Assembly (NCBI GenBank): GCA_034430195.1
Contig: DAOUFF010000049.1
Span: 10,271 to 74,270, forward strand
Direction of reading: 5' to 3'
Length of the DNA stretch: 64,000 nt
Origin: Anaerolineaceae bacterium
Lineage (GTDB): Bacteria > Chloroflexota > Anaerolineae > Anaerolineales > Anaerolineaceae
Within the stretch, counting starts at the first letter, position 1; the number at the start of each line of letters is the position of its first letter. The position numbers were made by a program, and so were the translations under genes. Positions 1 to 64,000 of this stretch are shown here, one piece after another. The notes under the pieces were generated by a model. The model searched no databases. It saw only the letters and a program-made list of their open reading frames with translations, and was not told the DNA's origin.

Positions 1-1851
1 CTCTGCCAGCAAGGGCACAAAAACGCTAGCATTGGGTTCCAAATTGTCAGCCTGCATCTGTGCGATATAGGCGATATCTATCTTGGCAGGGGCTGCTTCG
101 ATCAGGGAGGTGATTCGGTCGGCACGGAAGCCATAGTCCCAGTCGGTGGTGATCAGGTAAGGATACGCCGCTGACACTACCGGATTATTGGCAGTTACAA
201 TGTAGCCCTCGGGCGGGTTAAAGGCGTATGGCTGCGCCTCAAACGGGACGAAACCAGTCCATTCATAGGCGTCCGTCCAACCCGGTACGGGCAGACTGCC
301 GTCGCCTCCGGCACGAATGGGGGTATTGCCGGGCATTTGGTAGCCAATGTTGCCATCGACATCCGCATAGACCAGATTTTGAGCAGGCACCTGGAACTTG
401 CTGGCTGCAATGCGGAATTCCTCCCAATTTTGCGCTTTATCCAGGCCCCAAATGGCGTTAAAAATACTTGAAGGGGATAAGGCGGTCCACTGAAGCGCGA
501 TGGCGTAATTGGCTGGGAGGTCGATGCCGCTATTTTCGCGGAATGGCACAAAGTCGTCTTTTTCATATGCGTTTTGGTCCATCAAGGCAGCGAAACTGTC
601 CGAGATGATCGGGCCATGCCGCGAAACCCGGATGGTGATCGTCACCGGATCGGCGCTGCCGGTATTGAAGGTTTCGCTGCGGGTTTCAAAATCTACCCAC
701 TCGCCGTTCACTTCATATTGATTGGGGTTGTCGGGGTTTACTTTTTCAATGTAGAGATCCATAACATCAGTGCCGACGTTGGTATAACCCCACGCAATGC
801 GCTCATTGTGGCCGATCACCACTCCCGGAACGCCGGCAAATGAAAAACCGGAAACATCAAACTGGCAGTCCGCATTTCTGGAGGTACAATGCAGCCCCAG
901 CTGATACCAGATGGAGGGCATTTGGATGCCCAGATGCGGGTCATTGGCCAGCAGGGGTTTGCCGGTATCGGTAAGGCTGCCAGAAACAACCCAGGAATTC
1001 GATCCAATTCCGTCGCTGACCCCACTCAAAACGTTTTGAAGCAAAGCGATATTGTGCGCGGCGCTGGTGTAATCCAGAGATTGAGCCAGGGCCTGTGCCT
1101 GAGGTGCCAGGCTACCCAGGCTGGCAGGGGTGCCCGCCAGCTGGTTGACAATGACCGGCTTTTCCGGGTCATAAGCCGGGTACAGCTCAGCCAGCTGTTC
1201 TGGTGAGAGTGTTTTGAGCAGCAGTGCGCGTTCAATCTCATCGTCCATATTCCCGCACAGGTCCATGGCAATGACCTTGCCCCAGGTCAAACTGTTGACC
1301 GGTGACCAGGGAGCGACCTGATAATCCGGACTGAGCAGCCCCAATACTGCGTATTCAAGGCTGAGGGCGCTGCCGGAATGGTCTTTGAGATAGGCGTTCA
1401 CGCCATCCGCATAGGCCTGCAAAATCAGGCGCGAATCGGGGTCTGCGGTCTCCCATTCCACCTCGGCTGTGCGGCCCCAGCCCAGAGTTCGCAGGAAGGC
1501 GTCAGTTTCCAATTGGCTTTTTCCAAACATTTCGCTGAGCGTGCCCGCACCAATGTGCCGCCAGGCATCCATCTGCCAAAAGCGGTCCTGAGCGTGAACG
1601 TAACCCTGGGCAAAAAACAGGTCATGTGTGTTTTCGGCGTATACCTGTGGGACTCCCATCTCGTCCCGATAGATCTCCACCGGCGCCTGCAGACCGCTGA
1701 GCGAAATTTCACCATCTGTCTGCGGGAAAGACAGCTGGGCCACTTTGCCCGGGAGGTAGCTCTTGAAATAGTAAAGCGCGGTACCCGCCGCGATGACCAC
1801 GAGTGCGATCAATATCAGAAAGATGTTTTTAAATAGCTTTTGTTTTTTCAT
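1..1851 (-). CDS. Penicillin acylase family protein (Ntn hydrolase, S45); C-terminus lies beyond the window start
   Basis: Absent from the ORF track because there is no in-window stop. My translation of the reverse strand from ATG 1851-1849 reads MKKQKLFKNIFLILIALVVIAAG (signal anchor) ... FFAQGYVHAQDRFWQMD ... GIGSNSWVVSG (Ntn-type Ser) ... LLANDPHLG. The frame stays open for 617 codons to base 1. Confidence 0.85.
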   Translation of the reverse strand, partial: MKKQKLFKNIFLILIALVVIAAGTALYYFKSYLPGKVAQLSFPQTDGEISLSGLQAPVEIYRDEMGVPQVYAENTHDLFFAQGYVHAQDRFWQMDAWRHIGAGTLSEMFGKSQLETDAFLRTLGWGRTAEVEWETADPDSRLILQAYADGVNAYLKDHSGSALSLEYAVLGLLSPDYQVAPWSPVNSLTWGKVIAMDLCGNMDDEIERALLLKTLSPEQLAELYPAYDPEKPVIVNQLAGTPASLGSLAPQAQALAQSLDYTSAAHNIALLQNVLSGVSDGIGSNSWVVSGSLTDTGKPLLANDPHLGIQMPSIWYQLGLHCTSRNADCQFDVSGFSFAGVPGVVIGHNERIAWGYTNVGTDVMDLYIEKVNPDNPNQYEVNGEWVDFETRSETFNTGSADPVTITIRVSRHGPIISDSFAALMDQNAYEKDDFVPFRENSGIDLPANYAIALQWTALSPSSIFNAIWGLDKAQNWEEFRIAASKFQVPAQNLVYADVDGNIGYQMPGNTPIRAGGDGSLPVPGWTDAYEWTGFVPFEAQPYAFNPPEGYIVTANNPVVSAAYPYLITTDWDYGFRADRITSLIEAAPAKIDIAYIAQMQADNLEPNASVFVPLLAE

Positions 1852-2263
1852 GATTGCTCCAAGTCTGTTTGAAAATTAATGGATTGGGATGAGCTGCAGC
1901 AAGCCTGCAAAATGGCTGGCTCGGGCTAACGGGGAGTAGATTCCCTGCCTTGCTGTTTGAGCTGGTTTCGCTGAACCAGCAGGAGAAGTGCCCAGTTGCT
2001 CCGAGTGTCAAAATCAGGCATGCGGGCTGCTGGCGAAGTAAACCGTACCCGTCCAGGTGTAGGGCCAGGCTGAGTGCACACGCCGAACCCGATCTTGCCC
2101 GCAGCAGCCGTGGGTGCAGCTTCGCTCAGGTGCAAATCTCGCGAGAATACTTTAAAACTTTGCGGCATTTTTTAACAAACACTGTTTACGGCGGAAAGTT
2201 CCGGGGCTCCGAAGCCATGATGGCAGGCATCAAGCTGCCGCTGCAGGCGCAGGGCCTTGCAAC

Positions 2264-2304
2264 AAAAAAATAATGGGCAGAAAGTAAGCTTTGGCTGCCC
2301 TTTT
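2264..2304. terminator. Terminator-like hairpin with bidirectional geometry, just upstream of the MFS gene
   Basis: A-run 2264-2270. Stem GGGCAG (2275-2280)+AAAG pairs with CTTT+GG bulge+CTGCCC (2295-2300), followed by TTTT 2301-2304. It lies 26 nt before TTG 2330 and 68 nt before ATG 2372. Confidence 0.4.
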
Positions 2305-2371
2305 GGCTGGAAGCCGGTAAAATTGGAGCTTGCAGTATGTGCGCACCAGGCGCGCTGGCGGATATTTGAAG

Positions 2372-3586
2372 ATGAACCCAGACCAAAAAGCCCGCAAAAC
2401 GCGGCTCAACCTTTTTAGACTGTTTTTCCTGCTTTTTTTCGGCGGGATGGGTGCCATCATTCCTTTCCTCACCCTGCATTTCCGCGAAATCGGCTTCAGT
2501 GGTGTTCAAATCAGCACATTGATGATGTCGAGCTCGCTGGTTTTGATTTTGGGTGCCCCTCAGTACGGCCTGCTCTACGACAAGTCTGAGCGGAAGCGCT
2601 TGATTACGGTTATTTCCATCCTACTGGTGATGGCCTGCGTCGTCAGCATGATTTATGTGAGCGCCTTTGCTGTGGTGCTGATCTTGTGGACCGTCCAGCG
2701 GGCGGTGAACTCCTCGGAAATCTCAGCTCTCGAAAACCTATCCTTTCAGGTTGCCGACCAGGCTGAGACTGGCCGCAATGGTTTTGGATCGGTGCGGCTG
2801 TGGGGCTCTCTTGGCTTTGCCGCAATGGCACTGGCAGGCGGCTGGATCTATCAGAACCGTGACATCAGCGTAAATGGAGCAGTGTTCGCCGCACTGCTGG
2901 CGGCCAGCATCCTGGCTTTCATGACATTGCCCGAAGACGTGTTCAAAAAGCACACACAGACAGCTGCCGAAGAGCCGCTTCCGATACAAGGTGTACTCAA
3001 GCTGATCCTGCGCGACCGGTATCTTTGGCTGACGGTGGTGGCGCTGGCACTGACCGATACCTTGCAGGATGGCGTGCGCTCCTTCGAGCCGCTTTTCATG
3101 CAAGACTTGGGCCTGCCAGAGGCTGCCATCGGGCTGGCCTCCACCCTGAGCGCGCTGGGAGAGGTGCCAATAATGCTGGCGGCTGACCGCCTGATTCATA
3201 AGTTTGGCATCTCGAATGTGGTTCTGTTCATTTTTGGCTTTGATATCACCCGCCGGCTGTTGGTGTGGTTTTTCCCGCTGCCCGGGCTGGTGTTTGTCTT
3301 GAGCGTGCTGACCTGTGTCAGCTTTACCCTGCGCCTGGTCTGCACAGTGAGCCTGGTCAATAGCCGCCTGCCGGGCCGATATACCACCACCGCCATGGCA
3401 TTTGTTGCGATTACATTGTTTGGTTTGGGCTATATCTTCAGCAATGCGGTGAGCGGCCAGCTTTACGACCTTTTTGGCGGCCGGCCACTTTATCTTTTTA
3501 GCGCTGGGCTCGGTTTGTTCTCGCTCGTTTTAGCCTTAAGTGCCCGCCGCTACGAAAAGCAGCCAGCAATTCCATCTGCGGGTTGA
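2372..3586 (+). CDS. MFS transporter (substrate unknown)
   Basis: Track ORF 2330..3586 starts at a TTG; I prefer ATG 2372 (MNPDQKARK). Multiple hydrophobic helices such as LFRLFFLLFFGGMGAIIPFLTLHF give a 12-TM-like layout. Confidence 0.75.
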   Translation: MNPDQKARKTRLNLFRLFFLLFFGGMGAIIPFLTLHFREIGFSGVQISTLMMSSSLVLILGAPQYGLLYDKSERKRLITVISILLVMACVVSMIYVSAFAVVLILWTVQRAVNSSEISALENLSFQVADQAETGRNGFGSVRLWGSLGFAAMALAGGWIYQNRDISVNGAVFAALLAASILAFMTLPEDVFKKHTQTAAEEPLPIQGVLKLILRDRYLWLTVVALALTDTLQDGVRSFEPLFMQDLGLPEAAIGLASTLSALGEVPIMLAADRLIHKFGISNVVLFIFGFDITRRLLVWFFPLPGLVFVLSVLTCVSFTLRLVCTVSLVNSRLPGRYTTTAMAFVAITLFGLGYIFSNAVSGQLYDLFGGRPLYLFSAGLGLFSLVLALSARRYEKQPAIPSAG

Positions 3587-3779
3587 AGCAGAAACTGCTG
3601 TGCCGGAACGCCTGGGAGAGGTTTTTTCTGGTGGCCGACGGATCCAGTATTAGATTATTAAACAGGCCTAATAAAAGGTTTGAGAATAGTTAAGTGGACA
3701 AGAATAATTGCACAGAAATATAAACAGAGACCAAATCACCTGTCACTTAAGATAAGTAATACCGCCAAAAGGAGCTGCA

Positions 3780-4265
3780 ATGATCACTATTTCAGAATAT
3801 CAACAAATGCTTGCCTTGGAGCAGGAAATTGTGCATGCCCAAACCGCTAAAATGACCAAGGAGGAATTCCTGATGCAGCCGGCGCTAGGTGGCAACTGTA
3901 TGCTGTGGGTTTTGGCGCATTTGGCTGACAACCTGCGCGAAATTCAAAAGATTCTGGGCGCTGACCCAGTGCAAGGGACAGAAATTTTGGACCGCTTCAA
4001 ACGCGGATCTGAACCGGTGCGCAGCCCGGAGCCTGGTCTGCCTAGCGGTGCAGAAGTGTTGGCGGTTTATGACCATCTCCACCAAGCCCTCACCGCCCGG
4101 CTGAGCGCCATGACCTTGGCTGACTTTGATGACCAGATTCTCATGCAAGGCAGCCAGGCGCGGCGTGGTTGGGCCGCTTTTTTCTACATCTTCCATCATT
4201 CTTATCATGTCGGCCAACTGGAATACCTGCGCAATCTGGCTGGCCATACTGAAAAAATCATCTGA
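3780..4265 (+). CDS. DinB-superfamily (DinB_2-like) metal-dependent protein
   Basis: 161 aa with a four-helix DinB-like pattern and His motifs (WVLAHLADNL ... FHHSYHVGQLEYLRNL). RBS aaaggag lies 6 nt upstream, and the upstream region 3587-3779 is AT-rich. Confidence 0.75.
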   Translation: MITISEYQQMLALEQEIVHAQTAKMTKEEFLMQPALGGNCMLWVLAHLADNLREIQKILGADPVQGTEILDRFKRGSEPVRSPEPGLPSGAEVLAVYDHLHQALTARLSAMTLADFDDQILMQGSQARRGWAAFFYIFHHSYHVGQLEYLRNLAGHTEKII

Positions 4266-4372
4266 CAGCCCACATGGGTAGCTGCTTTGCATTAGCTATA
4301 AAGGCTGTGGGAATGCACAAGCGCCCGCCCGCTTTGGGGTATGATTTTGGAAAACTTTTCAGGAGATGCTCT

Positions 4373-5224
4373 GTGATCAAAATAATCACCGACAGCACGT
4401 GCGATATCCCCGCCGAGCTGATCGAAAAATATGGGATTGATGTTGTCCCTTGCTATTTAATTTGGGGAAATGAACAGTACCGAGATCGGGTAGACCTGCA
4501 GCCGGAAGAATTTTACCGTCGAATTGAAGCTAACCTTTCTGACCGGCCGACTTCTTCTCAGCCTTTGGCATCTGACTTTGCCCGTTCGTTTCAGAAGGCT
4601 TTTGAGGGCGGCGCTTCAGCTGCGGTTTGCCTGACGATCAGTTCGGCAATGAGCGGAACCTTTCAGTCCGCAACCATTGCAGCGCAGGATGCACCCTTGC
4701 CAGTTCAGGTGATCGACTCGCATGGCCCGACAATGATGCTCGGATGGCAGGTATTGGCTGCTGCGCGGGCTGCCGAGAAAGGCGCTGATTTGGCGGAGGT
4801 TGTTCAGGCGGCTGAGCAGGTATTCAAAAGTATCACCTTGCTGGTTGCTTTGGAAAGCATGTCCTTTTTAGAATCGGGCGGGCGCGTCGGTGATGCTGTT
4901 CGCTGGTTGGGGAAAACCCTTTCCATTAAACCTTTGGTGGCCGTCAGCCGTTCAAGCGGCAAAGTGGTGCCAGTGGCGCTGATGCGCACGCACAAGGCGC
5001 TGGTCGAAGGGCTGCTGAAGCACTTTTTGGAGAGTATGCGCGGTTTTTCAAAGGTATATGTGGCTGTCATGCACGGCGACGCTTTGGCTGAAGCACAGCA
5101 GCTGGCCGCGCGTTTGGCGGCAGAACTCAACCCGGCTGAGCTGATCATTCAAATCACCGGCCCGGTATTGGGCCTCAATACCGGCCCGCAGGCTTTGGCA
5201 GTCTGTGGTTATGGTGAAGATTGA
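4373..5224 (+). CDS. DegV family fatty-acid-binding protein
   Basis: VIKIITDSTCDIPAELIEKYGIDVVPCYLIWGNEQYRD is a typical DegV N-terminus. GTG 4373 is preceded by AGGAGA (4361-4366); the track ORF is extended to ATG 4274. Confidence 0.85.
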   Translation: MIKIITDSTCDIPAELIEKYGIDVVPCYLIWGNEQYRDRVDLQPEEFYRRIEANLSDRPTSSQPLASDFARSFQKAFEGGASAAVCLTISSAMSGTFQSATIAAQDAPLPVQVIDSHGPTMMLGWQVLAAARAAEKGADLAEVVQAAEQVFKSITLLVALESMSFLESGGRVGDAVRWLGKTLSIKPLVAVSRSSGKVVPVALMRTHKALVEGLLKHFLESMRGFSKVYVAVMHGDALAEAQQLAARLAAELNPAELIIQITGPVLGLNTGPQALAVCGYGED

Positions 5225-5229
5225 GCGCG

Positions 5230-6462
5230 ATGACTTCACCAGCGTCATCTTCTCCATCGAGACCCCAGACCGGCCGCCCTATCGGTCTGATTTCATTGAT
5301 TTTTTTGGCCTTCATTGCCCTGGGCATGCCCGATGGCTTGCTTGGCGTAGGCTGGCCTTCCATCCGGGCTGGTTTCGGCATCCCCCTCGAAGCTTTAGGC
5401 GTGCTCTTGTTTACGTCCATGGTGGGTTACCTCACCTCCAGTTTCTTGAGCGGCATGCTAATGCGGCGCTGGGGGGTGGGCCGGCTGCTGATCGCCAGCT
5501 GCCTGCTGACAGCGGCCGGCCTGGCGGGTTATACCCTGGTACCGCAGTGGTGGATGATGGTTTTGCTGGGTGTGATCTCCGGGTTGGGTGCCGGGGCGAT
5601 TGATTCGGGCTTGAATGCCTATGTGGCAAACCACTTTGGACCCGGCCTGATGCAGTGGCTGCATGCCAGTTATGGGGTGGGTGTAACCACCGGCCCGCTG
5701 ATGATGACGTTTGCCTTGGCCAATTACCAAAACTGGCGGCTGGCTTATCTGGCTGTGGGCGGATTTCAGGTGCTGCTCGCGCTCAGTTTTGTGATCTCGC
5801 TGCCGCTTTGGGAACGCGTGCCAGCCCGGGGGGAAGCCCAAACTTTGCCGGCATCTGCTGCTGCGCCCTGGGCAAACACGCTGCGCCAACGGCGGGTGTG
5901 GGCCAGCATGGCTTTGTTTTTCTTTTATGTCGGAGCCGAGGTGACCTTTGGGTCATGGGTTTATTCGCTTCTGACCGAAAGCCGTGGGGTAAGCCCGCAG
6001 CTGGCGGGGTATCTGACCAGCAGTTTCTGGTTTATGTTTACCGTCGGTAGAATTTTAGCGGGCTTGTTGACCCGGCACATCAACGTGCGCGCGTTGGTCA
6101 AAGGGTGCATATTAACCGGACTGGCTGGCGCCGTGGTTTTGGCTTTAGATTTTGGCGTCTGGGCGAACCTGGCAGCAGCCAGCCTGATTGGGCTGGCATT
6201 TGCGCCGGTCTACCCGGGGATGATGTCAGGCACGTTGGGCCGGGTGGGCCGCGAACACTCAGACAGCTCGGTCGGGATGCAGGCAGCTGCCGGCTCACTG
6301 GGCGCAACCGGCCTGACCAGCCTGGTCGGTGTGCTCGCGCGCAGTTTTAGCCTGGAGGTTGTTCCGATTCTGCTGATTATTTTCTTGCTTTGTCTGTTGG
6401 GAGTCTACTTGCTGGTCGAGCATAAAGGCCCGCGCGACCCGCTGCTTTCTGATTTGGAATAG
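5230..6462 (+). CDS. MFS transporter (sugar/FucP-like subfamily appearance)
   Basis: [39 protein letters not shown] plus about 12 TM helices. The track start is TTG 5221; ATG 5230 is 6 nt after the degV stop. Confidence 0.75.
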
Positions 6463-6543
6463 AGCCTCTGGCCGCTTGGATGGCGGCCTGCTTTCGGCTG
6501 GTCATCAGACCGCCGGGTTAAGCCTTCCGAAAAACCCTTGCGG

Positions 6544-6549
6544 TATAAT
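6544..6549 (+). promoter_or_regulatory. Candidate -10 box for kbl
   Basis: Perfect TATAAT 31 nt upstream of ATG 6581, with AGAGG RBS at 6571-6575. No convincing -35 element. Confidence 0.3.
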
Positions 6550-6580
6550 CACTTTAAACTCACCAAAAACAGAGGCACTG

Positions 6581-7762
6581 ATGACAGATCACTTAAGCTG
6601 GATTGACGATGAACTTAAAAACCTGAGGGAAACCGGCTTCTATAACACCATTCGCACCTTGAGTTCGCCTCAGGGCGCACATGTGGTGGTAGACGGCAAA
6701 AATGTGCTCAACTTTTGCTCCAATAATTACCTCGGGCTGGCCAACCACCCACGCATCATCGCTGCAGCAGAAGCAGCCATGCAAAAGTACGGCTTGGGTC
6801 CGGGCGCAGTGCGCTCCATCGCTGGCACGATGACATTGCATTTGGAGTTGGAAAAGCGGATGGCGGAGTTTAAACATGTTGAAGCCGCCGTCACTTTCCA
6901 ATCCGGCTTTGCGGCCAATGGGGCAGCAATCCCGGCCCTGGTCGGCAAAGAAGATGTTATTTTTTCGGATGAATTGAACCATGCCAGTATCATCGATGGC
7001 TCGCGCCTTTCGGGTGCTCGGATCATCCGCTACGCGCACTGCGATCCGCAGGATCTGGATCGGGTGGTGCGAGAAGCTGCCGGCTCTTATCGGCGTGGCC
7101 TGGTGATCAGTGATGGTGTTTTCTCTATGGATGGCGATTTCGCCCCGCTGGATCAGCTGGTAGAAGTGGCGGAGCGCTACGGTTTGATGACCATGGTGGA
7201 TGACGCTCACGGTGAAGGGGTCTTGGGTGAAGGTGGGCGCGGCATTGTGGACCACTTCAAATTGCATGGCCGGGTGGATGTGGAAGTAGGCACATTCTCG
7301 AAGGCCTTTGGCGTGGTTGGCGGCGTGGTGGCTGGCAGCGGGCGCGTGGTCGAGTGGCTGCGTCAGCGCGGCCGGCCGTTCCTCTTCTCTTCAGCCGTCA
7401 CCGTAGCAGATACGGCGGCTTGTTTGGCGGCGGTGGACCTGCTGGAAGAATCCACAGAGCTGGTAGACCGACTGTGGGCAAATGCGCGCTTCTTCCAGCG
7501 CGAAATGAAAAATTTGGGCTTCGATACCGGAGCGACGCAAACCCCCATCACCCCAGTGATGCTGGGTGACGTGCAGCTGGCCCGTCAGTTCAGCAAGCAG
7601 CTTTTTGAAGAAGGACTGTTTGCCAGTGCGCTCGGTTTCCCAACTGTTCCAATGGGCAAAGCCCGCATTCGGGTGATGATTTCAGCAGCTCACAGCCAGC
7701 AGGATCTGGAAGAAGCCCTCGAAATCTTCAGCCGGGTTGGCCGGCAGCTCGGCGTCAAGTAG
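6581..7762 (+). CDS. kbl: Glycine C-acetyltransferase (2-amino-3-ketobutyrate CoA ligase)
   Basis: Near-collinear match to Kbl as I remember it: [45 protein letters not shown] (PLP Lys), [43 protein letters not shown]. Start moved to ATG 6581 (MTDHL). Confidence 0.9.
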
Positions 7763-7814
7763 GCATGGCCTGGCCTGGTCGCTGGCCGGCGCCTGGCTTT
7801 AATGACTTCGATGA

Positions 7815-7848
7815 CCCCCGCGGGCATGGCCTGCGGGGGTTTGATTTT
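7815..7848 (+). terminator. Intrinsic terminator of kbl
   Basis: CCCCCGCGGG (7815-7824), loop CATGG, CCTGCGGGGG (7830-7839), i.e. a 10-bp stem including one G-U pair, followed by TTTGATTTT. Confidence 0.55.
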
Positions 7849-7977
7849 AATGAAGCTGAAAATATGCGCGGGGGCCTTGGCGTCCGTCGTCGTCGACGGA
7901 GCAAATTTTGGGTGTAAAAGGCGGCTGCCCTAAAGCGCGGCTGCTTTGAATGGCCTGGGCGAAAGCTTGAGCACCGA

Positions 7978-8766
7978 TCAGGAAAGTTTGCGCTTGCGGT
8001 ACCAGATCCAGACTGGCTGGACGATTTTTCGCAGCCAGTACTTGGCCACGATCGGCGCGAAGGGCTTCCCCCCATCGCGGTAATGTACCCGCAGCATTTC
8101 TGGCCAACAGCGGTCATCAGCAGCAATTGATTTTGCGCCCTCATGCAGGCGGAAGGCCGCCCAGGTCTGGGGAACGTAAACCAGGTCGCCCTCCCGGGCC
8201 AGCCGGGTCCAAAGATCGTAGTCCATGGCGAAGTAGAAACTGACATCCAAAGGAGCCACCTTGCGCCACAAGTCGGCCCTGAAGAATGCGGATTGCTGTG
8301 GAATGTGCACGTAACCGCGCTGCAGGCGGCGCAGGTCGGTCTGTGCGGCCGGAAAGTCGCCAATTTTTTCGCCAGCAGCGTTGATTAGCTGGCAGCCGCC
8401 ATAAACCATGGCTGCTTCAGGGTGGGCTTGCAGCTGGCGCACGGCGGCAGTCACTGCGCCGGGCAGCAGCAGATCGTCCGAATTGATCCAGGCAAAAACC
8501 TCTCCAGTGGCACGTGCGAAGCCTTGATTAATCGCATCGGTCTGGCCTTGGTCCGGTTCAGACTGCCAAAAGCTTAGCCTGGCGGCATAGCGCCGGATGA
8601 TTTCGACGCTGCCATCCGTGGACCCGCCGTCGATGATGATGTATTCCAGGTTGGGGTAGTCTTGCCCGAGTACCGTGAGGATGGTCTCTTCTAGAAAATG
8701 CGCCTGGTTGAACGAAGGCGTCACGATGGAAACTTTGGGCAGGGGGCTGAGTGCTGGCAGGGGCAA
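7978..8766 (-). CDS. Glycosyltransferase family 2 (last gene of the glycan locus)
   Basis: VSIVTPSFNQAHFLEETILTVLGQDYPNLEYIIIDGGSTDGS ... WINSDD. Track ORF 7978..8868 overlaps the upstream gene by 101 nt. TTG 8766-8764 lies 1 nt after the upstream stop (8770-8768) and gives a normal GT2 N-terminus. Confidence 0.8.
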   Translation of the reverse strand: MPLPALSPLPKVSIVTPSFNQAHFLEETILTVLGQDYPNLEYIIIDGGSTDGSVEIIRRYAARLSFWQSEPDQGQTDAINQGFARATGEVFAWINSDDLLLPGAVTAAVRQLQAHPEAAMVYGGCQLINAAGEKIGDFPAAQTDLRRLQRGYVHIPQQSAFFRADLWRKVAPLDVSFYFAMDYDLWTRLAREGDLVYVPQTWAAFRLHEGAKSIAADDRCWPEMLRVHYRDGGKPFAPIVAKYWLRKIVQPVWIWYRKRKLS

Positions 8767-8767
8767 A

Positions 8768-9766
8768 TCAGGCCTTCTTTCGGCGGGCGCCAAGGGAGTG
8801 GCGCATCCGGCGCAGCCAGTCCAGCGGTTTACGCAGGCTGCCCAACCCCAGCGTGCTGAGGGCTGCATAGCTGACCCGGCGCCAGTCGCGCAGGGTTGGC
8901 AGCGGATGATAGCGCAGACTTAGGCGATACATCGCCAGAGAGTCTTTGGGTTTGCCGGCTTCCATCAGGTAGAAAGCATCCAGGCGGTGGGCGCCAGCCC
9001 AAATCTTTTTGCTTAAGCGGGCGCTCGCCGGGTAGAACCTGGCGTCCGAGCCGATCCAGCGTGCCAATTCATAGGCTTCCCGGCCGAAACCTTCGGCTTG
9101 GGCCACGTTTTTTGCACCGGCGTGCATCCGAGCTGCAGCCCAAACGGTGTGAGGGATGTGGCGCGGTTCAGCCAGTGCTGCCAGGCGCAGCCAAAGCTCA
9201 TGGTCCAGCAAATAGTTAAATTCCGGGTTGAGCAGCCCAACTTCTTCCAACGCGCTGCGCCGGATGAAGACAGCGGGCTGGCCGATGATCCGGAAGGTCA
9301 TTAAACCTTTGAGCCCCCATTGGCCGTAGCGCATGCGGTGAAACGTGCGACCATGTTCATCGATCGAATCCACATCGCTGTAAACAAAAGGCGCTTTGGG
9401 GAAGCGTTCCAGCGCCTGCACTGCGCTCAAAACGGCCCCCGGGCGATAAAGATCGTCTGAGTTGAGCCAGGCTACGATTTCGCCGCGAGCCTGTCTCAGG
9501 CCCTTGTTAATCCCATCTGCCTGGCCGGCATCTCGTTCAGAGACCCAGCCGGTCACTCGTTGAGAATACTTGTTCAGGATGCGCAGGCTGCCATCCGTAG
9601 AACCACCATCCATGACCCAGTATTCCAAGTTAGGGTAGCCCTGGTAAAGCACCGACAGAATGGTCTGCTCCAAAAATGCGGCCTGGTTGAAGGACGGGGT
9701 AATGATCGAAACCAAAGGAAGGTCATTCATAGCGTTTATTATACTAATCCGGGATGAAGCGTGCAT
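8768..9766 (-). CDS. Glycosyltransferase family 2 (tandem paralogue)
   Basis: LVSIITPSFNQAAFLEQTILSVLYQGYPNLEYWVMDGGSTDGS ... WLNSDD. Alternative start ATG 9730 (MNDLPLV). Confidence 0.8.
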   Translation of the reverse strand: MHASSRISIINAMNDLPLVSIITPSFNQAAFLEQTILSVLYQGYPNLEYWVMDGGSTDGSLRILNKYSQRVTGWVSERDAGQADGINKGLRQARGEIVAWLNSDDLYRPGAVLSAVQALERFPKAPFVYSDVDSIDEHGRTFHRMRYGQWGLKGLMTFRIIGQPAVFIRRSALEEVGLLNPEFNYLLDHELWLRLAALAEPRHIPHTVWAAARMHAGAKNVAQAEGFGREAYELARWIGSDARFYPASARLSKKIWAGAHRLDAFYLMEAGKPKDSLAMYRLSLRYHPLPTLRDWRRVSYAALSTLGLGSLRKPLDWLRRMRHSLGARRKKA

Positions 9767-9841
9767 TCAAGTGTTTCATCAGGCTTGGGCGCAGCTGTGG
9801 GTGGGTCGGCCGGCCAGTAACTTGGGCGAGCCGCAGCGATT

Positions 9842-10648
9842 TCATGGGAACAGGCTGTAATAGTCCACCTTAGGGAAGACTGTAAGCCGGCCGCCAATGG
9901 TGGCATCCAATACTTGCCGGCCGTCGGCTGCAAAAGCTTCCCGGGCCATGCGGTAAGCCAGCTCGGAGGTCTGCAGGTCTGGCAACTGCCAGCGAAATCC
10001 TTTGCCAAAATAGGCAGCTGAAAAGTGGTTGGGGTCATCGCCCTGCGACTCGACGGTGGTATTGGGGGTTCCCTGGGTAGTAAAGCTGTGGTCGACACCG
10101 ATCAGAACAACCGTGGTAAAGCCCATATAGTAAGCCAGTTGGAGGGCCACGTAGGTCACTGTGGCCCCTTCCCACACCCGCCTGGTCACATCCCGCGAAA
10201 AGCGTGGGCTGGTGTAACTGGTATAGAGGAAGTGAGTCGACTCATCCATCTTCAGCCATTTGTGCGCCCGCCACGAAAAAAATTTGGGCATGTCCAAGGC
10301 GTTGAATTCGGCAGCAGACTGCTCGGCTACCAGATCATTGATCGAAACCAGGCAAGACGGACGAAAGTTTAATTCTTGCTCCGCCAGAAAGATACGGTTA
10401 AAGCCGAAACTGAATTCATTGCTCAGCTTGCCCAAATCGGTCTGGCGCAGGCTTGGACCGTTCCCGACTAAAAAGCAGCGCTCGCCTTTGTGGCTATTGT
10501 GAAGGGCGGCCAGTTTGCGCCGGGATTCCCGCCGCCAGGGGTGCAGGTAAGCGCCCGGCAGTTCGGGCAGACGGCGCAGGCCGTCATAAAGCTGACGCAG
10601 CTCACGCCCGAAACGATCGGAGCTATTTTGCGGGTTTATTTCAGCCAT
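9842..10648 (-). CDS. Stand-alone DUF115/MptE-like domain protein, Maf/Cst (GT42)-like candidate nonulosonic-acid transferase
   Basis: CFLVGNGPSLRQTDLGKLSNEFSFGFNRIF and YVALQLAYYMGFTTVVLIGVDHSF ... DDPNHFS mirror the AGNGPSL ... SGIDFY ... NSHYIGH layout of Cst-type sialyltransferases and the Maf central domain. Confidence 0.6.
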   Translation of the reverse strand: MAEINPQNSSDRFGRELRQLYDGLRRLPELPGAYLHPWRRESRRKLAALHNSHKGERCFLVGNGPSLRQTDLGKLSNEFSFGFNRIFLAEQELNFRPSCLVSINDLVAEQSAAEFNALDMPKFFSWRAHKWLKMDESTHFLYTSYTSPRFSRDVTRRVWEGATVTYVALQLAYYMGFTTVVLIGVDHSFTTQGTPNTTVESQGDDPNHFSAAYFGKGFRWQLPDLQTSELAYRMAREAFAADGRQVLDATIGGRLTVFPKVDYYSLFP

Positions 10649-10654
10649 CAGCGT

Positions 10655-11422
10655 TTATTCCGTACTCAGTCGACAGGTTGCCCCGCCATCGGCAATGATT
10701 CCCTGACCGGTAATAAAGCTGGATTGGGTGGGGTCAGCCAAAAAATAAATCACGGAGGCGATTTCGGCCGGGTCGGCCACCCTGCCGTTTACGGTTTTGC
10801 GTGCCAGCGCAGCCAGCTGCTCTTCTTCGCTGACTTCGCCGGACCTGCCGCGGTGAAAACCAGCCCGCAGCATCGGGGTATCGACCGCGCCGGGCAGCAC
10901 AGCATTCACCCGGATGGAATCGGGGGCAAATTCAATTGCCATAGCCCGCGTCAGAGCCAATAGACCGCCTTTACTGGCAGCATACGCGGCGATATTGGCC
11001 GAGGTGGCTACGGCATGCACGGAAGAGACGTTGACGATCGCGCCGCCTCCCTCGGCCTGGAGCAGCGGGTAGGCCAGTTTGGCGCCCAGAAAGACCGAGC
11101 GCAGGTTGGAAGCCATCACCTGATCCCATTCCTCGGCGCTGGTTTCGAGCAGACTCTTGGTCACCTGAAAACCGGCGTTGTTGACCAAAGCATCCAATGT
11201 GTGCGTAAACTTGCTTGTCTCGGCATAAATCCCTTCCAGCGCGCTGGCTGAGGAGATGTCGGCCTGGATGTAAAGGCCGTTGCTCGGGAATTCAGGGTAA
11301 ACGCCCTTTCGGTCGACACCAATGACGGTATAACCATGTTCCGCGAAGCAGGCTACCACGGCCCGACCCACCCCGCCGGCGGCGCCGGTGATTAATACGT
11401 GTCTTGTTTGGTTGCCAGTCAT
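10655..11422 (-). CDS. SDR family oxidoreductase
   Basis: VLITGAAGGVGRA (TGxxxGxG), NNAG, and a catalytic S...YxxxK region (SSVHAVATSANIAAYAASK). Start moved to ATG 11422, 1 nt after the upstream stop. Confidence 0.8.
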   Translation of the reverse strand: MTGNQTRHVLITGAAGGVGRAVVACFAEHGYTVIGVDRKGVYPEFPSNGLYIQADISSASALEGIYAETSKFTHTLDALVNNAGFQVTKSLLETSAEEWDQVMASNLRSVFLGAKLAYPLLQAEGGGAIVNVSSVHAVATSANIAAYAASKGGLLALTRAMAIEFAPDSIRVNAVLPGAVDTPMLRAGFHRGRSGEVSEEEQLAALARKTVNGRVADPAEIASVIYFLADPTQSSFITGQGIIADGGATCRLSTE

Positions 11423-11423
11423 T

Positions 11424-12434
11424 TCATTCCCTTTCAGCAGAACCACCGGCTGAGTGAGACTGGCCTTCCAGCGCTTTTAAGCTGGCCAGGTCGCCAACCG
11501 GCAGGTCGAGCCCCAGAAGCAAGTTGCGCAAGGTGTTCCAGTGCACCCTTTCCCAAAAGAATGGGCTGGAATTGGTGTTATGCGGTGAAAGCAAGACGTT
11601 CTCCATCTGCAGGAGAGGGCTTTCGAGTGGGAGTGGTTCCACTTCGAAGACGTCTAGCGCGGCGCCACGCAGCTGACCAGCTTGCAGGGCAGCAATCAGC
11701 GCTGGTTCATCAATGACCGGGCCACGGCTGGTGTTAATTATCACGGCATCTCGCTTGCAGTACGAAAGCGTCTCACGGTTGATGAGGTGGTGAGAAGTCG
11801 GGTTCAGCGTACAGTTGAGGCTGATAAAGTCTGACCGACTCAGCAGGTTCTGCAGTGAGGTCATTTCCACGCCTTCTTCCAGTAAAAAGTCAGGTGCGAT
11901 TTCGACGATATCATTGCCCAGCAGCCGCATGCCAAACGCACGGGCACGGCGTAGAACCGCCTTGCCGACGTTCCCCACACCCACCACTCCCAGGGTGGAT
12001 TCGCTGAGCGTCTTTCCCTGGATCTTCTTCCAATTCCCTGCTTTCATGGCCTGGTCCATCCAAGGCTGCTGCCGGGAGAAATTGAGCATGGAAGCCAACA
12101 CGCTTTCAGATACCGGTACGGTAAAGGCATTGGGTGTGTTCAAAACACGCACGCCGAACTCGGCGGCAGCCTGCTGGTCGATAGAGTCAATGCCAGTGCC
12201 CCATTTGGAAATGACGCGCAGCGCTGGCGCACAGGCTGCGATCACGCGGGCGCTGTAACGGTCGTCGCCGCAAATGGTGCCGGCAAACTGCCCGGCATAG
12301 CGCAGGATTTCTTCCTCAGAGAAGCGCTCGTGCACTTCTGGCTGCAGTACAGTAAGGCCAAAGTGCTTCAGAATGGGCTTGAAGCGCTGCATATACGGTA
12401 GCATGTAAGGGGCGGTTACCAATACAGCGGTCAT
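11424..12434 (-). CDS. D-isomer-specific 2-hydroxyacid dehydrogenase family (PGDH/GyaR-like)
   Basis: GVVGVGNVGKAVLRRARAFGMRLLGND (NAD-binding GxGxxG), INTSRGPVIDEPAL, DVFEVEPLP, SPHNT. Confidence 0.75.
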   Translation of the reverse strand: MTAVLVTAPYMLPYMQRFKPILKHFGLTVLQPEVHERFSEEEILRYAGQFAGTICGDDRYSARVIAACAPALRVISKWGTGIDSIDQQAAAEFGVRVLNTPNAFTVPVSESVLASMLNFSRQQPWMDQAMKAGNWKKIQGKTLSESTLGVVGVGNVGKAVLRRARAFGMRLLGNDIVEIAPDFLLEEGVEMTSLQNLLSRSDFISLNCTLNPTSHHLINRETLSYCKRDAVIINTSRGPVIDEPALIAALQAGQLRGAALDVFEVEPLPLESPLLQMENVLLSPHNTNSSPFFWERVHWNTLRNLLLGLDLPVGDLASLKALEGQSHSAGGSAERE

Positions 12435-13123
12435 TTTTCCTCCGGGTTGGATTTTAATCGCTGTGAGAGCAAGATTTCTGCCACGCTAAAATCAATTTCT
12501 TCGTCGATATCCCAGGCTTCCCGGGCATCAATCTCGAACATCAGTGGCCGTTCACCCAGACGGTTGCGCCGGCTGGAGAGGGTCTGCCCTGTGAAAAGAT
12601 ATAAGCACGAATTCTCTTCATATACCGGCGGCAGGTCCTGCGTGCGCAGCAGCACGGCCGGGTTGTGGTTGATCGCCCGCCCCAGCTGGTCCCAAAGGCG
12701 GGTCTGCAGGCGTGTGACACCGAACAAGGAATCGTATTCAGGGTAGGCGGCGCTGAGCGTGGCGATCGCCCGTGAAATGGTTTCGGGCTTGAGCAGCGGA
12801 TTTGTGCTGTGGGTCTGCAGGTACAGATCCGCTGGCACCAGGGAGGTATCGTGCATCAGGATTTCGTTGGTGGGGATGGTGTCTGCGCGCAATTCTTCCG
12901 GCCGAACCAAACAGCGCACGGCAGGAAAATCGCAGGCCAGGCCTTCAAGAATGACCGGAGAGTCACTATCTACAACCACCTGAGAAATTTCAGGGCATGC
13001 CAGCAGGGTGGTGATAATGTGGGCGTAAAGTGGTTTACCCAGCATCAGGCGATAATTTTTCCCCGGGACGCGTTTTGAGTCGTGCCGCATGGGCACCAAG
13101 GCAACAATTTTTTCGAATTTCAT
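12431..13123 (-). CDS. Acylneuraminate cytidylyltransferase family protein (CTP_transf_3-like), copy 1
   Basis: VALVPMRHDSKRVPGKNYRLMLGKPLYAHII, a P-loop-like motif typical of CMP-NulO/CMP-Kdo synthetases. 230 aa. ATGA overlaps at both ends. Confidence 0.75.
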   Translation of the reverse strand: MKFEKIVALVPMRHDSKRVPGKNYRLMLGKPLYAHIITTLLACPEISQVVVDSDSPVILEGLACDFPAVRCLVRPEELRADTIPTNEILMHDTSLVPADLYLQTHSTNPLLKPETISRAIATLSAAYPEYDSLFGVTRLQTRLWDQLGRAINHNPAVLLRTQDLPPVYEENSCLYLFTGQTLSSRRNRLGERPLMFEIDAREAWDIDEEIDFSVAEILLSQRLKSNPEEK

Positions 13124-14742
13124 TCCTCTCCTTCCCTGAGCATAAAGTCACCACCGCGCAGAATCCCATCGCTGATCGCGCGCAGGGCGGCTGAATTATC
13201 TGGCAGAAGCTGCTGCCAGCCAAAGTCTTTCAGGCGCACATAACCGGGCCACAAGCCATCAGGCTCCAAAAAGGCAGCAAAGTTGAGTGATGAGCGGTAC
13301 AGCTGCCAGTAGAGAAAGCGGCGTGCATTTTCAGCAAAGCGCGGCGGGACCTGGATTTCGGCCGCAGAAAGGAAGCTTTCGAGCTGGCTCAGGTAGCTCT
13401 GCCGGCTGGAGGGGAAGTAAACCGCATCGGTGCTGCTGAAGCGCGATTTGCCTGCTGCAAGAACTGGCCGGCCTAAAATGGAAGCTTCCAACCCGATGGT
13501 AGAGTTGTAAATCAGCACTAGTTTGGAGAGGCGAATCAGGTCATAGCTGCTAAAAAACTCGGTCGGGGGAATGAAGCGCACATTGGGCAGGCTTTGCACC
13601 CGCCGGCTTTCAGCCCAGTGGCTGACCGTTTCTTCGCTAGCCTTCCCTTTGCGGGCTTCGTCCGGATGAGCGCGGATGACAAACAGCACTTCGGGGTGTC
13701 GGGCAGCTGCCTGCAGGATCTCATCCAGCCAGACAAACATATCTTCAAAGAGGACGTTGGCATGAGGCTGACTGGTGTCAAATATTACATTGGTAAATAC
13801 CGGTACGACCGCTGTAAACTGGCGGCTGAGGCGCACAAATTCTGGATCCAGCTGGCTCATTTCGGGCCAGAATTGAACGCCGGCCATGTGAAAGTCACCC
13901 TGAAAGCGGCGGCTAAGGTATTGATCCAGACGGGAATTCTGCTCGGCGTCCAATTTAAAATCCTGTGGCAGGGTTAGCGGGTAAGCGGTGGCATCGCCAG
14001 CGGTGAAAAATGCACTCAGTGGTCTCAGTCCGACTTCATGGCTGTAAACCGGCAGGCCGCGCTGGCGGGCAGTCCAGCGGGCTGTCGCCTCGGGGTATTG
14101 CATACCATTAAAAACCACCACAGCTTGCGGTTTCGTTTCGTCCAGCGCGGCAGAAAAACTGCGCTGCAAAGACCAGGCAGAACGCAGGTATTCGCGCAAA
14201 ATGCGCAGAGCCGACGCGTCTCCCTCAAGGTGGTGCCGGCGCAAAATCCAGCGCACCGATGGCAGCACCAGCGACCCAAGGGGTACGCCCTGATATTCCA
14301 GGCTGCTCAGTTCATCCAGGTCAAGCCCGGTTAGAGCCTGGTCAAATTCGTCAGAGGGCTGAAATTCGAACGGGATCTGAGCCTCATCGCCAAAAAGCGC
14401 GCGCGACTGAGCCATGCAGGACTGGCAAGGTGGATTCTTGCCGGCTGTGCTGCGGTCGGTGCCCAAAACACACTGTGTCATGCCTCGCTGGCAGACGAAG
14501 TGCATCACCGGTACCCCTTGCAGCGAAAGCGACCAGCTGCTCAGCCGGGCGAAACCAGCGTTCAGGCTGACCCCGCTCAGCCGGGTGGACGCGTCGAAAA
14601 ACATCACCGGTGCGCCGGCGGCTTGGGGCGAGTGCGCGTGGACCTGCCCGGCCATCGCCCGGATTGAACGGTTGACGGCGGAATGCGTCAGGCGCGTTTG
14701 AAGGTGGGTGCGGGCTTTTCCCGCAAGCTTTGCCGGGTTCAT
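13120..14742 (-). CDS. Capsule-polysaccharide-biosynthesis (KpsC/KpsS, Capsule_synth-like) family protein, paralogue A
   Basis: C-terminal half IRAHPDE ... NVRFIPPTEFFSSYDLIRLSKLVLIYNSTIGLEASILGRPVLAAGKSRF resembles the K-HP-D ... TinSTVGLEAL ... PV..lG signature of PF05159-type proteins. The N-terminal region contains CQRGMTQC ... CQSC. Confidence 0.55.
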   Translation of the reverse strand: MNPAKLAGKARTHLQTRLTHSAVNRSIRAMAGQVHAHSPQAAGAPVMFFDASTRLSGVSLNAGFARLSSWSLSLQGVPVMHFVCQRGMTQCVLGTDRSTAGKNPPCQSCMAQSRALFGDEAQIPFEFQPSDEFDQALTGLDLDELSSLEYQGVPLGSLVLPSVRWILRRHHLEGDASALRILREYLRSAWSLQRSFSAALDETKPQAVVVFNGMQYPEATARWTARQRGLPVYSHEVGLRPLSAFFTAGDATAYPLTLPQDFKLDAEQNSRLDQYLSRRFQGDFHMAGVQFWPEMSQLDPEFVRLSRQFTAVVPVFTNVIFDTSQPHANVLFEDMFVWLDEILQAAARHPEVLFVIRAHPDEARKGKASEETVSHWAESRRVQSLPNVRFIPPTEFFSSYDLIRLSKLVLIYNSTIGLEASILGRPVLAAGKSRFSSTDAVYFPSSRQSYLSQLESFLSAAEIQVPPRFAENARRFLYWQLYRSSLNFAAFLEPDGLWPGYVRLKDFGWQQLLPDNSAALRAISDGILRGGDFMLREGEE

Positions 14743-14743
14743 G

Positions 14744-15619
14744 CTACTGGCTAAAGCGCCTCAGCTTGCTCAGAGAAGATTGTTCACTGTCATAAACCTT
14801 TTTGACTCCGTCTCCCAAAGACAGCTCCGTGACGCGGATGTACTTGACCAAGTGGGCGATTCCCTGCGGTTCTACCGAAGCACTTTGGTCGCTGCCCCAC
14901 ATAGCGCGATCCAAGGTGATATGGCGCTCAACCAGACAGGCGCCCAAGGCTACAGCCACAGCTGAGGGAACCAGACCGACCTCGTGCCCTGAATAACCGA
15001 CCGGGCAGGGGTACATGCCTTTGAGCGTGTCGATCATGCGCAAGTTGAGCTCTTCCGGCGGGCAGGGATAGCTGCTGGTGGTGTGGCAGAGAATCAAATT
15101 GTCGGACCCGAGAATTTCCATCGCTTCCCGGATCTGATCCAAGGTGGACATTCCCGTGGAAACGATCAGCGGTTTGCCGGTCGCCCGGTAAGCGCGCAGC
15201 AGCTCGTGATCCGTCAGCAGCGCTGAGGGGATTTTATGGGTTGATGGGTTAAAGCGGTCAATGAATTCCAGCGAGGGGACGTCCCACGATGAGGCAAACC
15301 AATCGATGCCGACTTGGCGGCAATATCGGTCGATCTCAGCGTACTGCTCTTCGCCAAATTCCACTTTGTAGCGGTAGTCTAGATAGGTGACATAGCCCCA
15401 GGGGGTTTCGCGCATCTGATTGCGCTGATGTTCGGGCACGCATAACTCGGGCGTGCGTTTCTGGAACTTGACCGCGTCCAAACCAGCTTCCTTGGCCGCG
15501 TCGATCAGTTGTTTGGCAATTTCCAGGTCGCCGTTATGGTTGATGCCAATTTCGCCGACGATGTAAGTTGGGTGTCCGTCGCCGATCCAGCGGCTGCCGA
15601 TTTTGACTTCACGTGCCAT
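14744..15619 (-). CDS. NeuB-family PEP-condensing (non)ulosonic acid synthase, short form lacking the SAF domain
   Basis: IGDGHPTYIVGEIGINHNGDLEIAKQLIDAAKEAGLDAVKFQKR, KIPSAL, STGMST, GYSGHE. 291 aa, ending right after the TIM barrel. Confidence 0.8.
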   Translation of the reverse strand: MAREVKIGSRWIGDGHPTYIVGEIGINHNGDLEIAKQLIDAAKEAGLDAVKFQKRTPELCVPEHQRNQMRETPWGYVTYLDYRYKVEFGEEQYAEIDRYCRQVGIDWFASSWDVPSLEFIDRFNPSTHKIPSALLTDHELLRAYRATGKPLIVSTGMSTLDQIREAMEILGSDNLILCHTTSSYPCPPEELNLRMIDTLKGMYPCPVGYSGHEVGLVPSAVAVALGACLVERHITLDRAMWGSDQSASVEPQGIAHLVKYIRVTELSLGDGVKKVYDSEQSSLSKLRRFSQ

Positions 15620-16868
15620 TGTTTTCTCCTGTTTGAGTTTCGTTGATTGATTTCATGACCATTTCGGTAAGCTCGCGGATGGCTCCTCGGCCGCCTGGGT
15701 GCTTTAAAACCAGATCAGCCTGGCGGCGTACCTGGGGGTGCGCATCGGCGGGGCAGACGAAATAGCCGACCAGGGGCAGCACAGGCAGGTCGGTGACGTC
15801 ATTTCCTACATAAATGACTTCTTCCCCTTTCAAGTTGCGGTCCGCCAGCAACTGGCGCAGGGCTTCGTCTTTGCGGAGCACAGCCTGAAAGACTTCCATC
15901 TTCAGCTTGCGCCCACGGGCTGAGACGACCGGATTTTCTTCGCGGGAGAGGATGATGGCATTTACCTGCCCTTGCTCGCGCAGCAAATCCAACCCAAGGC
16001 CATCAGAGCGGCTGGTACGGACGCTTTCGCGACCATCCTGGTCGGTATAGACCATGTCGTCCGACAAAACGCCGTCAAAGTCCATGACCAACGTGGAAAT
16101 GCGCCCGGGGAAAGACCTTCTGCGCTTGAGCGGATCCACTGGCTCCAGTTCCGGTTCCTGCATCAGCCGGGCATAGCGTTCAAGGTCGACGGGAGTGTCG
16201 ATGTCGACCGTGTAGCGCGGGTCGATGACAACCGGCAGAATGACGCTGCCCGACATGGAGTGCCTGCGCAGAATCGTTTCAGTCCGGATGGCATCTATAT
16301 GGCCGGTCTGCCAATAGGTTTTGGGGAGCATCTGGCGGGGGGCGTTGTAAGGCTCAGGGACGTCTGCCAGTTGCAGCAGCGGCTGAAGGCTGCCCGACTG
16401 TGGGTCAATCCGCCACATTTTGTATGGGTTCTGGCCGGCTGGAACCACCCCGCGAACGCTGTCCGCTTCTGGATTCTCCATAAGCAGATGTACAGCGCTG
16501 TCGATCAGGCCCTTCGGGCGCACGGGTGAGGTTGGCCGCAGCTGCACGACCACATCGTAATTCCGGTTCTCGTGCTGGGCTAGCCATTCTAGAGCGTGTT
16601 GAAATACCGGGAAGTCCGTCGTGTCATCCTGGGCCAGTTCTGGTGGGCGTAAGAAGGGCGCCTCGGCACCCCATGCACGCGCTACCTGTGAAATTTCTTC
16701 GTCATCAGTTGAAACGATCACGCGCGAGACCGTTTCGGCCTGCAGGGCGGCTGCGATGCTGTATGCGATCAGGGGTGCACCGGCAAAATCGTGCAGATTT
16801 TTGCGCGGAATGCCCTTGGAGCCACCCCGGGCTGGAATGAGCGCCAGCACCTGCGGTTGGGCTACCAT
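15609..16868 (-). CDS. Bifunctional CMP-nonulosonate synthetase (N-terminal) / KdsC-type HAD phosphatase (C-terminal)
   Basis: N-terminal ALIPARGGSKGIPRKN ... VVQLRPTSP (CTP_transf_3-like, about aa 1-236). C-terminal VMDFDGVLSDD (HAD motif I), ILSRE, VGNDVTDLP (motif IV), about aa 258-419, matching the KdsC / Kdn-9-P phosphatase layout. Confidence 0.75.
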   Translation of the reverse strand: MVAQPQVLALIPARGGSKGIPRKNLHDFAGAPLIAYSIAAALQAETVSRVIVSTDDEEISQVARAWGAEAPFLRPPELAQDDTTDFPVFQHALEWLAQHENRNYDVVVQLRPTSPVRPKGLIDSAVHLLMENPEADSVRGVVPAGQNPYKMWRIDPQSGSLQPLLQLADVPEPYNAPRQMLPKTYWQTGHIDAIRTETILRRHSMSGSVILPVVIDPRYTVDIDTPVDLERYARLMQEPELEPVDPLKRRRSFPGRISTLVMDFDGVLSDDMVYTDQDGRESVRTSRSDGLGLDLLREQGQVNAIILSREENPVVSARGRKLKMEVFQAVLRKDEALRQLLADRNLKGEEVIYVGNDVTDLPVLPLVGYFVCPADAHPQVRRQADLVLKHPGGRGAIRELTEMVMKSINETQTGENNGT

Positions 16869-17689
16869 GCCGTCCAGCCTCCATCCACGACCAGGTTACT
16901 GCCAGTCATGTATGACGATGCGTCCGAGGCCAAAAAGAGCATGGCCGCGCTCATCTCATCCACTCGGGCCATGCGCCCCAGGATGGTTTTGGCAGAATAA
17001 GCTTCGCTAAAAACTTCATCATGGCCGTTGAACACGCCACCCGGGGTAAGGGCGTTCACGCGGATATTCTGGCCGGCATAGTAGGCCGCCAGATAGCGGG
17101 TGAAGCCGAGCACACCGGCTTTGGTGACCGAATAATGGACCGGTTTGAAAGATTGACTGCCATCCGGACGGCGGTAAATGCGCTGGTCCGGGCCGTTCAG
17201 GCCGTAAGTAGAACATATGTTCACGATGGCGCCTTGCCCTTGCGCCAGCATTGGCTTGACGGCTGCTTGAGAGGCAAGAAACATGCCGGTCAGGTTGACG
17301 TCCAGCGCCTGGCGCCAGGCATCCAAAGCATAGCTTTCAAATGCGTTGGCAGCCTGACTGCCGGCATGCTGCGGGTCAAACTTGGGGTCCAACGCAGCGG
17401 AATTAATCAGTACGTCCAGCCGGCCGAAGGCCCGCACGGTTTCTGAAACCATGTCAGCGGTCGAGGCGGGGTTGGTGACGTCAACTTCCACGGCTTGTGC
17501 AACAAGATTTTGATCGCACAGGAGGCGGGCTTGATCGCGGGCGGCTTGCGCTGCCAGATCGGCCACCATCACCATCGCGCCGGCCTGAGCCAAAGCCAGG
17601 CTGAATTGCTTCCCAAGCAACCCCGCTCCGCCGGTGACGATCACCGCCCGGCCGTGCATGTCAAATTTATCCATTATTTGTTGTGTCAT
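16862..17689 (-). CDS. SDR family oxidoreductase
   Basis: AVIVTGGAGLLGKQ, INSAAL, catalytic CSTYG ... YSVTKAG, LTPGGV. Confidence 0.8.
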   Translation of the reverse strand: MTQQIMDKFDMHGRAVIVTGGAGLLGKQFSLALAQAGAMVMVADLAAQAARDQARLLCDQNLVAQAVEVDVTNPASTADMVSETVRAFGRLDVLINSAALDPKFDPQHAGSQAANAFESYALDAWRQALDVNLTGMFLASQAAVKPMLAQGQGAIVNICSTYGLNGPDQRIYRRPDGSQSFKPVHYSVTKAGVLGFTRYLAAYYAGQNIRVNALTPGGVFNGHDEVFSEAYSAKTILGRMARVDEMSAAMLFLASDASSYMTGSNLVVDGGWTAW

Positions 17690-17736
17690 CGCCGCGATCC
17701 ATTATTCTGAAGTAACTTAAAATTTTACCACCAGGG

Positions 17737-18738
17737 TTAAACCGGCTGAATGGGTACCAACCGGCCTGCCTGCGCGGCAGAAGTGTGCACGGCCAGAGCT
17801 GCCGCCAACGCACGAATGCCATCTTCGAGGCTGCAGATAGGCGCTTCGGCACCGCGGCAAACTTGAACAAAATGCGCCATTTCTGCCAAAAACAGACTGT
17901 TGCGTTCAAAGTCGGCGGGCGGGTCCAGGCGCTGCCACTTTTTATCCGCGGTGGTGTATATTTCTGCTGAGCCGCTGGCATTGTTCCAACGGACAAATCC
18001 GGCGCTGCAGGTAACCTCCAGCCAATGAGCCGGCGGGCGTTGGTAATAGTCCAGATGTACCTGGGCGCGCGCTCCCGATTCAAACAAGAGGGTGATTTCC
18101 GCGCTGTCTTCCACTTCAATTTCCAGGTCGCTGATGTGAGCGGTGGTGGCGCTGAGGACCTGCGTCTCGCCCAACAGCCAGCGCAGGTAGTCCAAAGGGT
18201 GCGAGAGGGTCAGTACGACGCCGCCGCCCAGGGAGGGCTGCGCAGCGTAAGAAAGGCGGTAATCTTCCCAGGGGTGCCAGTCTGGCAAATACTCTCCCCA
18301 GTGAGCCTGAGCGGAGAGCGGCAGCCCCAGCTGACTGGAAGCCAAAATGGATTTCACCTGCTGCAAAACGGGGTGATGGCGGAAGTGGAAGCCAACCAGT
18401 GCCTGCTTATGGTGCAGCGCCAGTTCCTGGCGCAGCTCGGGCAAACCTTCCAGCTTATGTGAGACCGGTTTTTCAATCATCAAATGGCAACCGGCTGCTG
18501 CGGCGGGCAGCGCCACACTCAGGTGGGCGGCGCTGGGGTTGCAAATAATGGCAGCATCCGGTTTTTCAGCCAAAGCTTCGCCCAGATCGGTAAAAGTGGG
18601 TAAACCGGCCAGGTCATCATCCGGCAGGGTGGCATGATGGGTACGGAAGAGCAGAATGTCTTCCTGGCCCAGCGACCGCAGGTTGCGCAGATGACGTCTG
18701 CCGATGGAACCCAAACCTGCGATCAGGAACTTCATCAT
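17737..18738 (-). CDS. Gfo/Idh/MocA family oxidoreductase
   Basis: MMKFLIAGLGSIGRRHLRNL Rossmann N-terminus, MIEKP motif. Start set at ATG 18738, an ATGA overlap with the upstream stop. Confidence 0.75.
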   Translation of the reverse strand: MMKFLIAGLGSIGRRHLRNLRSLGQEDILLFRTHHATLPDDDLAGLPTFTDLGEALAEKPDAAIICNPSAAHLSVALPAAAAGCHLMIEKPVSHKLEGLPELRQELALHHKQALVGFHFRHHPVLQQVKSILASSQLGLPLSAQAHWGEYLPDWHPWEDYRLSYAAQPSLGGGVVLTLSHPLDYLRWLLGETQVLSATTAHISDLEIEVEDSAEITLLFESGARAQVHLDYYQRPPAHWLEVTCSAGFVRWNNASGSAEIYTTADKKWQRLDPPADFERNSLFLAEMAHFVQVCRGAEAPICSLEDGIRALAAALAVHTSAAQAGRLVPIQPV

Positions 18739-19757
18739 TCTCCGCCTTTCTGGTGCAGCAGCTTGTAAAGGCGATTGATCAGACCCTGCAGAAAGGCACG
18801 GACGTGCTTGTTCTGCCAAAACCCACCTTGGGAGCCCTTTTTGACTGAAAGCGCAACCGCCTGAGCGTGGATTCCATCCCGGGAAGCCAAAGCTGCCACT
18901 TCGGCATCGATGGCATTGCCCAACAGGCGCATTGTTTGGGGGTAGGTTGTCAGCCTCAGGTACCCAAGCGCATCCATGCGATCATCCATCTCGACCATGC
19001 GGCCCATCAGCTGGTCACTCCAGCCCTCGGGCAGCATGCTCTCCAACACCTGCAAAAGCACTGCTTTGGGGGTCATCACCTGAAAATGATGGGCTGAAAC
19101 CCAGGCTTTGACGCCGCCAAGCGTCACAATGACATCCTGGATGCCGGCAATCTCGCTCTGGTAGCGCTGCTCGTCCCGGCCGGCGTTGATCATGTACTCT
19201 TCTTCCCATTTACGCGGGATGAGATTGCCGCGCTGTACGGCAGAGGGGTTTTGAGCCTCCAGCTGGGCGGCCCATGCCAGCGTCTGGTCCGAACTCATGG
19301 CCACGCGCTGTTTAATGTAAAAACCGGTGACGGCGCCTACATTGGGGAAAGTTTCCATCACCTTCAGGTGTTCTGGCAGCCAGCCGGGCAGGTGATAGAC
19401 ATCATCATCGGTATAGGCAATCATCTGACCCTGGGCGCAGTTGGCGATGCGCCAGAGGGCATTCAGCTTGCCGATATTTTTGTCCGAGAGGAGCAGCGTG
19501 TTGATTTTGCCCTGCGCATAAAGGCCCTGTAAGAACGAAACCATTTCTTGACTGGAGCCGTTATCAAACACCAGCAGCTCGTAGGGCTGAGCGGTGTTGG
19601 CCAGGATGCTTTCCAGAGTCAGGCGGGTCACATCCAGCCGGTGTTGAAAGTAACCGGCTTGATGCGGCGCGTAAACCAGAACCGCAACGGTGACACGCGG
19701 CCGTTCAAAGTCCACCTTTTGGCTGCGGGAAGGGTTCATGCCGATGCGGGCCATCAA
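18735..19757 (-). CDS. Glycosyltransferase family 2
   Basis: VTVAVLVYAPHQ ... YELLVFDNGSS ... IAYTDDDVYHLPGWL (DxD). Confidence 0.75.
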   Translation of the reverse strand: MMARIGMNPSRSQKVDFERPRVTVAVLVYAPHQAGYFQHRLDVTRLTLESILANTAQPYELLVFDNGSSQEMVSFLQGLYAQGKINTLLLSDKNIGKLNALWRIANCAQGQMIAYTDDDVYHLPGWLPEHLKVMETFPNVGAVTGFYIKQRVAMSSDQTLAWAAQLEAQNPSAVQRGNLIPRKWEEEYMINAGRDEQRYQSEIAGIQDVIVTLGGVKAWVSAHHFQVMTPKAVLLQVLESMLPEGWSDQLMGRMVEMDDRMDALGYLRLTTYPQTMRLLGNAIDAEVAALASRDGIHAQAVALSVKKGSQGGFWQNKHVRAFLQGLINRLYKLLHQKGGE

Positions 19758-20707
19758 ATTCCTCCCTGATTGCCCTCAGACTGGCCAGCGGCCTGCGCCA
19801 AGGCGCGCTGCCGTTGGCGTTCTTTGAACGCTCTTCTGGGGTGAAACAAGCTGAAAAGGATCTGGGTCAGCGCGTAATTACCGTATTTAAGAAGCGGAAA
19901 GACTTCCAAATTGCGGAAGAAACGCCGGGCTGTGATGCGAACCGGCTGCAGACTGCCATTTTCCCATTCATGTGTGGCATCATCCAAAGTAAAGATGGTG
20001 CGCCTCCCACCAGCCAGGCGGATATTTTCGCCGGTTTCGGGCAGTCGATAATGCGGCTGGCCATTGGGCAGGTGGCTGTAGTCGTGGCTTTGATGGATCA
20101 CATCCAACATGCCAGATCCATCGATGACTGGCCAGCCTTGTTTGCGGGCGAAGTAGATCATCCAGTTATCCCAGCCGGCTCGGCCAATGCTGAAGGGTGG
20201 AATTTCTGTGAAACATTCGCGCGGGAAGATGAAATAATCTGAGCCAGCGCGCACATGCAGCTTGCCCTGGCGGCGCATCCGCTCGCGCAGGGCTGCTGCC
20301 CAGTCGCTAGAGAAATCGAGGGCTTCTTTCACCTCCAGGTCCCAGCGCTGACCAACCAACAGGAATCTTTCCATCCTCTTGCCAAGTTCCTCGACAGCAG
20401 TAATGGTTTCGGGGAAAAGCAGAATGTCTGCATTGACATAAGCCAATAATGGGCTGGAATTGACGGAGCGCCCCAGCTCAAAAATGGAATTGACCAGCGG
20501 CGTGCCCAGGGCGTTGCTTTGAACTTTGGGCAAGTGCAGCAGGCCGTACTCGCGCGCGACTTCGGTCATCCCCTGTTCCTGTCCAATCAGTGCAATCTGA
20601 ACCGCTGGACCCAAAGCCATCCAGGAACGCAGCGCATTGCGCTGAATCAGCGCGATGTGTGGGTTGGTAAAGGGTTTGGGGGCGGTAAAGACCGTCAGCA
20701 GCGGCAT
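19754..20707 (-). CDS. Hypothetical protein, possibly a GT-A-fold glycosyltransferase-like enzyme
   Basis: 317 aa, coupled by ATGA to the downstream GT2. MPLLTVFTAPKPFTNPHIALIQRNALRSW ... YVNADILLF ... GSDYFIF ... GRAGWDNWM. I recognise no named family with confidence. Confidence 0.35.
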   Translation of the reverse strand: MPLLTVFTAPKPFTNPHIALIQRNALRSWMALGPAVQIALIGQEQGMTEVAREYGLLHLPKVQSNALGTPLVNSIFELGRSVNSSPLLAYVNADILLFPETITAVEELGKRMERFLLVGQRWDLEVKEALDFSSDWAAALRERMRRQGKLHVRAGSDYFIFPRECFTEIPPFSIGRAGWDNWMIYFARKQGWPVIDGSGMLDVIHQSHDYSHLPNGQPHYRLPETGENIRLAGGRRTIFTLDDATHEWENGSLQPVRITARRFFRNLEVFPLLKYGNYALTQILFSLFHPRRAFKERQRQRALAQAAGQSEGNQGGI

Positions 20708-20712
20708 AAGCC

Positions 20713-22410
20713 TTATTCCTCCAGGGGGAGCCAGGTGCGCTTGGGAGCGAGATGTTCCAAAATTTTCCGGCGGGTCATTCCCAGACGGCGCTTGAGCGCC
20801 ACTGCTTTTTCGGGAACTACCGTGCCGGCCGGCGTTACGGAGGGAACCGGCTCTGCCAGAGCGGAAATGTAAAGCGGCAGGGTTTCAGAGCGGGGGTAGC
20901 CATGGCTGCGGATTTGGCGCAGCCGGAAGCCAGCCTGCAGCAGCATCTGCGTCAATGTGTGGCGGGTAAAGCAGCTCAGATGAGCCAACTCAAAGCTGTC
21001 GTGGGCGTACAGGTTGGGCACTTCCAGCAACAACATTCCCCCTTCGTTCAGCAGCCGTTCACGGATAGCCGTCAGGGTTTCAAGGGGCTGGCTGAGATGC
21101 TCCAGCACGTGCATCATTGTGATCAGGTCAAATTTCCCATCTTGTTCCGAGAGCGCTTCCAGTGATGCGGCCACCCGTAGCCCTTTGTGTTCCGCCAGGG
21201 CGCGGTAGGCGTCGCCTGGTTCCACGCCGACGGCCTCGGCGACGAAAGCATCACGCAGTGCTTCCAAGAGGATGCCGCTAGAAGACCCCACATCCAACAC
21301 CCGCCGCGGGTGAGAAGGCAAGACTTGCCGCAAATAGCGCACCTGATCTGCTGCGCGCAGGGCCTGCTGGCGCAAGTCTTTGGCGGTCGGTTCCGCGCTG
21401 GCCTGGTAGATGCGGCGATAGGTTTCAGCGTAAAAAGATGGATCCGCGGCCTGGGCTTCGGCGCTGTTTTGAAAGACGAAACCGCAGCGCTCACAGATAT
21501 AGTAGCGCACAGAAAAATCAAACGATCGGACTTCTTGGAATAGGCGGGCCTGGGTGTGACCGCACAACGGGCAATCTGGCTCACTTTTCGGGGTATGTTC
21601 CGGCATTAATGGCCGGGATTCCGTTTGGTTTGGGGCTGCCGGCTGAGCGGCGCGGCTGTCCACGTCGAACAAGCTCTTGTGCTGCACCTCTGCAACCAGC
21701 GTCTGCCATTCCGGATGGCGTTCATTCTCACGCAGCAAGTCTTCCAGGGTAAAGTCGTCACGGTCGTCAAAGGCGGCATAGACAGCGTTTGCCAGCTTCA
21801 AGTCTTCTGCTGTATCCACCGTGAAACGCAGGTGCCCAAGGCTTGGCTGGCGCTCCACAAGCTTGACACTGAAGCGCCCGGGCTGGTCATAGAGGTAGGG
21901 CATGACATGCTCCCGTTCATAAGGAGCGCTGGCCTGTTCCCAGGCCTGCTGCAGCGCAGAGAAACGGCATACTTCCACGTCCATGCCGATCGGGCTGGTG
22001 CGAATGAATGGCGGAGGCAGGCGGTTGGCCGCAAAATCGGCACCGCTTTCAGCGAATGCGGCCACAACCCGGTCAACTTCTGCCGGGTCAATCATCGGGC
22101 AGTCGGCGGTGATGCGCACGATCACATCCGCAGCAAAGTGCAGTGCTGCCTGGTAATAGCGATCCAAGACGTCAAAGCTATTCCCGCGAAAAAATGGGAT
22201 TGCTTGTGCCGCGCAAAAATCGGCAATTGGGTCGTCGATGACCTCGCTGGTTGTGGCGACGGCGGTCAGATCCAGGCTTTTGGCGCGCCGGGTTCTGGCC
22301 AGCACACGCGCCAGCATTGGCTGCGAGCCGACCGGCAGGAGCACTTTGCCTGGCAGCCGGCTGGAACCCATGCGGGCTTGAATGATGGCGACAACTTTTG
22401 GCTGGCTCAA
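20713..22410 (-). CDS. Fusion protein: SpsF/PseF-like cytidylyltransferase (N-terminal) + Zn-ribbon class I SAM methyltransferase (C-terminal)
   Basis: N-terminal VVAIIQARMGSSRLPGKVLLPVG ... RITADCPMIDP (about aa 1-245). C-terminal CPLCGH ... CERCGF (Cys4), then VLDVGSSSGILLE (SAM motif I) and MMHVLEHL (about aa 280-565). Confidence 0.75.
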   Translation of the reverse strand: MSQPKVVAIIQARMGSSRLPGKVLLPVGSQPMLARVLARTRRAKSLDLTAVATTSEVIDDPIADFCAAQAIPFFRGNSFDVLDRYYQAALHFAADVIVRITADCPMIDPAEVDRVVAAFAESGADFAANRLPPPFIRTSPIGMDVEVCRFSALQQAWEQASAPYEREHVMPYLYDQPGRFSVKLVERQPSLGHLRFTVDTAEDLKLANAVYAAFDDRDDFTLEDLLRENERHPEWQTLVAEVQHKSLFDVDSRAAQPAAPNQTESRPLMPEHTPKSEPDCPLCGHTQARLFQEVRSFDFSVRYYICERCGFVFQNSAEAQAADPSFYAETYRRIYQASAEPTAKDLRQQALRAADQVRYLRQVLPSHPRRVLDVGSSSGILLEALRDAFVAEAVGVEPGDAYRALAEHKGLRVAASLEALSEQDGKFDLITMMHVLEHLSQPLETLTAIRERLLNEGGMLLLEVPNLYAHDSFELAHLSCFTRHTLTQMLLQAGFRLRQIRSHGYPRSETLPLYISALAEPVPSVTPAGTVVPEKAVALKRRLGMTRRKILEHLAPKRTWLPLEE

Positions 22411-22419
22411 TCTGGATCC

Positions 22420-23058
22420 CTATGGCTGCGCTGAGTCAATTTCAATCGACCCGACGCTGATTTCGAAGGTGGACTGTTGGGCGGCCAGGTTGGCGGGCGT
22501 GGTCATGAAAAGCGTCAGCCAAAGCTGATCGTCCTCTTTGAATACGTAGCCGGCCCAGGCGTTGTTTTCGTCTGAGTAGACCAGGCGGGTGACATCCCGG
22601 CCGCCCAGGTTGATATTGTCTTGATCGACCGAAACTTTCTCGCTCCCCAAAATTTGCTCCAGCGCCAGGGTTAGCATCGAGATAGGCATGCCGGCCAGGC
22701 TGCTGTTGCGGATGATGAGCAGACGGGTCGGAGAAACCGCCGGAGCCGCTGAGTCATACCCCCACCAGCAAACCTCTTCTTCCAGGTTTTTCACCAGGTC
22801 ACCCAATGGACTGTCTTCACCGCCAATGAGGCTGGTCAAGGTCTCCATGATCTGAGGAAGTTGGTCTTTGATGTCTTCTTCAACGTATGCGGGCGGTAAA
22901 AGCAAGCGCATGCCGCGGCCTTCATAAAGCTGCATGCCCAGGTCGGGCGTGGCAGTCGGGGGAACCTCCAGGGTGGGTGTCGCTGTCAGCCCGGGAAAGT
23001 TACAGGCCAATGTGGCCAGGAGCAGAACTGAGATAATCATCAGAAATCTTTTTTTCAT
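22420..23058 (-). CDS. Secreted/lipid-anchored hypothetical protein
   Basis: Start moved to ATG 23058 (ATGA overlap with the GT4 stop). MKKRFLMIISVLLLATLACNFPG is a signal peptide with a lipobox-like LATLAC. No recognisable domain. Confidence 0.6.
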   Translation of the reverse strand: MKKRFLMIISVLLLATLACNFPGLTATPTLEVPPTATPDLGMQLYEGRGMRLLLPPAYVEEDIKDQLPQIMETLTSLIGGEDSPLGDLVKNLEEEVCWWGYDSAAPAVSPTRLLIIRNSSLAGMPISMLTLALEQILGSEKVSVDQDNINLGGRDVTRLVYSDENNAWAGYVFKEDDQLWLTLFMTTPANLAAQQSTFEISVGSIEIDSAQP

Positions 23059-24170
23059 ATTGGTCTTCTTTTCAATGAAGCGAAAGTGTTCTCGTAACTG
23101 TCTAACAGAACCTGTCGATTGCGCTTCCAATCCGCTTTTTCTACAGCGGTCTGACGGGCCAGCAAGCTGGCTGAGTGCAAGTCTTTCTGCGGGAGGCTTA
23201 AGATTAAACCGGCCAGCGAAGAATCGCTGCCATCCGGGAAAATCCATCCGTTTTCATCCGGGCGGACCCACTCCAGGTTGGCCGGGATGTCTGACACGAC
23301 GGCCGGCAGTCCGCATGCTAGCGCCTCCATCAAGGAGACGGAAGAACCATCAACATGGCTCGGGCTGATGTAGACGTCTGCCGCGCCGTAATATGTGACC
23401 AATCGGTCGTTGGGAACCCGCCCACCAAAGTGGACTTTATCGCTCACACCGCCGGTCTGCAGGATGGCACGAATTTTTTCGGATTGGCTGCCATCGCCCA
23501 ACAAAACCAGGCGCAGTTTGTCATTCTTTTTGGCGGCCTGAACGAAAGCCCGCGCCAAAACATCTACGCCATAGTTGGGCTCCCAGGAGCGCAAGCAGAG
23601 CAGCACGGTTTGATCCTGCCAGCCTTGGGCTGCCCGCCAGGTCTTCCCGGGAACGACGGCTGAGAGCGGAGAAAAATGCTCCAGATCGACACCCCAGGGA
23701 AACTGATAAATGCGCTCTTGAGGGAATCCCATCCGGGTAGCCACCTGAGCGGCGGCCTGGCAGTCCACAATCAGCCCCTGTGAATGTCGGAGCGTATAGC
23801 GTGTGCGATAACGGTTGCCAAGGGTTGTATGCGATTCTTTCATCAGGTCGAAACCCCAGCTCATGCTAAGCAGTGGCTGGAAGTGTCCCCGCGCGGCCAA
23901 AAAGGCGACGTCATGAATTGGGCCGGCATGAATCAGGTCGGGCTGCAGTTCTTTCAAAATGGCGCGCAGCTGTTTCAGCAGGTATTGAACCTGCCGAAGG
24001 CTGGCACCCCGCGGAAGGCCTTCCCAGGCGAGGGGGGTGACGCCCGGCGGCGTGGGATAGTCCCCCTGGTAAAGACGCAAAACAAAGCCATCATGACCGC
24101 TGCTCGCCAGCGCTTTCATAAAACGCTGGTCATGGGTAGAGTCGGAGCGGGTCATGTACAGAATGCGCAT
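23055..24170 (-). CDS. Glycosyltransferase family 4 (GT-B, Glycos_transf_1)
   Basis: MRILYMTRSD ... LVLLGDGSQ ... ADVYISPSHVDGSSVSLMEALACGLPAVVSD (E-x7-E region). Confidence 0.8.
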   Translation of the reverse strand: MRILYMTRSDSTHDQRFMKALASSGHDGFVLRLYQGDYPTPPGVTPLAWEGLPRGASLRQVQYLLKQLRAILKELQPDLIHAGPIHDVAFLAARGHFQPLLSMSWGFDLMKESHTTLGNRYRTRYTLRHSQGLIVDCQAAAQVATRMGFPQERIYQFPWGVDLEHFSPLSAVVPGKTWRAAQGWQDQTVLLCLRSWEPNYGVDVLARAFVQAAKKNDKLRLVLLGDGSQSEKIRAILQTGGVSDKVHFGGRVPNDRLVTYYGAADVYISPSHVDGSSVSLMEALACGLPAVVSDIPANLEWVRPDENGWIFPDGSDSSLAGLILSLPQKDLHSASLLARQTAVEKADWKRNRQVLLDSYENTFASLKRRPI

Positions 24171-24173
24171 ATA

Positions 24174-25244
24174 TCAGGCCTGCCCCAGCGCGGTCCAACG
24201 CAATTCCTGGCCCATCTCCAGGGGAACAATGGCGCGCGTGCCGACTACCTGGTCGATCTCGTAGGGAGCAATTGCTCCGGGGGAGGCCGGCCTCAGCACG
24301 TCGATCATGTCTCGCGTCAAAACTTCTCCGGCAGCGATCGGGCGCGCAGCGCGCAGGCAGCGCCTTTGAACCACTGCGGTTTCCTGCTCGTTGGCGGCAA
24401 TCGTCTTGTTGCCGCTGCCCAGTGCGCGTTCCAGCTGGCGGGTGGCGGTCACCATTTCAGCCCAAGACTGTGGATTCATGGCGAAAGCATGGTCCGGGCC
24501 TTCACGCTGGTTGTCGTCTGTAAAATGTTTTTCGATGACCCGCGCCCCCAAGGCGACCGCCCCCAAAACCGTGGCATGCCCGTGGGTGTGATCTGAAAGG
24601 CCCAAAACTAAATCGGGCCACATCTCGTGATAAGTCCGCAACACATTCAAGTGAATATTGTCGAAATTGCCATCGGCAGCGGTGTAATTGGTATTACACT
24701 GCATGAGGATCAGCTGGCTGTTGATAGCCAAAATCGCGTCTACGGCACGCTGCACATCGCCAATGGTGGAGGCACCGGTGGCCAGCAAGACGGGTTTGGC
24801 TTTGGCGGCCATGCGTTGGCAGCTCTCCAACCAGGTGATATCGCCTGAACCGATTTTATAGGCGGGTACGAATGGGTCCAACATGTCAATGGCTTCAAAG
24901 TCATAGGGTGCTGAAAAATATTCAATACCAACCTCGTCGCAAGCGCCTTTGAGCAGCGGGGTCCATTCGAATGGCAGGGAAGCTTCGCTGTAAACCTGGG
25001 TGACGGATTTTTTCCATCCGGCCTGGTGTGAGACCTGTGCATTCATGTGCCCAAAGCCATACTCAGAGACGATTTTTGGAGCGCGAAAGTTTTGAAACTT
25101 GGCCGCATTGGCGCCAGCTTGCGCTGCCAGCCGGATCAGATCCAAAGCCCGCTCCAGGCTGCCGTCATGATTGGCCGCAATATCTGCAATAAAATAGGTC
25201 GGGTGGCTTGCACCAACCAACGTTTTCCCGATTCTAAGCGCCAT
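24174..25244 (-). CDS. NeuB/PseI/LegI-type nonulosonic acid synthase, full length with SAF domain
   Basis: HPTYFIADIAANHDGSLERALDLIRLAAQAGANAAKFQNF, KIGSGD, LATGAST, GLSDHT. C-terminal SAF-like RPIAAGEVLTRDMIDVLRP. Confidence 0.85.
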   Translation of the reverse strand: MALRIGKTLVGASHPTYFIADIAANHDGSLERALDLIRLAAQAGANAAKFQNFRAPKIVSEYGFGHMNAQVSHQAGWKKSVTQVYSEASLPFEWTPLLKGACDEVGIEYFSAPYDFEAIDMLDPFVPAYKIGSGDITWLESCQRMAAKAKPVLLATGASTIGDVQRAVDAILAINSQLILMQCNTNYTAADGNFDNIHLNVLRTYHEMWPDLVLGLSDHTHGHATVLGAVALGARVIEKHFTDDNQREGPDHAFAMNPQSWAEMVTATRQLERALGSGNKTIAANEQETAVVQRRCLRAARPIAAGEVLTRDMIDVLRPASPGAIAPYEIDQVVGTRAIVPLEMGQELRWTALGQA

Positions 25245-25257
25245 CTCTCCTCCTAAA

Positions 25258-26178
25258 TCAGGCAGACCAGGCTGCCAGCTTTTCCCTCAAGCCTTCCTGC
25301 CAGGCAAGTTTCAAGGCGCGGATGCCGTCCGGGCCAGAAGGCAGGTCAAGGCCGAGGGCTTCGCAAAGCTTATCGGAGCGCATACTCAGGTTAAGCGGCC
25401 GGGCGGCAGCCAAACCAACATCGGCGCTCTCAGTCGGGCTGACCAACGTCTCATCCAAATCAAATTCACGCGCGATTTCAACACCAAAAGCATATTTGCT
25501 GATGGGTTGGGCGCCAAACACGTGGAAGAGGCCGTGCTGATTGCCGGCCGCCAATTTTAAAAGTATTTCCGCCAGGTGCCCTACATACAGCGGGGTGAAA
25601 ATCATGTCGGTGAAACCCATCACCGTTTGTTCCATCGTCAGGTGATTGTAGAAGAATTCGGCCAGGCTGCGCTTGCCCACGATGGACCAGCCATAAAACA
25701 CGACTCGGGCGATCAAAGCGTCTGGATTAAGCTCTGCCACAGCCTCTTCGCCCTTCAGTTTGCTGTGGGCATAAGTGTTCAATGGGTGGGGCATATCGCT
25801 CTCAGTGTAATCGCCTTTGGTACCGTCAAAGACGGCATCCGTGGAGATGTGAATCAGGCGGATGCCTTGCCTGGCAGCAGCTGCGGCGATGGCTGCTGGC
25901 GCTTCTGCGTTTAGCCGGTAGGCCAGCGCGCCGTTCTTTTCAGCTGTATCCACATTGGCCAGGGCAGCGCAATGAATGATCACATCCGGCCGGGTCTCAG
26001 CGATCCTCTCGGAAATTTGATCCGACGCGGTCAGGTCCACCTGGCTGGTCTGAAAAGGGGCATGGGGCAGGTCGAGGGTGTTTGTCCAACCGGTGACGTC
26101 ATAACCGTTTTCGAGAGCTGAGAGCGCCAGGTTTGACCCCAGCAGTCCACTGGCTCCGGTGATGAGAAGTTTGGTCAT
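25258..26178 (-). CDS. RmlD-like NAD(P)-dependent sugar 4-reductase (dTDP-4-dehydrorhamnose reductase family)
   Basis: MTKLLITGASGLLGSNL, IIHCAA, ISTDAVFDG ... Y..SK; 306 aa. Confidence 0.7.
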   Translation of the reverse strand: MTKLLITGASGLLGSNLALSALENGYDVTGWTNTLDLPHAPFQTSQVDLTASDQISERIAETRPDVIIHCAALANVDTAEKNGALAYRLNAEAPAAIAAAAARQGIRLIHISTDAVFDGTKGDYTESDMPHPLNTYAHSKLKGEEAVAELNPDALIARVVFYGWSIVGKRSLAEFFYNHLTMEQTVMGFTDMIFTPLYVGHLAEILLKLAAGNQHGLFHVFGAQPISKYAFGVEIAREFDLDETLVSPTESADVGLAAARPLNLSMRSDKLCEALGLDLPSGPDGIRALKLAWQEGLREKLAAWSA

Positions 26179-27188
26179 GCCTGATTTTCCTTGCTAAGCT
26201 CCGCCTCTATTGGGGCGATGATGGCGTTAATTCCGGCAACATCCAGCCATTCGGTGTTGTTGGCGCTGGTGTAGGTGAATCCGTCCGGCAGATGCGAACC
26301 TTTCTCCTCCCAGGCGCGGCCAAACCACAGCGGTGAGGCGGCCGGCTGCACCACAAACATATCGGGTAGTTCCACGGTCGTGCGCGCTTCATCTTCGGAG
26401 ATGAGACTTTCATGCAGCTTTTCGCCCGGGCGGATGCCGATGAATTCAACCTGCGCCTCGGGTGCGATCGCCTGTGCCAGGTCGGTCATGCGCATGCTGG
26501 GGATCTTGGGCACAAACACTTCTCCGCCCTGCATCTCTTCAATTCGGCCGATGACAAAACGCACGCCCTGCTCCAATGAAATCCAGAAGCGGGTCATGCG
26601 GGCATCGGTGATGGTGAGGCGGCCGGTCGGGCGCTGCTTGAGGAAGAGCGGGACAACGCTGCCGCGCGACCCGACCACATTGCCGTAACGGGTGCAGGCA
26701 ATGCGGGTCTTGCGGCCGCCGGCATAAGCGTTGCTTTGAATCATCAGTTTTTCGGCAGCGAGTTTGGTGGCGCCATAGAGGTTGATCGGGTTCACCGCTT
26801 TGTCTGTTGAAAGCGCCAATACTTTTTCGACGTCGTTTTCGATGGCGGCATCGATCACATTGCTGGAGCCAAGAATATTGGTTTTGATGGCTTCCATCGG
26901 GTTGTATTCACAGGCGGGCACTTGCTTGAGCGCGGCGGCATGCACCACGACATTTACGCCATACATGGCGCGCGTCAGGCGGTCGCGGTCGCGTACATCT
27001 CCAATAAAATAGCGGATCGATGGGTCATTAAAGCCCCCGCTGGTGCGCATCTCATGCTGTTTCAGCTCATCCCGGCTGAAAACAATAATTTTGGCTGGGT
27101 GATATTCCTCCAGCATGATGCGGATAAATTTTTTTCCGAAAGACCCGGTGCCGCCGGTGACGAGTACGACCTTATTATTCCAATCCAT
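26175..27188 (-). CDS. pseB: UDP-N-acetylglucosamine 4,6-dehydratase (inverting), PseB/FlaA1 type
   Basis: Start moved to MDWNNKVVLVTGGTGSFGKKF. SRDELKQHEM, HAAALKQVP, STDKAVNPINLYGATK, TRYGNVVGSRGSVVPLF, MTRFWISL and GIRPGEKLHE are all very close to FlaA1/PseB as I remember it, and unlike CapE/FnlA (MTRFLMSL, GTRHGEK). Confidence 0.85.
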   Translation of the reverse strand: MDWNNKVVLVTGGTGSFGKKFIRIMLEEYHPAKIIVFSRDELKQHEMRTSGGFNDPSIRYFIGDVRDRDRLTRAMYGVNVVVHAAALKQVPACEYNPMEAIKTNILGSSNVIDAAIENDVEKVLALSTDKAVNPINLYGATKLAAEKLMIQSNAYAGGRKTRIACTRYGNVVGSRGSVVPLFLKQRPTGRLTITDARMTRFWISLEQGVRFVIGRIEEMQGGEVFVPKIPSMRMTDLAQAIAPEAQVEFIGIRPGEKLHESLISEDEARTTVELPDMFVVQPAASPLWFGRAWEEKGSHLPDGFTYTSANNTEWLDVAGINAIIAPIEAELSKENQA

Positions 27189-27190
27189 AG

Positions 27191-28087
27191 TTACTCCTGA
27201 GCTGAGGGCTGCTGGGCAGCCGGTTTCCTGATCACAATCAGCGGATACTGGCCGTTGCGGCCAAAAAAGTGCGGGAACCACTCTTCCAATCGGTAAAGCA
27301 CTTTTAGACAAAAGCGACCCCAGGCGTTGGACGGAATCACCGTCCGCAGAAATGAGACACTCACGCTGCGCCAGGTGCGGATTTCAAATGGGAGCCGTCC
27401 GCCCAGCGTCTGCTCAAACCAGTGGGCGCTATTCTTGGCGACGAACGTGCCTGCCGGATGGGATGCCCCACCAGGGACGGCCGCGTTTGGTGTGGCCTGA
27501 GAATTGGCGTCAGTAGCCACTGGTTTATTAGTGTTTTTGCTGTGTAGCCGATTGGCCAGGCGCATCAAGAAACCACTCACCCTTCCGAGCCCATGTTCAT
27601 TCCAACCGTCCACCGTTACCATGCTGCGCCCGGGCTTAAGGCAGCGGTAAAGCCCGAGATAGCAGTCTGCCTTCTCTTCGGGTGGAAGATGGTGAATGGT
27701 ATGGAGCGAGACGATCCCATCAAACGCTTCCGATTTGAAAGGCAAGTTGGCAACATCTGCTACGACATAAAACCCGTGCCCAGCTAACTTTTCGCGGGCC
27801 TGCTGCAAGGCCACAATTGAAAGGTCAAGACAGACCCGCTGTTCATAACCGGCTGAATACGCCAGATACGCCTCATACTGCACCGGCCCAGAGCCGGCAT
27901 CCAACAAATATTGCCCTTTTTTGGCCAGGTGGCGCCCTACGCGGGCGTGGGCGCGGGCGATGTACTCTGCCGAAACCGGGCGCAAGTCTTCATATTGGGC
28001 GTTTTGAAATCGGCCGTCGGTTTCGGTTTGCCAACCTACCTGGTCGTAGAAGCGCCCAACGGTCTGTTTAACATCTTCAGCCGGCAT
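27191..28087 (-). CDS. Class I SAM-dependent methyltransferase
   Basis: LLDAGSGPVQY (motif I), VCLDLS, VSLHTIHHL, LKPGRSMV; 298 aa. Confidence 0.75.
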   Translation of the reverse strand: MPAEDVKQTVGRFYDQVGWQTETDGRFQNAQYEDLRPVSAEYIARAHARVGRHLAKKGQYLLDAGSGPVQYEAYLAYSAGYEQRVCLDLSIVALQQAREKLAGHGFYVVADVANLPFKSEAFDGIVSLHTIHHLPPEEKADCYLGLYRCLKPGRSMVTVDGWNEHGLGRVSGFLMRLANRLHSKNTNKPVATDANSQATPNAAVPGGASHPAGTFVAKNSAHWFEQTLGGRLPFEIRTWRSVSVSFLRTVIPSNAWGRFCLKVLYRLEEWFPHFFGRNGQYPLIVIRKPAAQQPSAQE

Positions 28088-29735
28088 GATCCTCCTGCTG
28101 GGCAGAGAGTTCGTTCAAGCGGCTCAGTCCACGCTCATACCAGTCCAGCGGTTCCCCGCTCAGATAGGCAAAAGTTTGCGCGTAGCGGGCTTGGCCTTCT
28201 GGGCTCAGCACCACGCGCATCGGGCGGGTGTTAAAATCTTCTGCCAGCCAAAGCAAATGCCAGGGGAAGGGCAGCGAAAACTCAAAGAAGAACAAATAGC
28301 CGTAGAGCCAGGCTTGTTCGATTGCCTGCGGCGTCAGCCGGTAGACTGCCGGGTCAGCCATCACCTGTTGAAGCAAAGCCTGGTAACTCTCCCAATTTTC
28401 TGGTTCCAGCGTGATGCCTTTGCCGGCGTAATGGGTGCTGCCGGCTGTGATCACTGGCAAACCGCTCATTGCCATTTCGAGGCCGACTGTGGTCGTGTAT
28501 ACCAGGCCCACATCTGCCACATCAATCAGGTCGTAGGTGTTGGCAGGGTCTTCCGGCCGAATGAGGTGAATATGCGCGGGAAGCTCAGGGAAATTCTGGG
28601 CAATGACATCTACCATGGAAGTGCCGTGCGTCAAAAGTTCACCAGGATGGATGCGGATGATCAATTGGGCTTCATCATGCTCCATGAAGTGACGGATGGT
28701 TCCCAAGATCCAGTCTGCCATCGTCTCCGAGATCCGCTGGCGGCCAAGCGTCAGGCTGTCGCCCAAGACATTGGTGGCCATCAGCGCCACCGGCCGTTCG
28801 TCCAAAGAAAGTTCCTGCATGATGGCCGGCGCACCTTGAGCCGCTGATTTTTGCCATTGGCGGGCGAAGTTCCCCCACAGTCGTGCGTTTTTACGGGCCG
28901 AAAAAAGTTCGATCATGGCCTTGCGGGCAGCCTCGGGCAGTGGCTGGCTGCCAAGCGCCTGCCACATGGCGTCGGTATCGTGGGACATGATTTCGCCATT
29001 TTGCGCCAGCCAGATGCGTTCGCGTTGGTCGGCGAATTCAAAAGTAACGGTCGGAATGCCCAAGAGTTGGGCAACCTGATAGGCGATGCCCATTTCGAGG
29101 ATCGTCCCGTTAGGCGCGACGACCAGGTCCGGTTTTTCGCGCCGGAACCATTCGTAGATGGCGATGGCTGCCGCAGAGTTGCGGGCTTTGCGCAGCTGGT
29201 AAAGGGGATGCTGATGATCTGCTTTTTCAATTTGCAGCGTATATTGGGTATCGTAATCGGAAACCTGATCCACGGCCGCATTCAGCGCTGCGGGGTAATT
29301 GGCGAGAAACTTTTTGCCGGGGGTACTTTCGAGCAGCGATTCAACCGACATGACCTCTTTGGCGGGGCTCAGCACTTTTTGCGCGTACAGATCCTGTTTG
29401 CGCAGGTCAAAAGCGTTGATCTCTTTATCCCATTCCGCATAGGGAAGGTACCCAAGCGAAATTTGGTGTCCCTGCCCGGCCAGCGCCAGCGAAACCAAGG
29501 TGGCCTGTTCAATCCAATAATGCAGCGAGGCAAAAACGCAAATCTTCTTCGGCGAAGGATGGGTTTGCCCGAGTTCTTTCACCTCTTTCACTGCCTGGGG
29601 CAATACATCGCGAATGCCGTCCATCTTAAAATGGGCAGACCAGGGTTTAAACTGGCCCATTAAACTCCAATAGGCATCTGCCGTTAGCGGAAACTTGCCC
29701 AAAATCTCTTTTATCTTTTCGGTATTGTTACTCAT
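28077..29735 (-). CDS. Capsule-polysaccharide-biosynthesis (KpsC/KpsS, Capsule_synth-like) family protein, paralogue B
   Basis: IRIHPGE ... IHLIRPEDPANTYDLIDVADVGLVYTTTVGLEMAMSGLPVITAGSTHYAG is the same signature as paralogue A. It sits directly downstream of wzt. Confidence 0.55.
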   Translation of the reverse strand: MSNNTEKIKEILGKFPLTADAYWSLMGQFKPWSAHFKMDGIRDVLPQAVKEVKELGQTHPSPKKICVFASLHYWIEQATLVSLALAGQGHQISLGYLPYAEWDKEINAFDLRKQDLYAQKVLSPAKEVMSVESLLESTPGKKFLANYPAALNAAVDQVSDYDTQYTLQIEKADHQHPLYQLRKARNSAAAIAIYEWFRREKPDLVVAPNGTILEMGIAYQVAQLLGIPTVTFEFADQRERIWLAQNGEIMSHDTDAMWQALGSQPLPEAARKAMIELFSARKNARLWGNFARQWQKSAAQGAPAIMQELSLDERPVALMATNVLGDSLTLGRQRISETMADWILGTIRHFMEHDEAQLIIRIHPGELLTHGTSMVDVIAQNFPELPAHIHLIRPEDPANTYDLIDVADVGLVYTTTVGLEMAMSGLPVITAGSTHYAGKGITLEPENWESYQALLQQVMADPAVYRLTPQAIEQAWLYGYLFFFEFSLPFPWHLLWLAEDFNTRPMRVVLSPEGQARYAQTFAYLSGEPLDWYERGLSRLNELSAQQEDHAG

Positions 29736-29737
29736 GC

Positions 29738-31023
29738 TTAAATTCTTTCTTCAATCACCCATCCCAAGGCCGGTCTGACGGCGCCTGGGCGCGGTTCGGG
29801 CCACTGCGTTCCCGGGGCGCCGCTGGCATCCACAGAAAAGCTGAGGGCCTGATCGTCTTGGAAATAACGCCGGATCCGGTAAGAGCTGGCATTAATCCCC
29901 AGACTAAAGCGGCCTTCATTCAGGGTGTAACCTGGAATGGTACAGCGGCTGACGTAAACGCCTTTGGGGCGGGACCGATATTCTTCATACAACTCATGCG
30001 CGTCAGTGTCAAAACTTGTAAAAACGGATTCGCCGCGACTGGTGTTCAGGTAGTAACCTACCCGCAGTCCGGTGATATCTTCGCTCAGCTCATATTCTAT
30101 CTCAATGGTGATCGGATCCACACTGCGCAGAGAGTCAGAAACCTGGCCGTTTTTGTCCAACAGGCGGATGGCCAGCGGGCGGAAGGGGGCCGCAGAGGCC
30201 GGCACTTCGTCCGGCTCCCAGTAGCGTTCTCCCACCTTGGAGAGCCCACGGTTCAGGTAAAAATCAACCGCTTCGTCAGAAGGAGCGCGCAGCAGCACTT
30301 TGCCTTTTTCCAACACGATCGATTCTTGCGTCAGGCGCTGGATGGCGGACATGTTGTGGCTGACGAAAAGCACCGTGCGCCCCTGCTGGGCGACATCGCC
30401 CATTTTGCCCAGGCATTTTCGCTGAAAATCAGCATCGCCCACCGCCAAAACCTCGTCCACTACTAAAATCTCTGGTTCAAGGTGTGCGGCCACAGCAAAA
30501 GCCAGGCGCAAGTACATGCCGCTCGAGTAGCGCTTGACCGGTGTATCAATGAATTGCTCCACCTCCGAAAAGGCTACAATTTCATCGAAGCGCGCTTCAA
30601 TTTCCTTCTTGTGCATGCCCAGAATGGCGCCATTCAGGTAGATATTCTCGCGGCCCGTCAGTTCGGGGTGGAACCCGGTGCCAACTTCCAGCAGCGAGCC
30701 TACCCGCCCGCGCAGCTGTCCGTAGCCTTCGGTAGGGTCGGTGACACGCGACAGAATTTTGAGAAGGGTTGACTTTCCAGCGCCGTTCCGGCCAATAATG
30801 CCAAGCGCCTGCCCCTTCTTGACTTCAAAACTGATGTCTTTCAGCGCCCAGATATGGTCGCGGCTGGCGCGCGCGTTGCGCTGACCCGGCTGGAAGGCCT
30901 GCCGTAGATGGCTGGCCTGGGTGACGATCAGGTCGCGCAGGGTATCGGATCGCTCTTGAGCGGCTCCGATCCGGTAGCGTTTGCCGATGCCAGCGACAGA
31001 AATGGATAGTTCAGAGTCCAACA

Positions 31024-31024
<1 letters not shown>
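29738..31024 (-). CDS. wzt: Polysaccharide ABC exporter ATP-binding protein with C-terminal Wzt-type carbohydrate-binding domain
   Basis: Start moved to ATG 31024 (TGATG junction). GIIGRNGAGKSTLLK (Walker A), YSSGMYLRLAFA (signature), ILVVDEVL (Walker B). An extra ~170-aa beta-rich C-terminal domain follows (ITIEIEYELSEDITGLRVGYYL...). Confidence 0.8.
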
Positions 31025-33341
<2,317 letters not shown>

Positions 33342-33463
33342 ATATTTCAGTTTATGAATTATAGACGGGAATCATCAGCCGTCAAGTTGGGCGGAGAGGC
33401 GCTACGCCTTCCGGCTTCGCCGGCATTCGTGATGCCCATTCCCGGGGTAAGCTCAAGGGGTGA

Positions 33464-34369
33464 TCAGTTAAAAACCCCAAGCTCAACGTAATAAAGCTGG
33501 CCGGCTTTGGTGCCATAAAATGCGACCATGCGCTGCGCCATCTGGGGGTTATAAGCAGCTCCGCTGCAGCAGCCGTAATGGAAAATCTCTTCATAACCCA
33601 ACGGATATTCGCTGCCATCGAAGAAATACCCGAGCAGCCCGTCGCGCTGGTAGAAGTAAAATGGCCGCCCAGCGATGGTTTGGAACCCGAAGGATTCCTC
33701 GTACCCCTCGCGCTGATTCAACGATTCACCATCTTGATAAATGTCACCCACTGATTCAATTTCAATCACATTTGGGTCTTCTTTTGGTTTCTCGCTGGAA
33801 GCGACAGTTTCAAGATACCACGAGTCATCTACGGCCCAAAAGCCCCACACTGGGCTGACCGGCTGCGCTTTGCCCATGGGAATGGTCAAGAGCAGGCTGT
33901 CATTCTCAAAGATGCGGATTTCAATGTCTTGCAGAACGGTGCCGTCGGGTTGAGGCGTGGTGCCGTATTGATACTCCCAATGGATCAGTTTATCGCCAAC
34001 CTGAAGGCTGTTGCCGGTATAAACTTCCCTGGGGAAGCGCTCTTCGCGCTGCTCGGCATGAACAGCCCGGATCTCTTCCCAGTCGCCGTCCAGTGGCACA
34101 CTGACCACTTCCTCTCCGACCATGGTATTTCGTTTGAGGGCATGTTCTTCCATCGTCAGGGCGGCCGATGCAGGGCTGAGCGTGGCGGGCACTTCGCTAC
34201 TGCTCAGTTCAGGCGTCGGGCTGGCTGGCGGATACGTGGCCGAAGCTGTCGGCTGCGGCTCGCTGCTGGATGGCTGCGGCTGGCTGGTGGCTGGCTGCCC
34301 CCCGCAGGCACAAAGTACCAGAGCAAGTATCAGGAATGACCCCAATGGTTTGGAAATATTTATTAACAT
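33464..34369 (-). CDS. Lipoprotein of unknown function
   Basis: MLINISKPLGSFLILALVLCACGG (lipobox), a Pro/Ser/Thr-rich linker, then a ~200-aa aromatic-rich domain (FYFYQRDGLLGYFFDGSEY). Confidence 0.6.
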   Translation of the reverse strand: MLINISKPLGSFLILALVLCACGGQPATSQPQPSSSEPQPTASATYPPASPTPELSSSEVPATLSPASAALTMEEHALKRNTMVGEEVVSVPLDGDWEEIRAVHAEQREERFPREVYTGNSLQVGDKLIHWEYQYGTTPQPDGTVLQDIEIRIFENDSLLLTIPMGKAQPVSPVWGFWAVDDSWYLETVASSEKPKEDPNVIEIESVGDIYQDGESLNQREGYEESFGFQTIAGRPFYFYQRDGLLGYFFDGSEYPLGYEEIFHYGCCSGAAYNPQMAQRMVAFYGTKAGQLYYVELGVFN

Positions 34370-34516
34370 TTTTGCTCCTTGAGGGATTGGCGGGTCAAAT
34401 TCGGGTGAGTCCCGCCCGGGGAATGACCTGAGGGGTGCTTGACGCCAGCAGCGAGAAATGCCGGCAGCCCTCCTTATCGGTACATCATGGCAAAATTACG
34501 CTTCAGAACATGGCGA

Positions 34517-35494
34517 TCAGGGCGTGGCCACATCCTTCGCCCAGGCCCGTTCTGCCAGATACCAGTTCACCAAGCGGCTCACGCCCTCTGTGAGGTTAAC
34601 CTGCGGCTGCCAGCCCAAAACACGCTGCGCCTTGCTGACGTCGGCAACGTTGCTGAAGACGTCCGCCGGGTGACTGGGAATGTAGCGCACATCCGCTTTT
34701 TTGCCCAAAAGGTCTTCCAGCATGTGGATGAGCGCGTTGATGGTGATCACCTCATGCCCACCCAAATTGAAGATGTCGTAACCCGCCGGCTGGAGGGCAA
34801 GCAGCGTGCCGCGGGCGATATCATCCACATAAGTGAAGCCGCGGGATTGCTCGCCGTTGCCGGTGGTTACCACCGGCCGCCCTTCGGCGATCCACTGACA
34901 GAAGCGGAACATCACCATGTCGGGCCTCCCGGCCGGCCCGTAGACTGTAAAGTAGCGCAGGATGCTGACATCCAAACCGTAAAGGTGATGATAGGCATAG
35001 CAAAAGGCTTCCGCGCCTTTTTTACTGGCGGCATACGGCGCAAGTGGGTGATCGGTGCTGGCTTGTTCGTTATGGGGTGGCTGGCCTTCGTTGCCATACA
35101 GGCTTGAAGTGGAAGCCTGAATAAATTTGGGCACCGCGTGCTGGCGGGCCAACTCGAGCATGTTTAGTGCGCCGAGCGTATTGGTATTAAGGTAGCTCCA
35201 GGGGTCGCTGGTGCTGGCACGCACGCCGGCGATGGCTGCCAGGTTGATGATGCCTTCCAAAGGGGGCAGTGCGCCGTTCAGCCGGCCGATCAACGATTTG
35301 TCGGAGATATCATCCCGGATGAATGTAAACCCAGGCTGGTCCAACAACCCTTTCAGCCGATATTCCTTCATGCGGACGTCATAGACGGGGTTAAGGTTGT
35401 CGATGCCAAAAACCTGGTGGCCGTCCGCCAAAAGAAAGTGGGCGACACGCGCTCCAATGAAGCCGGCCGCGCCGGTAAGCAGGTAATTGGACAT
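34517..35494 (-). CDS. NAD-dependent epimerase, UDP-glucuronate (or UDP-HexNAcA) 4-epimerase-like
   Basis: LLTGAAGFIGARVAHFLLADGHQVFGIDNLNPVYDVRMKEYRL, SSLYG, YAASK; extended SDR. Confidence 0.65.
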   Translation of the reverse strand: MSNYLLTGAAGFIGARVAHFLLADGHQVFGIDNLNPVYDVRMKEYRLKGLLDQPGFTFIRDDISDKSLIGRLNGALPPLEGIINLAAIAGVRASTSDPWSYLNTNTLGALNMLELARQHAVPKFIQASTSSLYGNEGQPPHNEQASTDHPLAPYAASKKGAEAFCYAYHHLYGLDVSILRYFTVYGPAGRPDMVMFRFCQWIAEGRPVVTTGNGEQSRGFTYVDDIARGTLLALQPAGYDIFNLGGHEVITINALIHMLEDLLGKKADVRYIPSHPADVFSNVADVSKAQRVLGWQPQVNLTEGVSRLVNWYLAERAWAKDVATP

Positions 35495-36807
35495 CAGAGC
35501 CTGACCACCTTGATGTTGTTTCTTCCCAGGTCTTTCAGCGCATTTCGGGCATCAAAAATGAGCTGAGCTTTTTCCAAAATCATCGCATAATCAATCTTGC
35601 TGTGATTGGTGATGATGGCCACACAGTCCGCCTTCTCGACCGCGGCAGTCAAATCCTTTTCGGAAGTGAGCTGAATGGTTTCTTCATCCAACACGGGGAT
35701 AAACGGGTCGTAATAGCTGACCAGAGCGCCTTTCTCCTGCAGCAGGTGGATGATATCCAACGCAGGCGATTCGCGCAGGTCGTTAATATTGGGTTTATAA
35801 GCCACCCCAATGACCAGAACCCGGCTCCCGTTGAGCGGCTTTTTGAAGCGGTTCAGTGCGTCTTGAATCTTGCCGGTCACATAGCGCGGCATGTTTGAGT
35901 CGATTTCGGATGCAAGGTCGATGAAGCGGGCAGTATAGTTGACAGTCTTCATCTTCCAGGATAAATAGAGCGGGTCGACGGGGATGCAGTGGCCGCCCAT
36001 GCCCGGGCCAGGGGTAAACTTCATGAAGCCGAAGGGTTTGGTGGCGGCCGCATCGATGACTTCCCAAACATCAATGTTCAGCCGGTCGCACATTTGCGCC
36101 AGCTCGTTCACCATGGAGATATTAACCATGCGGAAGGTGTTTTCCAGCAGTTTGGTTAGCTCAGCCACTTCAGCAGTGCTCACCGGGATCACCGTCTCGA
36201 GCGCTTCGCGATACCAGGCAGTAATGACTTCGGTACATTGGCTGGTAATCCCGCCCACCACTTTCGGCGTGTTATAGGTGGTGAAGTCCGTCCGCCCGGG
36301 GTCGACCCGTTCAGGGGAAAAAGCCAAGAAGAAATCTTCACCGGCTTTCAGGTCGCTTGCAGCAGTCAGTTTAGGCAGGAAAAACTCGCGGGTTGTGCCT
36401 GGGTAGGTGCTCGATTCCAGGACGATCGCCATCCCGCGATGCAGGTAGGGGGCCAGGCTATCGCTTACTGCGGCAATGTAAGACATATCTGGGTCACCAG
36501 TTTTGCGCAGCGGGGTTGGTACGCAGATGGAAACCGCATCAATTTCGTGCAAAACGTCATAGTCGGTGGTGCCACGGATTTTCCCGGCTTCAACAAACTT
36601 GCGCAGGGTGGCATTGCTTACATCTGAAATGTAACTTTCGCCGCGGTTGATCATTTCCATTTTTTCGCGGTTGGGGTCAATGCCAGTGACGGTAAAGCCA
36701 GCTTGGGCAAAGGTAATTGCCAGAGGAAGGCCAACATAGCCCATTCCGATTACTGCAATATTTGCACGGCGCTTCTGAATCATTTGGATCAGTTCATCTT
36801 TGACCAT
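35494..36807 (-). CDS. Nucleotide-sugar 6-dehydrogenase (WecC/WbpA/Cap5O-like UDP-HexNAc dehydrogenase family)
   Basis: IAVIGMGYVGLPLAITFAQAGFTVTGID, GESYISD, FSPERVDPG, GGHCIP (catalytic Cys). Confidence 0.8.
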   Translation of the reverse strand: MVKDELIQMIQKRRANIAVIGMGYVGLPLAITFAQAGFTVTGIDPNREKMEMINRGESYISDVSNATLRKFVEAGKIRGTTDYDVLHEIDAVSICVPTPLRKTGDPDMSYIAAVSDSLAPYLHRGMAIVLESSTYPGTTREFFLPKLTAASDLKAGEDFFLAFSPERVDPGRTDFTTYNTPKVVGGITSQCTEVITAWYREALETVIPVSTAEVAELTKLLENTFRMVNISMVNELAQMCDRLNIDVWEVIDAAATKPFGFMKFTPGPGMGGHCIPVDPLYLSWKMKTVNYTARFIDLASEIDSNMPRYVTGKIQDALNRFKKPLNGSRVLVIGVAYKPNINDLRESPALDIIHLLQEKGALVSYYDPFIPVLDEETIQLTSEKDLTAAVEKADCVAIITNHSKIDYAMILEKAQLIFDARNALKDLGRNNIKVVRL

Positions 36808-36834
36808 GTGCTGCTCTCTTCTTGTTTTGTCGGT

Positions 36835-37485
36835 CTAAAATAGGCTCAATTGTTCGTACGGGGCATCCGGTTCGGCCGGGCTGCCCGGGTTTTCAGGGGT
36901 CGGGTTCGGAGGCGTTAAGCTGGGCGCTGGTGGCCCGTTTAACAGGTCTTTCAGGCGGGCAAAGTCACTCAACACCTGCCCGCGCAAGTCTGGTTGATGC
37001 AGCGCAGCTGCCGGATGGTACATGGTAACCACCAATTGACCGTTGACCTGATGGGAAAGACCATGAATTTGGCTGATGCGGCCGTTTTCGATAAAGCGCG
37101 CCATCGAAAAGCGCCCGAGTGTCACAATGACTTTAGGCTGGATGGCTGCGATTTGCGCATCCAGATAACGCCGGCACGTCTGAAGCTCCGAGGGTTCGGG
37201 GTCACGGTTGCCGGGCGGGCGACATTTGACAACATTGGTGATAAAAACTTGCTGCCGGTTCAGTCCGGCGGTCTGGAGGAGTTCATCCAAAAATTTGCCA
37301 GCCTGGCCGACGAACGGTTTGCCCTGCTCATTTTCATTGTAACCCGGGCCTTCGCCAATCAGCATGACTTGCGCTTCAGCAGGGCCTTCTCCCGGGACGG
37401 CGAGTTTGCGAAATTGGTGCAGTGGGCAAAGCTCACAATGGCGCACCTCATCTCGAATTTGTCGTAAAGTTTCATCTGCTGTCAT
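36835..37485 (-). CDS. Uracil-DNA glycosylase, family 4
   Basis: CELCPL ... MLIGEGPGYNE ... PFVGQAGKFL ... VKCRPP ... MYHPAA. Confidence 0.85.
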   Translation of the reverse strand: MTADETLRQIRDEVRHCELCPLHQFRKLAVPGEGPAEAQVMLIGEGPGYNENEQGKPFVGQAGKFLDELLQTAGLNRQQVFITNVVKCRPPGNRDPEPSELQTCRRYLDAQIAAIQPKVIVTLGRFSMARFIENGRISQIHGLSHQVNGQLVVTMYHPAAALHQPDLRGQVLSDFARLKDLLNGPPAPSLTPPNPTPENPGSPAEPDAPYEQLSLF

Positions 37486-37504
37486 GAATGCTCCGCCAAA
37501 GATT

Positions 37505-38044
37505 CTACTCCACTTTAGGGGCTTTCTGCGGGTTTTCAGCCGCCAGAGCTTGCAGGATTTCCCGGTCCAGCGGGTCCAGAGTTAGCAGCAGGGCGTCTTC
37601 GTGATTATCCTGATAGTAACCTGGCCGCAAGCCAACAGCCTTGTAGCCAAAGCCATAATAAAGATGGAGAGCTTCTTCGTTGCTGATGCGGACTTCAAGC
37701 AGGGATTTTTGGGCGCCTTGTTCGGCCGCCAAAAGCAGGGTTTGGGCGAGCAGGCGCCGGCCAATGCCCAGCCCGCGCTGCGCCGGGGCGATGGAAAGTG
37801 TGGCCACGTGCACTTCATCGACAATCAGCCAGCCGACCGTTACGCCCACAATCTGCGGCTGTGCGCCCGGCGGCAAGGCCTCCGCTACCAGAACGATGCT
37901 ATTGGAATTTGGCCGCAGCTCATACAGAAAGGCCCCCTTGGGCCACGGGTCATGAAAAGACACGCGGTCAAGTTCTTCGACGGCTGGGTTGTCGGAGGGA
38001 AGCATGGCGCGGATGTTGATGTGCATCGGCCCTGGAGAGGTCAT
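37505..38044 (-). CDS. rimI: Ribosomal-protein-alanine N-acetyltransferase
   Basis: Start moved to ATG 38044 (ATGA overlap with the tsaB stop). GNAT core AQRGLGIGRRLL. Its position in the tsaE-tsaB-rimI arrangement supports the call. Confidence 0.7.
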   Translation of the reverse strand: MTSPGPMHINIRAMLPSDNPAVEELDRVSFHDPWPKGAFLYELRPNSNSIVLVAEALPPGAQPQIVGVTVGWLIVDEVHVATLSIAPAQRGLGIGRRLLAQTLLLAAEQGAQKSLLEVRISNEEALHLYYGFGYKAVGLRPGYYQDNHEDALLLTLDPLDREILQALAAENPQKAPKVE

Positions 38045-38718
38045 ACGTCCGGTACGTTGCTCAGAGTGTGAACATAAATCGGTGCCAAACTGACCACGTC
38101 GTCGGCTTGCCCGGCTTTCAGCCGCTGCCAGGCCAATTCGGCCAGTACGGCTGGGCGGCGCAGGCAGGCAGAAGGGGCGGCCAGGCGAGTTGTCTTCCAC
38201 TTGCGCGAAAACAGGCGCCGCTCTTCTGGGCCCATTTCACCGACGACATAAACTGGTGAAGTAATGGTGGCGGCAATTGTCTTCGGTTCGTCCACCGCGA
38301 CGAGGCCTTGCGGAACCCACTGGTCTTTTTGATACTGAAAACGCTGATAGGCAAATCTTCCGCGCCCGACCTGCAGTAGGGCAATCATTGGGCGGCGCAG
38401 CGCCGGCTGACTGGCAGCTAAGATCTCGAGGGAAGGAATGCCAACTGCGGGCAGGCTTAACCCGAGCGCCAGTCCTTTTACAGCGCTCAGCCCGATCCGC
38501 AGGCCGGTAAAAGAACCTGGCCCCAGCGCCACTGCCAGCCCGCTAAGTGCGCTGCGGGGAGTGTGAGTGCGCTCCAGCATGGCAGCGATGGAAGAGACCA
38601 GCTCCACCGTGTGATAATTTTGGCTGTGCCAGGTAACCTCACTGACCACCCGCACACCGTCATGCAGCCCCAGTCCAATCCATTCCGTTGATGTATCAAT
38701 CGCCAGCAGCATGATCAA
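38041..38718 (-). CDS. tsaB: tRNA t6A37 biosynthesis protein TsaB
   Basis: MLLAIDTSTEWIGLGL ... LGPGSFTGLRIGLS. Confidence 0.85.
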   Translation of the reverse strand: MIMLLAIDTSTEWIGLGLHDGVRVVSEVTWHSQNYHTVELVSSIAAMLERTHTPRSALSGLAVALGPGSFTGLRIGLSAVKGLALGLSLPAVGIPSLEILAASQPALRRPMIALLQVGRGRFAYQRFQYQKDQWVPQGLVAVDEPKTIAATITSPVYVVGEMGPEERRLFSRKWKTTRLAAPSACLRRPAVLAELAWQRLKAGQADDVVSLAPIYVHTLSNVPDV

Positions 38719-39215
38719 GCTCCATAAAGTGCTTCTTCAAGTTTGCGCGTCAGAGTTTCGTAATCTTTTCCGTGCGGTGTAAAAACAAGGTGGCGTTGTT
38801 CCGGATTAATCCAACTCATGGAAACCCAAAGGTTATCAGTCGGCAGTGCGGAGCGAATACGGTCGGCCCATTCCACCACCAGGATGCCTTCTAACAGAAT
38901 CCGATCCAAGTCGAGGATGGCGGTATCCAATGGGTTTTCAGCATCAAGACGGTAGGCGTCGGCATGGTAAAGATGGTGGCCGTCGGCCCGCTGGTAGTCA
39001 TTGACGATGACATAGGTCGGGCTGGAAACATGGTCGGTAGAACCCCAGCCCTGGGCTGCCCCTTGTACCAGTGTCGTCTTGCCGGAACCCAAATCTCCTT
39101 CCAGGCAAACAACCTGACCTGGCTGCAGCAGAGTGCCTAAGCGAATCCCAACCCGCCGGGTCTGTTCCGGGCTGTGTGAAAAGAATTCGAATGCGTTGCG
39201 GGGTAGGATGGGCAT
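38715..39215 (-). CDS. tsaE: tRNA t6A37 biosynthesis ATPase TsaE
   Basis: CLEGDLGSGKTTLVQG, SPTYVIV, HADAYRL. Confidence 0.85.
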   Translation of the reverse strand: MPILPRNAFEFFSHSPEQTRRVGIRLGTLLQPGQVVCLEGDLGSGKTTLVQGAAQGWGSTDHVSSPTYVIVNDYQRADGHHLYHADAYRLDAENPLDTAILDLDRILLEGILVVEWADRIRSALPTDNLWVSMSWINPEQRHLVFTPHGKDYETLTRKLEEALYGA

Positions 39216-39245
39216 GGTTTGGCCTGAAATTTACCTTTCTTTTCG

Positions 39246-39251
39246 ATTATA
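39246..39251 (-). promoter_or_regulatory. Candidate -10 box for the tsaE-tsaB-rimI-udg transcript
   Basis: The reverse strand reads GGGGTATAATCG, 30 nt upstream of ATG 39215. Confidence 0.3.
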
Positions 39252-39301
39252 CCCCAGCGAAAGTTCAATTTTCAGGCTTCGGCAGCAAGCCTCAGAGAAA
39301 G

Positions 39302-40459
39302 TCAGTTCTGGTCATAGTAACGGATTTGATCCCACGGAAAGCGCCCCAGCAAAGCCATTGCCGTACGGGCGATGATCCTGGCGGCATCCGGGCGGGCCAT
39401 CAGACGAGAGTTTTGGCTGAACTTCACCATTTCTTCGGGGTGATCCAACCAGCGCTGGACCGTGCGAGCCACCTCGTCCGGATCTTCCACCCAGAGGCCA
39501 GCCTCGTGGTTCACCACATAGTCTACATTGCCATTTTCTTGCCCGGGCATTTTGCTGTATAAAATAATGGGCAAGCCGGCTGAAAACGCTTCACTGATGG
39601 TGCCTGGCCCGGCTTTGGTGATGATCATATCGCAGGCCTGCATGTATTCAGGCAGGTTGTCCAAAAAGCCGCACACCCATGCCGGGTGCGGATAGTGCAT
39701 AGCTTCCAACCTTTTTTTCAGTGCCTCATTTTTGCCGGCCACAATTACCATTCCGACCGGCACGCGTTGGCGAGTAATCGCTTGAACGGTGTGTTCCAAC
39801 GGGCCCATTCCTTCACCTCCGCTGACAAGCAGCACCAGCGGCAGGTCTTGGGGCAGCCCCAATTTTTGGCGCGCTTGTTGCTTCTCCAGTGGGGATAAAA
39901 ACTTTTCGGAAATCGGCAGCCCAGCCACATGCAGCTTTTCAGCCGGCATACCGAGCATGATCCCGCGCTGACGCGCCTCTTCGGTCGGAACGATAGTCAT
40001 ATCCGCTTCCGGGTTGTACCACCATTGGTGGGTACTGACCAAATCGGTGACCGCAATCAGGTAGCGTGGGCGGTTTTTTCCAAGAGCACGCAAAAGCGGC
40101 GGATTAATGACAGGGTGAACCGAAAGCATCAGATCGCACGGGTTTTCAGCGATCAGACTGCTGACTTGGCTCCGCACATAAGGCCACAAGACCCTTTGGA
40201 TCGTATCTGCAGTTATTTTAAGATTACTGGCTGCAAAGCCAATTTCCCACATATCCGGGATTTGTGCCATCGAGGCATAGGTATCGGGAGCTGCGTTGAA
40301 AGGCGGTGGGGCATAATCTTTAAAAAAGTCACGCATTGTCCAGGTTACCTGTCCGGGGAACTCAGCCTGAAAAGCTTCGATGATTGCTTTGGCAGCGCTG
40401 CGGTGCCCACCGCCAGTATCAGAAAAAAGGAAAAGGACGTGCGGTGTTTTTTCACTCAT
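39302..40459 (-). CDS. MGDG-synthase-family glycosyltransferase (diacylglycerol glycosyltransferase-like, GT28)
   Basis: Start moved to [30 protein letters not shown]. The C-terminal GT-B half contains [12 protein letters not shown]. Confidence 0.75.
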
Positions 40460-40662
40460 GCTGGTGGCTCCGTGTTTGGTTTTGAAATCAGGGTTTTCAT
40501 GCGCCGGGCCAGGTCTCGCCGGGTGAGCATCACCCGGTGCCCGCAAGTCTGGCAGACCAGGCCAATATCGGCCCCCAACCGAACGATTTCCCACTCATAC
40601 CCCCCGCATGGATGGGCCTTACGCATCCGGACGTGATCGCCAAGTTTGATATCAGGCAGCAT
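40456..40662 (-). CDS. DUF951 family small protein
   Basis: [52 protein letters not shown] overlap with the downstream gene. Confidence 0.7.
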
Positions 40663-40816
40663 AACCGCATTATAACTGCCTGCCGGCGAGGCGGGCCGGT
40701 CTGTCAAGGGGGGTGTCGCAGGCGAATGCTTGGCCAGCCCGGCATGTTATAATGCCAAAAAGCGGCCGTCGGAGCTGGTTACATCGACCTGTGCCGCCGG
40801 CAAAGAGAGAGCAATC

Positions 40817-41461
40817 GTGACAGGGTTGACGGTTCAGGCGCTGATTTCGCGCATCATCACTTTGGTGATTGCGTTCACGCTGCATGAATTCTCGCATGCC
40901 AAAGCCGCTGACCTGCTGGGCGACCCGACCCCGCGTGCAGCTGGCCGCCTCACCTTGAACCCGCTGGCCCACCTGGACCCACTTGGAACGTTGATGTTGA
41001 TCGTGGCAGGCTTTGGCTGGGCGAAGCCAGTGCCGATAAATCCGGCAGCCTTGCGGCAAAAAAATCGGGCTGGCACCATGTTGGTCTCATTGGCCGGCCC
41101 GTTGAGCAACCTGGTGCTGGCCGCCAGCGCTGCGATGATCATCCGCCTGGGGTTGGCCTCGATTTATGCTCAGGGAAGCAGCTGGCTTCCGACCCCCGGG
41201 CAATTTCTGTTGGAGTTTGTCTACATCAATGTTGCGCTTTTCCTCTTCAACCTCATCCCGCTGGCCCCGCTGGATGGCGAAAAGGTGATGGAATACTTGC
41301 TGCCAGACCGCTGGCAAGACGGCTTTGCGAAATTGCGCCTATATGGGCCGATATTGCTGCTGGTTTTGGTTGTTGTCGGCCCGCGGATCGGCTTTGACCT
41401 TTTTGGCACACTGATTCAGGCCCCCCTGCTGCGGATTACGCGCTTTTTGGTTGGCGCCTAA
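40817..41461 (+). CDS. Site-2 protease family (M50) membrane metalloprotease
   Basis: HEFSHA (HExxH) and NLIPLAPLDGEKV. GTG 40817 follows AGAGAG; the track ORF is extended to 40730. Confidence 0.8.
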   Translation: MTGLTVQALISRIITLVIAFTLHEFSHAKAADLLGDPTPRAAGRLTLNPLAHLDPLGTLMLIVAGFGWAKPVPINPAALRQKNRAGTMLVSLAGPLSNLVLAASAAMIIRLGLASIYAQGSSWLPTPGQFLLEFVYINVALFLFNLIPLAPLDGEKVMEYLLPDRWQDGFAKLRLYGPILLLVLVVVGPRIGFDLFGTLIQAPLLRITRFLVGA

Positions 41462-41481
41462 ACTAGGGCAACGGTGCCGCC

Positions 41482-42939
41482 ATGACCTGCTATTGCTATC
41501 TGATGGAATGTGCGAATGGCGCATATTACGCTGGTTGGACGACTGACCCGCAGCGTCGGCTGCGGGTCCATAACCGTGGTAAAGGCGCCCGCTATATCCG
41601 TTTGAATGGCCCGGCCCGGCTGGTTTATCTGGAAGAACTGCCGGATAAGATCAGCGCGCTGAAACGCGAATACGAAATCAAACAACTGACCCACCAAGCC
41701 AAAGCGCGCCTGGTCACCGATAAAAAGAAAAATCTGCTTCGTCAACCGGCGTATTCCCCCCAACCCGCCAGCCCGCTGGCAGCGGGAGAAGTTTTAACCG
41801 TCATTGCGCCCGGCCGGGTTAATTTATTGGGGGAGCATGTGGATTATAACGATGGCGTCGTGCTGCCGGCTGCCATCGATCGCTTTGTTCGGCTTAGGGT
41901 GAAGGTGTTGGCGGAGCCTGTGCTCCAGCTGCACGCATTAGATTTGGACGCCGAGACCAGCCTGAGCCTTACCGAATTAAAAGAGAAGCGTGACCTGACC
42001 GGTCTGCCGCTGCCAGGCTATGCCTGCTATCCGGCTGGGGTTGCCTGGGCGCTGCAAGAAGCCGGACGGCCAACCCCCGGGCTGCGGGTCAGCTACCGAT
42101 CCAACATCCCGATTGGGGCCGGTCTAAGTTCTTCCGCTGCTGTTTCGGTTGGCTTTGCGTTGGCCTGGCAGCATGCCGGCGGCTGGCAGATGGATCCGCT
42201 GGCACTGGCCAAGGCCTGTCAGCTTGCAGAAAATGAGTACGTCGGTGTGAAATCCGGCTTGATGGACCAATTTGCCTGCCTGTTTGGGCAAGAAGGGCAC
42301 GCGCTTCAATTTGATACCCGCAGTCTGGATTGGGAGCCGCTGCCATTGCCGCCCGAGGTGACTCTGGTGATTGCCGATTCAGGCGTCCGCCGCAATTTGG
42401 CCTGCTCGGCTTACAACGCGCGCCGCGCCGAATGTGAGGAAGCCCTCAGGCTGCTGAGTGAATGGCAGCCCGGGCTGACTTCTCTGCGAGACATCTCGCC
42501 GGAGCTGCTGCAGGAGTTTCTGCCGCAGCTGCCAGAGCCGGTCGGCCGACGCGCCCGGCATGTTGTAGAAGAGATTGCACGGGTCCAGCTGGCCGGGCAG
42601 TACCTTAAGGCTGCAGATATCAACGCTTTTGGCCAGCTGATGTACGCCAGCCACACCTCGCTGCGTGACTTATATGAAGTCAGCTGTCCGGAACTGGATG
42701 TTTTGGTGGAAGAGGCTGCAAAACTGACCGGCTGCTTTGGGGCGCGGCTGTGCGGGGCGGGTTTCGGCGGCTGCACCATCAATCTGGTGGATCGGCGGCA
42801 CGCCAGGGCATTCATCCGGGACCTGTCTGAGCGGTACCAGCAAAAAACCAGCAAAAAGGGGCTGATTTACCGCTGTGAAGCTTCACGCGGTGCTCATCTG
42901 GCAACAAAAGAAGAGGCTGCTTTACTGGATGCGGTGTGA
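41482..42939 (+). CDS. galK: GIY-YIG (UPF0213-like) domain fused to galactokinase
   Basis: aa 1-78: CYCYLMECANGAYYAGWTTDPQRRLRVHNRGKGARY ... ALKREYEIKQL. aa ~105-485: APGRVNLLGEHVDYNDG, SNIPIGAGLSSSAA, GAGFGGC. It is a single uninterrupted frame. Confidence 0.8.
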   Translation: MTCYCYLMECANGAYYAGWTTDPQRRLRVHNRGKGARYIRLNGPARLVYLEELPDKISALKREYEIKQLTHQAKARLVTDKKKNLLRQPAYSPQPASPLAAGEVLTVIAPGRVNLLGEHVDYNDGVVLPAAIDRFVRLRVKVLAEPVLQLHALDLDAETSLSLTELKEKRDLTGLPLPGYACYPAGVAWALQEAGRPTPGLRVSYRSNIPIGAGLSSSAAVSVGFALAWQHAGGWQMDPLALAKACQLAENEYVGVKSGLMDQFACLFGQEGHALQFDTRSLDWEPLPLPPEVTLVIADSGVRRNLACSAYNARRAECEEALRLLSEWQPGLTSLRDISPELLQEFLPQLPEPVGRRARHVVEEIARVQLAGQYLKAADINAFGQLMYASHTSLRDLYEVSCPELDVLVEEAAKLTGCFGARLCGAGFGGCTINLVDRRHARAFIRDLSERYQQKTSKKGLIYRCEASRGAHLATKEEAALLDAV

Positions 42940-43539
42940 GCTGACGATTACCAACACCAGGCCAAGCAGCACCAGGCCGATAACGCCCAGCGCCAGCCAG
43001 CGAGCGTTGCCTGAAAACAGCCGTTCGGTCAAACCGGGCTGAGCCTGAGTGGCAAGTGCGGTTTCGCTGACCAATTGAGGCAGAAATGTGGCTGTTGGGG
43101 GTGCGGTGGGCGTTGCGGAGCTCACGGGCAGCGTTTCAACCGCTGTCGGCGTTCCCAAGCCCAGGTTGATCTCACCTCCCTTGAAGATGATCAGCTGATC
43201 ACCCGGGTAAATGATCGAGTCGCCTGTCAGGTTGTTGTTGGCCATCAGATCCGCCAGCGGGACGCCGTAAAGCTCGGCAATATTGATCAGAAACTGACCT
43301 TCGAGCACGGTATGGATAATGGCACCGTCGAGACCGGGAGTGGCCGTTTCGTAAAGCAGGTTGGCAGGCAGCGTCGCTGGCAGCTGGGCAGCAGCGGGAT
43401 CATTGGTTGCGGTGGCGTCGGCCGGCTGAGATTGATGCCCGAAGGATGGCTGCCACGCGGATTGGGCCTGCAAGGCGACCACCCCGCACAGCAGCAAAGC
43501 CAGAGCAACCCCGCGGAGTAACTTGTATTTTCGCATCAT
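42922..43539 (-). CDS. LysM domain membrane protein
   Basis: Start moved to ATG 43539 (MMRKYKLL). N-terminal and C-terminal TM helices. LysM: HTVLEGQFLINIAELYGVPLADLMANNNLTGDSIIYPGDQLII. Confidence 0.75.
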   Translation of the reverse strand: MMRKYKLLRGVALALLLCGVVALQAQSAWQPSFGHQSQPADATATNDPAAAQLPATLPANLLYETATPGLDGAIIHTVLEGQFLINIAELYGVPLADLMANNNLTGDSIIYPGDQLIIFKGGEINLGLGTPTAVETLPVSSATPTAPPTATFLPQLVSETALATQAQPGLTERLFSGNARWLALGVIGLVLLGLVLVIVSSHRIQ

Positions 43540-43714
43540 GCTATTAATTTTCGGCTTTTCTTCTTTAACAAGATTATAGCGCAATGCATCCGGCTCATCT
43601 GGCCAGGGAACAAGCCACCCCGAAAAGGCGTCCTATTCATAACCTATGGACGGGCAGGCCAAGCCTGAACAGCCTCAGGCCGGCAAGCTCTTGATGCAAT
43701 AAAATAGAAAAGAT

Positions 43715-45565
43715 ATGGAAACAACCCAAAACACACCCACTACGACCGCTGCCGTATTGCGACGGCAGTCCGGTTTCATTATTTTGTTTGCACTGCTTTT
43801 GGCGCTGGCGGCTGCCATTGCCGTCTTGTTTGCCTACGAGTCACGCCAGCAGGAACGCATTTATGCCGGCGTGAGTGCTGCCGGCGTTGACCTCTCTGGG
43901 CTGACCCCCTCGGAAGCCGTCATCAAGCTGCAAGAAGCGCTGGTTTACCCCAATGGCGGGCAGATCGTGTTCAGCGATGGGGAGCAGCGTTGGCAGTTCA
44001 CGCCAGCAGAACTGGGGTTTAGCTATGACATTCCCGCCACGGTAACCCAGGCCTTTCAAATTGGAAGGCAATCTGGCCTGCTGGGCAGCCTGATGGAACA
44101 GCTGGGTGCTTACCGCAAGGGAAGGGACGTCACACCGGCAATTGTTTACGACCAGAGCAAAGCCTACAGCGCCTTGCAGCAGATCGCCCGTCAGGTCGAC
44201 ACACCAATGCGCGAAGCAGAAATCAGCATTTCCGGTGCGCAGGTAAGCGTGCAGCCTGGCCAGGTTGGCCGTCAGGTGGACCTGAGCGCCACTTTGAGCC
44301 GGCTGGATGCCTATCTCATCACCCAGCAATACGGCACCATCGCTTTAGTGGTCAGCGAAAGCGAGCCGCTCATTATGGATGCTGGCCCGACGGCTGAAAC
44401 CGCGCGGGCGATCCTCAGCGCCCCGTTTACCATCCTGCCACCCGAAGACCAATCAGATGCCGGCCCCTGGCAGATTGCCCCGGAAGCCTTGGCGAAACTG
44501 CTGCGGGTGGAGCGCCAGACCGTTCAAGGCAGTGAGGCGTATGTGCTCAGCCTTGACCAGCAGGCTTTGGTCAACTATCTCGGGACGATCGCCCCATCGC
44601 TTCGGCGGGAGCCCATGAATGCGCGTATGATGTTTAACGACGAAACGCGTCAGCTTGAACTGCTCCAGAAAGCCGTCCCCGGCGGCTCGTTGGACGTGGA
44701 AAAAAGCGCGATTCAGATCCTGGATGCCGTGCAGGCTGGTGGGCACGAGGCCAGGCTGGTGATGGATGAAGTCAACCCACCGGTCACGGATACTACCACC
44801 GCCGCTGAGCTGGGCATTACCGAGCTGGTGAGCGAGTACACCTCATATTTCTGGGGGTCGGCCGCAGAGCGCGTTCAAAATATCCACGCTGCTGCCAGCA
44901 GCTTTCACGGCGTGTTGGTGGCCCCCGGCGAAGTGTTTTCGATGGCGCGCTACCTGACTGATATCAGCCTGGAGAATGGTTACGCTGAAGCCGTCATCAT
45001 TGTTGGCGATCAATCCGTCAAAGGCGTCGGAGGGGGCGTTTGTCAGGTGAGCACGACCCTGTTCCGAGCGGCTTTTTTTGGCGGTTTTCCGATTGTGGAA
45101 AGATATGCGCATGCTTACCGGGTCAGTTATTACGAGCAAATGTCCAACGGCGTACCGGATACCGACCTGGCCGGGCTGGATGCCACCGTTTATGTTCCGC
45201 TGGTTGACTTTAAGTTCAAAAATGACACCCCGTATTGGTTGCTCATGGAAACATACCCCACTGACCATTCGCTGACCTGGAAGTTTTATTCCACCAGCGA
45301 TGGCCGCAGCATGGAGTGGGATACTACCGGTCTGACCAACATCACACCGCCGCCTGAACCGATCTATCGCGAAGACCCCACCCTGCCGGCCGGTGAAATC
45401 CGCCAGGTGGACTGGGCGGTAGCGGGCGCCAGCGTCGAAGTGTACCGCACCGTTTACCGCGACGGCGCAGTTTACTTCACGGATACGATCCGCACGACAT
45501 ACGTGCCGTGGCCCGATGGATTCAATTACGGCCCGGGCACAGACCTGACCGGCCTGACTCACTGA
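43715..45565 (+). CDS. VanW family protein
   Basis: N-terminal TM helix. The VanW core GEVFSMARYL ... GGGVCQVSTTLFRAAFFGGFPIVERYAH lies in the C-terminal third. Confidence 0.8.
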   Translation: METTQNTPTTTAAVLRRQSGFIILFALLLALAAAIAVLFAYESRQQERIYAGVSAAGVDLSGLTPSEAVIKLQEALVYPNGGQIVFSDGEQRWQFTPAELGFSYDIPATVTQAFQIGRQSGLLGSLMEQLGAYRKGRDVTPAIVYDQSKAYSALQQIARQVDTPMREAEISISGAQVSVQPGQVGRQVDLSATLSRLDAYLITQQYGTIALVVSESEPLIMDAGPTAETARAILSAPFTILPPEDQSDAGPWQIAPEALAKLLRVERQTVQGSEAYVLSLDQQALVNYLGTIAPSLRREPMNARMMFNDETRQLELLQKAVPGGSLDVEKSAIQILDAVQAGGHEARLVMDEVNPPVTDTTTAAELGITELVSEYTSYFWGSAAERVQNIHAAASSFHGVLVAPGEVFSMARYLTDISLENGYAEAVIIVGDQSVKGVGGGVCQVSTTLFRAAFFGGFPIVERYAHAYRVSYYEQMSNGVPDTDLAGLDATVYVPLVDFKFKNDTPYWLLMETYPTDHSLTWKFYSTSDGRSMEWDTTGLTNITPPPEPIYREDPTLPAGEIRQVDWAVAGASVEVYRTVYRDGAVYFTDTIRTTYVPWPDGFNYGPGTDLTGLTH

Positions 45566-45643
45566 GTGCCTGGGCAGGGCTTGTTTTACCCTTATGGTAA
45601 AATGTGCTTGTGGCCCGCAAATGGAAAGGCGAGCTTTCAGTAA

Positions 45644-45877
45644 ATGGAGGATGAAGTGATTTCTAGCAGGCTATTGGACTTGTTGCGCTGCCCGGCGTGC
45701 GTCAAGGTCAAAACGGGTAAATTGGAATATTACCGGGAAAGCTGGCTGATCTGTGAAGATTGCGGCCGAAAATACCCCATCTGGGAAGATATTCCGGTCA
45801 TGTTGATCGAAGAGGGTGATAAATGGCAGTCCGTTGAAAAAGAAGCGCTGCCGGTTCCCGCCCCTAAACCCGAATAA
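45644..45877 (+). CDS. Trm112 family protein
   Basis: LLDLLRCPAC ... LICEDCGRKYPIWEDIPVMLIEE. Confidence 0.75.
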   Translation: MEDEVISSRLLDLLRCPACVKVKTGKLEYYRESWLICEDCGRKYPIWEDIPVMLIEEGDKWQSVEKEALPVPAPKPE

Positions 45878-45940
45878 CTACAGAAAGAGAACTGACCCCG
45901 TCTGTCGGCTGAAACCCCCTTGGGCGTCATTTAACTGCTT

Positions 45941-47356
45941 ATGAAGAATTTTTTTGAAAAAATTAAAAGCACTTTCCCGCGGAGCACCAAAACCCGCATC
46001 ATTTTAGGCGTTTTGCTCGGCGTCGGTCTGCTGGGTGGCATCCTTTTGGGGCGTTTTGTCAGCAATTTTGTTGCCGAAATGACGATTCTCAACCTGCCTG
46101 GTGAGCCCGTCTCTGCAGCGGCTGAGCCTGTGGATGGCGGAACGGGCACCGAGGTTGTGACGAGTGACGGTACCCCTACCCTGGACGCACCTCAGGCGCC
46201 ATTGAGTGCCCCTGTGTGGGACGGCAAAACACGAGTAAATGTGCTGATTATGGGCATTGACGCTCGCAGCCCGGACGTGCGTGCGCCGCTGACCGATACC
46301 ATGATCCTGTTTACGATTGATCCGGTTTCAAACACCGCCGGCATGATTTCCATTCCGCGCGATTTATGGGTGAAAATACCCGGCAGTGAGTACGGCAAAA
46401 TCAATACCGCCTACAGCATTGGCGAAAGCTTCCAGCTGCCAGGCGGTGGGCCAGGCCTGGCTGTGCGCACTGTGGAGGACCTGTTAGGCGTCCCGATCCA
46501 ATATTATGCTCAAATCAATTTTGAGGCGTTTGTCAGCTTTATCGACAATATCGATGGGGTCAAAGTGACCATTCCAGAGCGCATCCAGCTGGATATCGTG
46601 AACACCGACCGCTCTTACTGGCTGGATCCGGGCACTTACACGCTGCCCGGCGACCTTGCGCTGGCTTACGTGCGCAACCGCAGTACTTCCGGCGGAGATT
46701 TTGACCGCGCTCAGCGCCAGCAGCAGGTGATCATGGCCATCCGCGACCGCGTCCTGAGCTTCAATATGATGCCGACGCTGATTGCCAAAGCCCCGCAACT
46801 CTATGCCGATCTGTCCTCTGGGATCCGCACCAATTTAACGTTGGATCAGGCTCTTTCACTGGCGCAAAAAGCACTATCCATCCCACGTGATCAAATTTTG
46901 AGCCGGGCGATTAATGGGTCGTACGTAAACTTTGGCACATCGCCAGATGGGCTCTCCATGCTGCGTCCGATTCCCGATAAGGTCCGCGAACTGCGGGATG
47001 AAGTATTTGGTGGAGTGAGCGCCGTCAACGCAGAACAAAACCTTGAGACCATCCTCCAGGAAGAGGGCGCCAGTATCTCGGTGCGCAATGCCTCCTCTCA
47101 GGAAGGTTTGGCAGCCAAAACCGCCGAATATCTGCGAGCAAAGGGCCTGAACGTGGTAGAAGAGACGAACGCAGCCTATCAGACCTATTCAACCATCACC
47201 TTCTATGGTGCTAAGCCCTATACACTGCACTATCTGGTGGACCTGTTTAAAATCAGCCCTTCCACCCGTATCGTCTACGCATATGACCCGGCCGCCACAG
47301 TTGATCTGGTGCTTTACCTGGGCGATGACTTTGCCGCCAACAGCACCCTTCCTTGA
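45941..47356 (+). CDS. LCP (LytR-CpsA-Psr) family glycopolymer ligase with LytR_C domain
   Basis: N-terminal TM helix; NVLIMGIDARS ... TDTMILFTIDP ... MISIPRDLWV ... RSTSGGDFDRAQRQQQV. Confidence 0.85.
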   Translation: MKNFFEKIKSTFPRSTKTRIILGVLLGVGLLGGILLGRFVSNFVAEMTILNLPGEPVSAAAEPVDGGTGTEVVTSDGTPTLDAPQAPLSAPVWDGKTRVNVLIMGIDARSPDVRAPLTDTMILFTIDPVSNTAGMISIPRDLWVKIPGSEYGKINTAYSIGESFQLPGGGPGLAVRTVEDLLGVPIQYYAQINFEAFVSFIDNIDGVKVTIPERIQLDIVNTDRSYWLDPGTYTLPGDLALAYVRNRSTSGGDFDRAQRQQQVIMAIRDRVLSFNMMPTLIAKAPQLYADLSSGIRTNLTLDQALSLAQKALSIPRDQILSRAINGSYVNFGTSPDGLSMLRPIPDKVRELRDEVFGGVSAVNAEQNLETILQEEGASISVRNASSQEGLAAKTAEYLRAKGLNVVEETNAAYQTYSTITFYGAKPYTLHYLVDLFKISPSTRIVYAYDPAATVDLVLYLGDDFAANSTLP

Positions 47357-47380
47357 GACGCTGAGACCGCTTTAATTTCA

Positions 47381-47409
47381 AAAAACTCCCCGCCCGGGGA
47401 GTTTTTTTT
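47381..47409. terminator. Bidirectional intrinsic terminator between the convergent LCP gene and the hutU operon
   Basis: AAAAACTCCCC (47381-47391), loop GCCC, GGGGAGTTTTT; the T-run extends to 47409. Confidence 0.8.
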
Positions 47410-47432
47410 AGGTAGCTAATCAACAGATTTGC

Positions 47433-47795
47433 TTATTGCGGGCCACCGGGGCTGGCGGCCTGCAGCGCAGTTGCCAGCTGAACCAGCGTGCGTGCGTCCG
47501 TTTCAGAGCCACCCTGGGCAAGCAAGGTTTGGGCTTGGGCAATCAATGCGTCGGCTGGGCTGGCATCTCCTACCAGCTGCAAGCGGCTTTGAGCTCGCGC
47601 GAGGTCGGGCACGCCCCCGTACGCTTGGGCGATCATCAGGCGGTATGCCGAGCGGGCTTCACCGGAAAGCTCGTGGGGCAGGGCTTCCGGGTTAATGCTG
47701 GGGGCGAGCAGGAGCGAAATCAGCAGCCCGGCTGCTATCCCGAGAATCAGGCCGGTCAGCAAAAACCAATAGCCACGGTTTTGTTTTTCCATCAT
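47433..47795 (-). CDS. Hypothetical single-pass membrane protein
   Basis: YWFLLTGLILGIAAGLLISLLLAP TM helix followed by a ~90-aa helical domain. ATGA overlap with the upstream gene. Confidence 0.5.
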   Translation of the reverse strand: MMEKQNRGYWFLLTGLILGIAAGLLISLLLAPSINPEALPHELSGEARSAYRLMIAQAYGGVPDLARAQSRLQLVGDASPADALIAQAQTLLAQGGSETDARTLVQLATALQAASPGGPQ

Positions 47796-48163
47796 CTGCC
47801 CTGTTCTTCCAGCCAGCTCTGATAGACGGAGGCGTCAATGCTATAAAACAAGGCGCGCAGCGTGTCCAAATCCGCGCTGGCGTAGCCGATTGCTTGCGCG
47901 TATTGGATCGAATTTACCAGCAACGTGAGCGGGTCTCCGGTGTCAATTTGGGCCAGTTGTTCCAAAGCTGCCCGTGGATCCTGATGCACGCTGAAGCTTT
48001 CGGCCGCCATCAGCACCAGGTCGGTCTTGTAATCTGCCCGCAGGTCGCTCAGCGCGGCTTCACGCGGGGCTTGCGGCGGCAGCACCAGCCAACCGAAGGC
48101 CAGGCCGGCTCCCAGGCCGATCAGAATGGCAAGGATGAAAAACAGAATCCGTTTACTTTTCAA
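47792..48163 (-). CDS. Hypothetical single-pass membrane protein (same architecture as neighbour)
   Basis: ILFFILAILIGLGAGLAFGWLVLPP TM helix followed by a ~90-aa domain. Confidence 0.5.
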   Translation of the reverse strand: MKSKRILFFILAILIGLGAGLAFGWLVLPPQAPREAALSDLRADYKTDLVLMAAESFSVHQDPRAALEQLAQIDTGDPLTLLVNSIQYAQAIGYASADLDTLRALFYSIDASVYQSWLEEQGR

Positions 48164-48183
48164 AGCAGCCTTCCAGTTAGCAG

Positions 48184-49845
48184 TCAGTCTTCCCCGGGTA
48201 ACATCGGGATCTGGATGTGATGTTCACGGGCAAATTTGATGGCGGTTTCATAGCCGGCATCGGCATGGCGGACGACGCCCATGCCTGGGTCAACCCTCAG
48301 CACGCGCTGCAGGCGCAGGGCGGCTTCGGGGGTGCCATCAGCCACAATCACCTGGCCAGCGTGCTGGCTGTAACCAATGCCCACACCCCCACCATGGTGG
48401 AACGACACCCAGGTGGCTCCGTTGACGGCATTGATGAGGGCGTTCAAAATCGGCCAGTCGCTGACCGCATCGGTGCCATCGCGCATGGCCTCGGTCTCGC
48501 GGTTGGGGGAGGCCACCGAACCTGCGTCCAGATGGTCGCGTCCGATCACAATTGGAGCGCTGACGATGCCATCCGCTACCAGCTGGTTGAAGGCCAGCCC
48601 GGCTTTGGCGCGCTCCCCATAACCCAGCCAGCAGATGCGGGCGGGCAGGCCCTGGAAAGGAACCCGTTCGCGCGCCATGCGCAGCCAGCGGTGCAGATGT
48701 TCGTTCTCAGGGAAGAGGGCCATGATGGCCTCGTCCGTGCGGTAGATGTCTTCGGGGTCGCCTGAGAGGGCCACCCAGCGGAAAGGCCCTTTACCCTCAC
48801 AGAATAGCGGGCGGATGTAGGCCGGCACAAAGCCCGGGAAGTTAAAGGCCTCCTTTACGCCCTGATCGAGTGCGTGTTGGCGGATGTTGTTGCCGTAGTC
48901 AAAGACAATCGCGCCTTTCTTTTGGAAGGCCAGCATCGCCTCCACATGGCGCGCCATCGTCTGCAGTGAAAGCTGGGTATAGCGCGCCGGGTCAGCCTGG
49001 CGCAGTTGATTGGCAGCAGTCAGGCTCATGCCAGCCGGCACGTAAGAAAGCGGATCATGGGCTGAGGTTTGATCGGTGACCACATCCGGGATGACACCGC
49101 GCAGCACCAGTTCCGTGTGCACATCAGCGGCATTGCCGATCAGTCCGATGGAGCGCGGGATTTTTTGCGCCACCGCTTCTTCCACCAGGGTCATGGCTTC
49201 TTCCAGGTTATCGGTTACCATTTCAACGTAGCCGATTTCGAGCCGCTTGCGTGCCCGCTCGGGGTCAACTTCTACAATCAGGCCCACGCCTTCGTTCATG
49301 GTGATGGCCATAGGCTGCGCGCCACCCATTCCACCCAGACCGGCTGTAAGCACAAATTTGCCTTTAAGTGAGGGCCAGCCCTGTTCCTTGGCCAGCGAGC
49401 CAAAAGTTTCATAGGTACCCTGAAGAATTCCCTGGGTGCCAATGTAAATCCAGGATCCAGCTGTCATCTGCCCGTACATCATCAGGCCGCGGGCAGCCAG
49501 GTCGTCAAAATGGGCCTGGGTGGCCCAATGTGGCACCAGGTTCGAATTGGCGATCAGCACACGGGGCGCGTCGCGGTGGGTCTTGAATACGGCAACCGGT
49601 TTACCGGATTGCACCAGCAGCGTTTCATCTTCTTCCAGGTGTTTGAGGGTTTCCAATATGGCGTCGAAAGCTTCCCATGAGCGTGCAGCCTGACCGCGGC
49701 CGCCATAGACAACCAGTGCTTCGGGCCGCTCCGCCACTGCCGGGTCGAGGTTGTTTTGGATCATGCGGTAGGCCGCTTCAATCTGCCAGTTCTTGCAAGT
49801 CAGTTGGTTCCCGCGGGGTGCGTGTACAATTCTTGGTCCAGTCAT
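48184..49845 (-). CDS. hutU: Urocanate hydratase
   Basis: Start moved to [12 protein letters not shown] (AGGAG lies 11 nt upstream). [55 protein letters not shown]. Confidence 0.9.
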
Positions 49846-49881
49846 CGGGTGAGATCTCCTGAATTCAGTTTTGTTTGATCT

Positions 49882-49887
49882 GATTAT
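49882..49887 (-). promoter_or_regulatory. Candidate -10 box for hutU
   Basis: The reverse strand reads CATGTATAATCAG, 36 nt upstream of ATG 49845. Confidence 0.3.
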
Positions 49888-49953
49888 ACATGAGTGTGCT
49901 GGCACGCACTGGCTGGCTTTTTTGAGCGTGTTAGCCAGAGGGGACGGACTGGC

Positions 49954-50490
49954 TCAGCAGCGGAGCAAAGCCATCGCCAGGCAGGCCTGCCACGTTATGA
50001 CCTTGACCCGGGCGTCAAGCAGGGCCTGCTTCAATTCGTCAGGGGTAAGCAGCAGCAGGTGCTGCTCTTCCAGGTCGTCAGAATCCACCGGCCCGGTTTG
50101 GCTGGCCCCACGTGCCAGGTAGTAAAAGCCGGTACCGTTGCCACGGTTGGCATCGGTGGCAAACGCGCCCAAAAAGGTCCAGTCTTTGGCTTCGCAGCCG
50201 GTTTCTTCTTTGAGCTCGCGTTGGGCTGCAGCCAGTGGATCTTCGCCCGGGCGGATATATCCGCCGACAGGCGCCAGGGTTACCCCCTGAACGGCATACT
50301 TGGTTTGTTCAAAAACCAAAAAGCGGCTCTCCGGGTCTTGCGCAGCCACAATCACAAAATTGGGCGTGTCCAGCCAAATCCAATCGCGGATCAACTGCCC
50401 ATCGGGCAGCTGCAAGTCGCGCGCCTCAACGCGGATCCAGGGCTGCTGTTCAAAGATGAGGCGGCTTGAAAGGGTCTGCCAGGGTTCCAT
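49954..50490 (-). CDS. NUDIX hydrolase
   Basis: Nudix box GGYIRPGEDPLAAAQRELKEETG. Confidence 0.85.
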   Translation of the reverse strand: MEPWQTLSSRLIFEQQPWIRVEARDLQLPDGQLIRDWIWLDTPNFVIVAAQDPESRFLVFEQTKYAVQGVTLAPVGGYIRPGEDPLAAAQRELKEETGCEAKDWTFLGAFATDANRGNGTGFYYLARGASQTGPVDSDDLEEQHLLLLTPDELKQALLDARVKVITWQACLAMALLRC

Positions 50491-50496
50491 GCCAGC

Positions 50497-51105
50497 TCAG
50501 CTTGGGTCAGCGTATTGCAACTGCAGATCGGCGGCGCTGACCGTGATGTCGCGCAGGGAATCGAAGCTCAGATCCCTGAAGGTATACCCGTTGCGAGCTT
50601 TGAGGCGGTAAAACAGGTCGGTGTAACTGGTGTTGACGCGGGCTTGCCAGTCCAGCCCCAGCAGGTCTGAAACCTGGCGCACCAGCTGCGGGGTACGGCC
50701 TTCCAGTTCCACAAAATTACCGATGGGCAGCTCATCCAATGATAAGGTCAGCCCTTCAAGGCGGTAATTTTGACGAAACTTTTCGTAGATGAAAAAAACC
50801 TGATAACCCAGATGTTCCAAAAGACGGTCGGCGGCTGCAAAATCACTGACCTCAAACTCAATTTCTGTACGGGTTAAGACCCCTTCCTGGACGAAACCCG
50901 ATCCTTTGAAGGTTAACCGCGCGGCGGTGTCTTGGCGCAGGCGCAGCACTTCCTGCTTCTGCCGGAGGTTCTGGGTTGGGGTGTCATAGCGCCAGTTAAT
51001 TTCGCGGACGCGCGGCTGTATGAGCTGCCCGCCTAGCGCGAGTGTCTTTTGCTTGATTTGTTCCAGGTTTTTTACCAGGTATTTCACCTCAATTTCTTGA
51101 TCCAT
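50497..51105 (-). CDS. CYTH domain protein (triphosphate tunnel metalloenzyme / class IV adenylate cyclase family)
   Basis: N-terminal EIEVKY (ExExK), with repeated acidic and basic beta-strand motifs (LRLRQD, TRTEIEFEV). Confidence 0.75.
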   Translation of the reverse strand: MDQEIEVKYLVKNLEQIKQKTLALGGQLIQPRVREINWRYDTPTQNLRQKQEVLRLRQDTAARLTFKGSGFVQEGVLTRTEIEFEVSDFAAADRLLEHLGYQVFFIYEKFRQNYRLEGLTLSLDELPIGNFVELEGRTPQLVRQVSDLLGLDWQARVNTSYTDLFYRLKARNGYTFRDLSFDSLRDITVSAADLQLQYADPS

Positions 51106-51106
51106 C

Positions 51107-51571
51107 TTACAGTTCCTTTCTTTTGTGCCATGTCACCAGCAAAATTGCGAGGATGGCCAGCCAAAGCGCCTGCAGGGCTACGACAAAGGGGGCGTTCCCG
51201 GCTGGCTGATCGGGCGCCCAAAGCAGCAGACGTTCAAGCCACAAGCTGAGAGTAGTAAAGAGAAATGCCAGCAGCAAGAGTATTGGTCTTTTTTGCCGGC
51301 CAAAGCGCAGGCTGCCCCAGGCCAGGGCATTTAGCAGCGCGCTCAATGCGCCCTGAGCAATCAGAAAGATCAGCTGCGATTGGGTCATCCCAACCGAGCC
51401 TAAAAGGGTGCCCTGGCGCAAAACGCCATAAACCCGCAGCAGGCCGCTGAGGGCATGCGCCAAAAATATGCAGCGGGCCAATACTTCCCAAAAAGATGGT
51501 CGTGTTTTCTGAAGGCCCGGGTGGGTTGAGGCTACGCCCTGGTCGGGCAGAGCAGAAAGGCGCGCTTTCAC
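51107..51571 (-). CDS. Hypothetical integral membrane protein
   Basis: About 4 TM helices. ATGA overlap with the upstream gene, and 1-nt spacing to the CYTH gene. Confidence 0.5.
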   Translation of the reverse strand: MKARLSALPDQGVASTHPGLQKTRPSFWEVLARCIFLAHALSGLLRVYGVLRQGTLLGSVGMTQSQLIFLIAQGALSALLNALAWGSLRFGRQKRPILLLLAFLFTTLSLWLERLLLWAPDQPAGNAPFVVALQALWLAILAILLVTWHKRKEL

Positions 51572-53214
51572 AGCTGCCCCTGTACAGAGCTGTCACAAAG
51601 CAGGCCCAGGCGGGCCAGCTCGGCGCGGACTTTTTCCGCTGCGCCCTCTTTGACGATGACTGTGGCTGGCCCAAGCGCCTCGCCCAGGTGCCGACCGGCT
51701 GGGGAATCGCGCAGCATCTGTAACTGGTCTGGCGTCTTAAGGCGAAGTACCGTAAGGGAGTCCAGGCGCGCTTCTGGGCCTTCATTTTCCCAGCGGATCA
51801 ATGCTTTAACCAACACTGGCGCAACAGCCCGGGTGGTGTATTTGCGCAATAGCCGGGTGAGATGGCGCACAGTCAGCCCCTGGGCGGAGGCCCGCTTCAG
51901 GGAGGCAGGGGTAATGCGGCCTACAAAGCGCTGCCGCTCGCTTTTCTGCCATTCTGTGAAGCGCGCCAGCTGGTAGCGGGCCAGGAGCGGCACAGGCCCT
52001 TCCATCCTGATTTCACCGACCGGGCTGGCGCTAACAGTGCCGTCCGTTGCGGGCATGCCGGGCGGCAGGTCGCCCATCAAGGCGCTTCCAGCCCAGGCAT
52101 GTTTGAGAAAAAGATCGCCACTCGGGCCGCCAGGTGTAGTCTCCACAAGACCCATCCAGGGCAAGAGCTCCAGCAGCACGAAGCGCAGCCAGGCGCCTTC
52201 AACCTCATCCCAGTAATCTTCCCCCAGAAGGAGCGGGGAACCCGGGACGTTGTGGCGGATCATCCACGACAGAAAGTCGCCGCTTTGGCGCAGGAAGTAA
52301 AAGTGCTCCTTGCGGATCTGGTTCAGCAAGTCATCAAAACGCAGCCAGGTTTCATCTGGCAAAGCTGCGATGTAATTCAAGAACCACCGCCTGGGCGGCA
52401 GCGGCGCGGCGCGCCAGGTGCCCTCGCAGCGCAGACCCGGAATCAGACGCAACTCGTCAAAGCTGGCGCTGGCCGCCCAGGCACCGGTTAGCCAGGTCAG
52501 GGCGGCGCTGCGCGGCTGGGTCATGAAGCTGCGGGCATTGTCGGCCAGGGTTGGGCTCTTGCCATCCCACAGCCCAGTTTCTTGCAGCAAGTGGGCAAGT
52601 ACCGGCCAATGCCATGGCGGCGCGTCGCTCATTTTGAGCAATTCGGCTGACTGATCCAGGCGTTGGGCGGCAAAGAAGGTGCAGATTTCGTCCAGGATCG
52701 TTCCGCCAGGCAAGACGGCCTCGGTGGCGGGAGCTGCCTGGGGGGCAAGCGTGGGTGCTTCGGCCGGCAGTGTCGCTTCACTGAAAAGCTGCGCCCAGGG
52801 GAGAAACTCCTGCGGAAGGCAAGCCACCTCGGCGCTGTCGCCGCTTCCGCTTACAAATTCACGGCTGATGAGGCTGCGATAAAAAAGTCGCTCGGTGGTG
52901 CTGGCGGGGAACAAATGCGGCTTTTCGCGGTCGCGTCTGGCTGGCCCCATCGGTCGCAGTGGGCCGTATTGGTGAACAAATTGTGCCCAGGGCATGCTGC
53001 CGCCGTTTGCGCTCAGCTGTGCGAGAGCTGCTTGGGCTGGCGCAGGCAGCGCTGTAAAAACCTCCTGCAGCAGTTCTTCGTTAGCGAGAGCGGACGCTAG
53101 GTCGCGTGCCATTGTCCGCGCCTCGCGCGCGGAAGAATTGACCCCCCACAGTTCAGCCACGGCTCGCAAGAAACTGATATCATGGCTGCTGAGGCTTTGA
53201 AATAATGTAGGCAT
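51568..53214 (-). CDS. Hypothetical protein with C-terminal XPB-type helicase-associated (Helicase_C_3-like) region
   Basis: 548 aa. The C-terminal GRITPASLKRASAQGLTVRHLTRLLRKYTTRAVAPVLVKALIRWENEG ... LTVLRLKTPDQLQMLRD resembles the domain found N-terminal to bacterial XPB helicases. No helicase motifs are present. Confidence 0.4.
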   Translation of the reverse strand: MPTLFQSLSSHDISFLRAVAELWGVNSSAREARTMARDLASALANEELLQEVFTALPAPAQAALAQLSANGGSMPWAQFVHQYGPLRPMGPARRDREKPHLFPASTTERLFYRSLISREFVSGSGDSAEVACLPQEFLPWAQLFSEATLPAEAPTLAPQAAPATEAVLPGGTILDEICTFFAAQRLDQSAELLKMSDAPPWHWPVLAHLLQETGLWDGKSPTLADNARSFMTQPRSAALTWLTGAWAASASFDELRLIPGLRCEGTWRAAPLPPRRWFLNYIAALPDETWLRFDDLLNQIRKEHFYFLRQSGDFLSWMIRHNVPGSPLLLGEDYWDEVEGAWLRFVLLELLPWMGLVETTPGGPSGDLFLKHAWAGSALMGDLPPGMPATDGTVSASPVGEIRMEGPVPLLARYQLARFTEWQKSERQRFVGRITPASLKRASAQGLTVRHLTRLLRKYTTRAVAPVLVKALIRWENEGPEARLDSLTVLRLKTPDQLQMLRDSPAGRHLGEALGPATVIVKEGAAEKVRAELARLGLLCDSSVQGQL

Positions 53215-53266
53215 TTTGGATGCGCTTGCTTACTTTGTCAGTCGGCAATCTCGGCGTGAAGAGCAA

Positions 53267-53920
53267 TTACTCCACCTTGACTGCACGGACTCCTTCAATC
53301 CCGGAAATCTTCTCCACCAGGTCTTCAACTTTCTCGTTGCCGGCAATTTGCGCCACAACTTCCATGCGCAAGTGCTTATGACGAATGCTTTTACGGGTGG
53401 AATAGCCTAATTTGCGCTGCACGTTGGCATTGATGACCTCGCGCACTTCATGAACGGTGCGGTTGATGTCATCTACATCCACCACGATTTCACAAATCCG
53501 GCTGGCACGGATGAAGCGGTGTTCAAATGTATCCAAAAGGCCTAAAACAATCAGGATGAGGACGGTCGCGATGATGCCAATCCAATAGTCGCCATGGCCG
53601 ATGACCATGCCGATTACTGCCATCGTCCAAAGGGTTGAAGCTGTCGTCAGCCCTTTAATATTGAAGCCAAAGCGCAAAATGGCTCCTGCGCCCAGGAAAC
53701 CAATGCCTGAAACCACTTGGGCGGCGATGCGGGCTGGATCAGTGCCAAATTCACTTGCAATGTTAATCGAAAGGATCATGGCCAGGCAGGCCCCCAAGAC
53801 CAAGATCATATGCGTGCGCAGCCCGGCCGGTTGGCCATCCCGCTCTCTTTCGAAGCCGACCAACCCGCCCAACAGCAGCGAGACGACAATCCGGATTAGA
53901 ATTTGTTCAGTTTCAATCAT
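53267..53920 (-). CDS. MgtC/SapB family membrane protein with C-terminal ACT-like domain
   Basis: RIVVSLLLGGLVGFERERDGQPAGLRTHMILVLGACL. Confidence 0.8.
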   Translation of the reverse strand: MIETEQILIRIVVSLLLGGLVGFERERDGQPAGLRTHMILVLGACLAMILSINIASEFGTDPARIAAQVVSGIGFLGAGAILRFGFNIKGLTTASTLWTMAVIGMVIGHGDYWIGIIATVLILIVLGLLDTFEHRFIRASRICEIVVDVDDINRTVHEVREVINANVQRKLGYSTRKSIRHKHLRMEVVAQIAGNEKVEDLVEKISGIEGVRAVKVE

Positions 53921-54047
53921 GGCTGCTTCCTGCGCTGTAACTTGCCTGTCGTAGCATTAGCGGTGATCTTTGATTTTATCATGTAATGATTAGGGTTAAC
54001 CTGGGGCATGAACCAATAATTTTTAGACCGCTGCATAAAATTTTGGA

Positions 54048-54053
54048 TATAAT
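54048..54053 (+). promoter_or_regulatory. Candidate -10 box for ptsH
   Basis: TTGGATATAATTG; TATAAT ends 32 nt before ATG 54086. GGGAGGA RBS at 54074-54080. Confidence 0.35.
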
Positions 54054-54085
54054 TGCACCATTATCGTCACTTTGGGAGGAACAGA

Positions 54086-54355
54086 ATGCCCAGCATTGAT
54101 TTGGAAATCACCAATAAAACCGGTCTGCACGCCCGTCCGGCGGCGCTGTTTGTACAAGAAGCGAATAAATTTAAAAGCAAAATAACCGTTCGCAAAGGCG
54201 AAAAGGAAGTGAATGCCAAGAGCATCCTAGGGGTGCTGACGCTGGGTGCTTCCCGCGGTACGCGGGTTACAGTGAACGCTGAAGGTGAAGACGAACAGGA
54301 AGCATTGGAAGCGCTGAAAACGCTGCACGCCAATAATTTTGGCGAAACGGAATAA
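54086..54355 (+). CDS. ptsH: Phosphocarrier protein HPr
   Basis: Start moved to MPSIDLEITNKTGLHARPAA (His15 site). NAKSILGVLTLGA (Ser46 site). Confidence 0.85.
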   Translation: MPSIDLEITNKTGLHARPAALFVQEANKFKSKITVRKGEKEVNAKSILGVLTLGASRGTRVTVNAEGEDEQEALEALKTLHANNFGETE

Positions 54356-54396
54356 AAAACAAACAGCATCCGGCTCAAAAGCCGGATGCTGTTTTG
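54354..54396. terminator. Bidirectional intrinsic terminator (ptsH / convergent degV)
   Basis: Perfect 12-bp stem ACAGCATCCGGC (54363-54374) / GCCGGATGCTGT (54381-54392), loop TCAAAA. T-run after it on the plus strand, A6 before it (a T-run on the minus strand). Confidence 0.85.
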
Positions 54397-54409
54397 ATGA
54401 TTGATTACA

Positions 54410-55273
54410 TTAAGGCACAATAGGCAGCGCGTCGCGGGCAGCGAAGACCACGCCCACCATTCCCCTCCCTGTATGGGCACCCAGGGCGGTTCCAAGTGAA
54501 ACCACCGGCAACCACTCCACAGTGAACATCTGATTAACCTCAGCACGCAGCGCTTCAGCGCCTTGCGGATTGCCCGCCGAGACAATTTGAGCGCGCAGCG
54601 CGGATTGCGCCGGCACGCTGTGGGCCATCAATTCAGGGATGGATGCCAACGCTTTTTGGAAGGAGCGTTTTTTACTTTTGTCGTAATACTTCCCATCTTC
54701 CTGGCTGACTTCGATCACCGGTTTAATCCCCAGCAGCGAGGCAAGCAGCCCTTTCAGGTGGCTGATGCGCCCACCCGCAATCAGATACTTCAACTCGGGG
54801 AGGGTGAAAAGCGCATGCGTGGCATCTTGGATCTGGCGCAGCTTGCGCAGGATCACATCTTTGGGGGTAGATGCCTTGGCCATTTCAGCGGCGGCCAGCA
54901 CTTGCCAGGCCGTACCGGCCGAGAGGGTCAGAGTATCAATGACGGTAATATCGGCCTCTTTAACCAGGCTGGCCCCTTGAACGGCGGCATTGTATGTGCC
55001 GCTTAATCCGGAGGAAAGGTGAATCGAGATGATTTGCGGGTCATCTGCCGCCAGGCGCCGGTATAGCGCCTCGAACTCACCCACAGAGGGTGTCGAAGTC
55101 ACCGGCATAACCGGGCTGGCATCCATCAGGTCGTAAAACTCATCCGGCGTGATATCTATGCCACTTTGATACGATTTACCATTAACTTCCACTTTAAGCG
55201 GGAGCATAGATACGCCGATTTTTTGACAATCCTCAAAGGACAAATCCGCGCCACTGTCGGTCACAATTTTCAT
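54410..55273 (-). CDS. DegV family fatty-acid-binding protein (second copy)
   Basis: MKIVTDSGADLSFEDCQKIGVSMLPLKVEVNGKSYQSG. Confidence 0.85.
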   Translation of the reverse strand: MKIVTDSGADLSFEDCQKIGVSMLPLKVEVNGKSYQSGIDITPDEFYDLMDASPVMPVTSTPSVGEFEALYRRLAADDPQIISIHLSSGLSGTYNAAVQGASLVKEADITVIDTLTLSAGTAWQVLAAAEMAKASTPKDVILRKLRQIQDATHALFTLPELKYLIAGGRISHLKGLLASLLGIKPVIEVSQEDGKYYDKSKKRSFQKALASIPELMAHSVPAQSALRAQIVSAGNPQGAEALRAEVNQMFTVEWLPVVSLGTALGAHTGRGMVGVVFAARDALPIVP

Positions 55274-55470
55274 TTTTCCTCTTTCTTTCCGCTGGCGTCC
55301 GGCGTGACCCGCCGCATCGCTGCGCCTAATGTGCAGTTTAATTTTTGATTCTGGACTGGCCTAGTCTTCAACTGGCATCAGACATAATCCTATCATAACT
55401 ATACACAAAATGACAAGGTGTATGATAGTAGAAACGTGTTTATAAAGAGCAAACTGAAGAAGATAAAGCA

Positions 55471-55497
55471 GCGGCGCGTCAAATCTTGACGCGCCGC
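55471..55497 (-). terminator. Hairpin terminator downstream of the 849-aa phosphohexomutase gene
   Basis: GCGGCGCGTCAA-ATC-TTGACGCGCCGC, a perfect 12-bp stem 6 nt after the stop. On the minus strand it is followed by TGCTTTATCTTCTTC, a weak U-tract. Confidence 0.5.
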
Positions 55498-55503
55498 CAG
55501 AGG

Positions 55504-58053
55504 CTAAGCAAGCGCCTGCAGCCAGGCTGAAAGCACTTTCCGATTTCGCTTCTCGACTGCGCGGGTCATCTGCAGGATCTTTTCCTGGATGTCTGCCCGA
55601 TCCCAGCCGTTAGTTTGAATCAACCCATTGACAACAGTGACAATGGCCGGCGTCAGCGAAGTTTGCGACAGCATGTCGACCAGGTGCCACGGCGAATGCG
55701 CTTTACGCAGGCATTCGATGGTAATTGTTTCCAGGCGGGCCAGGGCTTCTTTCATCAGGCGCCGTCCGACCTGTGGGTCGCTTGATTCGATATAAATCCG
55801 GTTGATCGGCTCGGTCCCTGAGGCGCGTACCCGCAGGTAATGGCGGTCGCTGCCGGCCTCATCGATCAGCTGCATTTCTACCAGTTCGTAGCGGATGCCG
55901 CCCAGGTATTCCACCTTCAGGCCACCCACCCGTACTTCCGCGGCCGGCGTCGTTTCTGCCAGGTCAAGGTAGTAGTTGATGAAGCCTTCCTTGGCTTCCA
56001 GTGGCGCATCCACATCCGCACGGCCAGCGTGCGAAGTTGGGTCGGTAGACGTGCCAAACGATTCCCACAGCCCCGGCTTGCTCACCAATTCAGCCCAGAT
56101 ATCCTGCAGGGTATTCAGCGGCTTGTCGGCGCGGGTTCCATAATATGCCATCATGTCCATGATCAGCAAGTTGGCCCACGGCCCATCTTTATCGGTTATG
56201 TGGCCGCGGGTTGTCAGGCCGGAGGATTCTTCCCCACCAATCAATATCCGGTCGCGCCAGTCTGACGGCAGCTGCTTCAGCGTGTTGTAGGCGCTATCCA
56301 TCCGGCGGATTTCTTCAATGTATTTGATGCCCACCGGTACCATAAAGGCATATTTCAGCACGCGCGAAGAAATGTCGCCAATGCGGGGTTTGTAGATGAT
56401 CTGGCCGATATAACCGGGCAAAACGCCTTCAGCTGGCCGGTTTTCCACATTTCCCGGGATCATGCCGGCGATTGGCTCCAACAGGGGTGACCCGGTTTGA
56501 GTGGCGATCACCCGGCCGGTCAGACCGCGCTCTACGCCCAGGTAATATGTGAGCATCGGCAGGATCTGATTGGGGCGCAAGTAAACGCCGCCTTTGTCGA
56601 TGACGCCGTAACGGTCAGCGTCGGTATCCATTCCCATGCCGAGTTGGGCGCCAGTTTTGGCCACTGTTTCTTTGAGTAGATTGTTGTAGGGTTCTTCCGG
56701 GTTGGCGTAATCCTGCCCGCCAAGCTCGGGGTCGACCTCGGCATGAATGACAGTGTGCCGAACTCCAGCTTCGCCAAGCAGCCGGGTCAGATAGCCGCGG
56801 CCGGCGCCATGCATTTCGTCAACGACCACCATCTTATCCGCAAAAAACGTCCGGATGCGGTCAAAGTCGATCGGGATGCGGGCATTGCCCTGTCCGTTTT
56901 CCTTAATCCAGCTCACATATTTATCCAGCGGGTCAAACCTGCGCACCAATCCGCGCATCTCCGCCGCGTTCACCTGGGCTGATCCGCCTTCCTGGTCTTC
57001 CAATTGAAGTTCATTGATGCGGAAAGCAATGAAGTCGGTGACGTTGGTCGGAGCCGGGTACCCCAGGCGTGGGTTAAATTTGATCCCCTGCCATTCTGGC
57101 GGGTTATGGCTGGCGGTGGCGATGATCAACCCGGCCACATCATCTGTGGGCAGGGCTTCGGTCTCATAGAACGCCAGGGCGGGGGTGGGTACATCGCGCG
57201 TAGCAACATCCACCCGGAAGCCATTTGCCAAAACAGTTTCAGTCACCCATTGAATGACCACGTCCGAGTTGCGGCGGGTATCGTGGCCGAGAACCACGCG
57301 CTTCCCACTCAAGTCTTCAGCGCCCACAAACGCGGGCACCAGGCGGTTATTCATAAAATCACAGACGGCCTGCACGACTTGCCGGGCGCGCTTTTCGGTA
57401 AAGTCGTTGCCCCAGCGCCCACGCACGCCGGAAGTGCCGAAACGCAAATACTTTCGGTCGTAAATCTCGCGCAGCAAGCCTTGTCGGCCGGGGGCACCCA
57501 GCAGCAGCGGGTCATTGGTGCGTAGGCGCAGCGCGTAGAGGCGCTCGAAGATATTGCCAATTTGAATCACACGATATGCCATGAAGCGGTCTGGATCCTG
57601 CTGCGGGTCCAGGGTTTCCAAAAGCGGCAGCACCTCGAAGGTTATGTCTTCTCTGAGGGGGTCGAAAGCAGGGCTGCTCAAGTAAGACCGGGCGATGCTG
57701 ATCGCCTTGCGGCGCATCGCACCCGACCGGGGCAGGTAATCCTTATCGATTTGCTGGCGGTAGGCCTCGCCGTTTTGGCCTTTGGGCAGGTAAAGCTCCA
57801 GGCGGCCTTGGGTTCCGGTGGCTGCCAGGGTTAGCAGCAGGCTGATCACCCGCGAAGATGTCAACAGGTCTTGGCTGATCTGCTCTGGGTGCTTTGCCAA
57901 CCAGTCCTCAAGTTCACCTAAGAAGTCTTCCATGGCGGCAATCGCCGGCTGCCATTTTTCCGGCTGGTCAGCTTCTAAAATATTGCGGTTCAGGGCGTTA
58001 AAGCGGCTGGCAAGGCTGGCGCGAAAGCTGCTATCGGTGGTATCGACTTTCAT
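55504..58053 (-). CDS. Alpha-D-phosphohexomutase superfamily enzyme with ~200-aa N-terminal and ~60-aa C-terminal extensions
   Basis: FGTSGVRG, TASHNPPEWQGIKF (phospho-Ser), GMDTDADRYG (Mg site), GGEESSG (sugar loop), RASGTEP (phosphate loop). 849 aa. ATGA overlap with the glmM stop. Confidence 0.8.
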   Translation of the reverse strand: MKVDTTDSSFRASLASRFNALNRNILEADQPEKWQPAIAAMEDFLGELEDWLAKHPEQISQDLLTSSRVISLLLTLAATGTQGRLELYLPKGQNGEAYRQQIDKDYLPRSGAMRRKAISIARSYLSSPAFDPLREDITFEVLPLLETLDPQQDPDRFMAYRVIQIGNIFERLYALRLRTNDPLLLGAPGRQGLLREIYDRKYLRFGTSGVRGRWGNDFTEKRARQVVQAVCDFMNNRLVPAFVGAEDLSGKRVVLGHDTRRNSDVVIQWVTETVLANGFRVDVATRDVPTPALAFYETEALPTDDVAGLIIATASHNPPEWQGIKFNPRLGYPAPTNVTDFIAFRINELQLEDQEGGSAQVNAAEMRGLVRRFDPLDKYVSWIKENGQGNARIPIDFDRIRTFFADKMVVVDEMHGAGRGYLTRLLGEAGVRHTVIHAEVDPELGGQDYANPEEPYNNLLKETVAKTGAQLGMGMDTDADRYGVIDKGGVYLRPNQILPMLTYYLGVERGLTGRVIATQTGSPLLEPIAGMIPGNVENRPAEGVLPGYIGQIIYKPRIGDISSRVLKYAFMVPVGIKYIEEIRRMDSAYNTLKQLPSDWRDRILIGGEESSGLTTRGHITDKDGPWANLLIMDMMAYYGTRADKPLNTLQDIWAELVSKPGLWESFGTSTDPTSHAGRADVDAPLEAKEGFINYYLDLAETTPAAEVRVGGLKVEYLGGIRYELVEMQLIDEAGSDRHYLRVRASGTEPINRIYIESSDPQVGRRLMKEALARLETITIECLRKAHSPWHLVDMLSQTSLTPAIVTVVNGLIQTNGWDRADIQEKILQMTRAVEKRNRKVLSAWLQALA

Positions 58054-59540
58054 TCGTTAGACTCCTCATTTTGTGGGCGGTCAGGTTCGGGCATCAGACC
58101 GCCTTCGGCTACATTCAGCACTTCAATTTTCGCATCCGGCGGGGTGCCGGTTTCTTGTTGAATCAACCGGCAGATTTGCCATGCTTTGGCGGCCACCTCA
58201 GCCGCGCTGTGGCGCGGGTCAGTTTCCAGCATCAGCCGGTATTTGGGTTCAGTACCCGAGTAGCGTGAATTCAGACGCACCAGGCCAGGCAAGTCTTGGT
58301 GAAGGCGCGCCAGCTGCGATTTCAGCGCGTTCATCTCTTCCAGGTCGGGTTTGCGCGCCACGTTGCAAGAGGCCACCAGCTGCGGATATTTTTGCATACT
58401 TCCAGCCAGGGCGGCCAGAGAGCGCTTTTCCTGGCCGGAGAGGGCGCGCAGCATATAAATAGCCGTTCGCAGTCCATCACCGGTATGGTGCGACTCATCC
58501 AGCAGGATGATATGACCGGATTGCTCCCCCCCTAGGCCGAAACCGCGCCGGGTTGGGTTTTCTGCCTCAAGGGTTAACAGCGCTTCGGTCACATATTTAT
58601 CGCCAACTGGTGTTTCGATCAATTTAAAGCCGCGGCTGGTTGCGTATTGGCTGAGCGCGCCGTTAGCCATGATGGTGGTTACCAGTGCATTTCCGCGCAG
58701 GAGGCCTTGTTGATGTAGAAAATCGGCCAAAATCGCCAGCATATGGTCGCCGTCAATCAGGCGGCCATTCTCATCCATCAGAATAGTACGATCGGCATCG
58801 CCATCAAAAGCAATCCCCAGGTCTGCCTGAGTTTGGCGGATCAGCCCGGCCAGCGCAGCCGGTTCCGAGCGGACGTGTTCTGAGCCGGCTTGCTGGTTAA
58901 TGACCGCCGAGGGGTCAGCGTGAATGGCAATGACTCGCGCTCCTAGCCGGTTGAAAATATCCGGTGCAGCCCGGCTGGCAGCGCCGTTGGCGCAGTCGAG
59001 CACGACAGTCATCCCGTGCAGGTCCAGCCCGTCTGCGCTGGCTAACAAATCTTGCAGGTATTCTTCATACAGTGCGCTTTGATCGCTGACCTGATGCGGG
59101 CGGGTTGAGGCCAGCCGGGTGAAGTCTTGCTGTTCCAAAAGCTGTTCAATCGCGGCTTCCTGCTCTTCGGCCAGCTTCATCCCCAGATGGTTTAGAAATT
59201 TAATCCCGTTTTCGGCGGCGGGGTTATGCGAGGCGGAGATGACCGCTCCGGCACTGGCGCCGGTGTGGCTGATGAGATAGGCGATAGCCGGCGTGGGCAG
59301 GACCCCCAGGTCTGCTACGTCGGCGCCGGCGTCAAGCAAACCACTGGTCAGCGCGTCGCGCAGCTCCGGGCCGGAAGGGCGTGTGTCGCGTCCAATTAAA
59401 AAGCGTGGACGGCAATTTTGCGCGCCGCAAAGCACCTGCGCTGCGGCCCAACCCAGGCGGTAGACAAAGCCGGCCTCCATTGGCGGCTGGCCGGCTGTAC
59501 CGCGGATGCCGTCAGTGCCGAAGTATTTCAGTTTTCTCAT
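58050..59540 (-). CDS. glmM: Phosphoglucosamine mutase
   Basis: Start moved to MRKLKYFGTDGIRG. SASHNPAAENGIKF, FDGDADR, GGEQSGH, RYSGTEP. Confidence 0.85.
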   Translation of the reverse strand: MRKLKYFGTDGIRGTAGQPPMEAGFVYRLGWAAAQVLCGAQNCRPRFLIGRDTRPSGPELRDALTSGLLDAGADVADLGVLPTPAIAYLISHTGASAGAVISASHNPAAENGIKFLNHLGMKLAEEQEAAIEQLLEQQDFTRLASTRPHQVSDQSALYEEYLQDLLASADGLDLHGMTVVLDCANGAASRAAPDIFNRLGARVIAIHADPSAVINQQAGSEHVRSEPAALAGLIRQTQADLGIAFDGDADRTILMDENGRLIDGDHMLAILADFLHQQGLLRGNALVTTIMANGALSQYATSRGFKLIETPVGDKYVTEALLTLEAENPTRRGFGLGGEQSGHIILLDESHHTGDGLRTAIYMLRALSGQEKRSLAALAGSMQKYPQLVASCNVARKPDLEEMNALKSQLARLHQDLPGLVRLNSRYSGTEPKYRLMLETDPRHSAAEVAAKAWQICRLIQQETGTPPDAKIEVLNVAEGGLMPEPDRPQNEESNE

Positions 59541-59560
59541 CTTATCGGGCCTTTCCACCG

Positions 59561-60454
59561 TTATTCCAGAACCAGGTCTGCCACAACGGGGAGATGGTCT
59601 GAAGCCAGTTCAGCTGTATCCCCTGAAACCACCCGACAGGAATACTCCAACAATCGACTGCGTGGGTAGAAAAAGATATGGTCAACGCAGCCGGCGCTCC
59701 CATGCGTGGGCATTGGGTTGGCAGGAACCAGCCGGGTGAAGCCATTTTCTTCTTCCAGAAGTGTCTTTATGGCAAATTCATCTTCCGGAGCGTTGAAATC
59801 GCCCATCATGATCAGCGGAAGCTGCGGGGTGAGAACGTGAACCTGCAGCAAGGCTAAAATGCGCCTCATTTGCTCTGTACGCACCGTATGGGCGGTGTTG
59901 ATCGTCTCTAAACTGGCGTTTTCATCGCGTTCGCCCACCAACGTGGTCAAATGAAGGTTTACGATGAATGGGAAAGGCGCGCTTTTCAAACGGCTCAGGA
60001 TGACGTAACGCGGGTCGGTATCGCGCGTTCCCTCGTAAAATAGCGGCTCGAAAATGGGGATATTGCGCGGGCTCCCATCCTTGTGAACGTTTCCGAGCCG
60101 ACTGAAAGACAGGCGCGAAAACAGGGCATTGCCCTTTGACCAATCGTACCAATCGTTGAACAAGCCATTGACCATGACGTCTTTTTTAACCTGCATGTGG
60201 GTTTTCATTGAGAGCGTCTCGCCGTAAAAAGTGTGGTTGAAGCGCCCTTCGCGCCGAATGCGGGTCAACATATTATGTGAAATGCCGTCGGCATCTACAT
60301 ATTGCGATAATTCCTGCACAGCCAACACATCTGGGCGGATTTCGGTGATCAGCTGCTGCAAAGCTTCAGATTTGTGTGAGGCCGGCACTTCCATTCCCGA
60401 GAAGTTTTTAATGCCTCCCCCAAGGTTGAGGGTCATGACGCGAATTTTCATCAT
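59561..60454 (-). CDS. Endonuclease/exonuclease/phosphatase (EEP) family protein
   Basis: IRVMTLNLGGG ... LAVQEL ... MGDFN ... SDHLPVVADL. Confidence 0.8.
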   Translation of the reverse strand: MMKIRVMTLNLGGGIKNFSGMEVPASHKSEALQQLITEIRPDVLAVQELSQYVDADGISHNMLTRIRREGRFNHTFYGETLSMKTHMQVKKDVMVNGLFNDWYDWSKGNALFSRLSFSRLGNVHKDGSPRNIPIFEPLFYEGTRDTDPRYVILSRLKSAPFPFIVNLHLTTLVGERDENASLETINTAHTVRTEQMRRILALLQVHVLTPQLPLIMMGDFNAPEDEFAIKTLLEEENGFTRLVPANPMPTHGSAGCVDHIFFYPRSRLLEYSCRVVSGDTAELASDHLPVVADLVLE

Positions 60455-60606
60455 TCAATGGCCATTCTTTCTATTTGTGAGCGAATTATACCAAGACCCG
60501 TCAGCCTCCAGAATGTCGATACGTTGGGCAGGTGCGGTGGATAAGCCTGGGGCTTGCGCTCACAGCGCAGGCCGGTAGAATCCAAATGGAAAGTACTGAG
60601 GCTGCC

Positions 60607-61518
60607 ATGATCAAGAAAACCGATCGCGATGATGAAATTACTCCCAAATCTTTGTTCCTAAGCCGGCGCCAGTTCCTAAAAACCATGGGGTTTACCGCTG
60701 CCGGTGCCTTTCTGGCAGCCTGTGCCGGTCAGCCGCTGACATTCAACGACCCAAACAAGTTTGCTGATGAACCCACCCCGCGTGATACCGCGCTTAATTT
60801 CAATAATTACTATGAGTTTTCGCTTTCAAAAGCGGTGGTGGCCAAGCTGGCCGGCGAACTGACGCTCAGCCCGTGGTCTCTGCAAGTGGATGGGCTGGTG
60901 GAAAAGCCAGCAGTCATTGATATGGCTGCCCTACCGGATGCCTTTAGCCTGGAAGAAAGGGTTTACCGCATGCGCTGCGTGGAAGGTTGGTCCATGGTTC
61001 TGCCATGGACGGGCTTCCCCCTCCGGCAGTTGTTGGATCAGGTGATGCCACTCCCCGAAGCGCGGTACGTCCTCTTTCAGTCTGTGCTGCGGCCGGAAGA
61101 AATGCCGGGTCAGCTTTCGTTGGATGACTATCCCTGGCCTTACACCGAAGGGCTGCGCCTGGACGAGGCCAGTCATGATCTGACCCTGCTCGCTGTCGGG
61201 CTGTATGGCGACCCGCTTGCGCCGCAGAATGGCGCGCCAATCCGGCTGGTTGTGCCCTGGAAGTACGGTTTTAAAAGTATCAAAGCACTCACGCGCATCA
61301 GCCTGGTGGCGGACCAGCCGCCTACTTTGTGGAACAGCCTGGCACCCCAGGAATATGGGTTCTATGCCAACGTTAACCCAGCCGTGGACCACCCACGTTG
61401 GACGCAGGCTACAGAAATTCGGTTAGGAGACAGTCAGCGTCGCCCCACCTTGCTGTATAACGGTTATGACGAAGTTGCTGATCTTTATGCCGGCATGGAT
61501 CTGAGCGAAAATTTTTAG
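60607..61518 (+). CDS. msrP: Protein-methionine-sulfoxide reductase catalytic subunit MsrP (YedY-type molybdoenzyme)
   Basis: Tat signal SRRQFLKTMGF. NNYYEF, EERVYRMRCVEGWSMVLPWTGFPL, QNGAPIRLVVPWKYGFKSIK, EYGFYANVNPAVDHPRWTQATE and PTLLYNGY are collinear with E. coli MsrP. Start at ATG 60607, with GAGG 8 nt upstream. Confidence 0.9.
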   Translation: MIKKTDRDDEITPKSLFLSRRQFLKTMGFTAAGAFLAACAGQPLTFNDPNKFADEPTPRDTALNFNNYYEFSLSKAVVAKLAGELTLSPWSLQVDGLVEKPAVIDMAALPDAFSLEERVYRMRCVEGWSMVLPWTGFPLRQLLDQVMPLPEARYVLFQSVLRPEEMPGQLSLDDYPWPYTEGLRLDEASHDLTLLAVGLYGDPLAPQNGAPIRLVVPWKYGFKSIKALTRISLVADQPPTLWNSLAPQEYGFYANVNPAVDHPRWTQATEIRLGDSQRRPTLLYNGYDEVADLYAGMDLSENF

Positions 61519-61603
61519 GCTGTGCCCATTGTTGACCAGCGGCAAGGCTGTTGACCAGAAGCTCAAACGGAGGCTGTGTTTTGAGTGAGCTAATGGGCAC
61601 AGC
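61519..61603. repeat. 12-bp perfect inverted repeat flanking a 61-nt spacer, immediately after the msrP stop
   Basis: GCTGTGCCCATT (61519-61530) / AATGGGCACAGC (61592-61603). The spacer holds a direct repeat TGTTGACCAG x2 (61530-61539, 61549-61558). Confidence 0.6.
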
Positions 61604-61809
61604 TGGCCAACGAGCAGCCAGGCTGGGCCCGGCCTGCGCAACAGCTGGCAGCCTGCGCTTGGTGCGGCCGGGCGGCCCCTCAACGCCGTACTACCTGACA
61701 ACCGGTATGGGGGGCGTGGCCAGTTGCTGGGCTGGCAGTGACGGAGGAGACGCACCGGGTTTACAGCGGCGCAGCGAATAGATTACTTGCGTTATAATCC
61801 GGACTTGAT

Positions 61810-63201
61810 ATGAATAAAGAAGCTGACAGCTCACCCCAGGGACCGGCTCCCCGCGACAAAAAGCGCAAGAAGCGCACCTGGTGGATAGCACTGGCAATTG
61901 TGGCAGCCCTGGTGGTCATTGGACTAGCGCTTTATCAGGTGCCGGCCATCCATGATCGGGCTTACTATCACCTGACCACACTGCGTTCGCGCATTTACTA
62001 TACCTTCCGACCTCCCGAAGAATCAGAATTTCAGCCTTCAAGCGATTCCACGCTGGATTTAAGCGCTTTGGCGGCCACGGCCAGCCCAACGCCGACCATT
62101 CAGCTGGCCACGGGAACAGCGCAGCAGGAAACCCCGCAGCCAACTGCGACTTTGCAGCCGACCGCTGTAGCGACGCCACTGCCCGAAGCCGTTTACCTGG
62201 AAGGCATTAAACAGGAATATCAACGCTTTAACAGCTGCGGCCCGACCAATCTGGCTTTTGCCCTGCGGTATTGGGGCTGGGTAGGTGACCCGATCGATAT
62301 CGAAGCTGTCCTCAAGCCGCGATTGGAAGACCGCAATGTGACGCCGGTCGAAATGATGACTTACATCCAGGATCACACCGAATTGGGCGCAGTACTGCGC
62401 TATAACGGAAACATTGAACTGCTGAAGCGCTTTGTGGCTGCCGGCTTCCCGGTGCTGGTGGAGCGTGGATACGTCAACCGCGATGATGGCTGGATGGGGC
62501 ATTATGGCGTCATCGATGGCTATGACGATAGCGTGGTGTTGGGCGGTAAGTATGACAATGTCATCGGGCTGAGCGAAACCCCCGGGGCAGTCCATATTCC
62601 CGATTCTTTCAACGGAAATATTTGGGTGACGTACGACAGCCTGCAATCCTATTGGGATGAATTTTCCGGTATTTACCTGGTGGTATTCCCAAAGGATCGT
62701 GAAAGTGAAGTCATGACGTTATTGGGCCCTGATGCAGACCCTGAATTCAATTTGAACCAGGCCATCAGCACGGTTTCAGCACGGCTTGAAAGCGTCGAGC
62801 AATCGCAGCGCTATTTCACCTTATACAGCCTGGGCGAACTGCTGGTGCTCAAGCAAGACTATGCCAACGCCGCTGCGGCTTTTGACGAGGCTTTTTCAGT
62901 ATATGGATACTTGCCGCCGGAAGACCGTCCCTGGCGGATGCTTTGGTATCAGGTGGGGCCCTATGAGGCATATTATCAGATGGGCCGCTATGACGACGTG
63001 GTAAGTTTGGCGTATAAAACCATTACCGATACGCCGCAGCCGGCACTGCCCGAGACTTTCTTGTGGAGCGGCCGGGCCAATGTGGCCTTGGGCAACACCT
63101 CCACCGCCATCTTTGATTTCAAACGTGCCCTGCAATGGCACCCGGGATGGCCGCCGGCCGTGCAGGAACTGGAAGCGCTCGGCGTTGATCCGCAAAGCTG
63201 A
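61810..63201 (+). CDS. Membrane-anchored C39-like cysteine peptidase domain protein with C-terminal TPR-like repeats
   Basis: N-terminal TM helix, a Thr/Pro-rich linker, YQRFNSCGPTNLAFALRYWGW (Cys), GWMGHYGVIDGYDD (His), and a TPR-like C-terminus (YYQMGRYDDVVSLAYK). Confidence 0.6.
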   Translation: MNKEADSSPQGPAPRDKKRKKRTWWIALAIVAALVVIGLALYQVPAIHDRAYYHLTTLRSRIYYTFRPPEESEFQPSSDSTLDLSALAATASPTPTIQLATGTAQQETPQPTATLQPTAVATPLPEAVYLEGIKQEYQRFNSCGPTNLAFALRYWGWVGDPIDIEAVLKPRLEDRNVTPVEMMTYIQDHTELGAVLRYNGNIELLKRFVAAGFPVLVERGYVNRDDGWMGHYGVIDGYDDSVVLGGKYDNVIGLSETPGAVHIPDSFNGNIWVTYDSLQSYWDEFSGIYLVVFPKDRESEVMTLLGPDADPEFNLNQAISTVSARLESVEQSQRYFTLYSLGELLVLKQDYANAAAAFDEAFSVYGYLPPEDRPWRMLWYQVGPYEAYYQMGRYDDVVSLAYKTITDTPQPALPETFLWSGRANVALGNTSTAIFDFKRALQWHPGWPPAVQELEALGVDPQS

Positions 63202-63242
63202 GCGAGGCTGGCTTTCAGCCTGAAGCAGAATTCGAGTCCCTT

Positions 63243-64000
63243 ATGTCTGATCCTAAGAACGATTTAAAAAAGCAGCTTGCAGCGCCATCCATTTGGCGCC
63301 GGCCCTGGGTATACCTGGGGATTCTTGCTGGTCTGATTGCAGCGGCTTTCGTGCTCTATCAGCTGCCCTTTATTCATGATCGGGCGTCTGTGTATGTCGA
63401 AAACTTGTACTCCAGCATCTATTATCGCCTGAACCCGCCTTCCGAAGCTGTTTTTGACCCTTCACAGCAGGGCACGGTCAGTGCACAAGTGGCTGCCACC
63501 ATTACCGCCATGGCTCCAACCAGCGAGCCGCTCCCGACCGGCACAGCCTCACCTGAACTGACGCCAACCGGGGCGGCAACGATGCTGCCCACCCTCACGC
63601 CCATTCCGGCGCCGGCCGCCTACACCCTAAAGGGCATGGGGCTGGAATATCAGACCTTCAACAACTGTGGGCCCGCCAATCTTTCGATGGATGTCACCTA
63701 TTGGGGTTGGCCGACCACCCAGGATGTGACTGAATCGCGGCTGAAAAGCCACCCAGACGACCGCAATGTCATGCTCACTGAAATGCTGGATTACGTCAGG
63801 ACGTATACCGAGCTGGACGGCCTCATTCGTTACGGCGGCACCATCGAGCGCATCAAGCCACTGATTGCGGCCGGCTTCCCGGTATTGTTGGAACGGGGTC
63901 ATACCGATCCGAAAGACGGTTGGATGGGCCATTACAGCATCATCACCGCCTATGATGATTCCAGCCGGACGGTGACCATTCCAGACACGCTTTTGGGCGT
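63243..64000 (+). CDS. Paralogue of the preceding C39-like/TPR protein, 3'-truncated by the window end
   Basis: Not in the ORF track. My translation from ATG 63243 reads MSDPKNDLKKQ ... WVYLGILAGLIAAAFVLYQLP ... YQTFNNCGPANLSMDVTYWGW ... GWMGHYSIITAYDD. The frame is open to base 64000. Confidence 0.6.
   Translation, partial: MSDPKNDLKKQLAAPSIWRRPWVYLGILAGLIAAAFVLYQLPFIHDRASVYVENLYSSIYYRLNPPSEAVFDPSQQGTVSAQVAATITAMAPTSEPLPTGTASPELTPTGAATMLPTLTPIPAPAAYTLKGMGLEYQTFNNCGPANLSMDVTYWGWPTTQDVTESRLKSHPDDRNVMLTEMLDYVRTYTELDGLIRYGGTIERIKPLIAAGFPVLLERGHTDPKDGWMGHYSIITAYDDSSRTVTIPDTLLG

Follow-up and report, generated by a model that had tools for sequence, protein, structure and literature searches.

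A family-wide Anaerolineaceae operon predicted to make and export a glycan with nonulosonic acids

The window, a 64,000-nucleotide stretch of an Anaerolineaceae contig, contains 28 consecutive ORFs on the minus strand between positions 7978 and 36807, exactly as counted in the first-pass annotation. Seven of the eight junctions quoted there are exact, namely the ATGA overlaps at 26175/78, 23055/58, 18735/38, 13120/23 and 12431/34 and the TGATG junctions at 35494 and 31024. The eighth, given as ATGA at 19754/57, reads TTGA; this might be a TTG start, or more likely a TGATG junction whose ATG, at 19754, follows a GGAGG Shine-Dalgarno sequence. From 9842 to 32815 no gap exceeds 47 nt (17689/17737), as stated there.

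Five further genes of the same strand, all housekeeping (UDG, RimI, TsaB, TsaE and MGDG synthase), extend the run to 40594, and thus the locus boundary is not set by strand alone. The evolutionarily conserved unit runs from g25 (MarR, start at 33341) to g01 (7978). In the related metagenome-assembled genomes (MAGs) L089 and L090 the MarR gene is the first conserved gene; g26-g28 are linked to the locus in L089 and absent in L090. Promoter-like sites are no more numerous in the region than expected by chance; the one before g25, distinguished by match quality and position, is proposed as the start of the conserved operon, and the hairpin that follows g01 in the convergent gap is probably its terminator. 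The base composition of the locus equals that of its flanks, which rules out a recent island. The peripheral genes, regulator and putative signals are as follows.

35494..36807, minus: g28, peripheral NDP-sugar dehydrogenase (UDP-ManNAc/GlcNAc dehydrogenase-like); Pfam UDPG_MGDP_dh N, central and C domains; TIGR03026 440 bits, above cut-off, UDP-ManNAc dehydrogenase models below theirs
34517..35494, minus: g27, peripheral NAD-dependent sugar epimerase/dehydratase (TviC/GalE-like; Pfam, NCBIfam)
33464..34369, minus: g26, peripheral secreted or lipoprotein-like protein; N-terminal hydrophobic signal ending LCAC; no Pfam or NCBIfam match
33358..33385, minus: sigma-70-like promoter, TTGACG-16-TATAAT, 11/12 matches, just upstream of g25
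32799..33341, minus: g25, MarR/EPS-type wHTH regulator, first conserved-operon gene (HTH_24, MarR); TIGR04176 69.5 bits, below cut-off 88
7813..7841, unstranded: 13-bp G+C-rich hairpin

The relatives of the locus are Anaerolineaceae MAGs, and the host is an uncultured filamentous member of this Chloroflexota family from anaerobic digesters. From g24 to g04 the genes are strictly colinear in 27 species-representative MAG loci at 35-91% amino-acid identity, so the arrangement is not due to chance, and the operon is conserved family-wide. The g03-g01 end is kept in the related locus L087. Other Anaerolineales (L046-L060) harbour a short form that ends at g12. The locus is thus modular, with a self-contained module A (g24-g12) and a module B (g11-g01). 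The genes of module A are listed first.

31856..32815, minus: g24, Fcl-like NDP-4-keto-6-deoxy-sugar epimerase/reductase (Epimerase family); 78-86% identity across MAGs
31024..31869, minus: g23, Wzm ABC-2 permease (PF01061), at least 4 TM-like segments; sole polytopic membrane protein in the locus
29738..31024, minus: g22, Wzt ATPase (ABC_tran) with C-terminal Wzt_C carbohydrate-binding module (PF14524, 40.9 bits, cut-off 30.4); TagH/Wzt models below cut-offs
28077..29735, minus: g21, 552-aa KpsC-like GT-B, HP motif RIHPGE (PF05159, 26.9 bits)
27191..28087, minus: g20, SAM-dependent methyltransferase (Pfam), candidate capping or O-methylating enzyme
26175..27188, minus: g19, PseB, inverting UDP-GlcNAc 4,6-dehydratase (TIGR03589, 490 bits, above cut-off 407.75)
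25258..26178, minus: g18, RmlD-like 4-ketoreductase (RmlD_sub_bind, 211 bits); TIGR01214 200 bits, below cut-off 224
24174..25244, minus: g17, 356-aa NeuB-family synthase with SAF domain (PF03102, 232 bits, plus SAF)
23055..24170, minus: g16, GT4 glycosyltransferase (Pfam)
22420..23058, minus: g15, small secreted or lipoprotein-like protein; signal peptide; 35-60% identity among MAGs; no Pfam or NCBIfam family match
20713..22410, minus: g14, SpsF/KdsB-like cytidylyltransferase fused to SAM methyltransferase (PF02348, 113 bits, plus Methyltransf_23); top PDB match 6oew; halves are separate genes in L087/L089
19754..20707, minus: g13, GT-A-fold glycosyltransferase (AF2 model, pLDDT 86); no Pfam family
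18735..19754, minus: g12, GT2 glycosyltransferase (Pfam), last module A gene

Module B comprises the following genes.

17737..18738, minus: g11, Gfo/Idh/MocA oxidoreductase (Pfam), first module B gene
16862..17689, minus: g10, SDR; best NCBIfam model PRK09186, presumably that of 'flagellin modification protein A' (PtmA)
15609..16868, minus: g09, CMP-nonulosonate synthetase fused to KdsC/Kdn-9-P-phosphatase-type HAD domain (PF02348 plus Hydrolase_3); PseF 152, KdsC 108 and KDN-9-P phosphatase 85 bits, all below cut-offs; HAD domain top PDB match 3mmz, 133 bits
14744..15619, minus: g08, 291-aa NeuB-family synthase without SAF domain (PF03102, 257 bits); top PDB match 6ncs (290 aa)
13120..14742, minus: g07, 540-aa KpsC-like GT-B, invariant HP motif RAHPDE (PF05159; NCBIfam BFO_1060 domain)
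12431..13123, minus: g06, third CTP_transf_3 cytidylyltransferase, 230 aa (PF02348, 107 bits); top PDB match CMP-Kdn synthetase PpNeuA, 53 bits
11424..12434, minus: g05, D-2-hydroxyacid dehydrogenase (PGDH/glyoxylate-reductase-like; Pfam, NCBIfam)
10655..11422, minus: g04, SDR oxidoreductase (Pfam, NCBIfam)
9842..10648, minus: g03, MptE-like (Maf/Cst-type) protein, 268 aa, GNGPSL motif (PF01973, 51.8 bits, cut-off 34.6)
8768..9730, minus: g02, GT2 glycosyltransferase (Pfam), kept in L087
7978..8766, minus: g01, GT2 glycosyltransferase (Pfam), kept in L087, last operon gene; start probably TTG at 8766 (longest ORF to 8868)

Pfam and NCBIfam scans of the 28 products reproduced every domain assignment made at first pass, and placed both synthases in the NeuB family and all three cytidylyltransferases in PF02348. 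As annotated, no sugar aminotransferase, N-acetyltransferase, NeuC/PseG-type hydrolase or kinase was detected among these products. The 'fcl' label holds as an Fcl-like match and is otherwise weak, as g24 reaches 301 bits with the GDP-fucose synthase model, whose cut-off is 500, and no gmd gene is present. This is not a canonical neu, pse or leg set: only PseB reaches its NCBIfam equivalog cut-off, and at this locus the scores of the NeuB, PseI, PseF and KdsB models all fall short of their own. The two NeuB homologues, the three cytidylyltransferases and the HAD domain stay under every equivalog cut-off and are roughly equidistant from characterized NeuB, PseI and SpsE, so that sugar identity is not readable from sequence. 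The pathway, called unusual at first pass, is non-canonical; it is nevertheless less mysterious than this implies, since Kdn-type and fusaminic-type sugars require neither an aminotransferase nor an acetyltransferase. In the literature searched, we found no description of this gene order, or of any nonulosonic-acid locus in Anaerolineae/Chloroflexi, and hence no sign that the locus had already been characterized.

In module A, g19 and g18 are joined by an ATGA overlap, with g17 13 nt further on. PseB would turn UDP-GlcNAc into the 4-keto-6-deoxy intermediate, and g18 would reduce C4 with no transamination to yield a UDP-6-deoxy-L-HexNAc, e.g. L-6dAltNAc. After loss of UDP, g17 would condense the freed sugar with PEP to a 5-acetamido-3,5,9-trideoxy-nonulosonic acid with a 7-hydroxyl (9-deoxy, fusaminic-acid type), which the SpsF-like cytidylyltransferase of g14 would activate. 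In the Neisseria meningitidis NeuB structure, R314 lies near the N-acetyl group of the substrate. g17 keeps NmNeuB residues K53, Q55, H215, E234, H236 and R314, with Asp at the positions of E25 and E134; in the SAF domain, no catalytic residue other than R314 is conserved (PMC8208679). The O-antigen of Fusobacterium nucleatum ATCC 25586 contains L-6dAltNAc and a 5-N-acyl-3,5,9-trideoxy-nonulosonic acid (PMC13014188), exactly the intermediate and the product type predicted for module A. Nevertheless, the PseB/RmlD-like pair adjoins a DegT aminotransferase in the Omnitrophota locus L069, and an RmlD-like gene occurs with a class-III aminotransferase in the Fibrobacteres locus L061, with no PseB match in the stretch examined. 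An RmlD-like gene beside pseB alone is therefore no proof of an amine-free route. For the release of the 6-deoxy-HexNAc from UDP, none of the 28 products could be assigned. The obvious candidate, g13, was ruled out, as its Foldseek matches (K4CP, TarP and WrtF glycosyltransferases) identify it as a GT-A glycosyltransferase.

In module B, the SAF-less synthase g08 would condense PEP with a hexose 6-phosphate, mannose-6-P being the most economical guess, to give Kdn-9-P; the HAD domain of g09 would then remove the phosphate, and its N-terminal domain would make the CMP-sugar. A ManC-like gene adjoins the HAD-NeuB-CT3 set in the relative L047. The teichulosonic acid of Streptomyces is Kdn-based. 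Streptomyces walls carry this polymer (PMC13011467), and the genus also has NeuB proteins that lack the SAF domain (PMC8208679). In Leptospira, the fusion of a phosphatase with a nonulosonic-acid enzyme has been taken to mark a phospho-sugar route (PMC3438082). We count against this scheme the Leu of g08 at the position of NmNeuB E134. The Gfo enzyme, the two SDRs, the 2-hydroxyacid dehydrogenase, g06 and g03 may make and install a redox-modified or epimerized derivative.

The paralogous GT-B proteins g07 and g21 share the motifs TNVxxD, HP (invariant) and S/T-x-G-L-E. Both resemble KpsC and WbbB, which transfer Kdo, as well as the Tannerella Pse/Leg transferase, and are thus probably CMP-ulosonic-acid transferases. 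The AF2 model of g07 has a GT-B fold (pLDDT 88), its best Foldseek superpositions by TM-score are KpsC and WbbB (TMt 0.43-0.57), and its HP motif aligns to that of KpsC. However, Foldseek E-values for UDP-GlcNAc 2-epimerases are as good as for KpsC, and g07 has no QxxxKD motif, reportedly described in GT99/GT107 papers. Its BFO_1060 domain marks the family of the Tannerella Pse/Leg transferases, whose function is proven genetically and in which this HP motif also occurs (PMC5420450). For g21, KpsC was matched in the PDB at E=0.02, and all 3824 relatives are annotated as hypothetical; in module A it may act as CMP-ulosonic-acid transferase or as chain terminator. g03, with a marginal N-terminal match to Cst-II, is a third candidate nonulosonic-acid transferase.

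Altogether, we lean towards the view that the conserved operon encodes an ABC-transporter-dependent acidic wall or surface glycan with two, possibly three, CMP-activated 3-deoxy-ulosonic (nonulosonic) acids made by the routes proposed above. The gene families support the cell-envelope glycopolymer with nonulosonic acids suggested at first pass, both polymer and sugars being predictions. If so, the sialic-acid-like sugars would arise by abbreviated routes that have yet to be studied in Chloroflexota. The glycan would be assembled in the cytoplasm while attached to a lipid carrier, with g16, g13 and g12 building the module A backbone, g07 transferring the Kdn-type sugar, and g02 and g01 extending the chain, before export via Wzm/Wzt. 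g21 would add its sugar possibly as a methylated non-reducing-end cap, to be recognized by the Wzt_C module before export. In characterized systems, Wzt_C binds a cap at the chain end (methyl, methyl-phosphate or Kdo), and chains that lack such a cap are not exported (PMC11231755). The operon lacks genes for a priming transferase, a ligase and an LCP enzyme, which counts against this reading; priming would depend on a TagO/WecA-type enzyme encoded elsewhere, and the LCP enzyme encoded at 45941-47356, outside the operon, may link the glycan to peptidoglycan. The monoderm-type genome proposed at first pass is consistent with an Anaerolineaceae host, and LCP, LysM, VanW, DegV and MGDG-synthase genes lie nearby.

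The six-frame ORF listing bore out the 28 consecutive minus-strand ORFs (g01 to g28, with g28 transcribed first and g01 last) that the first-pass annotation had described at 7978-36807, and the widest gap within 9842-32815 is 47 nt, as it had stated. Direct reading of the junctions showed both proposed TGATG junctions, at 35494 and 31024, and five of six proposed ATGA overlaps, at 26175, 23055, 18735, 13120 and 12431. The sixth, 19754/57, reads TTGA; the ATG at 19754, which has a GGAGG site in front of it, is to be preferred as start and yields another TGATG junction. The minus-strand run continues past g28 to 40594 with genes for UDG, RimI, TsaB, TsaE and an MGDG synthase, and to the left of g01 lie convergent plus-strand genes for MFS, DinB, DegV, MFS and a class I/II aminotransferase. 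The G+C content is uniform over the locus and its flanks (0.53-0.59 throughout), and the possibility of a recent horizontal-transfer island was rejected on that ground. The locus and the other features of the window are the following:

195-2273, left end: four small ORFs of 105-152 aa without Pfam match
6476-7762, plus strand, convergent: class I/II aminotransferase of the AspC type
7978-36807, minus strand: the 28-gene glycan locus
33358-33385: sigma-70-like site (11/12 match), 17 nt upstream of the start of the MarR gene (g25)
37505-38200: GNAT protein of the tsaE-tsaB-rimI housekeeping set
41482-42939, plus strand: 485-aa product combining a GIY-YIG nuclease domain and a GalK-like GHMP kinase (GalKase_gal_bdg, GHMP_kinases_N and C)
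43715-47356, plus strand, upstream of the locus: wall-related pair made up of a VanW/PG_binding_4/G5 protein and a 471-aa LytR_cpsA_psr-LytR_C ligase
55504-59558, minus strand: two neighbouring phosphoglucomutase/phosphomannomutase genes overlapping by 4 nt, one of which codes for 849 aa with an N-terminal extension of ~200 aa of no assigned family

Two of these genes were considered as pathway members and discarded. The aminotransferase lies on the opposite strand and is not beside the locus in a related Anaerolineaceae MAG (L087), and the GNAT protein, a candidate PseH, is part of a housekeeping set.

The gene content given in the first-pass annotation was reproduced gene by gene with Pfam and NCBIfam. 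The nucleotide-sugar enzymes are PseB (g19), an RmlD-like reductase (g18), an Fcl-like enzyme (g24), an NDP-sugar dehydrogenase (g28) and an epimerase. The oxidoreductases comprise two SDRs, a 2-hydroxyacid dehydrogenase and a Gfo/Idh/MocA enzyme, and the glycosyltransferases three GT2, one GT4 and one MptE-like (Maf/Cst) protein (g03). The remaining genes code for a free methyltransferase, two 540/552-aa proteins with weak Capsule_synth matches (g07/g21), Wzm, Wzt with a Wzt_C domain, and a MarR/EPS regulator. Wzm (PF01061, 72 bits) is the sole polytopic membrane protein of the locus; Wzt matches ABC_tran at 77 bits and Wzt_C at 40.9 bits (cut-off 30.4). Two cytidylyltransferases are fusions, with a KdsC-type HAD domain in g09 and with a methyltransferase in g14. 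Three ORFs, g13, g15 and g26, have no family match. Both g15 and g26 carry signal peptides and are secreted proteins. The AlphaFold2 model of g13 (pLDDT 86) has a GT-A fold, for which Foldseek returned the glycosyltransferases K4CP, TarP and WrtF, and g13 was therefore rejected as a missing PseG/NeuC-type hydrolase.

Among the sugar-pathway enzymes, PseB alone passes an NCBIfam equivalog cut-off (TIGR03589, 490 bits for a cut-off of 407.75). The dehydrogenase g28 passes just the generic NDP-sugar dehydrogenase subfamily model, and the NeuB, PseI, PseF, KdsB, KdsC, Kdn-9-P phosphatase, RmlD and Fcl models all scored below cut-off. The reported lack of an aminotransferase, an acetyltransferase, a NeuC/PseG-type enzyme and a kinase held over the 28 products with both Pfam and NCBIfam, none of which gave an above-threshold match to DegT, GNAT/hexapeptide or Glyco_tran_28_C/Epimerase_2 in a check for PseC, PseH and PseG. 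Because their defining enzymes are absent, the locus falls outside the canonical neu, pse and leg pathways, as had been claimed.

Both synthases belong to the NeuB family (PF03102, 256.9 bits for g08 and 232.2 bits for g17, cut-off 22.1), and the three cytidylyltransferases to PF02348 (107, 83 and 113 bits for g06, g09 and g14, cut-off 22.6), in keeping with the earlier assignments. When aligned to 1xuu, g17 keeps K53, Q55, H215, E234 and H236 of Neisseria meningitidis NeuB, with Asp in place of E25 and E134. In a pairwise alignment to g17, g08 keeps the His and Glu residues and E25, and has Leu at position 134. The SAF domain of g17 scores 39 bits, and the Arg of its 'VLRP' segment aligns to R314, which presumably lies near the N-acetyl group of the substrate in the N. 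meningitidis NeuB structure. The SAF domain has no conserved catalytic residue other than R314, and SAF-less NeuB proteins are found in Streptomyces (PMC8208679). With 291 aa, g08 is devoid of any SAF domain, like the 290-aa 6ncs. This is also its best PDB match, that of g14 being 6oew; we take both to be Leptospira proteins.

None of these enzymes reaches an equivalog score. With TIGR03569/TIGR03586 (cut-offs 400/340), g08 scores 246/197 bits and g17 269/235 bits, and both are about equidistant from the solved NeuB, PseI and SpsE structures, which gave no assignment. The PseF model TIGR03584 (cut-off 206) scores 152 bits on g09 and 81 bits on g06, and KdsB models score at most 74 bits on g14, for cut-offs of at least 155. 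Residues 256-412 of g09 match KdsC (108 bits) and KDN-9-P phosphatase (85 bits), both below cut-off. This domain is a type C0 HAD phosphatase of the KdsC/Kdn-9-P phosphatase class; its best PDB match is 3mmz (133 bits), presumably a Streptomyces avermitilis protein, which outscores KdsC and BT1713-type proteins (3e81, 67 bits). In vertebrate CMAS a CTP_transf_3 domain also precedes a KdsC-like domain, the same order as in g09. The SAF-less synthase gene g08 adjoins g09 with an 11-nt overlap.

We searched for the locus in other genomes. The exact g28 protein was found solely on metagenome contigs. A scan of species-representative genomes with g14 yielded almost only Anaerolineaceae/Chloroflexota MAGs, at ≤64% identity, from digesters and anaerobic membrane bioreactors. 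By tblastn with all 28 products, the order from g24 to g04 is unrearranged in 27 species-level loci, with up to 91% identity for PseB; loci outside these 27 are interrupted by contig ends. In one assembly (GCA_034430875.1), g03-g01 are kept on one locus (L087) and g28-g25 on another (L089), and in GCA_040769025.1 (L090) the locus starts at the MarR gene, with unrelated genes upstream. Promoter and terminator scans gave total counts at chance level, and two hits alone were noteworthy, the sigma-70-like site that precedes the MarR gene and, 3' of g01, a G+C-rich hairpin of 13 bp. Based on these three loci, the promoter-like site and the hairpin, we delimit the conserved unit as g25 to g01 (33341 to 7978), with g26-g28 peripheral. 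Five Anaerolineales MAGs (L046, L051, L053, L055 and L060) have short-form loci with g24-g12 only, which indicates that module A (g24-g12) is self-contained and that module B (g11-g01) is an addition to it. Some species encode the cytidylyltransferase and methyltransferase parts of g14 in two separate genes. The host, family-wide synteny, operon limits, two modules, nature of g13, g07 and g21, and chemical precedent described here are new beyond the first reading.

The contiguity and translational coupling of g19, g18 and g17 suggest a route for module A. PseB would generate a UDP-4-keto-6-deoxy intermediate, the RmlD-like g18 would reduce C4, where PseC would transaminate, and the SAF-containing synthase g17 would join the freed 6-deoxy-L-HexNAc to PEP. 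The predicted product is a 5-N-acyl-3,5,9-trideoxy-nonulosonic acid with a 7-hydroxyl. As the product would be of this 7-hydroxy-9-deoxy type, an aminotransferase and an acetyltransferase would be dispensable; removal of UDP is not accounted for by the route. A chemical precedent exists in Fusobacterium nucleatum ATCC 25586, which has both fusaminic acid and L-6dAltNAc, the expected hexose precursor, in one O-antigen (PMC13014188). The likeness is drawn from the chemistry, and the fusobacterial sugar has an acetimidoyl group and sits in LPS. The locus shares with the canonical Pse pathway (PseB, C, H, G, I, F) a genuine PseB encoded side by side with a NeuB-family synthase and a CTP_transf_3 enzyme. 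Nevertheless, PseC, PseH and PseG are missing, the RmlD-like reductase stands in the place of the aminotransferase, and synthase and cytidylyltransferase fall below the PseI and PseF cut-offs.

Alternatively, the sugars might be canonical (Neu5Ac, Pse, Leg or Kdn), the 'missing' aminotransferase, acetyltransferase, UDP-sugar hydrolase and 2-epimerase being encoded elsewhere in the genome and the PseB, RmlD-like and Fcl-like enzymes merely supplying 6-deoxy-L-HexNAc for the backbone. Our view of the genome spans 64 kb only, and a UDP-sugar hydrolase, needed on any nucleotide-sugar route, was not found among the 28 products with Pfam and NCBIfam or by modelling g13. In F. nucleatum, L-6dAltNAc itself occurs as a residue of the glycan. 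Furthermore, clusters of other phyla failed to provide a minimal amine-free pathway: L069 (Omnitrophota) pairs PseB and an RmlD-like reductase with DegT and class-III aminotransferases, and L061 (Fibrobacteres) an RmlD-like reductase with a class-III aminotransferase. Against this explanation, the operon is strictly conserved and coupled in 27 species, none of which gained canonical genes within g24 to ~g04, g19-g18-g17 are contiguous, and neither synthase attains a NeuB or PseI equivalog score. We consider it unlikely.

In module B, a phosphorylated intermediate is indicated by g09, whose synthetase is fused to a HAD domain. The Leptospira cluster, which also encodes neuD, similarly has multiple NeuA/NeuB paralogs per locus and a phosphatase-domain fusion, but there the phosphatase is fused to the synthase rather than to the cytidylyltransferase. 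That fusion was likewise read as a sign of a phospho-sugar route, in a cluster with multiple aminotransferases, a complete di-N-acetylated nonulosonic-acid pathway and neuC (PMC3438082). Conversion of mannose-6-P to Kdn-9-P would be the sole option without an extra precursor enzyme. The teichulosonic acid of Streptomyces is Kdn-based. The four oxidoreductases, the third cytidylyltransferase (g06) and g03 may serve to form a derivative, epimerised or modified in some other way, and to attach it to the glycan; here the model is at its weakest.

The export genes suggest how the polymer might be terminated. All Wzt_C modules characterised so far bind a cap at the non-reducing end (methyl, methyl-phosphate or Kdo), and chains that lack the cap are not exported (PMC11231755). 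Here wzt is directly followed by g21, coding for a KpsC-like protein, and by the methyltransferase gene g20. These are candidate chain terminators, and with this cap logic a (methylated) ulosonic-acid cap would be natural for module A. Escherichia coli O9a/O8 (WbdD), Klebsiella O12 (WbbB, beta-Kdo cap) and Klebsiella O4 (GT137) also combine Wzm with a Wzt carrying Wzt_C, and in these systems export is signalled by an ulosonic acid or a methyl group at the chain end (PMC11231755); in the present locus, KpsC/WbbB-like GT-B and methyltransferase genes adjoin wzt. In contrast with those systems, the host is monoderm and has no lipid A-core acceptor, the candidate terminators are devoid of the QxxxKD motif, and the predicted donor is a nine-carbon CMP-sugar. 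The second parallel is with actinobacterial teichulosonic acids (the Streptomyces Kdn polymer; Streptomyces coelicolor SCO4873-SCO4882), likened here by description. Their host is also monoderm, and they are phosphate-free acidic wall glycopolymers built from a nonulosonic acid, the type that we propose here; Streptomyces are known to make one (PMC13011467). The present locus belongs to another phylum and differs in its two synthases, three cytidylyltransferases, PseB and RmlD-like enzymes, and Wzt with a carbohydrate-binding module. From its genes, it appears to unite two kinds of system, a glycan pathway that depends on an ABC transporter and is controlled by a terminator, and a polymer of the teichulosonic-acid type. 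The priming enzyme would be encoded outside the locus. The LCP-LytR_C enzyme encoded 9 kb upstream of the operon is the obvious candidate for attaching the glycan to peptidoglycan.

The glycan might, on the other hand, go to protein (S-layer, sheath or other O-glycosylation), be lipid-anchored, or be released as EPS. The operon has no LCP or ligase gene, and the relatives of g07 in Tannerella act in protein O-glycosylation. ABC-transporter-dependent S-layer glycans with methylated caps occur in Geobacillus. The MptE-like g03 (PF01973, 51.8 bits, cut-off 34.6) comes from a Maf/Cst-like family known in protein glycosylation; with 268 aa it has the size of Cst-II, not of Maf, and its GNGPSL segment gave just marginal matches to Cst-II (E 0.3-0.7). 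Nevertheless, no flagellar or S-layer gene was found within the 64-kb window, no polytopic protein resembling an oligosaccharyltransferase or O-antigen ligase accompanies Wzm, the only multi-TM protein, and the LCP-LytR_C gene is nearby. A destination other than peptidoglycan is thus rather improbable in our judgement.

Transfer of the sugars was attributed to candidates by analysing g07 and g21. They are paralogs, with 26% identity over 225 C-terminal residues, and match PF05159 (Capsule_synth) at 21.7 and 26.9 bits, respectively (cut-off 20). Both have a TNVxxD segment, an HP motif (RAHPDE in g07, RIHPGE in g21) and an S/T-x-G-L-E segment, all invariant in 28 g07 homologues. The AlphaFold2 model of g07 (pLDDT 88) has a GT-B fold. 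In the family profile, the HP motif and the following S/T-G-x-E segment align with their KpsC equivalents, the invariant H359-P360 of g07 being aligned to the KpsC HP motif. The segment with the HP motif also matches the NCBIfam family BFO_1060 at 45 bits, for a family cut-off of 200. The BFO_1060 orthologue Tanf_01245 of Tannerella forsythia is a genetically proven transferase of Pse/Leg derivatives with a sialyltransferase-type HP motif, and proteins of the Tanf_01245/TFUB4_00887 type are required for adding the terminal nonulosonic acid (PMC5420450). Unlike these Tannerella enzymes, which serve protein O-glycosylation in a diderm, g07 has an unrelated N-terminal domain with a four-Cys cluster. 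These residues (C84, C91, C106 and C109, including a CxxC pair) are invariant in the 28 homologues and probably form a zinc site, a feature not known from KpsC-type enzymes.

QxxxKD is the motif of the GT99/GT107 Kdo transferases. A motif search found it in neither g07 nor g21, and when we looked for a counterpart of the nucleophile D160 of KpsC and D232 of WbbB, the invariant D322 of g07, 37 residues before the HP motif, emerged as a possible equivalent. We therefore do not file the proteins under GT107/GT99 and regard them as probable CMP-ulosonic-acid transferases of a family that is related to these but distinct. For either protein, the protein collection contains thousands of relatives, every one of them annotated as hypothetical. 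With g03, there are three candidate nonulosonic-acid transferases, a number that matches the three cytidylyltransferases.

Could g07 and/or g21 rather be the missing hydrolysing 2-epimerases of the NeuC/LegG type, with transfer left to g03 or another glycosyltransferase? This would close the hydrolase gap, Pfam Epimerase_2 scores 18.9 bits on g07, and the Foldseek E-values of g07 are as low for UDP-GlcNAc 2-epimerases, including NeuC, as for the Kdo transferases KpsC and WbbB. However, superposition favours KpsC (TMt 0.52-0.57, rmsd 6-9 Å) over the epimerases (TMt ~0.33, rmsd 11-14 Å), with TMt 0.43 for WbbB, and the matches at sequence level are KpsC and the BFO_1060 family of transferases, the HP motif being in register. 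Moreover, the short-form loci would be left with no plausible CMP-sugar transferase, and module B, having a phosphatase, should not require such an enzyme. We regard an epimerase function as improbable. Least probable by our estimate is that one or both NeuB homologues make an eight-carbon Kdo-like or other 3-deoxy-ulosonic acid: the HAD domain scores best on KdsC (108 bits), the N-terminal domain of g14 matches KdsB models only and g07/g21 resemble Kdo transferases, but the locus has no KdsA or KdsD, PseF and NeuA are the best-scoring models for the cytidylyltransferase domain of g09, and every characterised NeuB-family enzyme that we know of makes a nine-carbon acid.

At the bioinformatic level, gene content, family assignments and synteny thus support the first-pass proposal of a glycopolymer carrying nonulosonic acids made by an unusual pathway. 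In the boldest reading, which as a whole is possible but doubtful, module A would be the first set of genes known for an amine-free, PseB-initiated route to fusaminic-type acids, and the HP-motif GT-B proteins a new transferase family. PseB, a 4-ketoreductase, a NeuB homologue and an SpsF-like synthetase would act in succession to give a 7-hydroxy-9-deoxy nonulosonic acid, UDP would be freed by an enzyme class new to nonulosonic-acid pathways, and the 540/552-aa proteins would build the sugars into a Chloroflexi 'teichulosonic acid', either as units of the polymer or as caps for its export. If so, the Anaerolineaceae would be a major, overlooked source of the unidentified nonulosonic acids reported from anaerobic sludge. 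Anaerolineaceae filaments are among the most abundant bacteria of anaerobic digesters and granular sludge, and to our knowledge almost nothing is known of their cell envelope. The family-wide operon offers a concrete candidate for the polymer of their wall or sheath, is likely to be the genetic origin of nonulosonic acids detected in sludge EPS, and is a plausible gene set for a sugar of the fusaminic-acid type, so far uncharacterised. In addition, it draws attention to a large family, as yet without annotation, of probable CMP-ulosonic-acid transferases. Our literature search found no report linking Anaerolineae or Chloroflexi to nonulosonic acids, or combining nonulosonic acids with Wzt-type export.

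Several of the comparison loci and flanking genes have additional features. In the Anaerolineales MAG locus L047 (8455-15221), module B is replaced by another second set, coding for a TagF-like Glyphos_transf protein, an NDP-sugar dehydrogenase, a ManC-like nucleotidyltransferase, a HAD hydrolase, a NeuB homologue and a CTP_transf_3 protein. The second module thus seems exchangeable and tied to mannose metabolism. A radical SAM/SPASM gene lies between the cytidylyltransferase-HAD and SAF-less NeuB genes in L087 (8054-9115), and another beside the PseB-NeuB-RmlD-like set of an Alphaproteobacteria MAG (L077, 16949-18493), in which most scanned ORFs have no Pfam match; these genes hint at extra sugar modification in some lineages. 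In the Omnitrophota nonulosonic-acid cluster L069, the class-III aminotransferase ORF (6109-8424) also matches LAGLIDADG_3, which suggests an intein or homing-endonuclease insertion. In the window itself, the phosphoglucomutase/phosphomannomutase pair could provide hexose phosphates and has no linkage to the operon. The GIY-YIG/GalK-like fusion, for which the domain calls were taken from the gene table of identical metagenome contigs, is unusual and lies 5 kb from the glycan locus. Lastly, identical copies of the g21 homologue of L090 (P0307) were found in 297 blocks of the collection of public assemblies, and its carrier species must therefore be very widely sampled in public metagenomes.

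What the first reader, a model, noticed from the sequence alone, without database searches (positions are those of the whole stretch)
14744..16868. SAF-less NeuB plus CMP-synthetase/KdsC-phosphatase fusion: a self-contained phosphorylated-intermediate (Kdn/Neu-9-P-like) route with vertebrate-CMAS-like architecture
ORF 14744..15619 has the NeuB TIM barrel but ends at 291 aa, without the SAF/AFP-like domain that the other NeuB homologue (24174..25244) keeps. It overlaps by 11 nt a 419-aa ORF. That ORF's first ~236 aa are a CMP-NulO synthetase (ALIPARGGSKGIPRKN), and its last ~160 aa are a KdsC-type HAD phosphatase with intact motif I (DFDGV) and motif IV (GNDVTD). A dedicated phosphatase only makes sense if the condensation product is a 9-phosphate. 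That route is established for animal Neu5Ac and for Kdn synthesis in Bacteroides. A cytidylyltransferase fused to a KdsC-like domain is also the domain order of vertebrate CMP-sialic acid synthetase. The window contains no UDP-GlcNAc 2-epimerase or ManNAc kinase, so Man-6-P giving Kdn-9-P is the most parsimonious substrate (inference).
Basis: partly seen in the sequence, partly recalled or inferred. Interest (0 to 1): 0.62.

Follow-up and report, generated by a model that had tools for sequence, protein, structure and literature searches.

The report
Phosphate-route sialic-acid-like sugar synthesis genes
Two overlapping genes in a wastewater Anaerolineaceae bacterium most likely build a sialic-acid-like nine-carbon sugar through a phosphorylated intermediate; this gene layout is common in bacteria, but here the sugar-activating part looks retuned for a modified, still unknown sugar.

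Summary
On the minus strand, a 291-aa NeuB without a SAF domain (14744-15619) overlaps by 11 nt a 419-aa cytidylyltransferase-HAD fusion (15609-16868). Hundreds of assemblies carry both genes without indels.

The phosphorylated-intermediate idea is well supported.
- All 35 NeuB genes lying within 4 kb of a KdsC-like HAD share a Q-K-R motif. So does the Man-6-P-specific Prymnesium Kdn-9-P synthase.
- Every NeuB-linked HAD carries the Glu/Arg/Lys signature of the Bacteroides Kdn-9-P phosphatase, not the KdsC pattern.
- The window NeuB is 62% identical to the Streptomyces NeuB. Streptomyces walls contain Kdn polymers.

Three points need correcting.
- Lack of SAF is not the marker of this route.
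- The fusion is a widespread, known architecture.
- The pair is not self-contained.

The fused transferase lacks the Kdn gatekeeper Tyr/Arg and has Asp192/Met205 instead. That pocket co-occurs (26 of 28 loci) with the adjacent PtmA-like SDR and PtmF-like oxidoreductase. A separate Kdn-type transferase lies 1.6 kb downstream. The product of the fused enzyme is therefore probably a modified Kdn-like sugar, not plain CMP-Kdn. There are no enzyme data.

The parts
14744..15619 (-). SAF-less NeuB-family synthase, 291 aa, of the 'Q-K-R' clade, window subtype c. Predicted nonulosonate-9-phosphate synthase, most likely Kdn-9-P from PEP plus Man-6-P.
   Evidence: Pfam finds a full-length NeuB barrel and no SAF. 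It is 33% identical (147 bits) to the Man-6-P-specific P. parvum Kdn-9-P synthase. It is 62% identical over 290 aa to the Streptomyces microflavus NeuB that lies next to a HAD. It falls in the Q-K-R clade in the NJ tree.
15455..15463 (-). Codons for Gln53-Lys54-Arg55 of NeuB. This is the motif shared by all HAD-linked NeuBs and is a candidate phosphate-binding site (inference).
   Evidence: All 35 NeuBs within 4 kb of a HAD have [KL][FL]QKR, against 8 of 43 NeuBs without a HAD. The motif aligns with Q55-T56-H57 of N. meningitidis NeuB.
15609..16868 (-). Cytidylyltransferase-HAD fusion protein, 419 aa. It overlaps NeuB by 11 nt and the upstream SDR by 7 nt.
   Evidence: No indels in independent contigs.
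16134..16868 (-). CMP-nonulosonate synthetase domain (about aa 1-245). The C5 pocket has Asp192 and Met205 where Kdn-specific enzymes have Tyr and Arg.
   Evidence: CTP_transf_3 83 bits; PseF model 152 bits, below its cutoff of 206. The profile-profile alignment to PpNeuA places D192 opposite Y183 and M205 opposite R196. The gatekeeper role of R196 comes from PMC12934254.
15633..16103 (-). KdsC-like C0-type HAD domain (aa 256-412). Predicted nonulosonate-9-phosphate phosphatase. Key residues: D263, D265, S308, E310, R318, K321, K333, N356, D357, D360.
   Evidence: Alignment to BT1713 and E. coli KdsC. Residue conservation in 62 diverse fusions. Signature DD[ST]ERKK[ND]DD in 38 of the 40 HADs found in the related loci, most of them next to a NeuB. 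The closest solved structure is 3MMZ from Streptomyces, 135 bits.
16862..17689 (-). PtmA-like short-chain dehydrogenase, 275 aa. Part of the conserved cassette; exact role unresolved.
   Evidence: Best NCBIfam match is NF006619/PRK09186 at 186 bits, below its cutoff of 255. Syntenic in L001-L014. Co-occurs with Asp/Glu-pocket transferases.
17737..18741 (-). PtmF-like Gfo/Idh/MocA oxidoreductase. The likely start is Met27 of the 360-aa ORF 17737..18819, because homologues are about 331 aa. Part of the cassette.
   Evidence: Pfam GFO_IDH_MocA N- and C-terminal domains. Homologues of 331 aa in L001-L004. The closest solved structure is 1,5-anhydro-D-fructose reductase.
13120..14742 (-). 540-aa KpsS/Capsule_synth-like protein immediately after NeuB. 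Candidate ulosonic-acid transferase.
   Evidence: Weak matches to Capsule_synth, BFO_1060 glycosyltransferase and TIGR04396. It follows the NeuB gene in L001-L014, L016, L018, L020 and L029.
12431..13123 (-). Second, stand-alone cytidylyltransferase, 230 aa, with the Kdn-type Tyr/Arg pocket. Candidate CMP-Kdn synthetase.
   Evidence: CTP_transf_3 107 bits. Y and R at the PpNeuA 183 and 196 positions. Conserved downstream in L001-L005, L009, L010, L014, L016 and L029.

Best explanation
The gene pair is the core of a phosphorylated-intermediate pathway for a nonulosonic acid. It sits in a long minus-strand locus for a cell-surface glycopolymer, exported by a Wzm/Wzt ABC transporter, in an Anaerolineaceae bacterium from anaerobic digesters and wastewater.

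Proposed steps, all inferred from comparisons:
1. The SAF-less NeuB condenses PEP with a hexose 6-phosphate, most likely Man-6-P, to give a 3-deoxy-nonulosonate 9-phosphate, most likely Kdn-9-P.
2. The HAD domain of the next protein removes the 9-phosphate.
3. A cytidylyltransferase makes the CMP-sugar.

The transferase fused to the HAD is not of the Kdn-specific type. Its C5 pocket has Asp192/Met205 instead of Tyr/Arg. This pocket type travels with the two adjacent oxidoreductases, the PtmA-like SDR and the PtmF-like Gfo/Idh/MocA enzyme. So the fused transferase most likely activates a derivative, probably altered at or near C5, which the oxidoreductase pair makes from the NeuB product or from its precursor.

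The separate Tyr/Arg transferase at 12431-13123 may activate unmodified Kdn. The KpsS-like 540-aa protein is the probable transferase that adds the sugar to the polymer.

What is shown: the genes, domains and motifs, and their conservation and linkage. What is inferred: every enzymatic step.
For: Phosphorylated route:
- 35 of 35 NeuBs within 4 kb of a KdsC-like HAD (fused or free) carry Q-K-R, against 8 of 43 NeuBs without a HAD.
- Q-K-R NeuBs form one NJ clade (67% bootstrap) that includes the P. parvum Kdn-9-P synthase. That enzyme converted only Man-6-P among the sugars tested (PMC6200933).
- In 62 diverse fusions, DxDG, Lys333, Asp357 and Gly355 are invariant. Glu310 is present in 61 of 62, Arg318 in 59 of 62 and Lys321 in 61 of 62.
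- The Glu/Arg/Lys pattern is that of the Kdn-9-P phosphatase BT1713. E. coli KdsC has Arg/Arg/Thr at those positions.
- In syntenic Anaerolineales loci, NeuB is replaced by a NeuB-SAF-AP_endonuc_2 fusion, the architecture of the Serratia NeuB required for Kdn. In those loci the transferase has lost the HAD (PMC9000132).

Kdn-like product:
- The window NeuB is 62% identical to the Streptomyces microflavus NeuB, which lies beside a 3MMZ-like HAD, a polysialyltransferase-like gene and glycosyltransferase genes. Streptomyces walls carry Kdn teichulosonic acid (PMC11481543, PMC13011467).
- Window-type NeuB pairs with Tyr/Arg CT-HAD fusions, with no oxidoreductases nearby, in an archaeal MAG (L019) and a Gemmatimonad (L024). 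It also pairs with a CT-HAD fusion in Microbacterium (L028), where the pocket residues could not be aligned.
- Kdn-mass sugars are the second most abundant nonulosonic acid in anaerobic granular sludge polymers (PMC10483923).

Modified product:
- R196 of PpNeuA is the Kdn gatekeeper (PMC12934254). The window has M205 there, and D192 at the Y183 position.
- 26 of 28 transferases with Asp or Glu at that position have an SDR and/or a Gfo oxidoreductase within 6 kb. 37 of 43 with Tyr have neither.
- This pocket type occurs with NeuB subtypes a, c and d and with the NeuB fusion type. It therefore tracks the oxidoreductases, not the synthase.

Operon: gene overlaps of 7, 11, 4 and 4 nt and a 1-nt gap. 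Synteny is conserved in L001-L014 and L029.
Against: - No protein of this subtype has been assayed.
- Motif IV has Asn356 where BT1713 has the Mg-binding Asp103. Asn is conserved in 55 of 62 fusions, so the chemistry could differ.
- The HAD scores below the curated cutoffs of both the Kdn-9-P phosphatase model (84.6 vs 180) and the KdsC models (108 vs 208).
- The window NeuB is in a different subclade from the only assayed relative in my set. Support for the Q-K-R clade is moderate (67%, NJ only).
- The gatekeeper argument rests on one mutational study of a 34%-identical algal enzyme.
- The linkage counts are not phylogenetically independent, and the locus sample was chosen by similarity to the query.
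- The role of BT1713 residues E56, R64 and K67 in substrate binding is recalled from Lu et al. 2009 and Daughtry et al. 2013, which I could not open.
- What the SDR/Gfo pair does is unknown. It could act elsewhere in the locus.
Confidence: 0.6

Rival explanations
1. The two genes alone form a complete Man-6-P to Kdn-9-P to Kdn to CMP-Kdn route. The neighbouring oxidoreductases are unrelated to it.
For: Two-gene CT-HAD plus Q-K-R NeuB sets, with no oxidoreductases nearby, exist in Flavobacterium (5 loci), Nitrosospira, Clostridia, Microbacterium and an archaeal MAG. The window NeuB is 62% identical to the Streptomyces one.
Against: In every one of those two-gene sets whose pocket could be aligned (9 of the 10; not Microbacterium), the fused transferase has the Tyr/Arg Kdn pocket. 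The window's fused transferase has Asp/Met. The Asp/Met type is accompanied by an SDR and/or Gfo oxidoreductase in 26 of 28 loci. A separate Tyr/Arg transferase is conserved 1.6 kb downstream.
Confidence: 0.22
2. The PtmA/PtmF-like pair supplies an amino-hexose 6-phosphate from Fru-6-P. This activity was reported for the Campylobacter legionaminic acid pathway. NeuB would then make a 5-amino nonulosonate 9-phosphate (Neu-9-P-like). After dephosphorylation, this is activated by a transferase whose Asp192 binds the free amine.
For: PtmA (an SDR) and PtmF (an oxidoreductase) flank the transferase gene in legionaminic acid clusters, and PtmA is assigned to the early segment that builds the sugar (PMC4481668). 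The Fru-6-P to GlcN-6-P activity is my recollection of Schoenhofen et al. 2009. An acidic residue replaces Tyr in the C5 pocket precisely when the SDR is present. Free-amine nonulosonic acids occur in wastewater bacteria (bioRxiv 10.64898/2026.04.20.719630).
Against: There is no aminotransferase, amidotransferase or acetyltransferase in the cassette. An SDR plus a Gfo enzyme cannot aminate a sugar on their own. The NeuB is 62% identical to that of a genus known to make Kdn. True legionaminic-type clusters with PtmA/F keep Tyr in the transferase pocket (L086, L051).
Confidence: 0.1
3. The HAD domain is only a structural oligomerisation module, as in vertebrate CMAS. NeuB would use a non-phosphorylated sugar.
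For: The mouse CMAS C-domain has the same fold and no phosphatase activity (PMC8636478). Motif IV carries Asn instead of the first Asp.
Against: All other catalytic residues are invariant across fusions that are only 34-52% identical to the window protein. The same HAD occurs as a free-standing gene next to Q-K-R NeuBs. It is lost when the NeuB type changes. The Q-K-R motif links NeuB to the HAD in 35 of 35 cases.
Confidence: 0.06
4. The pair makes an eight-carbon Kdo-like acid. NeuB would act as a Kdo-8-P synthase analogue, the HAD as a KdsC, and the KpsS-like protein as a Kdo transferase.
For: The best NCBIfam match of the HAD is KdsC (108 bits). The downstream 540-aa protein weakly matches Capsule_synth, the family of the KpsS/KpsC Kdo transferases.
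Against: The HAD has Glu, not the KdsC Arg, at position 56, and Lys, not Thr, at position 67. It is below every KdsC cutoff. No arabinose-5-P isomerase is present. NeuB clusters with nine-carbon synthases.
Confidence: 0.03

Closest known systems
Bacteroides thetaiotaomicron Kdn pathway: BT1714 Kdn-9-P synthase, BT1713 Kdn-9-P phosphatase and a CMP-Kdn synthetase (Wang et al. 2008, cited in PMC6200933 and PMC10483923)
   Same: The logic is the same: a NeuB-type synthase, then a KdsC-like C0 HAD phosphatase, then a cytidylyltransferase. The HAD shares BT1713 residues D10, D12, E56, R64, K67, K80, D104 and D107.
   Different: In the window the phosphatase is fused to the transferase. Motif II has Ser instead of Thr. 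Motif IV has Asn in place of D103. The score against the BT1713 equivalog model is 84.6, against a cutoff of 180. I could not obtain the BT1714 sequence for comparison.
[quoted passage not shown]
   Same: The synthase is also SAF-less (312 aa), carries F-Q-K-R and a similar long loop after strand beta-2, and is 33% identical. The transferase fold and CTP-binding motifs are shared.
   Different: The window NeuB is in a different subclade (c versus a). The window's fused transferase has Asp192/Met205 where PpNeuA has Tyr183/Arg196. No phosphatase homologue was found in the alga.
Streptomyces / Microbacterium teichulosonic-acid-type clusters (Kdn wall polymers; S. coelicolor SCO4873-4882; PDB 3MMZ HAD)
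   Same: These are the closest relatives outside Chloroflexota. NeuB is 62% identical. The HAD has the same S...E-R-K...G-N-D signature, and 3MMZ is the best PDB match at 135 bits. Microbacterium has the CT-HAD fusion. The setting is similar: a wall glycopolymer of a monoderm bacterium, with an LCP ligase gene in the window.
   Different: The actinobacterial transferase region keeps the Tyr/Arg pocket (L087 ORF), and no PtmA/PtmF-like pair is adjacent. The glycosyltransferases differ: polysialyltransferase-like and DUF6716 there, KpsS-like and MptE-like here.
Vertebrate CMP-sialic acid synthetase (CMAS/CSS)
   Same: Same domain order: N-terminal cytidylyltransferase and C-terminal KdsC-like HAD. 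Both mouse domains are matched in the PDB (1QWJ, E 2e-16; 3EWI, E 6e-14).
   Different: The mouse C-domain has no phosphatase activity and serves oligomerisation (PMC8636478). The bacterial domains keep the catalytic residues and also occur as free-standing genes.
PtmA / PtmF of legionaminic acid clusters (Campylobacter, Vibrio fischeri, Plesiomonas)
   Same: An SDR plus a Gfo/Idh/MocA oxidoreductase flanking the CMP-nonulosonate synthetase gene (PMC4481668). The best NCBIfam match of the window SDR is PRK09186.
   Different: The window module has no LegB/C/H/G, PtmE or PgmL genes. The SDR scores below the model cutoff (186 vs 255). The synthase partner is a phospho-route NeuB with a HAD, not LegI.

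Membership tests
NeuB / nonulosonate synthase family (PF03102) | Complete NeuB TIM-barrel domain | tested here: met
   257 bits, model positions 1-241 of 241.
Classical bacterial Neu5Ac synthase (TIGR03569 equivalog) | Score above the curated cutoff, and a C-terminal SAF domain that contributes to the active site | tested here: not met
   246 bits against a cutoff of 400. No SAF domain.
Phospho-sugar-using NeuB (Kdn-9-P / Neu5Ac-9-P synthase type) | Same clade as an assayed phospho-sugar-specific enzyme | tested here: inconclusive
   It lies in the same Q-K-R clade as the P. parvum enzyme (NJ bootstrap 67%) but in a different subclade.
Phospho-sugar-using NeuB (Kdn-9-P / Neu5Ac-9-P synthase type) | Genomic linkage to a nonulosonate-9-P phosphatase, together with the Q-K-R motif | tested here: met
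   35 of 35 HAD-linked NeuBs have Q-K-R. The window NeuB has Q53-K54-R55 and overlaps the HAD-bearing gene.
Phospho-sugar-using NeuB (Kdn-9-P / Neu5Ac-9-P synthase type) | Turnover of Man-6-P (or ManNAc-6-P) but not of the free sugar | not testable with these tools
   Needs an enzyme assay.
Kdn-9-P phosphatase (BT1713 type, NF058599) | HAD motifs I-IV with the catalytic Asp nucleophile | tested here: inconclusive
   Motifs I-III are intact (D263, D265, S308, K333). Motif IV is G-N-D-V-T-D, with Asn for BT1713 D103.
Kdn-9-P phosphatase (BT1713 type, NF058599) | Substrate-binding residues Glu56, Arg64 and Lys67 | tested here: met
   E310, R318 and K321 align with them. Their functional role is recalled from the literature and was not re-read.
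Kdn-9-P phosphatase (BT1713 type, NF058599) | Score above the curated equivalog cutoff | tested here: not met
   84.6 bits against a cutoff of 180.
Kdo-8-P phosphatase KdsC | Score above the cutoff, and Arg at the position of BT1713 residue 56 | tested here: not met
   108 vs 208 (NF007019) and 94.7 vs 106.95 (TIGR01670). The window has Glu where E. coli KdsC has Arg.
CMP-nonulosonate synthetase (CTP_transf_3) | Cytidylyltransferase domain with the PARGGSKG(I/V)P-KN CTP loop | tested here: met
   83 bits against a cutoff of 22.6. The motif is at residues 12-24.
Kdn-specific CMP-sialic acid synthetase | Arg at the PpNeuA 196 position (gatekeeper), with Tyr at position 183 | tested here: not met
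   Met205 and Asp192 in the fused domain. The stand-alone transferase at 12431-13123 does have Tyr/Arg.
Vertebrate CMAS architecture | N-terminal cytidylyltransferase followed by a C-terminal KdsC-like domain in one chain | tested here: met
   This is a shared architecture; common descent was not tested.
PtmA (NF006619 / PRK09186) | Score above the curated cutoff | tested here: not met
   186 bits against a cutoff of 255. It is the best match but below the cutoff.

The most novel reading that the evidence does not exclude
The cassette of a PtmA-like SDR, a PtmF-like Gfo oxidoreductase and an Asp/Met-pocket (or Glu/Ile-pocket) cytidylyltransferase could be a mobile, uncharacterised tailoring unit. 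It would plug into any phospho-route NeuB (subtypes a, c, d, or the NeuB-SAF-isomerase fusion). It would convert Kdn, or its hexose-6-P precursor, into a nonulosonic acid modified at C5, for example an epimer or a free-amine Neu-like sugar. That sugar class has not been described chemically. If so, part of the 'Kdn' signal measured by mass in sludge polymers would in fact be an isomer made by abundant Anaerolineae.
Probability: 0.3. Interest if true: 0.7.

Novelty: new variant of a known kind. Interest (0 to 1): 0.42.

Why it matters
Nonulosonic acids are abundant in wastewater granule polymers, but the genes behind the Kdn-type signal are poorly resolved. [quoted passage not shown] This work gives three sequence markers that could improve annotation of thousands of 'N-acetylneuraminate synthase' and 'acylneuraminate cytidylyltransferase' genes:
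- Q-K-R in NeuB;
- Glu/Arg/Lys in the HAD;
- Tyr/Arg versus Asp/Met in the transferase.

It also points to an untested oxidoreductase-dependent branch. If that branch is real, it would add a new sugar to the sialic acid family and assign a function to the long-puzzling PtmA/PtmF-type pair. For the gene pair taken alone, the biology is ordinary: a known type of route in a common architecture.

Tried and rejected
Rejected ideas:
- Frameshift or assembly artefact. Hundreds of full-length homologues exist and contigs from four runs show no indels.
- SAF-lessness as the marker of the phosphorylated route. The Leptospira 6NCS enzyme is SAF-less but has F-Q-A-Y, and subtype b Q-K-R NeuBs keep SAF beside a free HAD.
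- KdsC identity of the HAD.

Dead ends:
- The primary papers on BT1713/BT1714 (PMC3966652, PMC4425688) are not held, and a phrase search found nothing. The role of E56, R64 and K67 is therefore cited from memory.
- A 55-sequence alignment was too diverse for the genome scan. An 11-sequence alignment worked.
- A Biopython bootstrap timed out. A first numpy version produced NaN distances. The corrected run is.
- Literature searches on Cj1330/Cj1332 gave nothing on the mechanism of PtmA/PtmF.
- PDB matches of the SDR and the Gfo enzyme are generic and do not reveal a substrate.
- RNA evidence is thin. There is one short contig in each of two RNA-type sludge/wastewater libraries, over NeuB (15301-15466) and over the transferase (16340-16560). 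DNA carry-over cannot be excluded.
- The report of C10 ulosonic acids in Magnetospirillum concerns diamino sugars and gave no gene link to this module.

Not run: structure prediction. The tool returns no coordinates, so residue geometry could not have been checked.


Full report
**1. What is there**

On the minus strand, ORF 14744..15619 encodes 291 aa and ORF 15609..16868 encodes 419 aa. They overlap by 11 nt.

- The 291-aa protein is a complete NeuB barrel with no SAF domain. The second NeuB of the window (24174..25244) has NeuB plus SAF.
- The 419-aa protein has an N-terminal CTP_transf_3 cytidylyltransferase and, at residues 256-412, a KdsC/YrbI-type HAD.
Motif IV, however, reads G-N-D-V-T-D: Asn replaces the first Asp of the canonical G-D-D.

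Neither the missing SAF domain nor the fusion is an artefact.
- The fusion has more than 100 listed full-length relatives of about 410 aa at 66-72% identity.
- NeuB has more than 100 relatives of 291-292 aa at 79-88% identity. Many of those that carry a source name are labelled Anaerolineaceae MAGs.
- Contigs from four independent runs cross the domain junction and the gene overlap with substitutions only.
- The sequence occurs in at least 20 runs, labelled anaerobic digester, wastewater, bioreactor or freshwater-sediment metagenomes, plus one coded organism.

**2. Context**

The pair lies in a roughly 29-kb minus-strand glycopolymer locus (about 7978-36807). The locus contains:
- a Wzm/Wzt ABC exporter;
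- several glycosyltransferases;
- three CTP_transf_3 genes;
- two NeuB genes;
- two distantly related KpsS-like proteins of 540 and 552 aa.

Around the pair, in the direction of transcription, the order is: GT2, Gfo/Idh/MocA oxidoreductase, SDR (best model PRK09186, the PtmA type), CT-HAD fusion, NeuB, KpsS-like 540 aa, 230-aa cytidylyltransferase, D-2-hydroxyacid dehydrogenase, SDR, MptE-like protein. Neighbouring genes overlap by a few nucleotides or are separated by 1 nt. This order is conserved in other Chloroflexota contigs. No NeuC-type epimerase or ManNAc kinase was found among the window ORFs scanned. An LCP ligase gene lies at 45941-47356.

**3. How common is the architecture**

Among the 150 best representatives of 50%-identity clusters, 78 are CT-HAD fusions and 4 have the reverse order.

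A scan of one genome per species found full-length fusions in Chloroflexota, Actinomycetota (Microbacterium), Gemmatimonadota, Alphaproteobacteria, Clostridia, Planctomycetota, five Flavobacterium species, Nitrosospira, and a Methanobacteriota MAG. In a Verrucomicrobiae locus (L077) the match spans two genes: a 239-aa transferase and a HAD-SDR fusion.

[quoted passage not shown] SAF-less NeuBs make up about 30% of the family in UniProt (PMC8208679). The architecture itself is therefore not new.

**4. Is the HAD a working nonulosonate-9-P phosphatase?**

This cannot be assumed, because the mouse CMAS C-domain is inactive. Four observations argue that it is active here.

- *Residue conservation.* In 62 fusions, most only 34-52% identical to the window protein, the DxDG of motif I, the motif III Lys, and Gly, the second Asp and (61 of 62) the last Asp of motif IV are conserved.
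- *Substrate signature.* Positions matching BT1713 E56, R64 and K67 are Glu (61 of 62), Arg (59 of 62) and Lys (61 of 62). E. coli KdsC has Arg, Arg and Thr there. Of the 40 HADs found in the related loci, most of them beside a NeuB, 38 carry DD[ST]ERKK[ND]DD. That these residues bind the Kdn-9-P substrate is my recollection of Lu et al. 2009 and Daughtry et al. 2013, which I could not open.
- *Free-standing copies.* The same HAD occurs as a separate gene next to NeuB in many loci.
- *A natural swap.* In syntenic Anaerolineales loci (L016, L018, L020), NeuB is replaced by a NeuB-SAF-AP_endonuc_2 fusion. This is the architecture of the Serratia NeuB required for Kdn production (PMC9000132). In those loci the transferase is about 250 aa and has no HAD.

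The caveat is Asn356. It stands where BT1713 has an Asp which, from memory, binds Mg. Asn is conserved in 55 of 62 fusions and is also present in the Streptomyces structure 3MMZ.

**5. Does NeuB use a phospho-sugar?**

I extracted every NeuB from the 80 related loci.
- All 35 that lie within 4 kb of a HAD have [KL][FL]-Q-K-R just after strand beta-2.
- Only 8 of the 43 others have it, and two of those have a HAD about 5 kb away.
- The P. parvum Kdn-9-P synthase has F-Q-K-R and is itself SAF-less. In vitro it converted only Man-6-P among the sugars tested.
- N. meningitidis NeuB, C. jejuni PseI, B. subtilis SpsE and the SAF-less Leptospira 6NCS have Q-T-H, Q-T-Y, Q-M-F and Q-A-Y.
- Q-K-R NeuBs form one NJ clade (200 of 300 bootstraps). 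Subtype a, with the algal enzyme, has 100% support. The window subtype c has 87%.
- Subtype b keeps SAF and still sits next to a free HAD.

The informative marker is therefore Q-K-R, not the absence of SAF.

**6. Which sugar?**

Several lines point to Kdn as the NeuB product.
- The window NeuB is 62% identical over 290 aa to the NeuB of Streptomyces microflavus. That gene lies directly after a 3MMZ-like HAD and near polysialyltransferase-like, GT2, DUF6716, acyltransferase and BNR genes.
- Streptomyces walls are decorated mainly with teichulosonic acid, a polymer of Kdn and galactose units. A biosynthetic cluster for it is known in S. coelicolor (PMC11481543, PMC13011467).
- Microbacterium has the same gene set, with a CT-HAD fusion.
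- Window-type NeuB also pairs with a CT-HAD fusion and no other sugar-modifying gene nearby in an archaeal MAG and a Gemmatimonad.

**7. The pair is not self-contained**

PpNeuA owes its Kdn specificity to Arg196. The R196L mutant switches preference to Neu5Ac, and transferases of Kdn-only bacteria share this Arg (PMC12934254).

A profile-profile alignment (probability 100%, gap-free in this region) places window Asp192 opposite Tyr183 and Met205 opposite Arg196.

Across the loci:

| Residue at the Tyr183 position | SDR and/or Gfo within 6 kb | Neither |
|---|---|---|
| Asp or Glu (28 transferases) | 26 | 2 |
| Tyr (43 transferases) | 6 | 37 |

- Three of the six Tyr cases with an oxidoreductase nearby are the second transferase of window-type loci.
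- The Tyr/Arg CT-HAD fusions (Flavobacterium, Nitrosospira, Clostridia, archaeon, Gemmatimonad) have no oxidoreductases nearby.
- The Asp/Met type occurs with NeuB subtypes a (L021, L022), c and d, and with the NeuB fusion type. The pocket therefore tracks the oxidoreductases, not the synthase.
- The window also keeps a stand-alone Tyr/Arg transferase at 12431-13123.

The simplest reading is as follows. NeuB and the HAD make Kdn. The SDR/Gfo pair makes a derivative altered near C5. The fused transferase activates that derivative, and the stand-alone transferase may activate Kdn itself. This part is inference. The counts are not phylogenetically independent, and the chemistry of the oxidoreductase pair is unknown. 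Their closest solved relatives are generic.

**8. Verdict**

- Kdn-9-P is the best candidate for the intermediate.
- The claims of an unusual architecture and of a self-contained CMP-Kdn route are not supported.

What remains interesting is the retuned transferase pocket linked to a PtmA/PtmF-like pair. This is a testable lead to a modified Kdn-like sugar in abundant wastewater Anaerolineae.

Noticed in passing
window 20713-29735 (minus strand): A second ulosonic-acid sub-cluster. It contains a PseB equivalog (26175-27311, 490 bits, above its cutoff), an RmlD-like reductase, a NeuB with SAF (24174-25244), a GT4 glycosyltransferase and a 565-aa cytidylyltransferase-methyltransferase fusion (20713-22410). 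There is no DegT-type aminotransferase anywhere in the locus. This suggests a 9-deoxy, mono-amino pseudaminic-like acid rather than Pse itself.
   Followed up: partly
window 9842-13123 (minus strand): A conserved four-gene set: a Tyr/Arg-pocket cytidylyltransferase (230 aa), a D-2-hydroxyacid (PGDH-like) dehydrogenase, an SDR, and an MptE/DUF115-like protein that may be a nonulosonate transferase. It recurs in L001-L005, L010, L014, L016 and L029. Its function is unknown.
   Followed up: partly
window 13120-14742 and 28077-29735: Two distant paralogues (26% identity over 225 aa, E 8e-16) with weak KpsS/Capsule_synth similarity. Each lies in one of the two NeuB sub-clusters (one directly after the SAF-less NeuB, the other a few genes upstream of the SAF NeuB). 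They are candidate ulosonic-acid transferases of an undescribed family.
   Followed up: partly
L012 (Chloroflexus MAG) 2969-12200: One locus carries two different Q-K-R NeuB paralogues (subtypes d and c), a free cytidylyltransferase, a CT-HAD fusion, a Gfo oxidoreductase, an SDR and a KpsS-like gene. The two subtypes therefore probably differ in substrate or product.
   Followed up: no
L025 11588-12679; L077 8302-9633: Other fusions of the same HAD. In a proteobacterial MAG it is fused to a SIS_2 sugar-phosphate isomerase domain. In a Verrucomicrobiae MAG it is fused to the PtmA-like SDR. The HAD-SDR fusion ties the SDR functionally to the phospho-route.
   Followed up: partly
L016 10979-12871, L018, L020, L076: NeuB-SAF-AP_endonuc_2 (xylose-isomerase-like) fusions of 630-750 aa. 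This is the same architecture as the Serratia marcescens NeuB required for Kdn. In otherwise syntenic Anaerolineales loci they replace the NeuB-plus-HAD pair.
   Followed up: partly
L087 (Streptomyces microflavus GCA_013167915.1) 8435-9678: The cytidylyltransferase-HAD gene next to NeuB is split over two reading frames: residues about 5-115 in frame 2 and 182-377 in frame 1. This is either a frameshift in that assembly or a real pseudogene. Many Streptomyces database entries for this protein are labelled 'partial'.
   Followed up: partly
window 41482-42939 (+): A 485-aa ORF combining an N-terminal GIY-YIG nuclease domain with a galactokinase-type GHMP kinase. This is an odd fusion and could simply be an over-extended ORF start.
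   Followed up: no
window 55504-59558 (minus strand): Two adjacent phosphoglucomutase/phosphomannomutase-family genes. One is 849 aa with a roughly 200-aa N-terminal extension of unknown nature. They may be relevant to hexose-phosphate supply.
   Followed up: no
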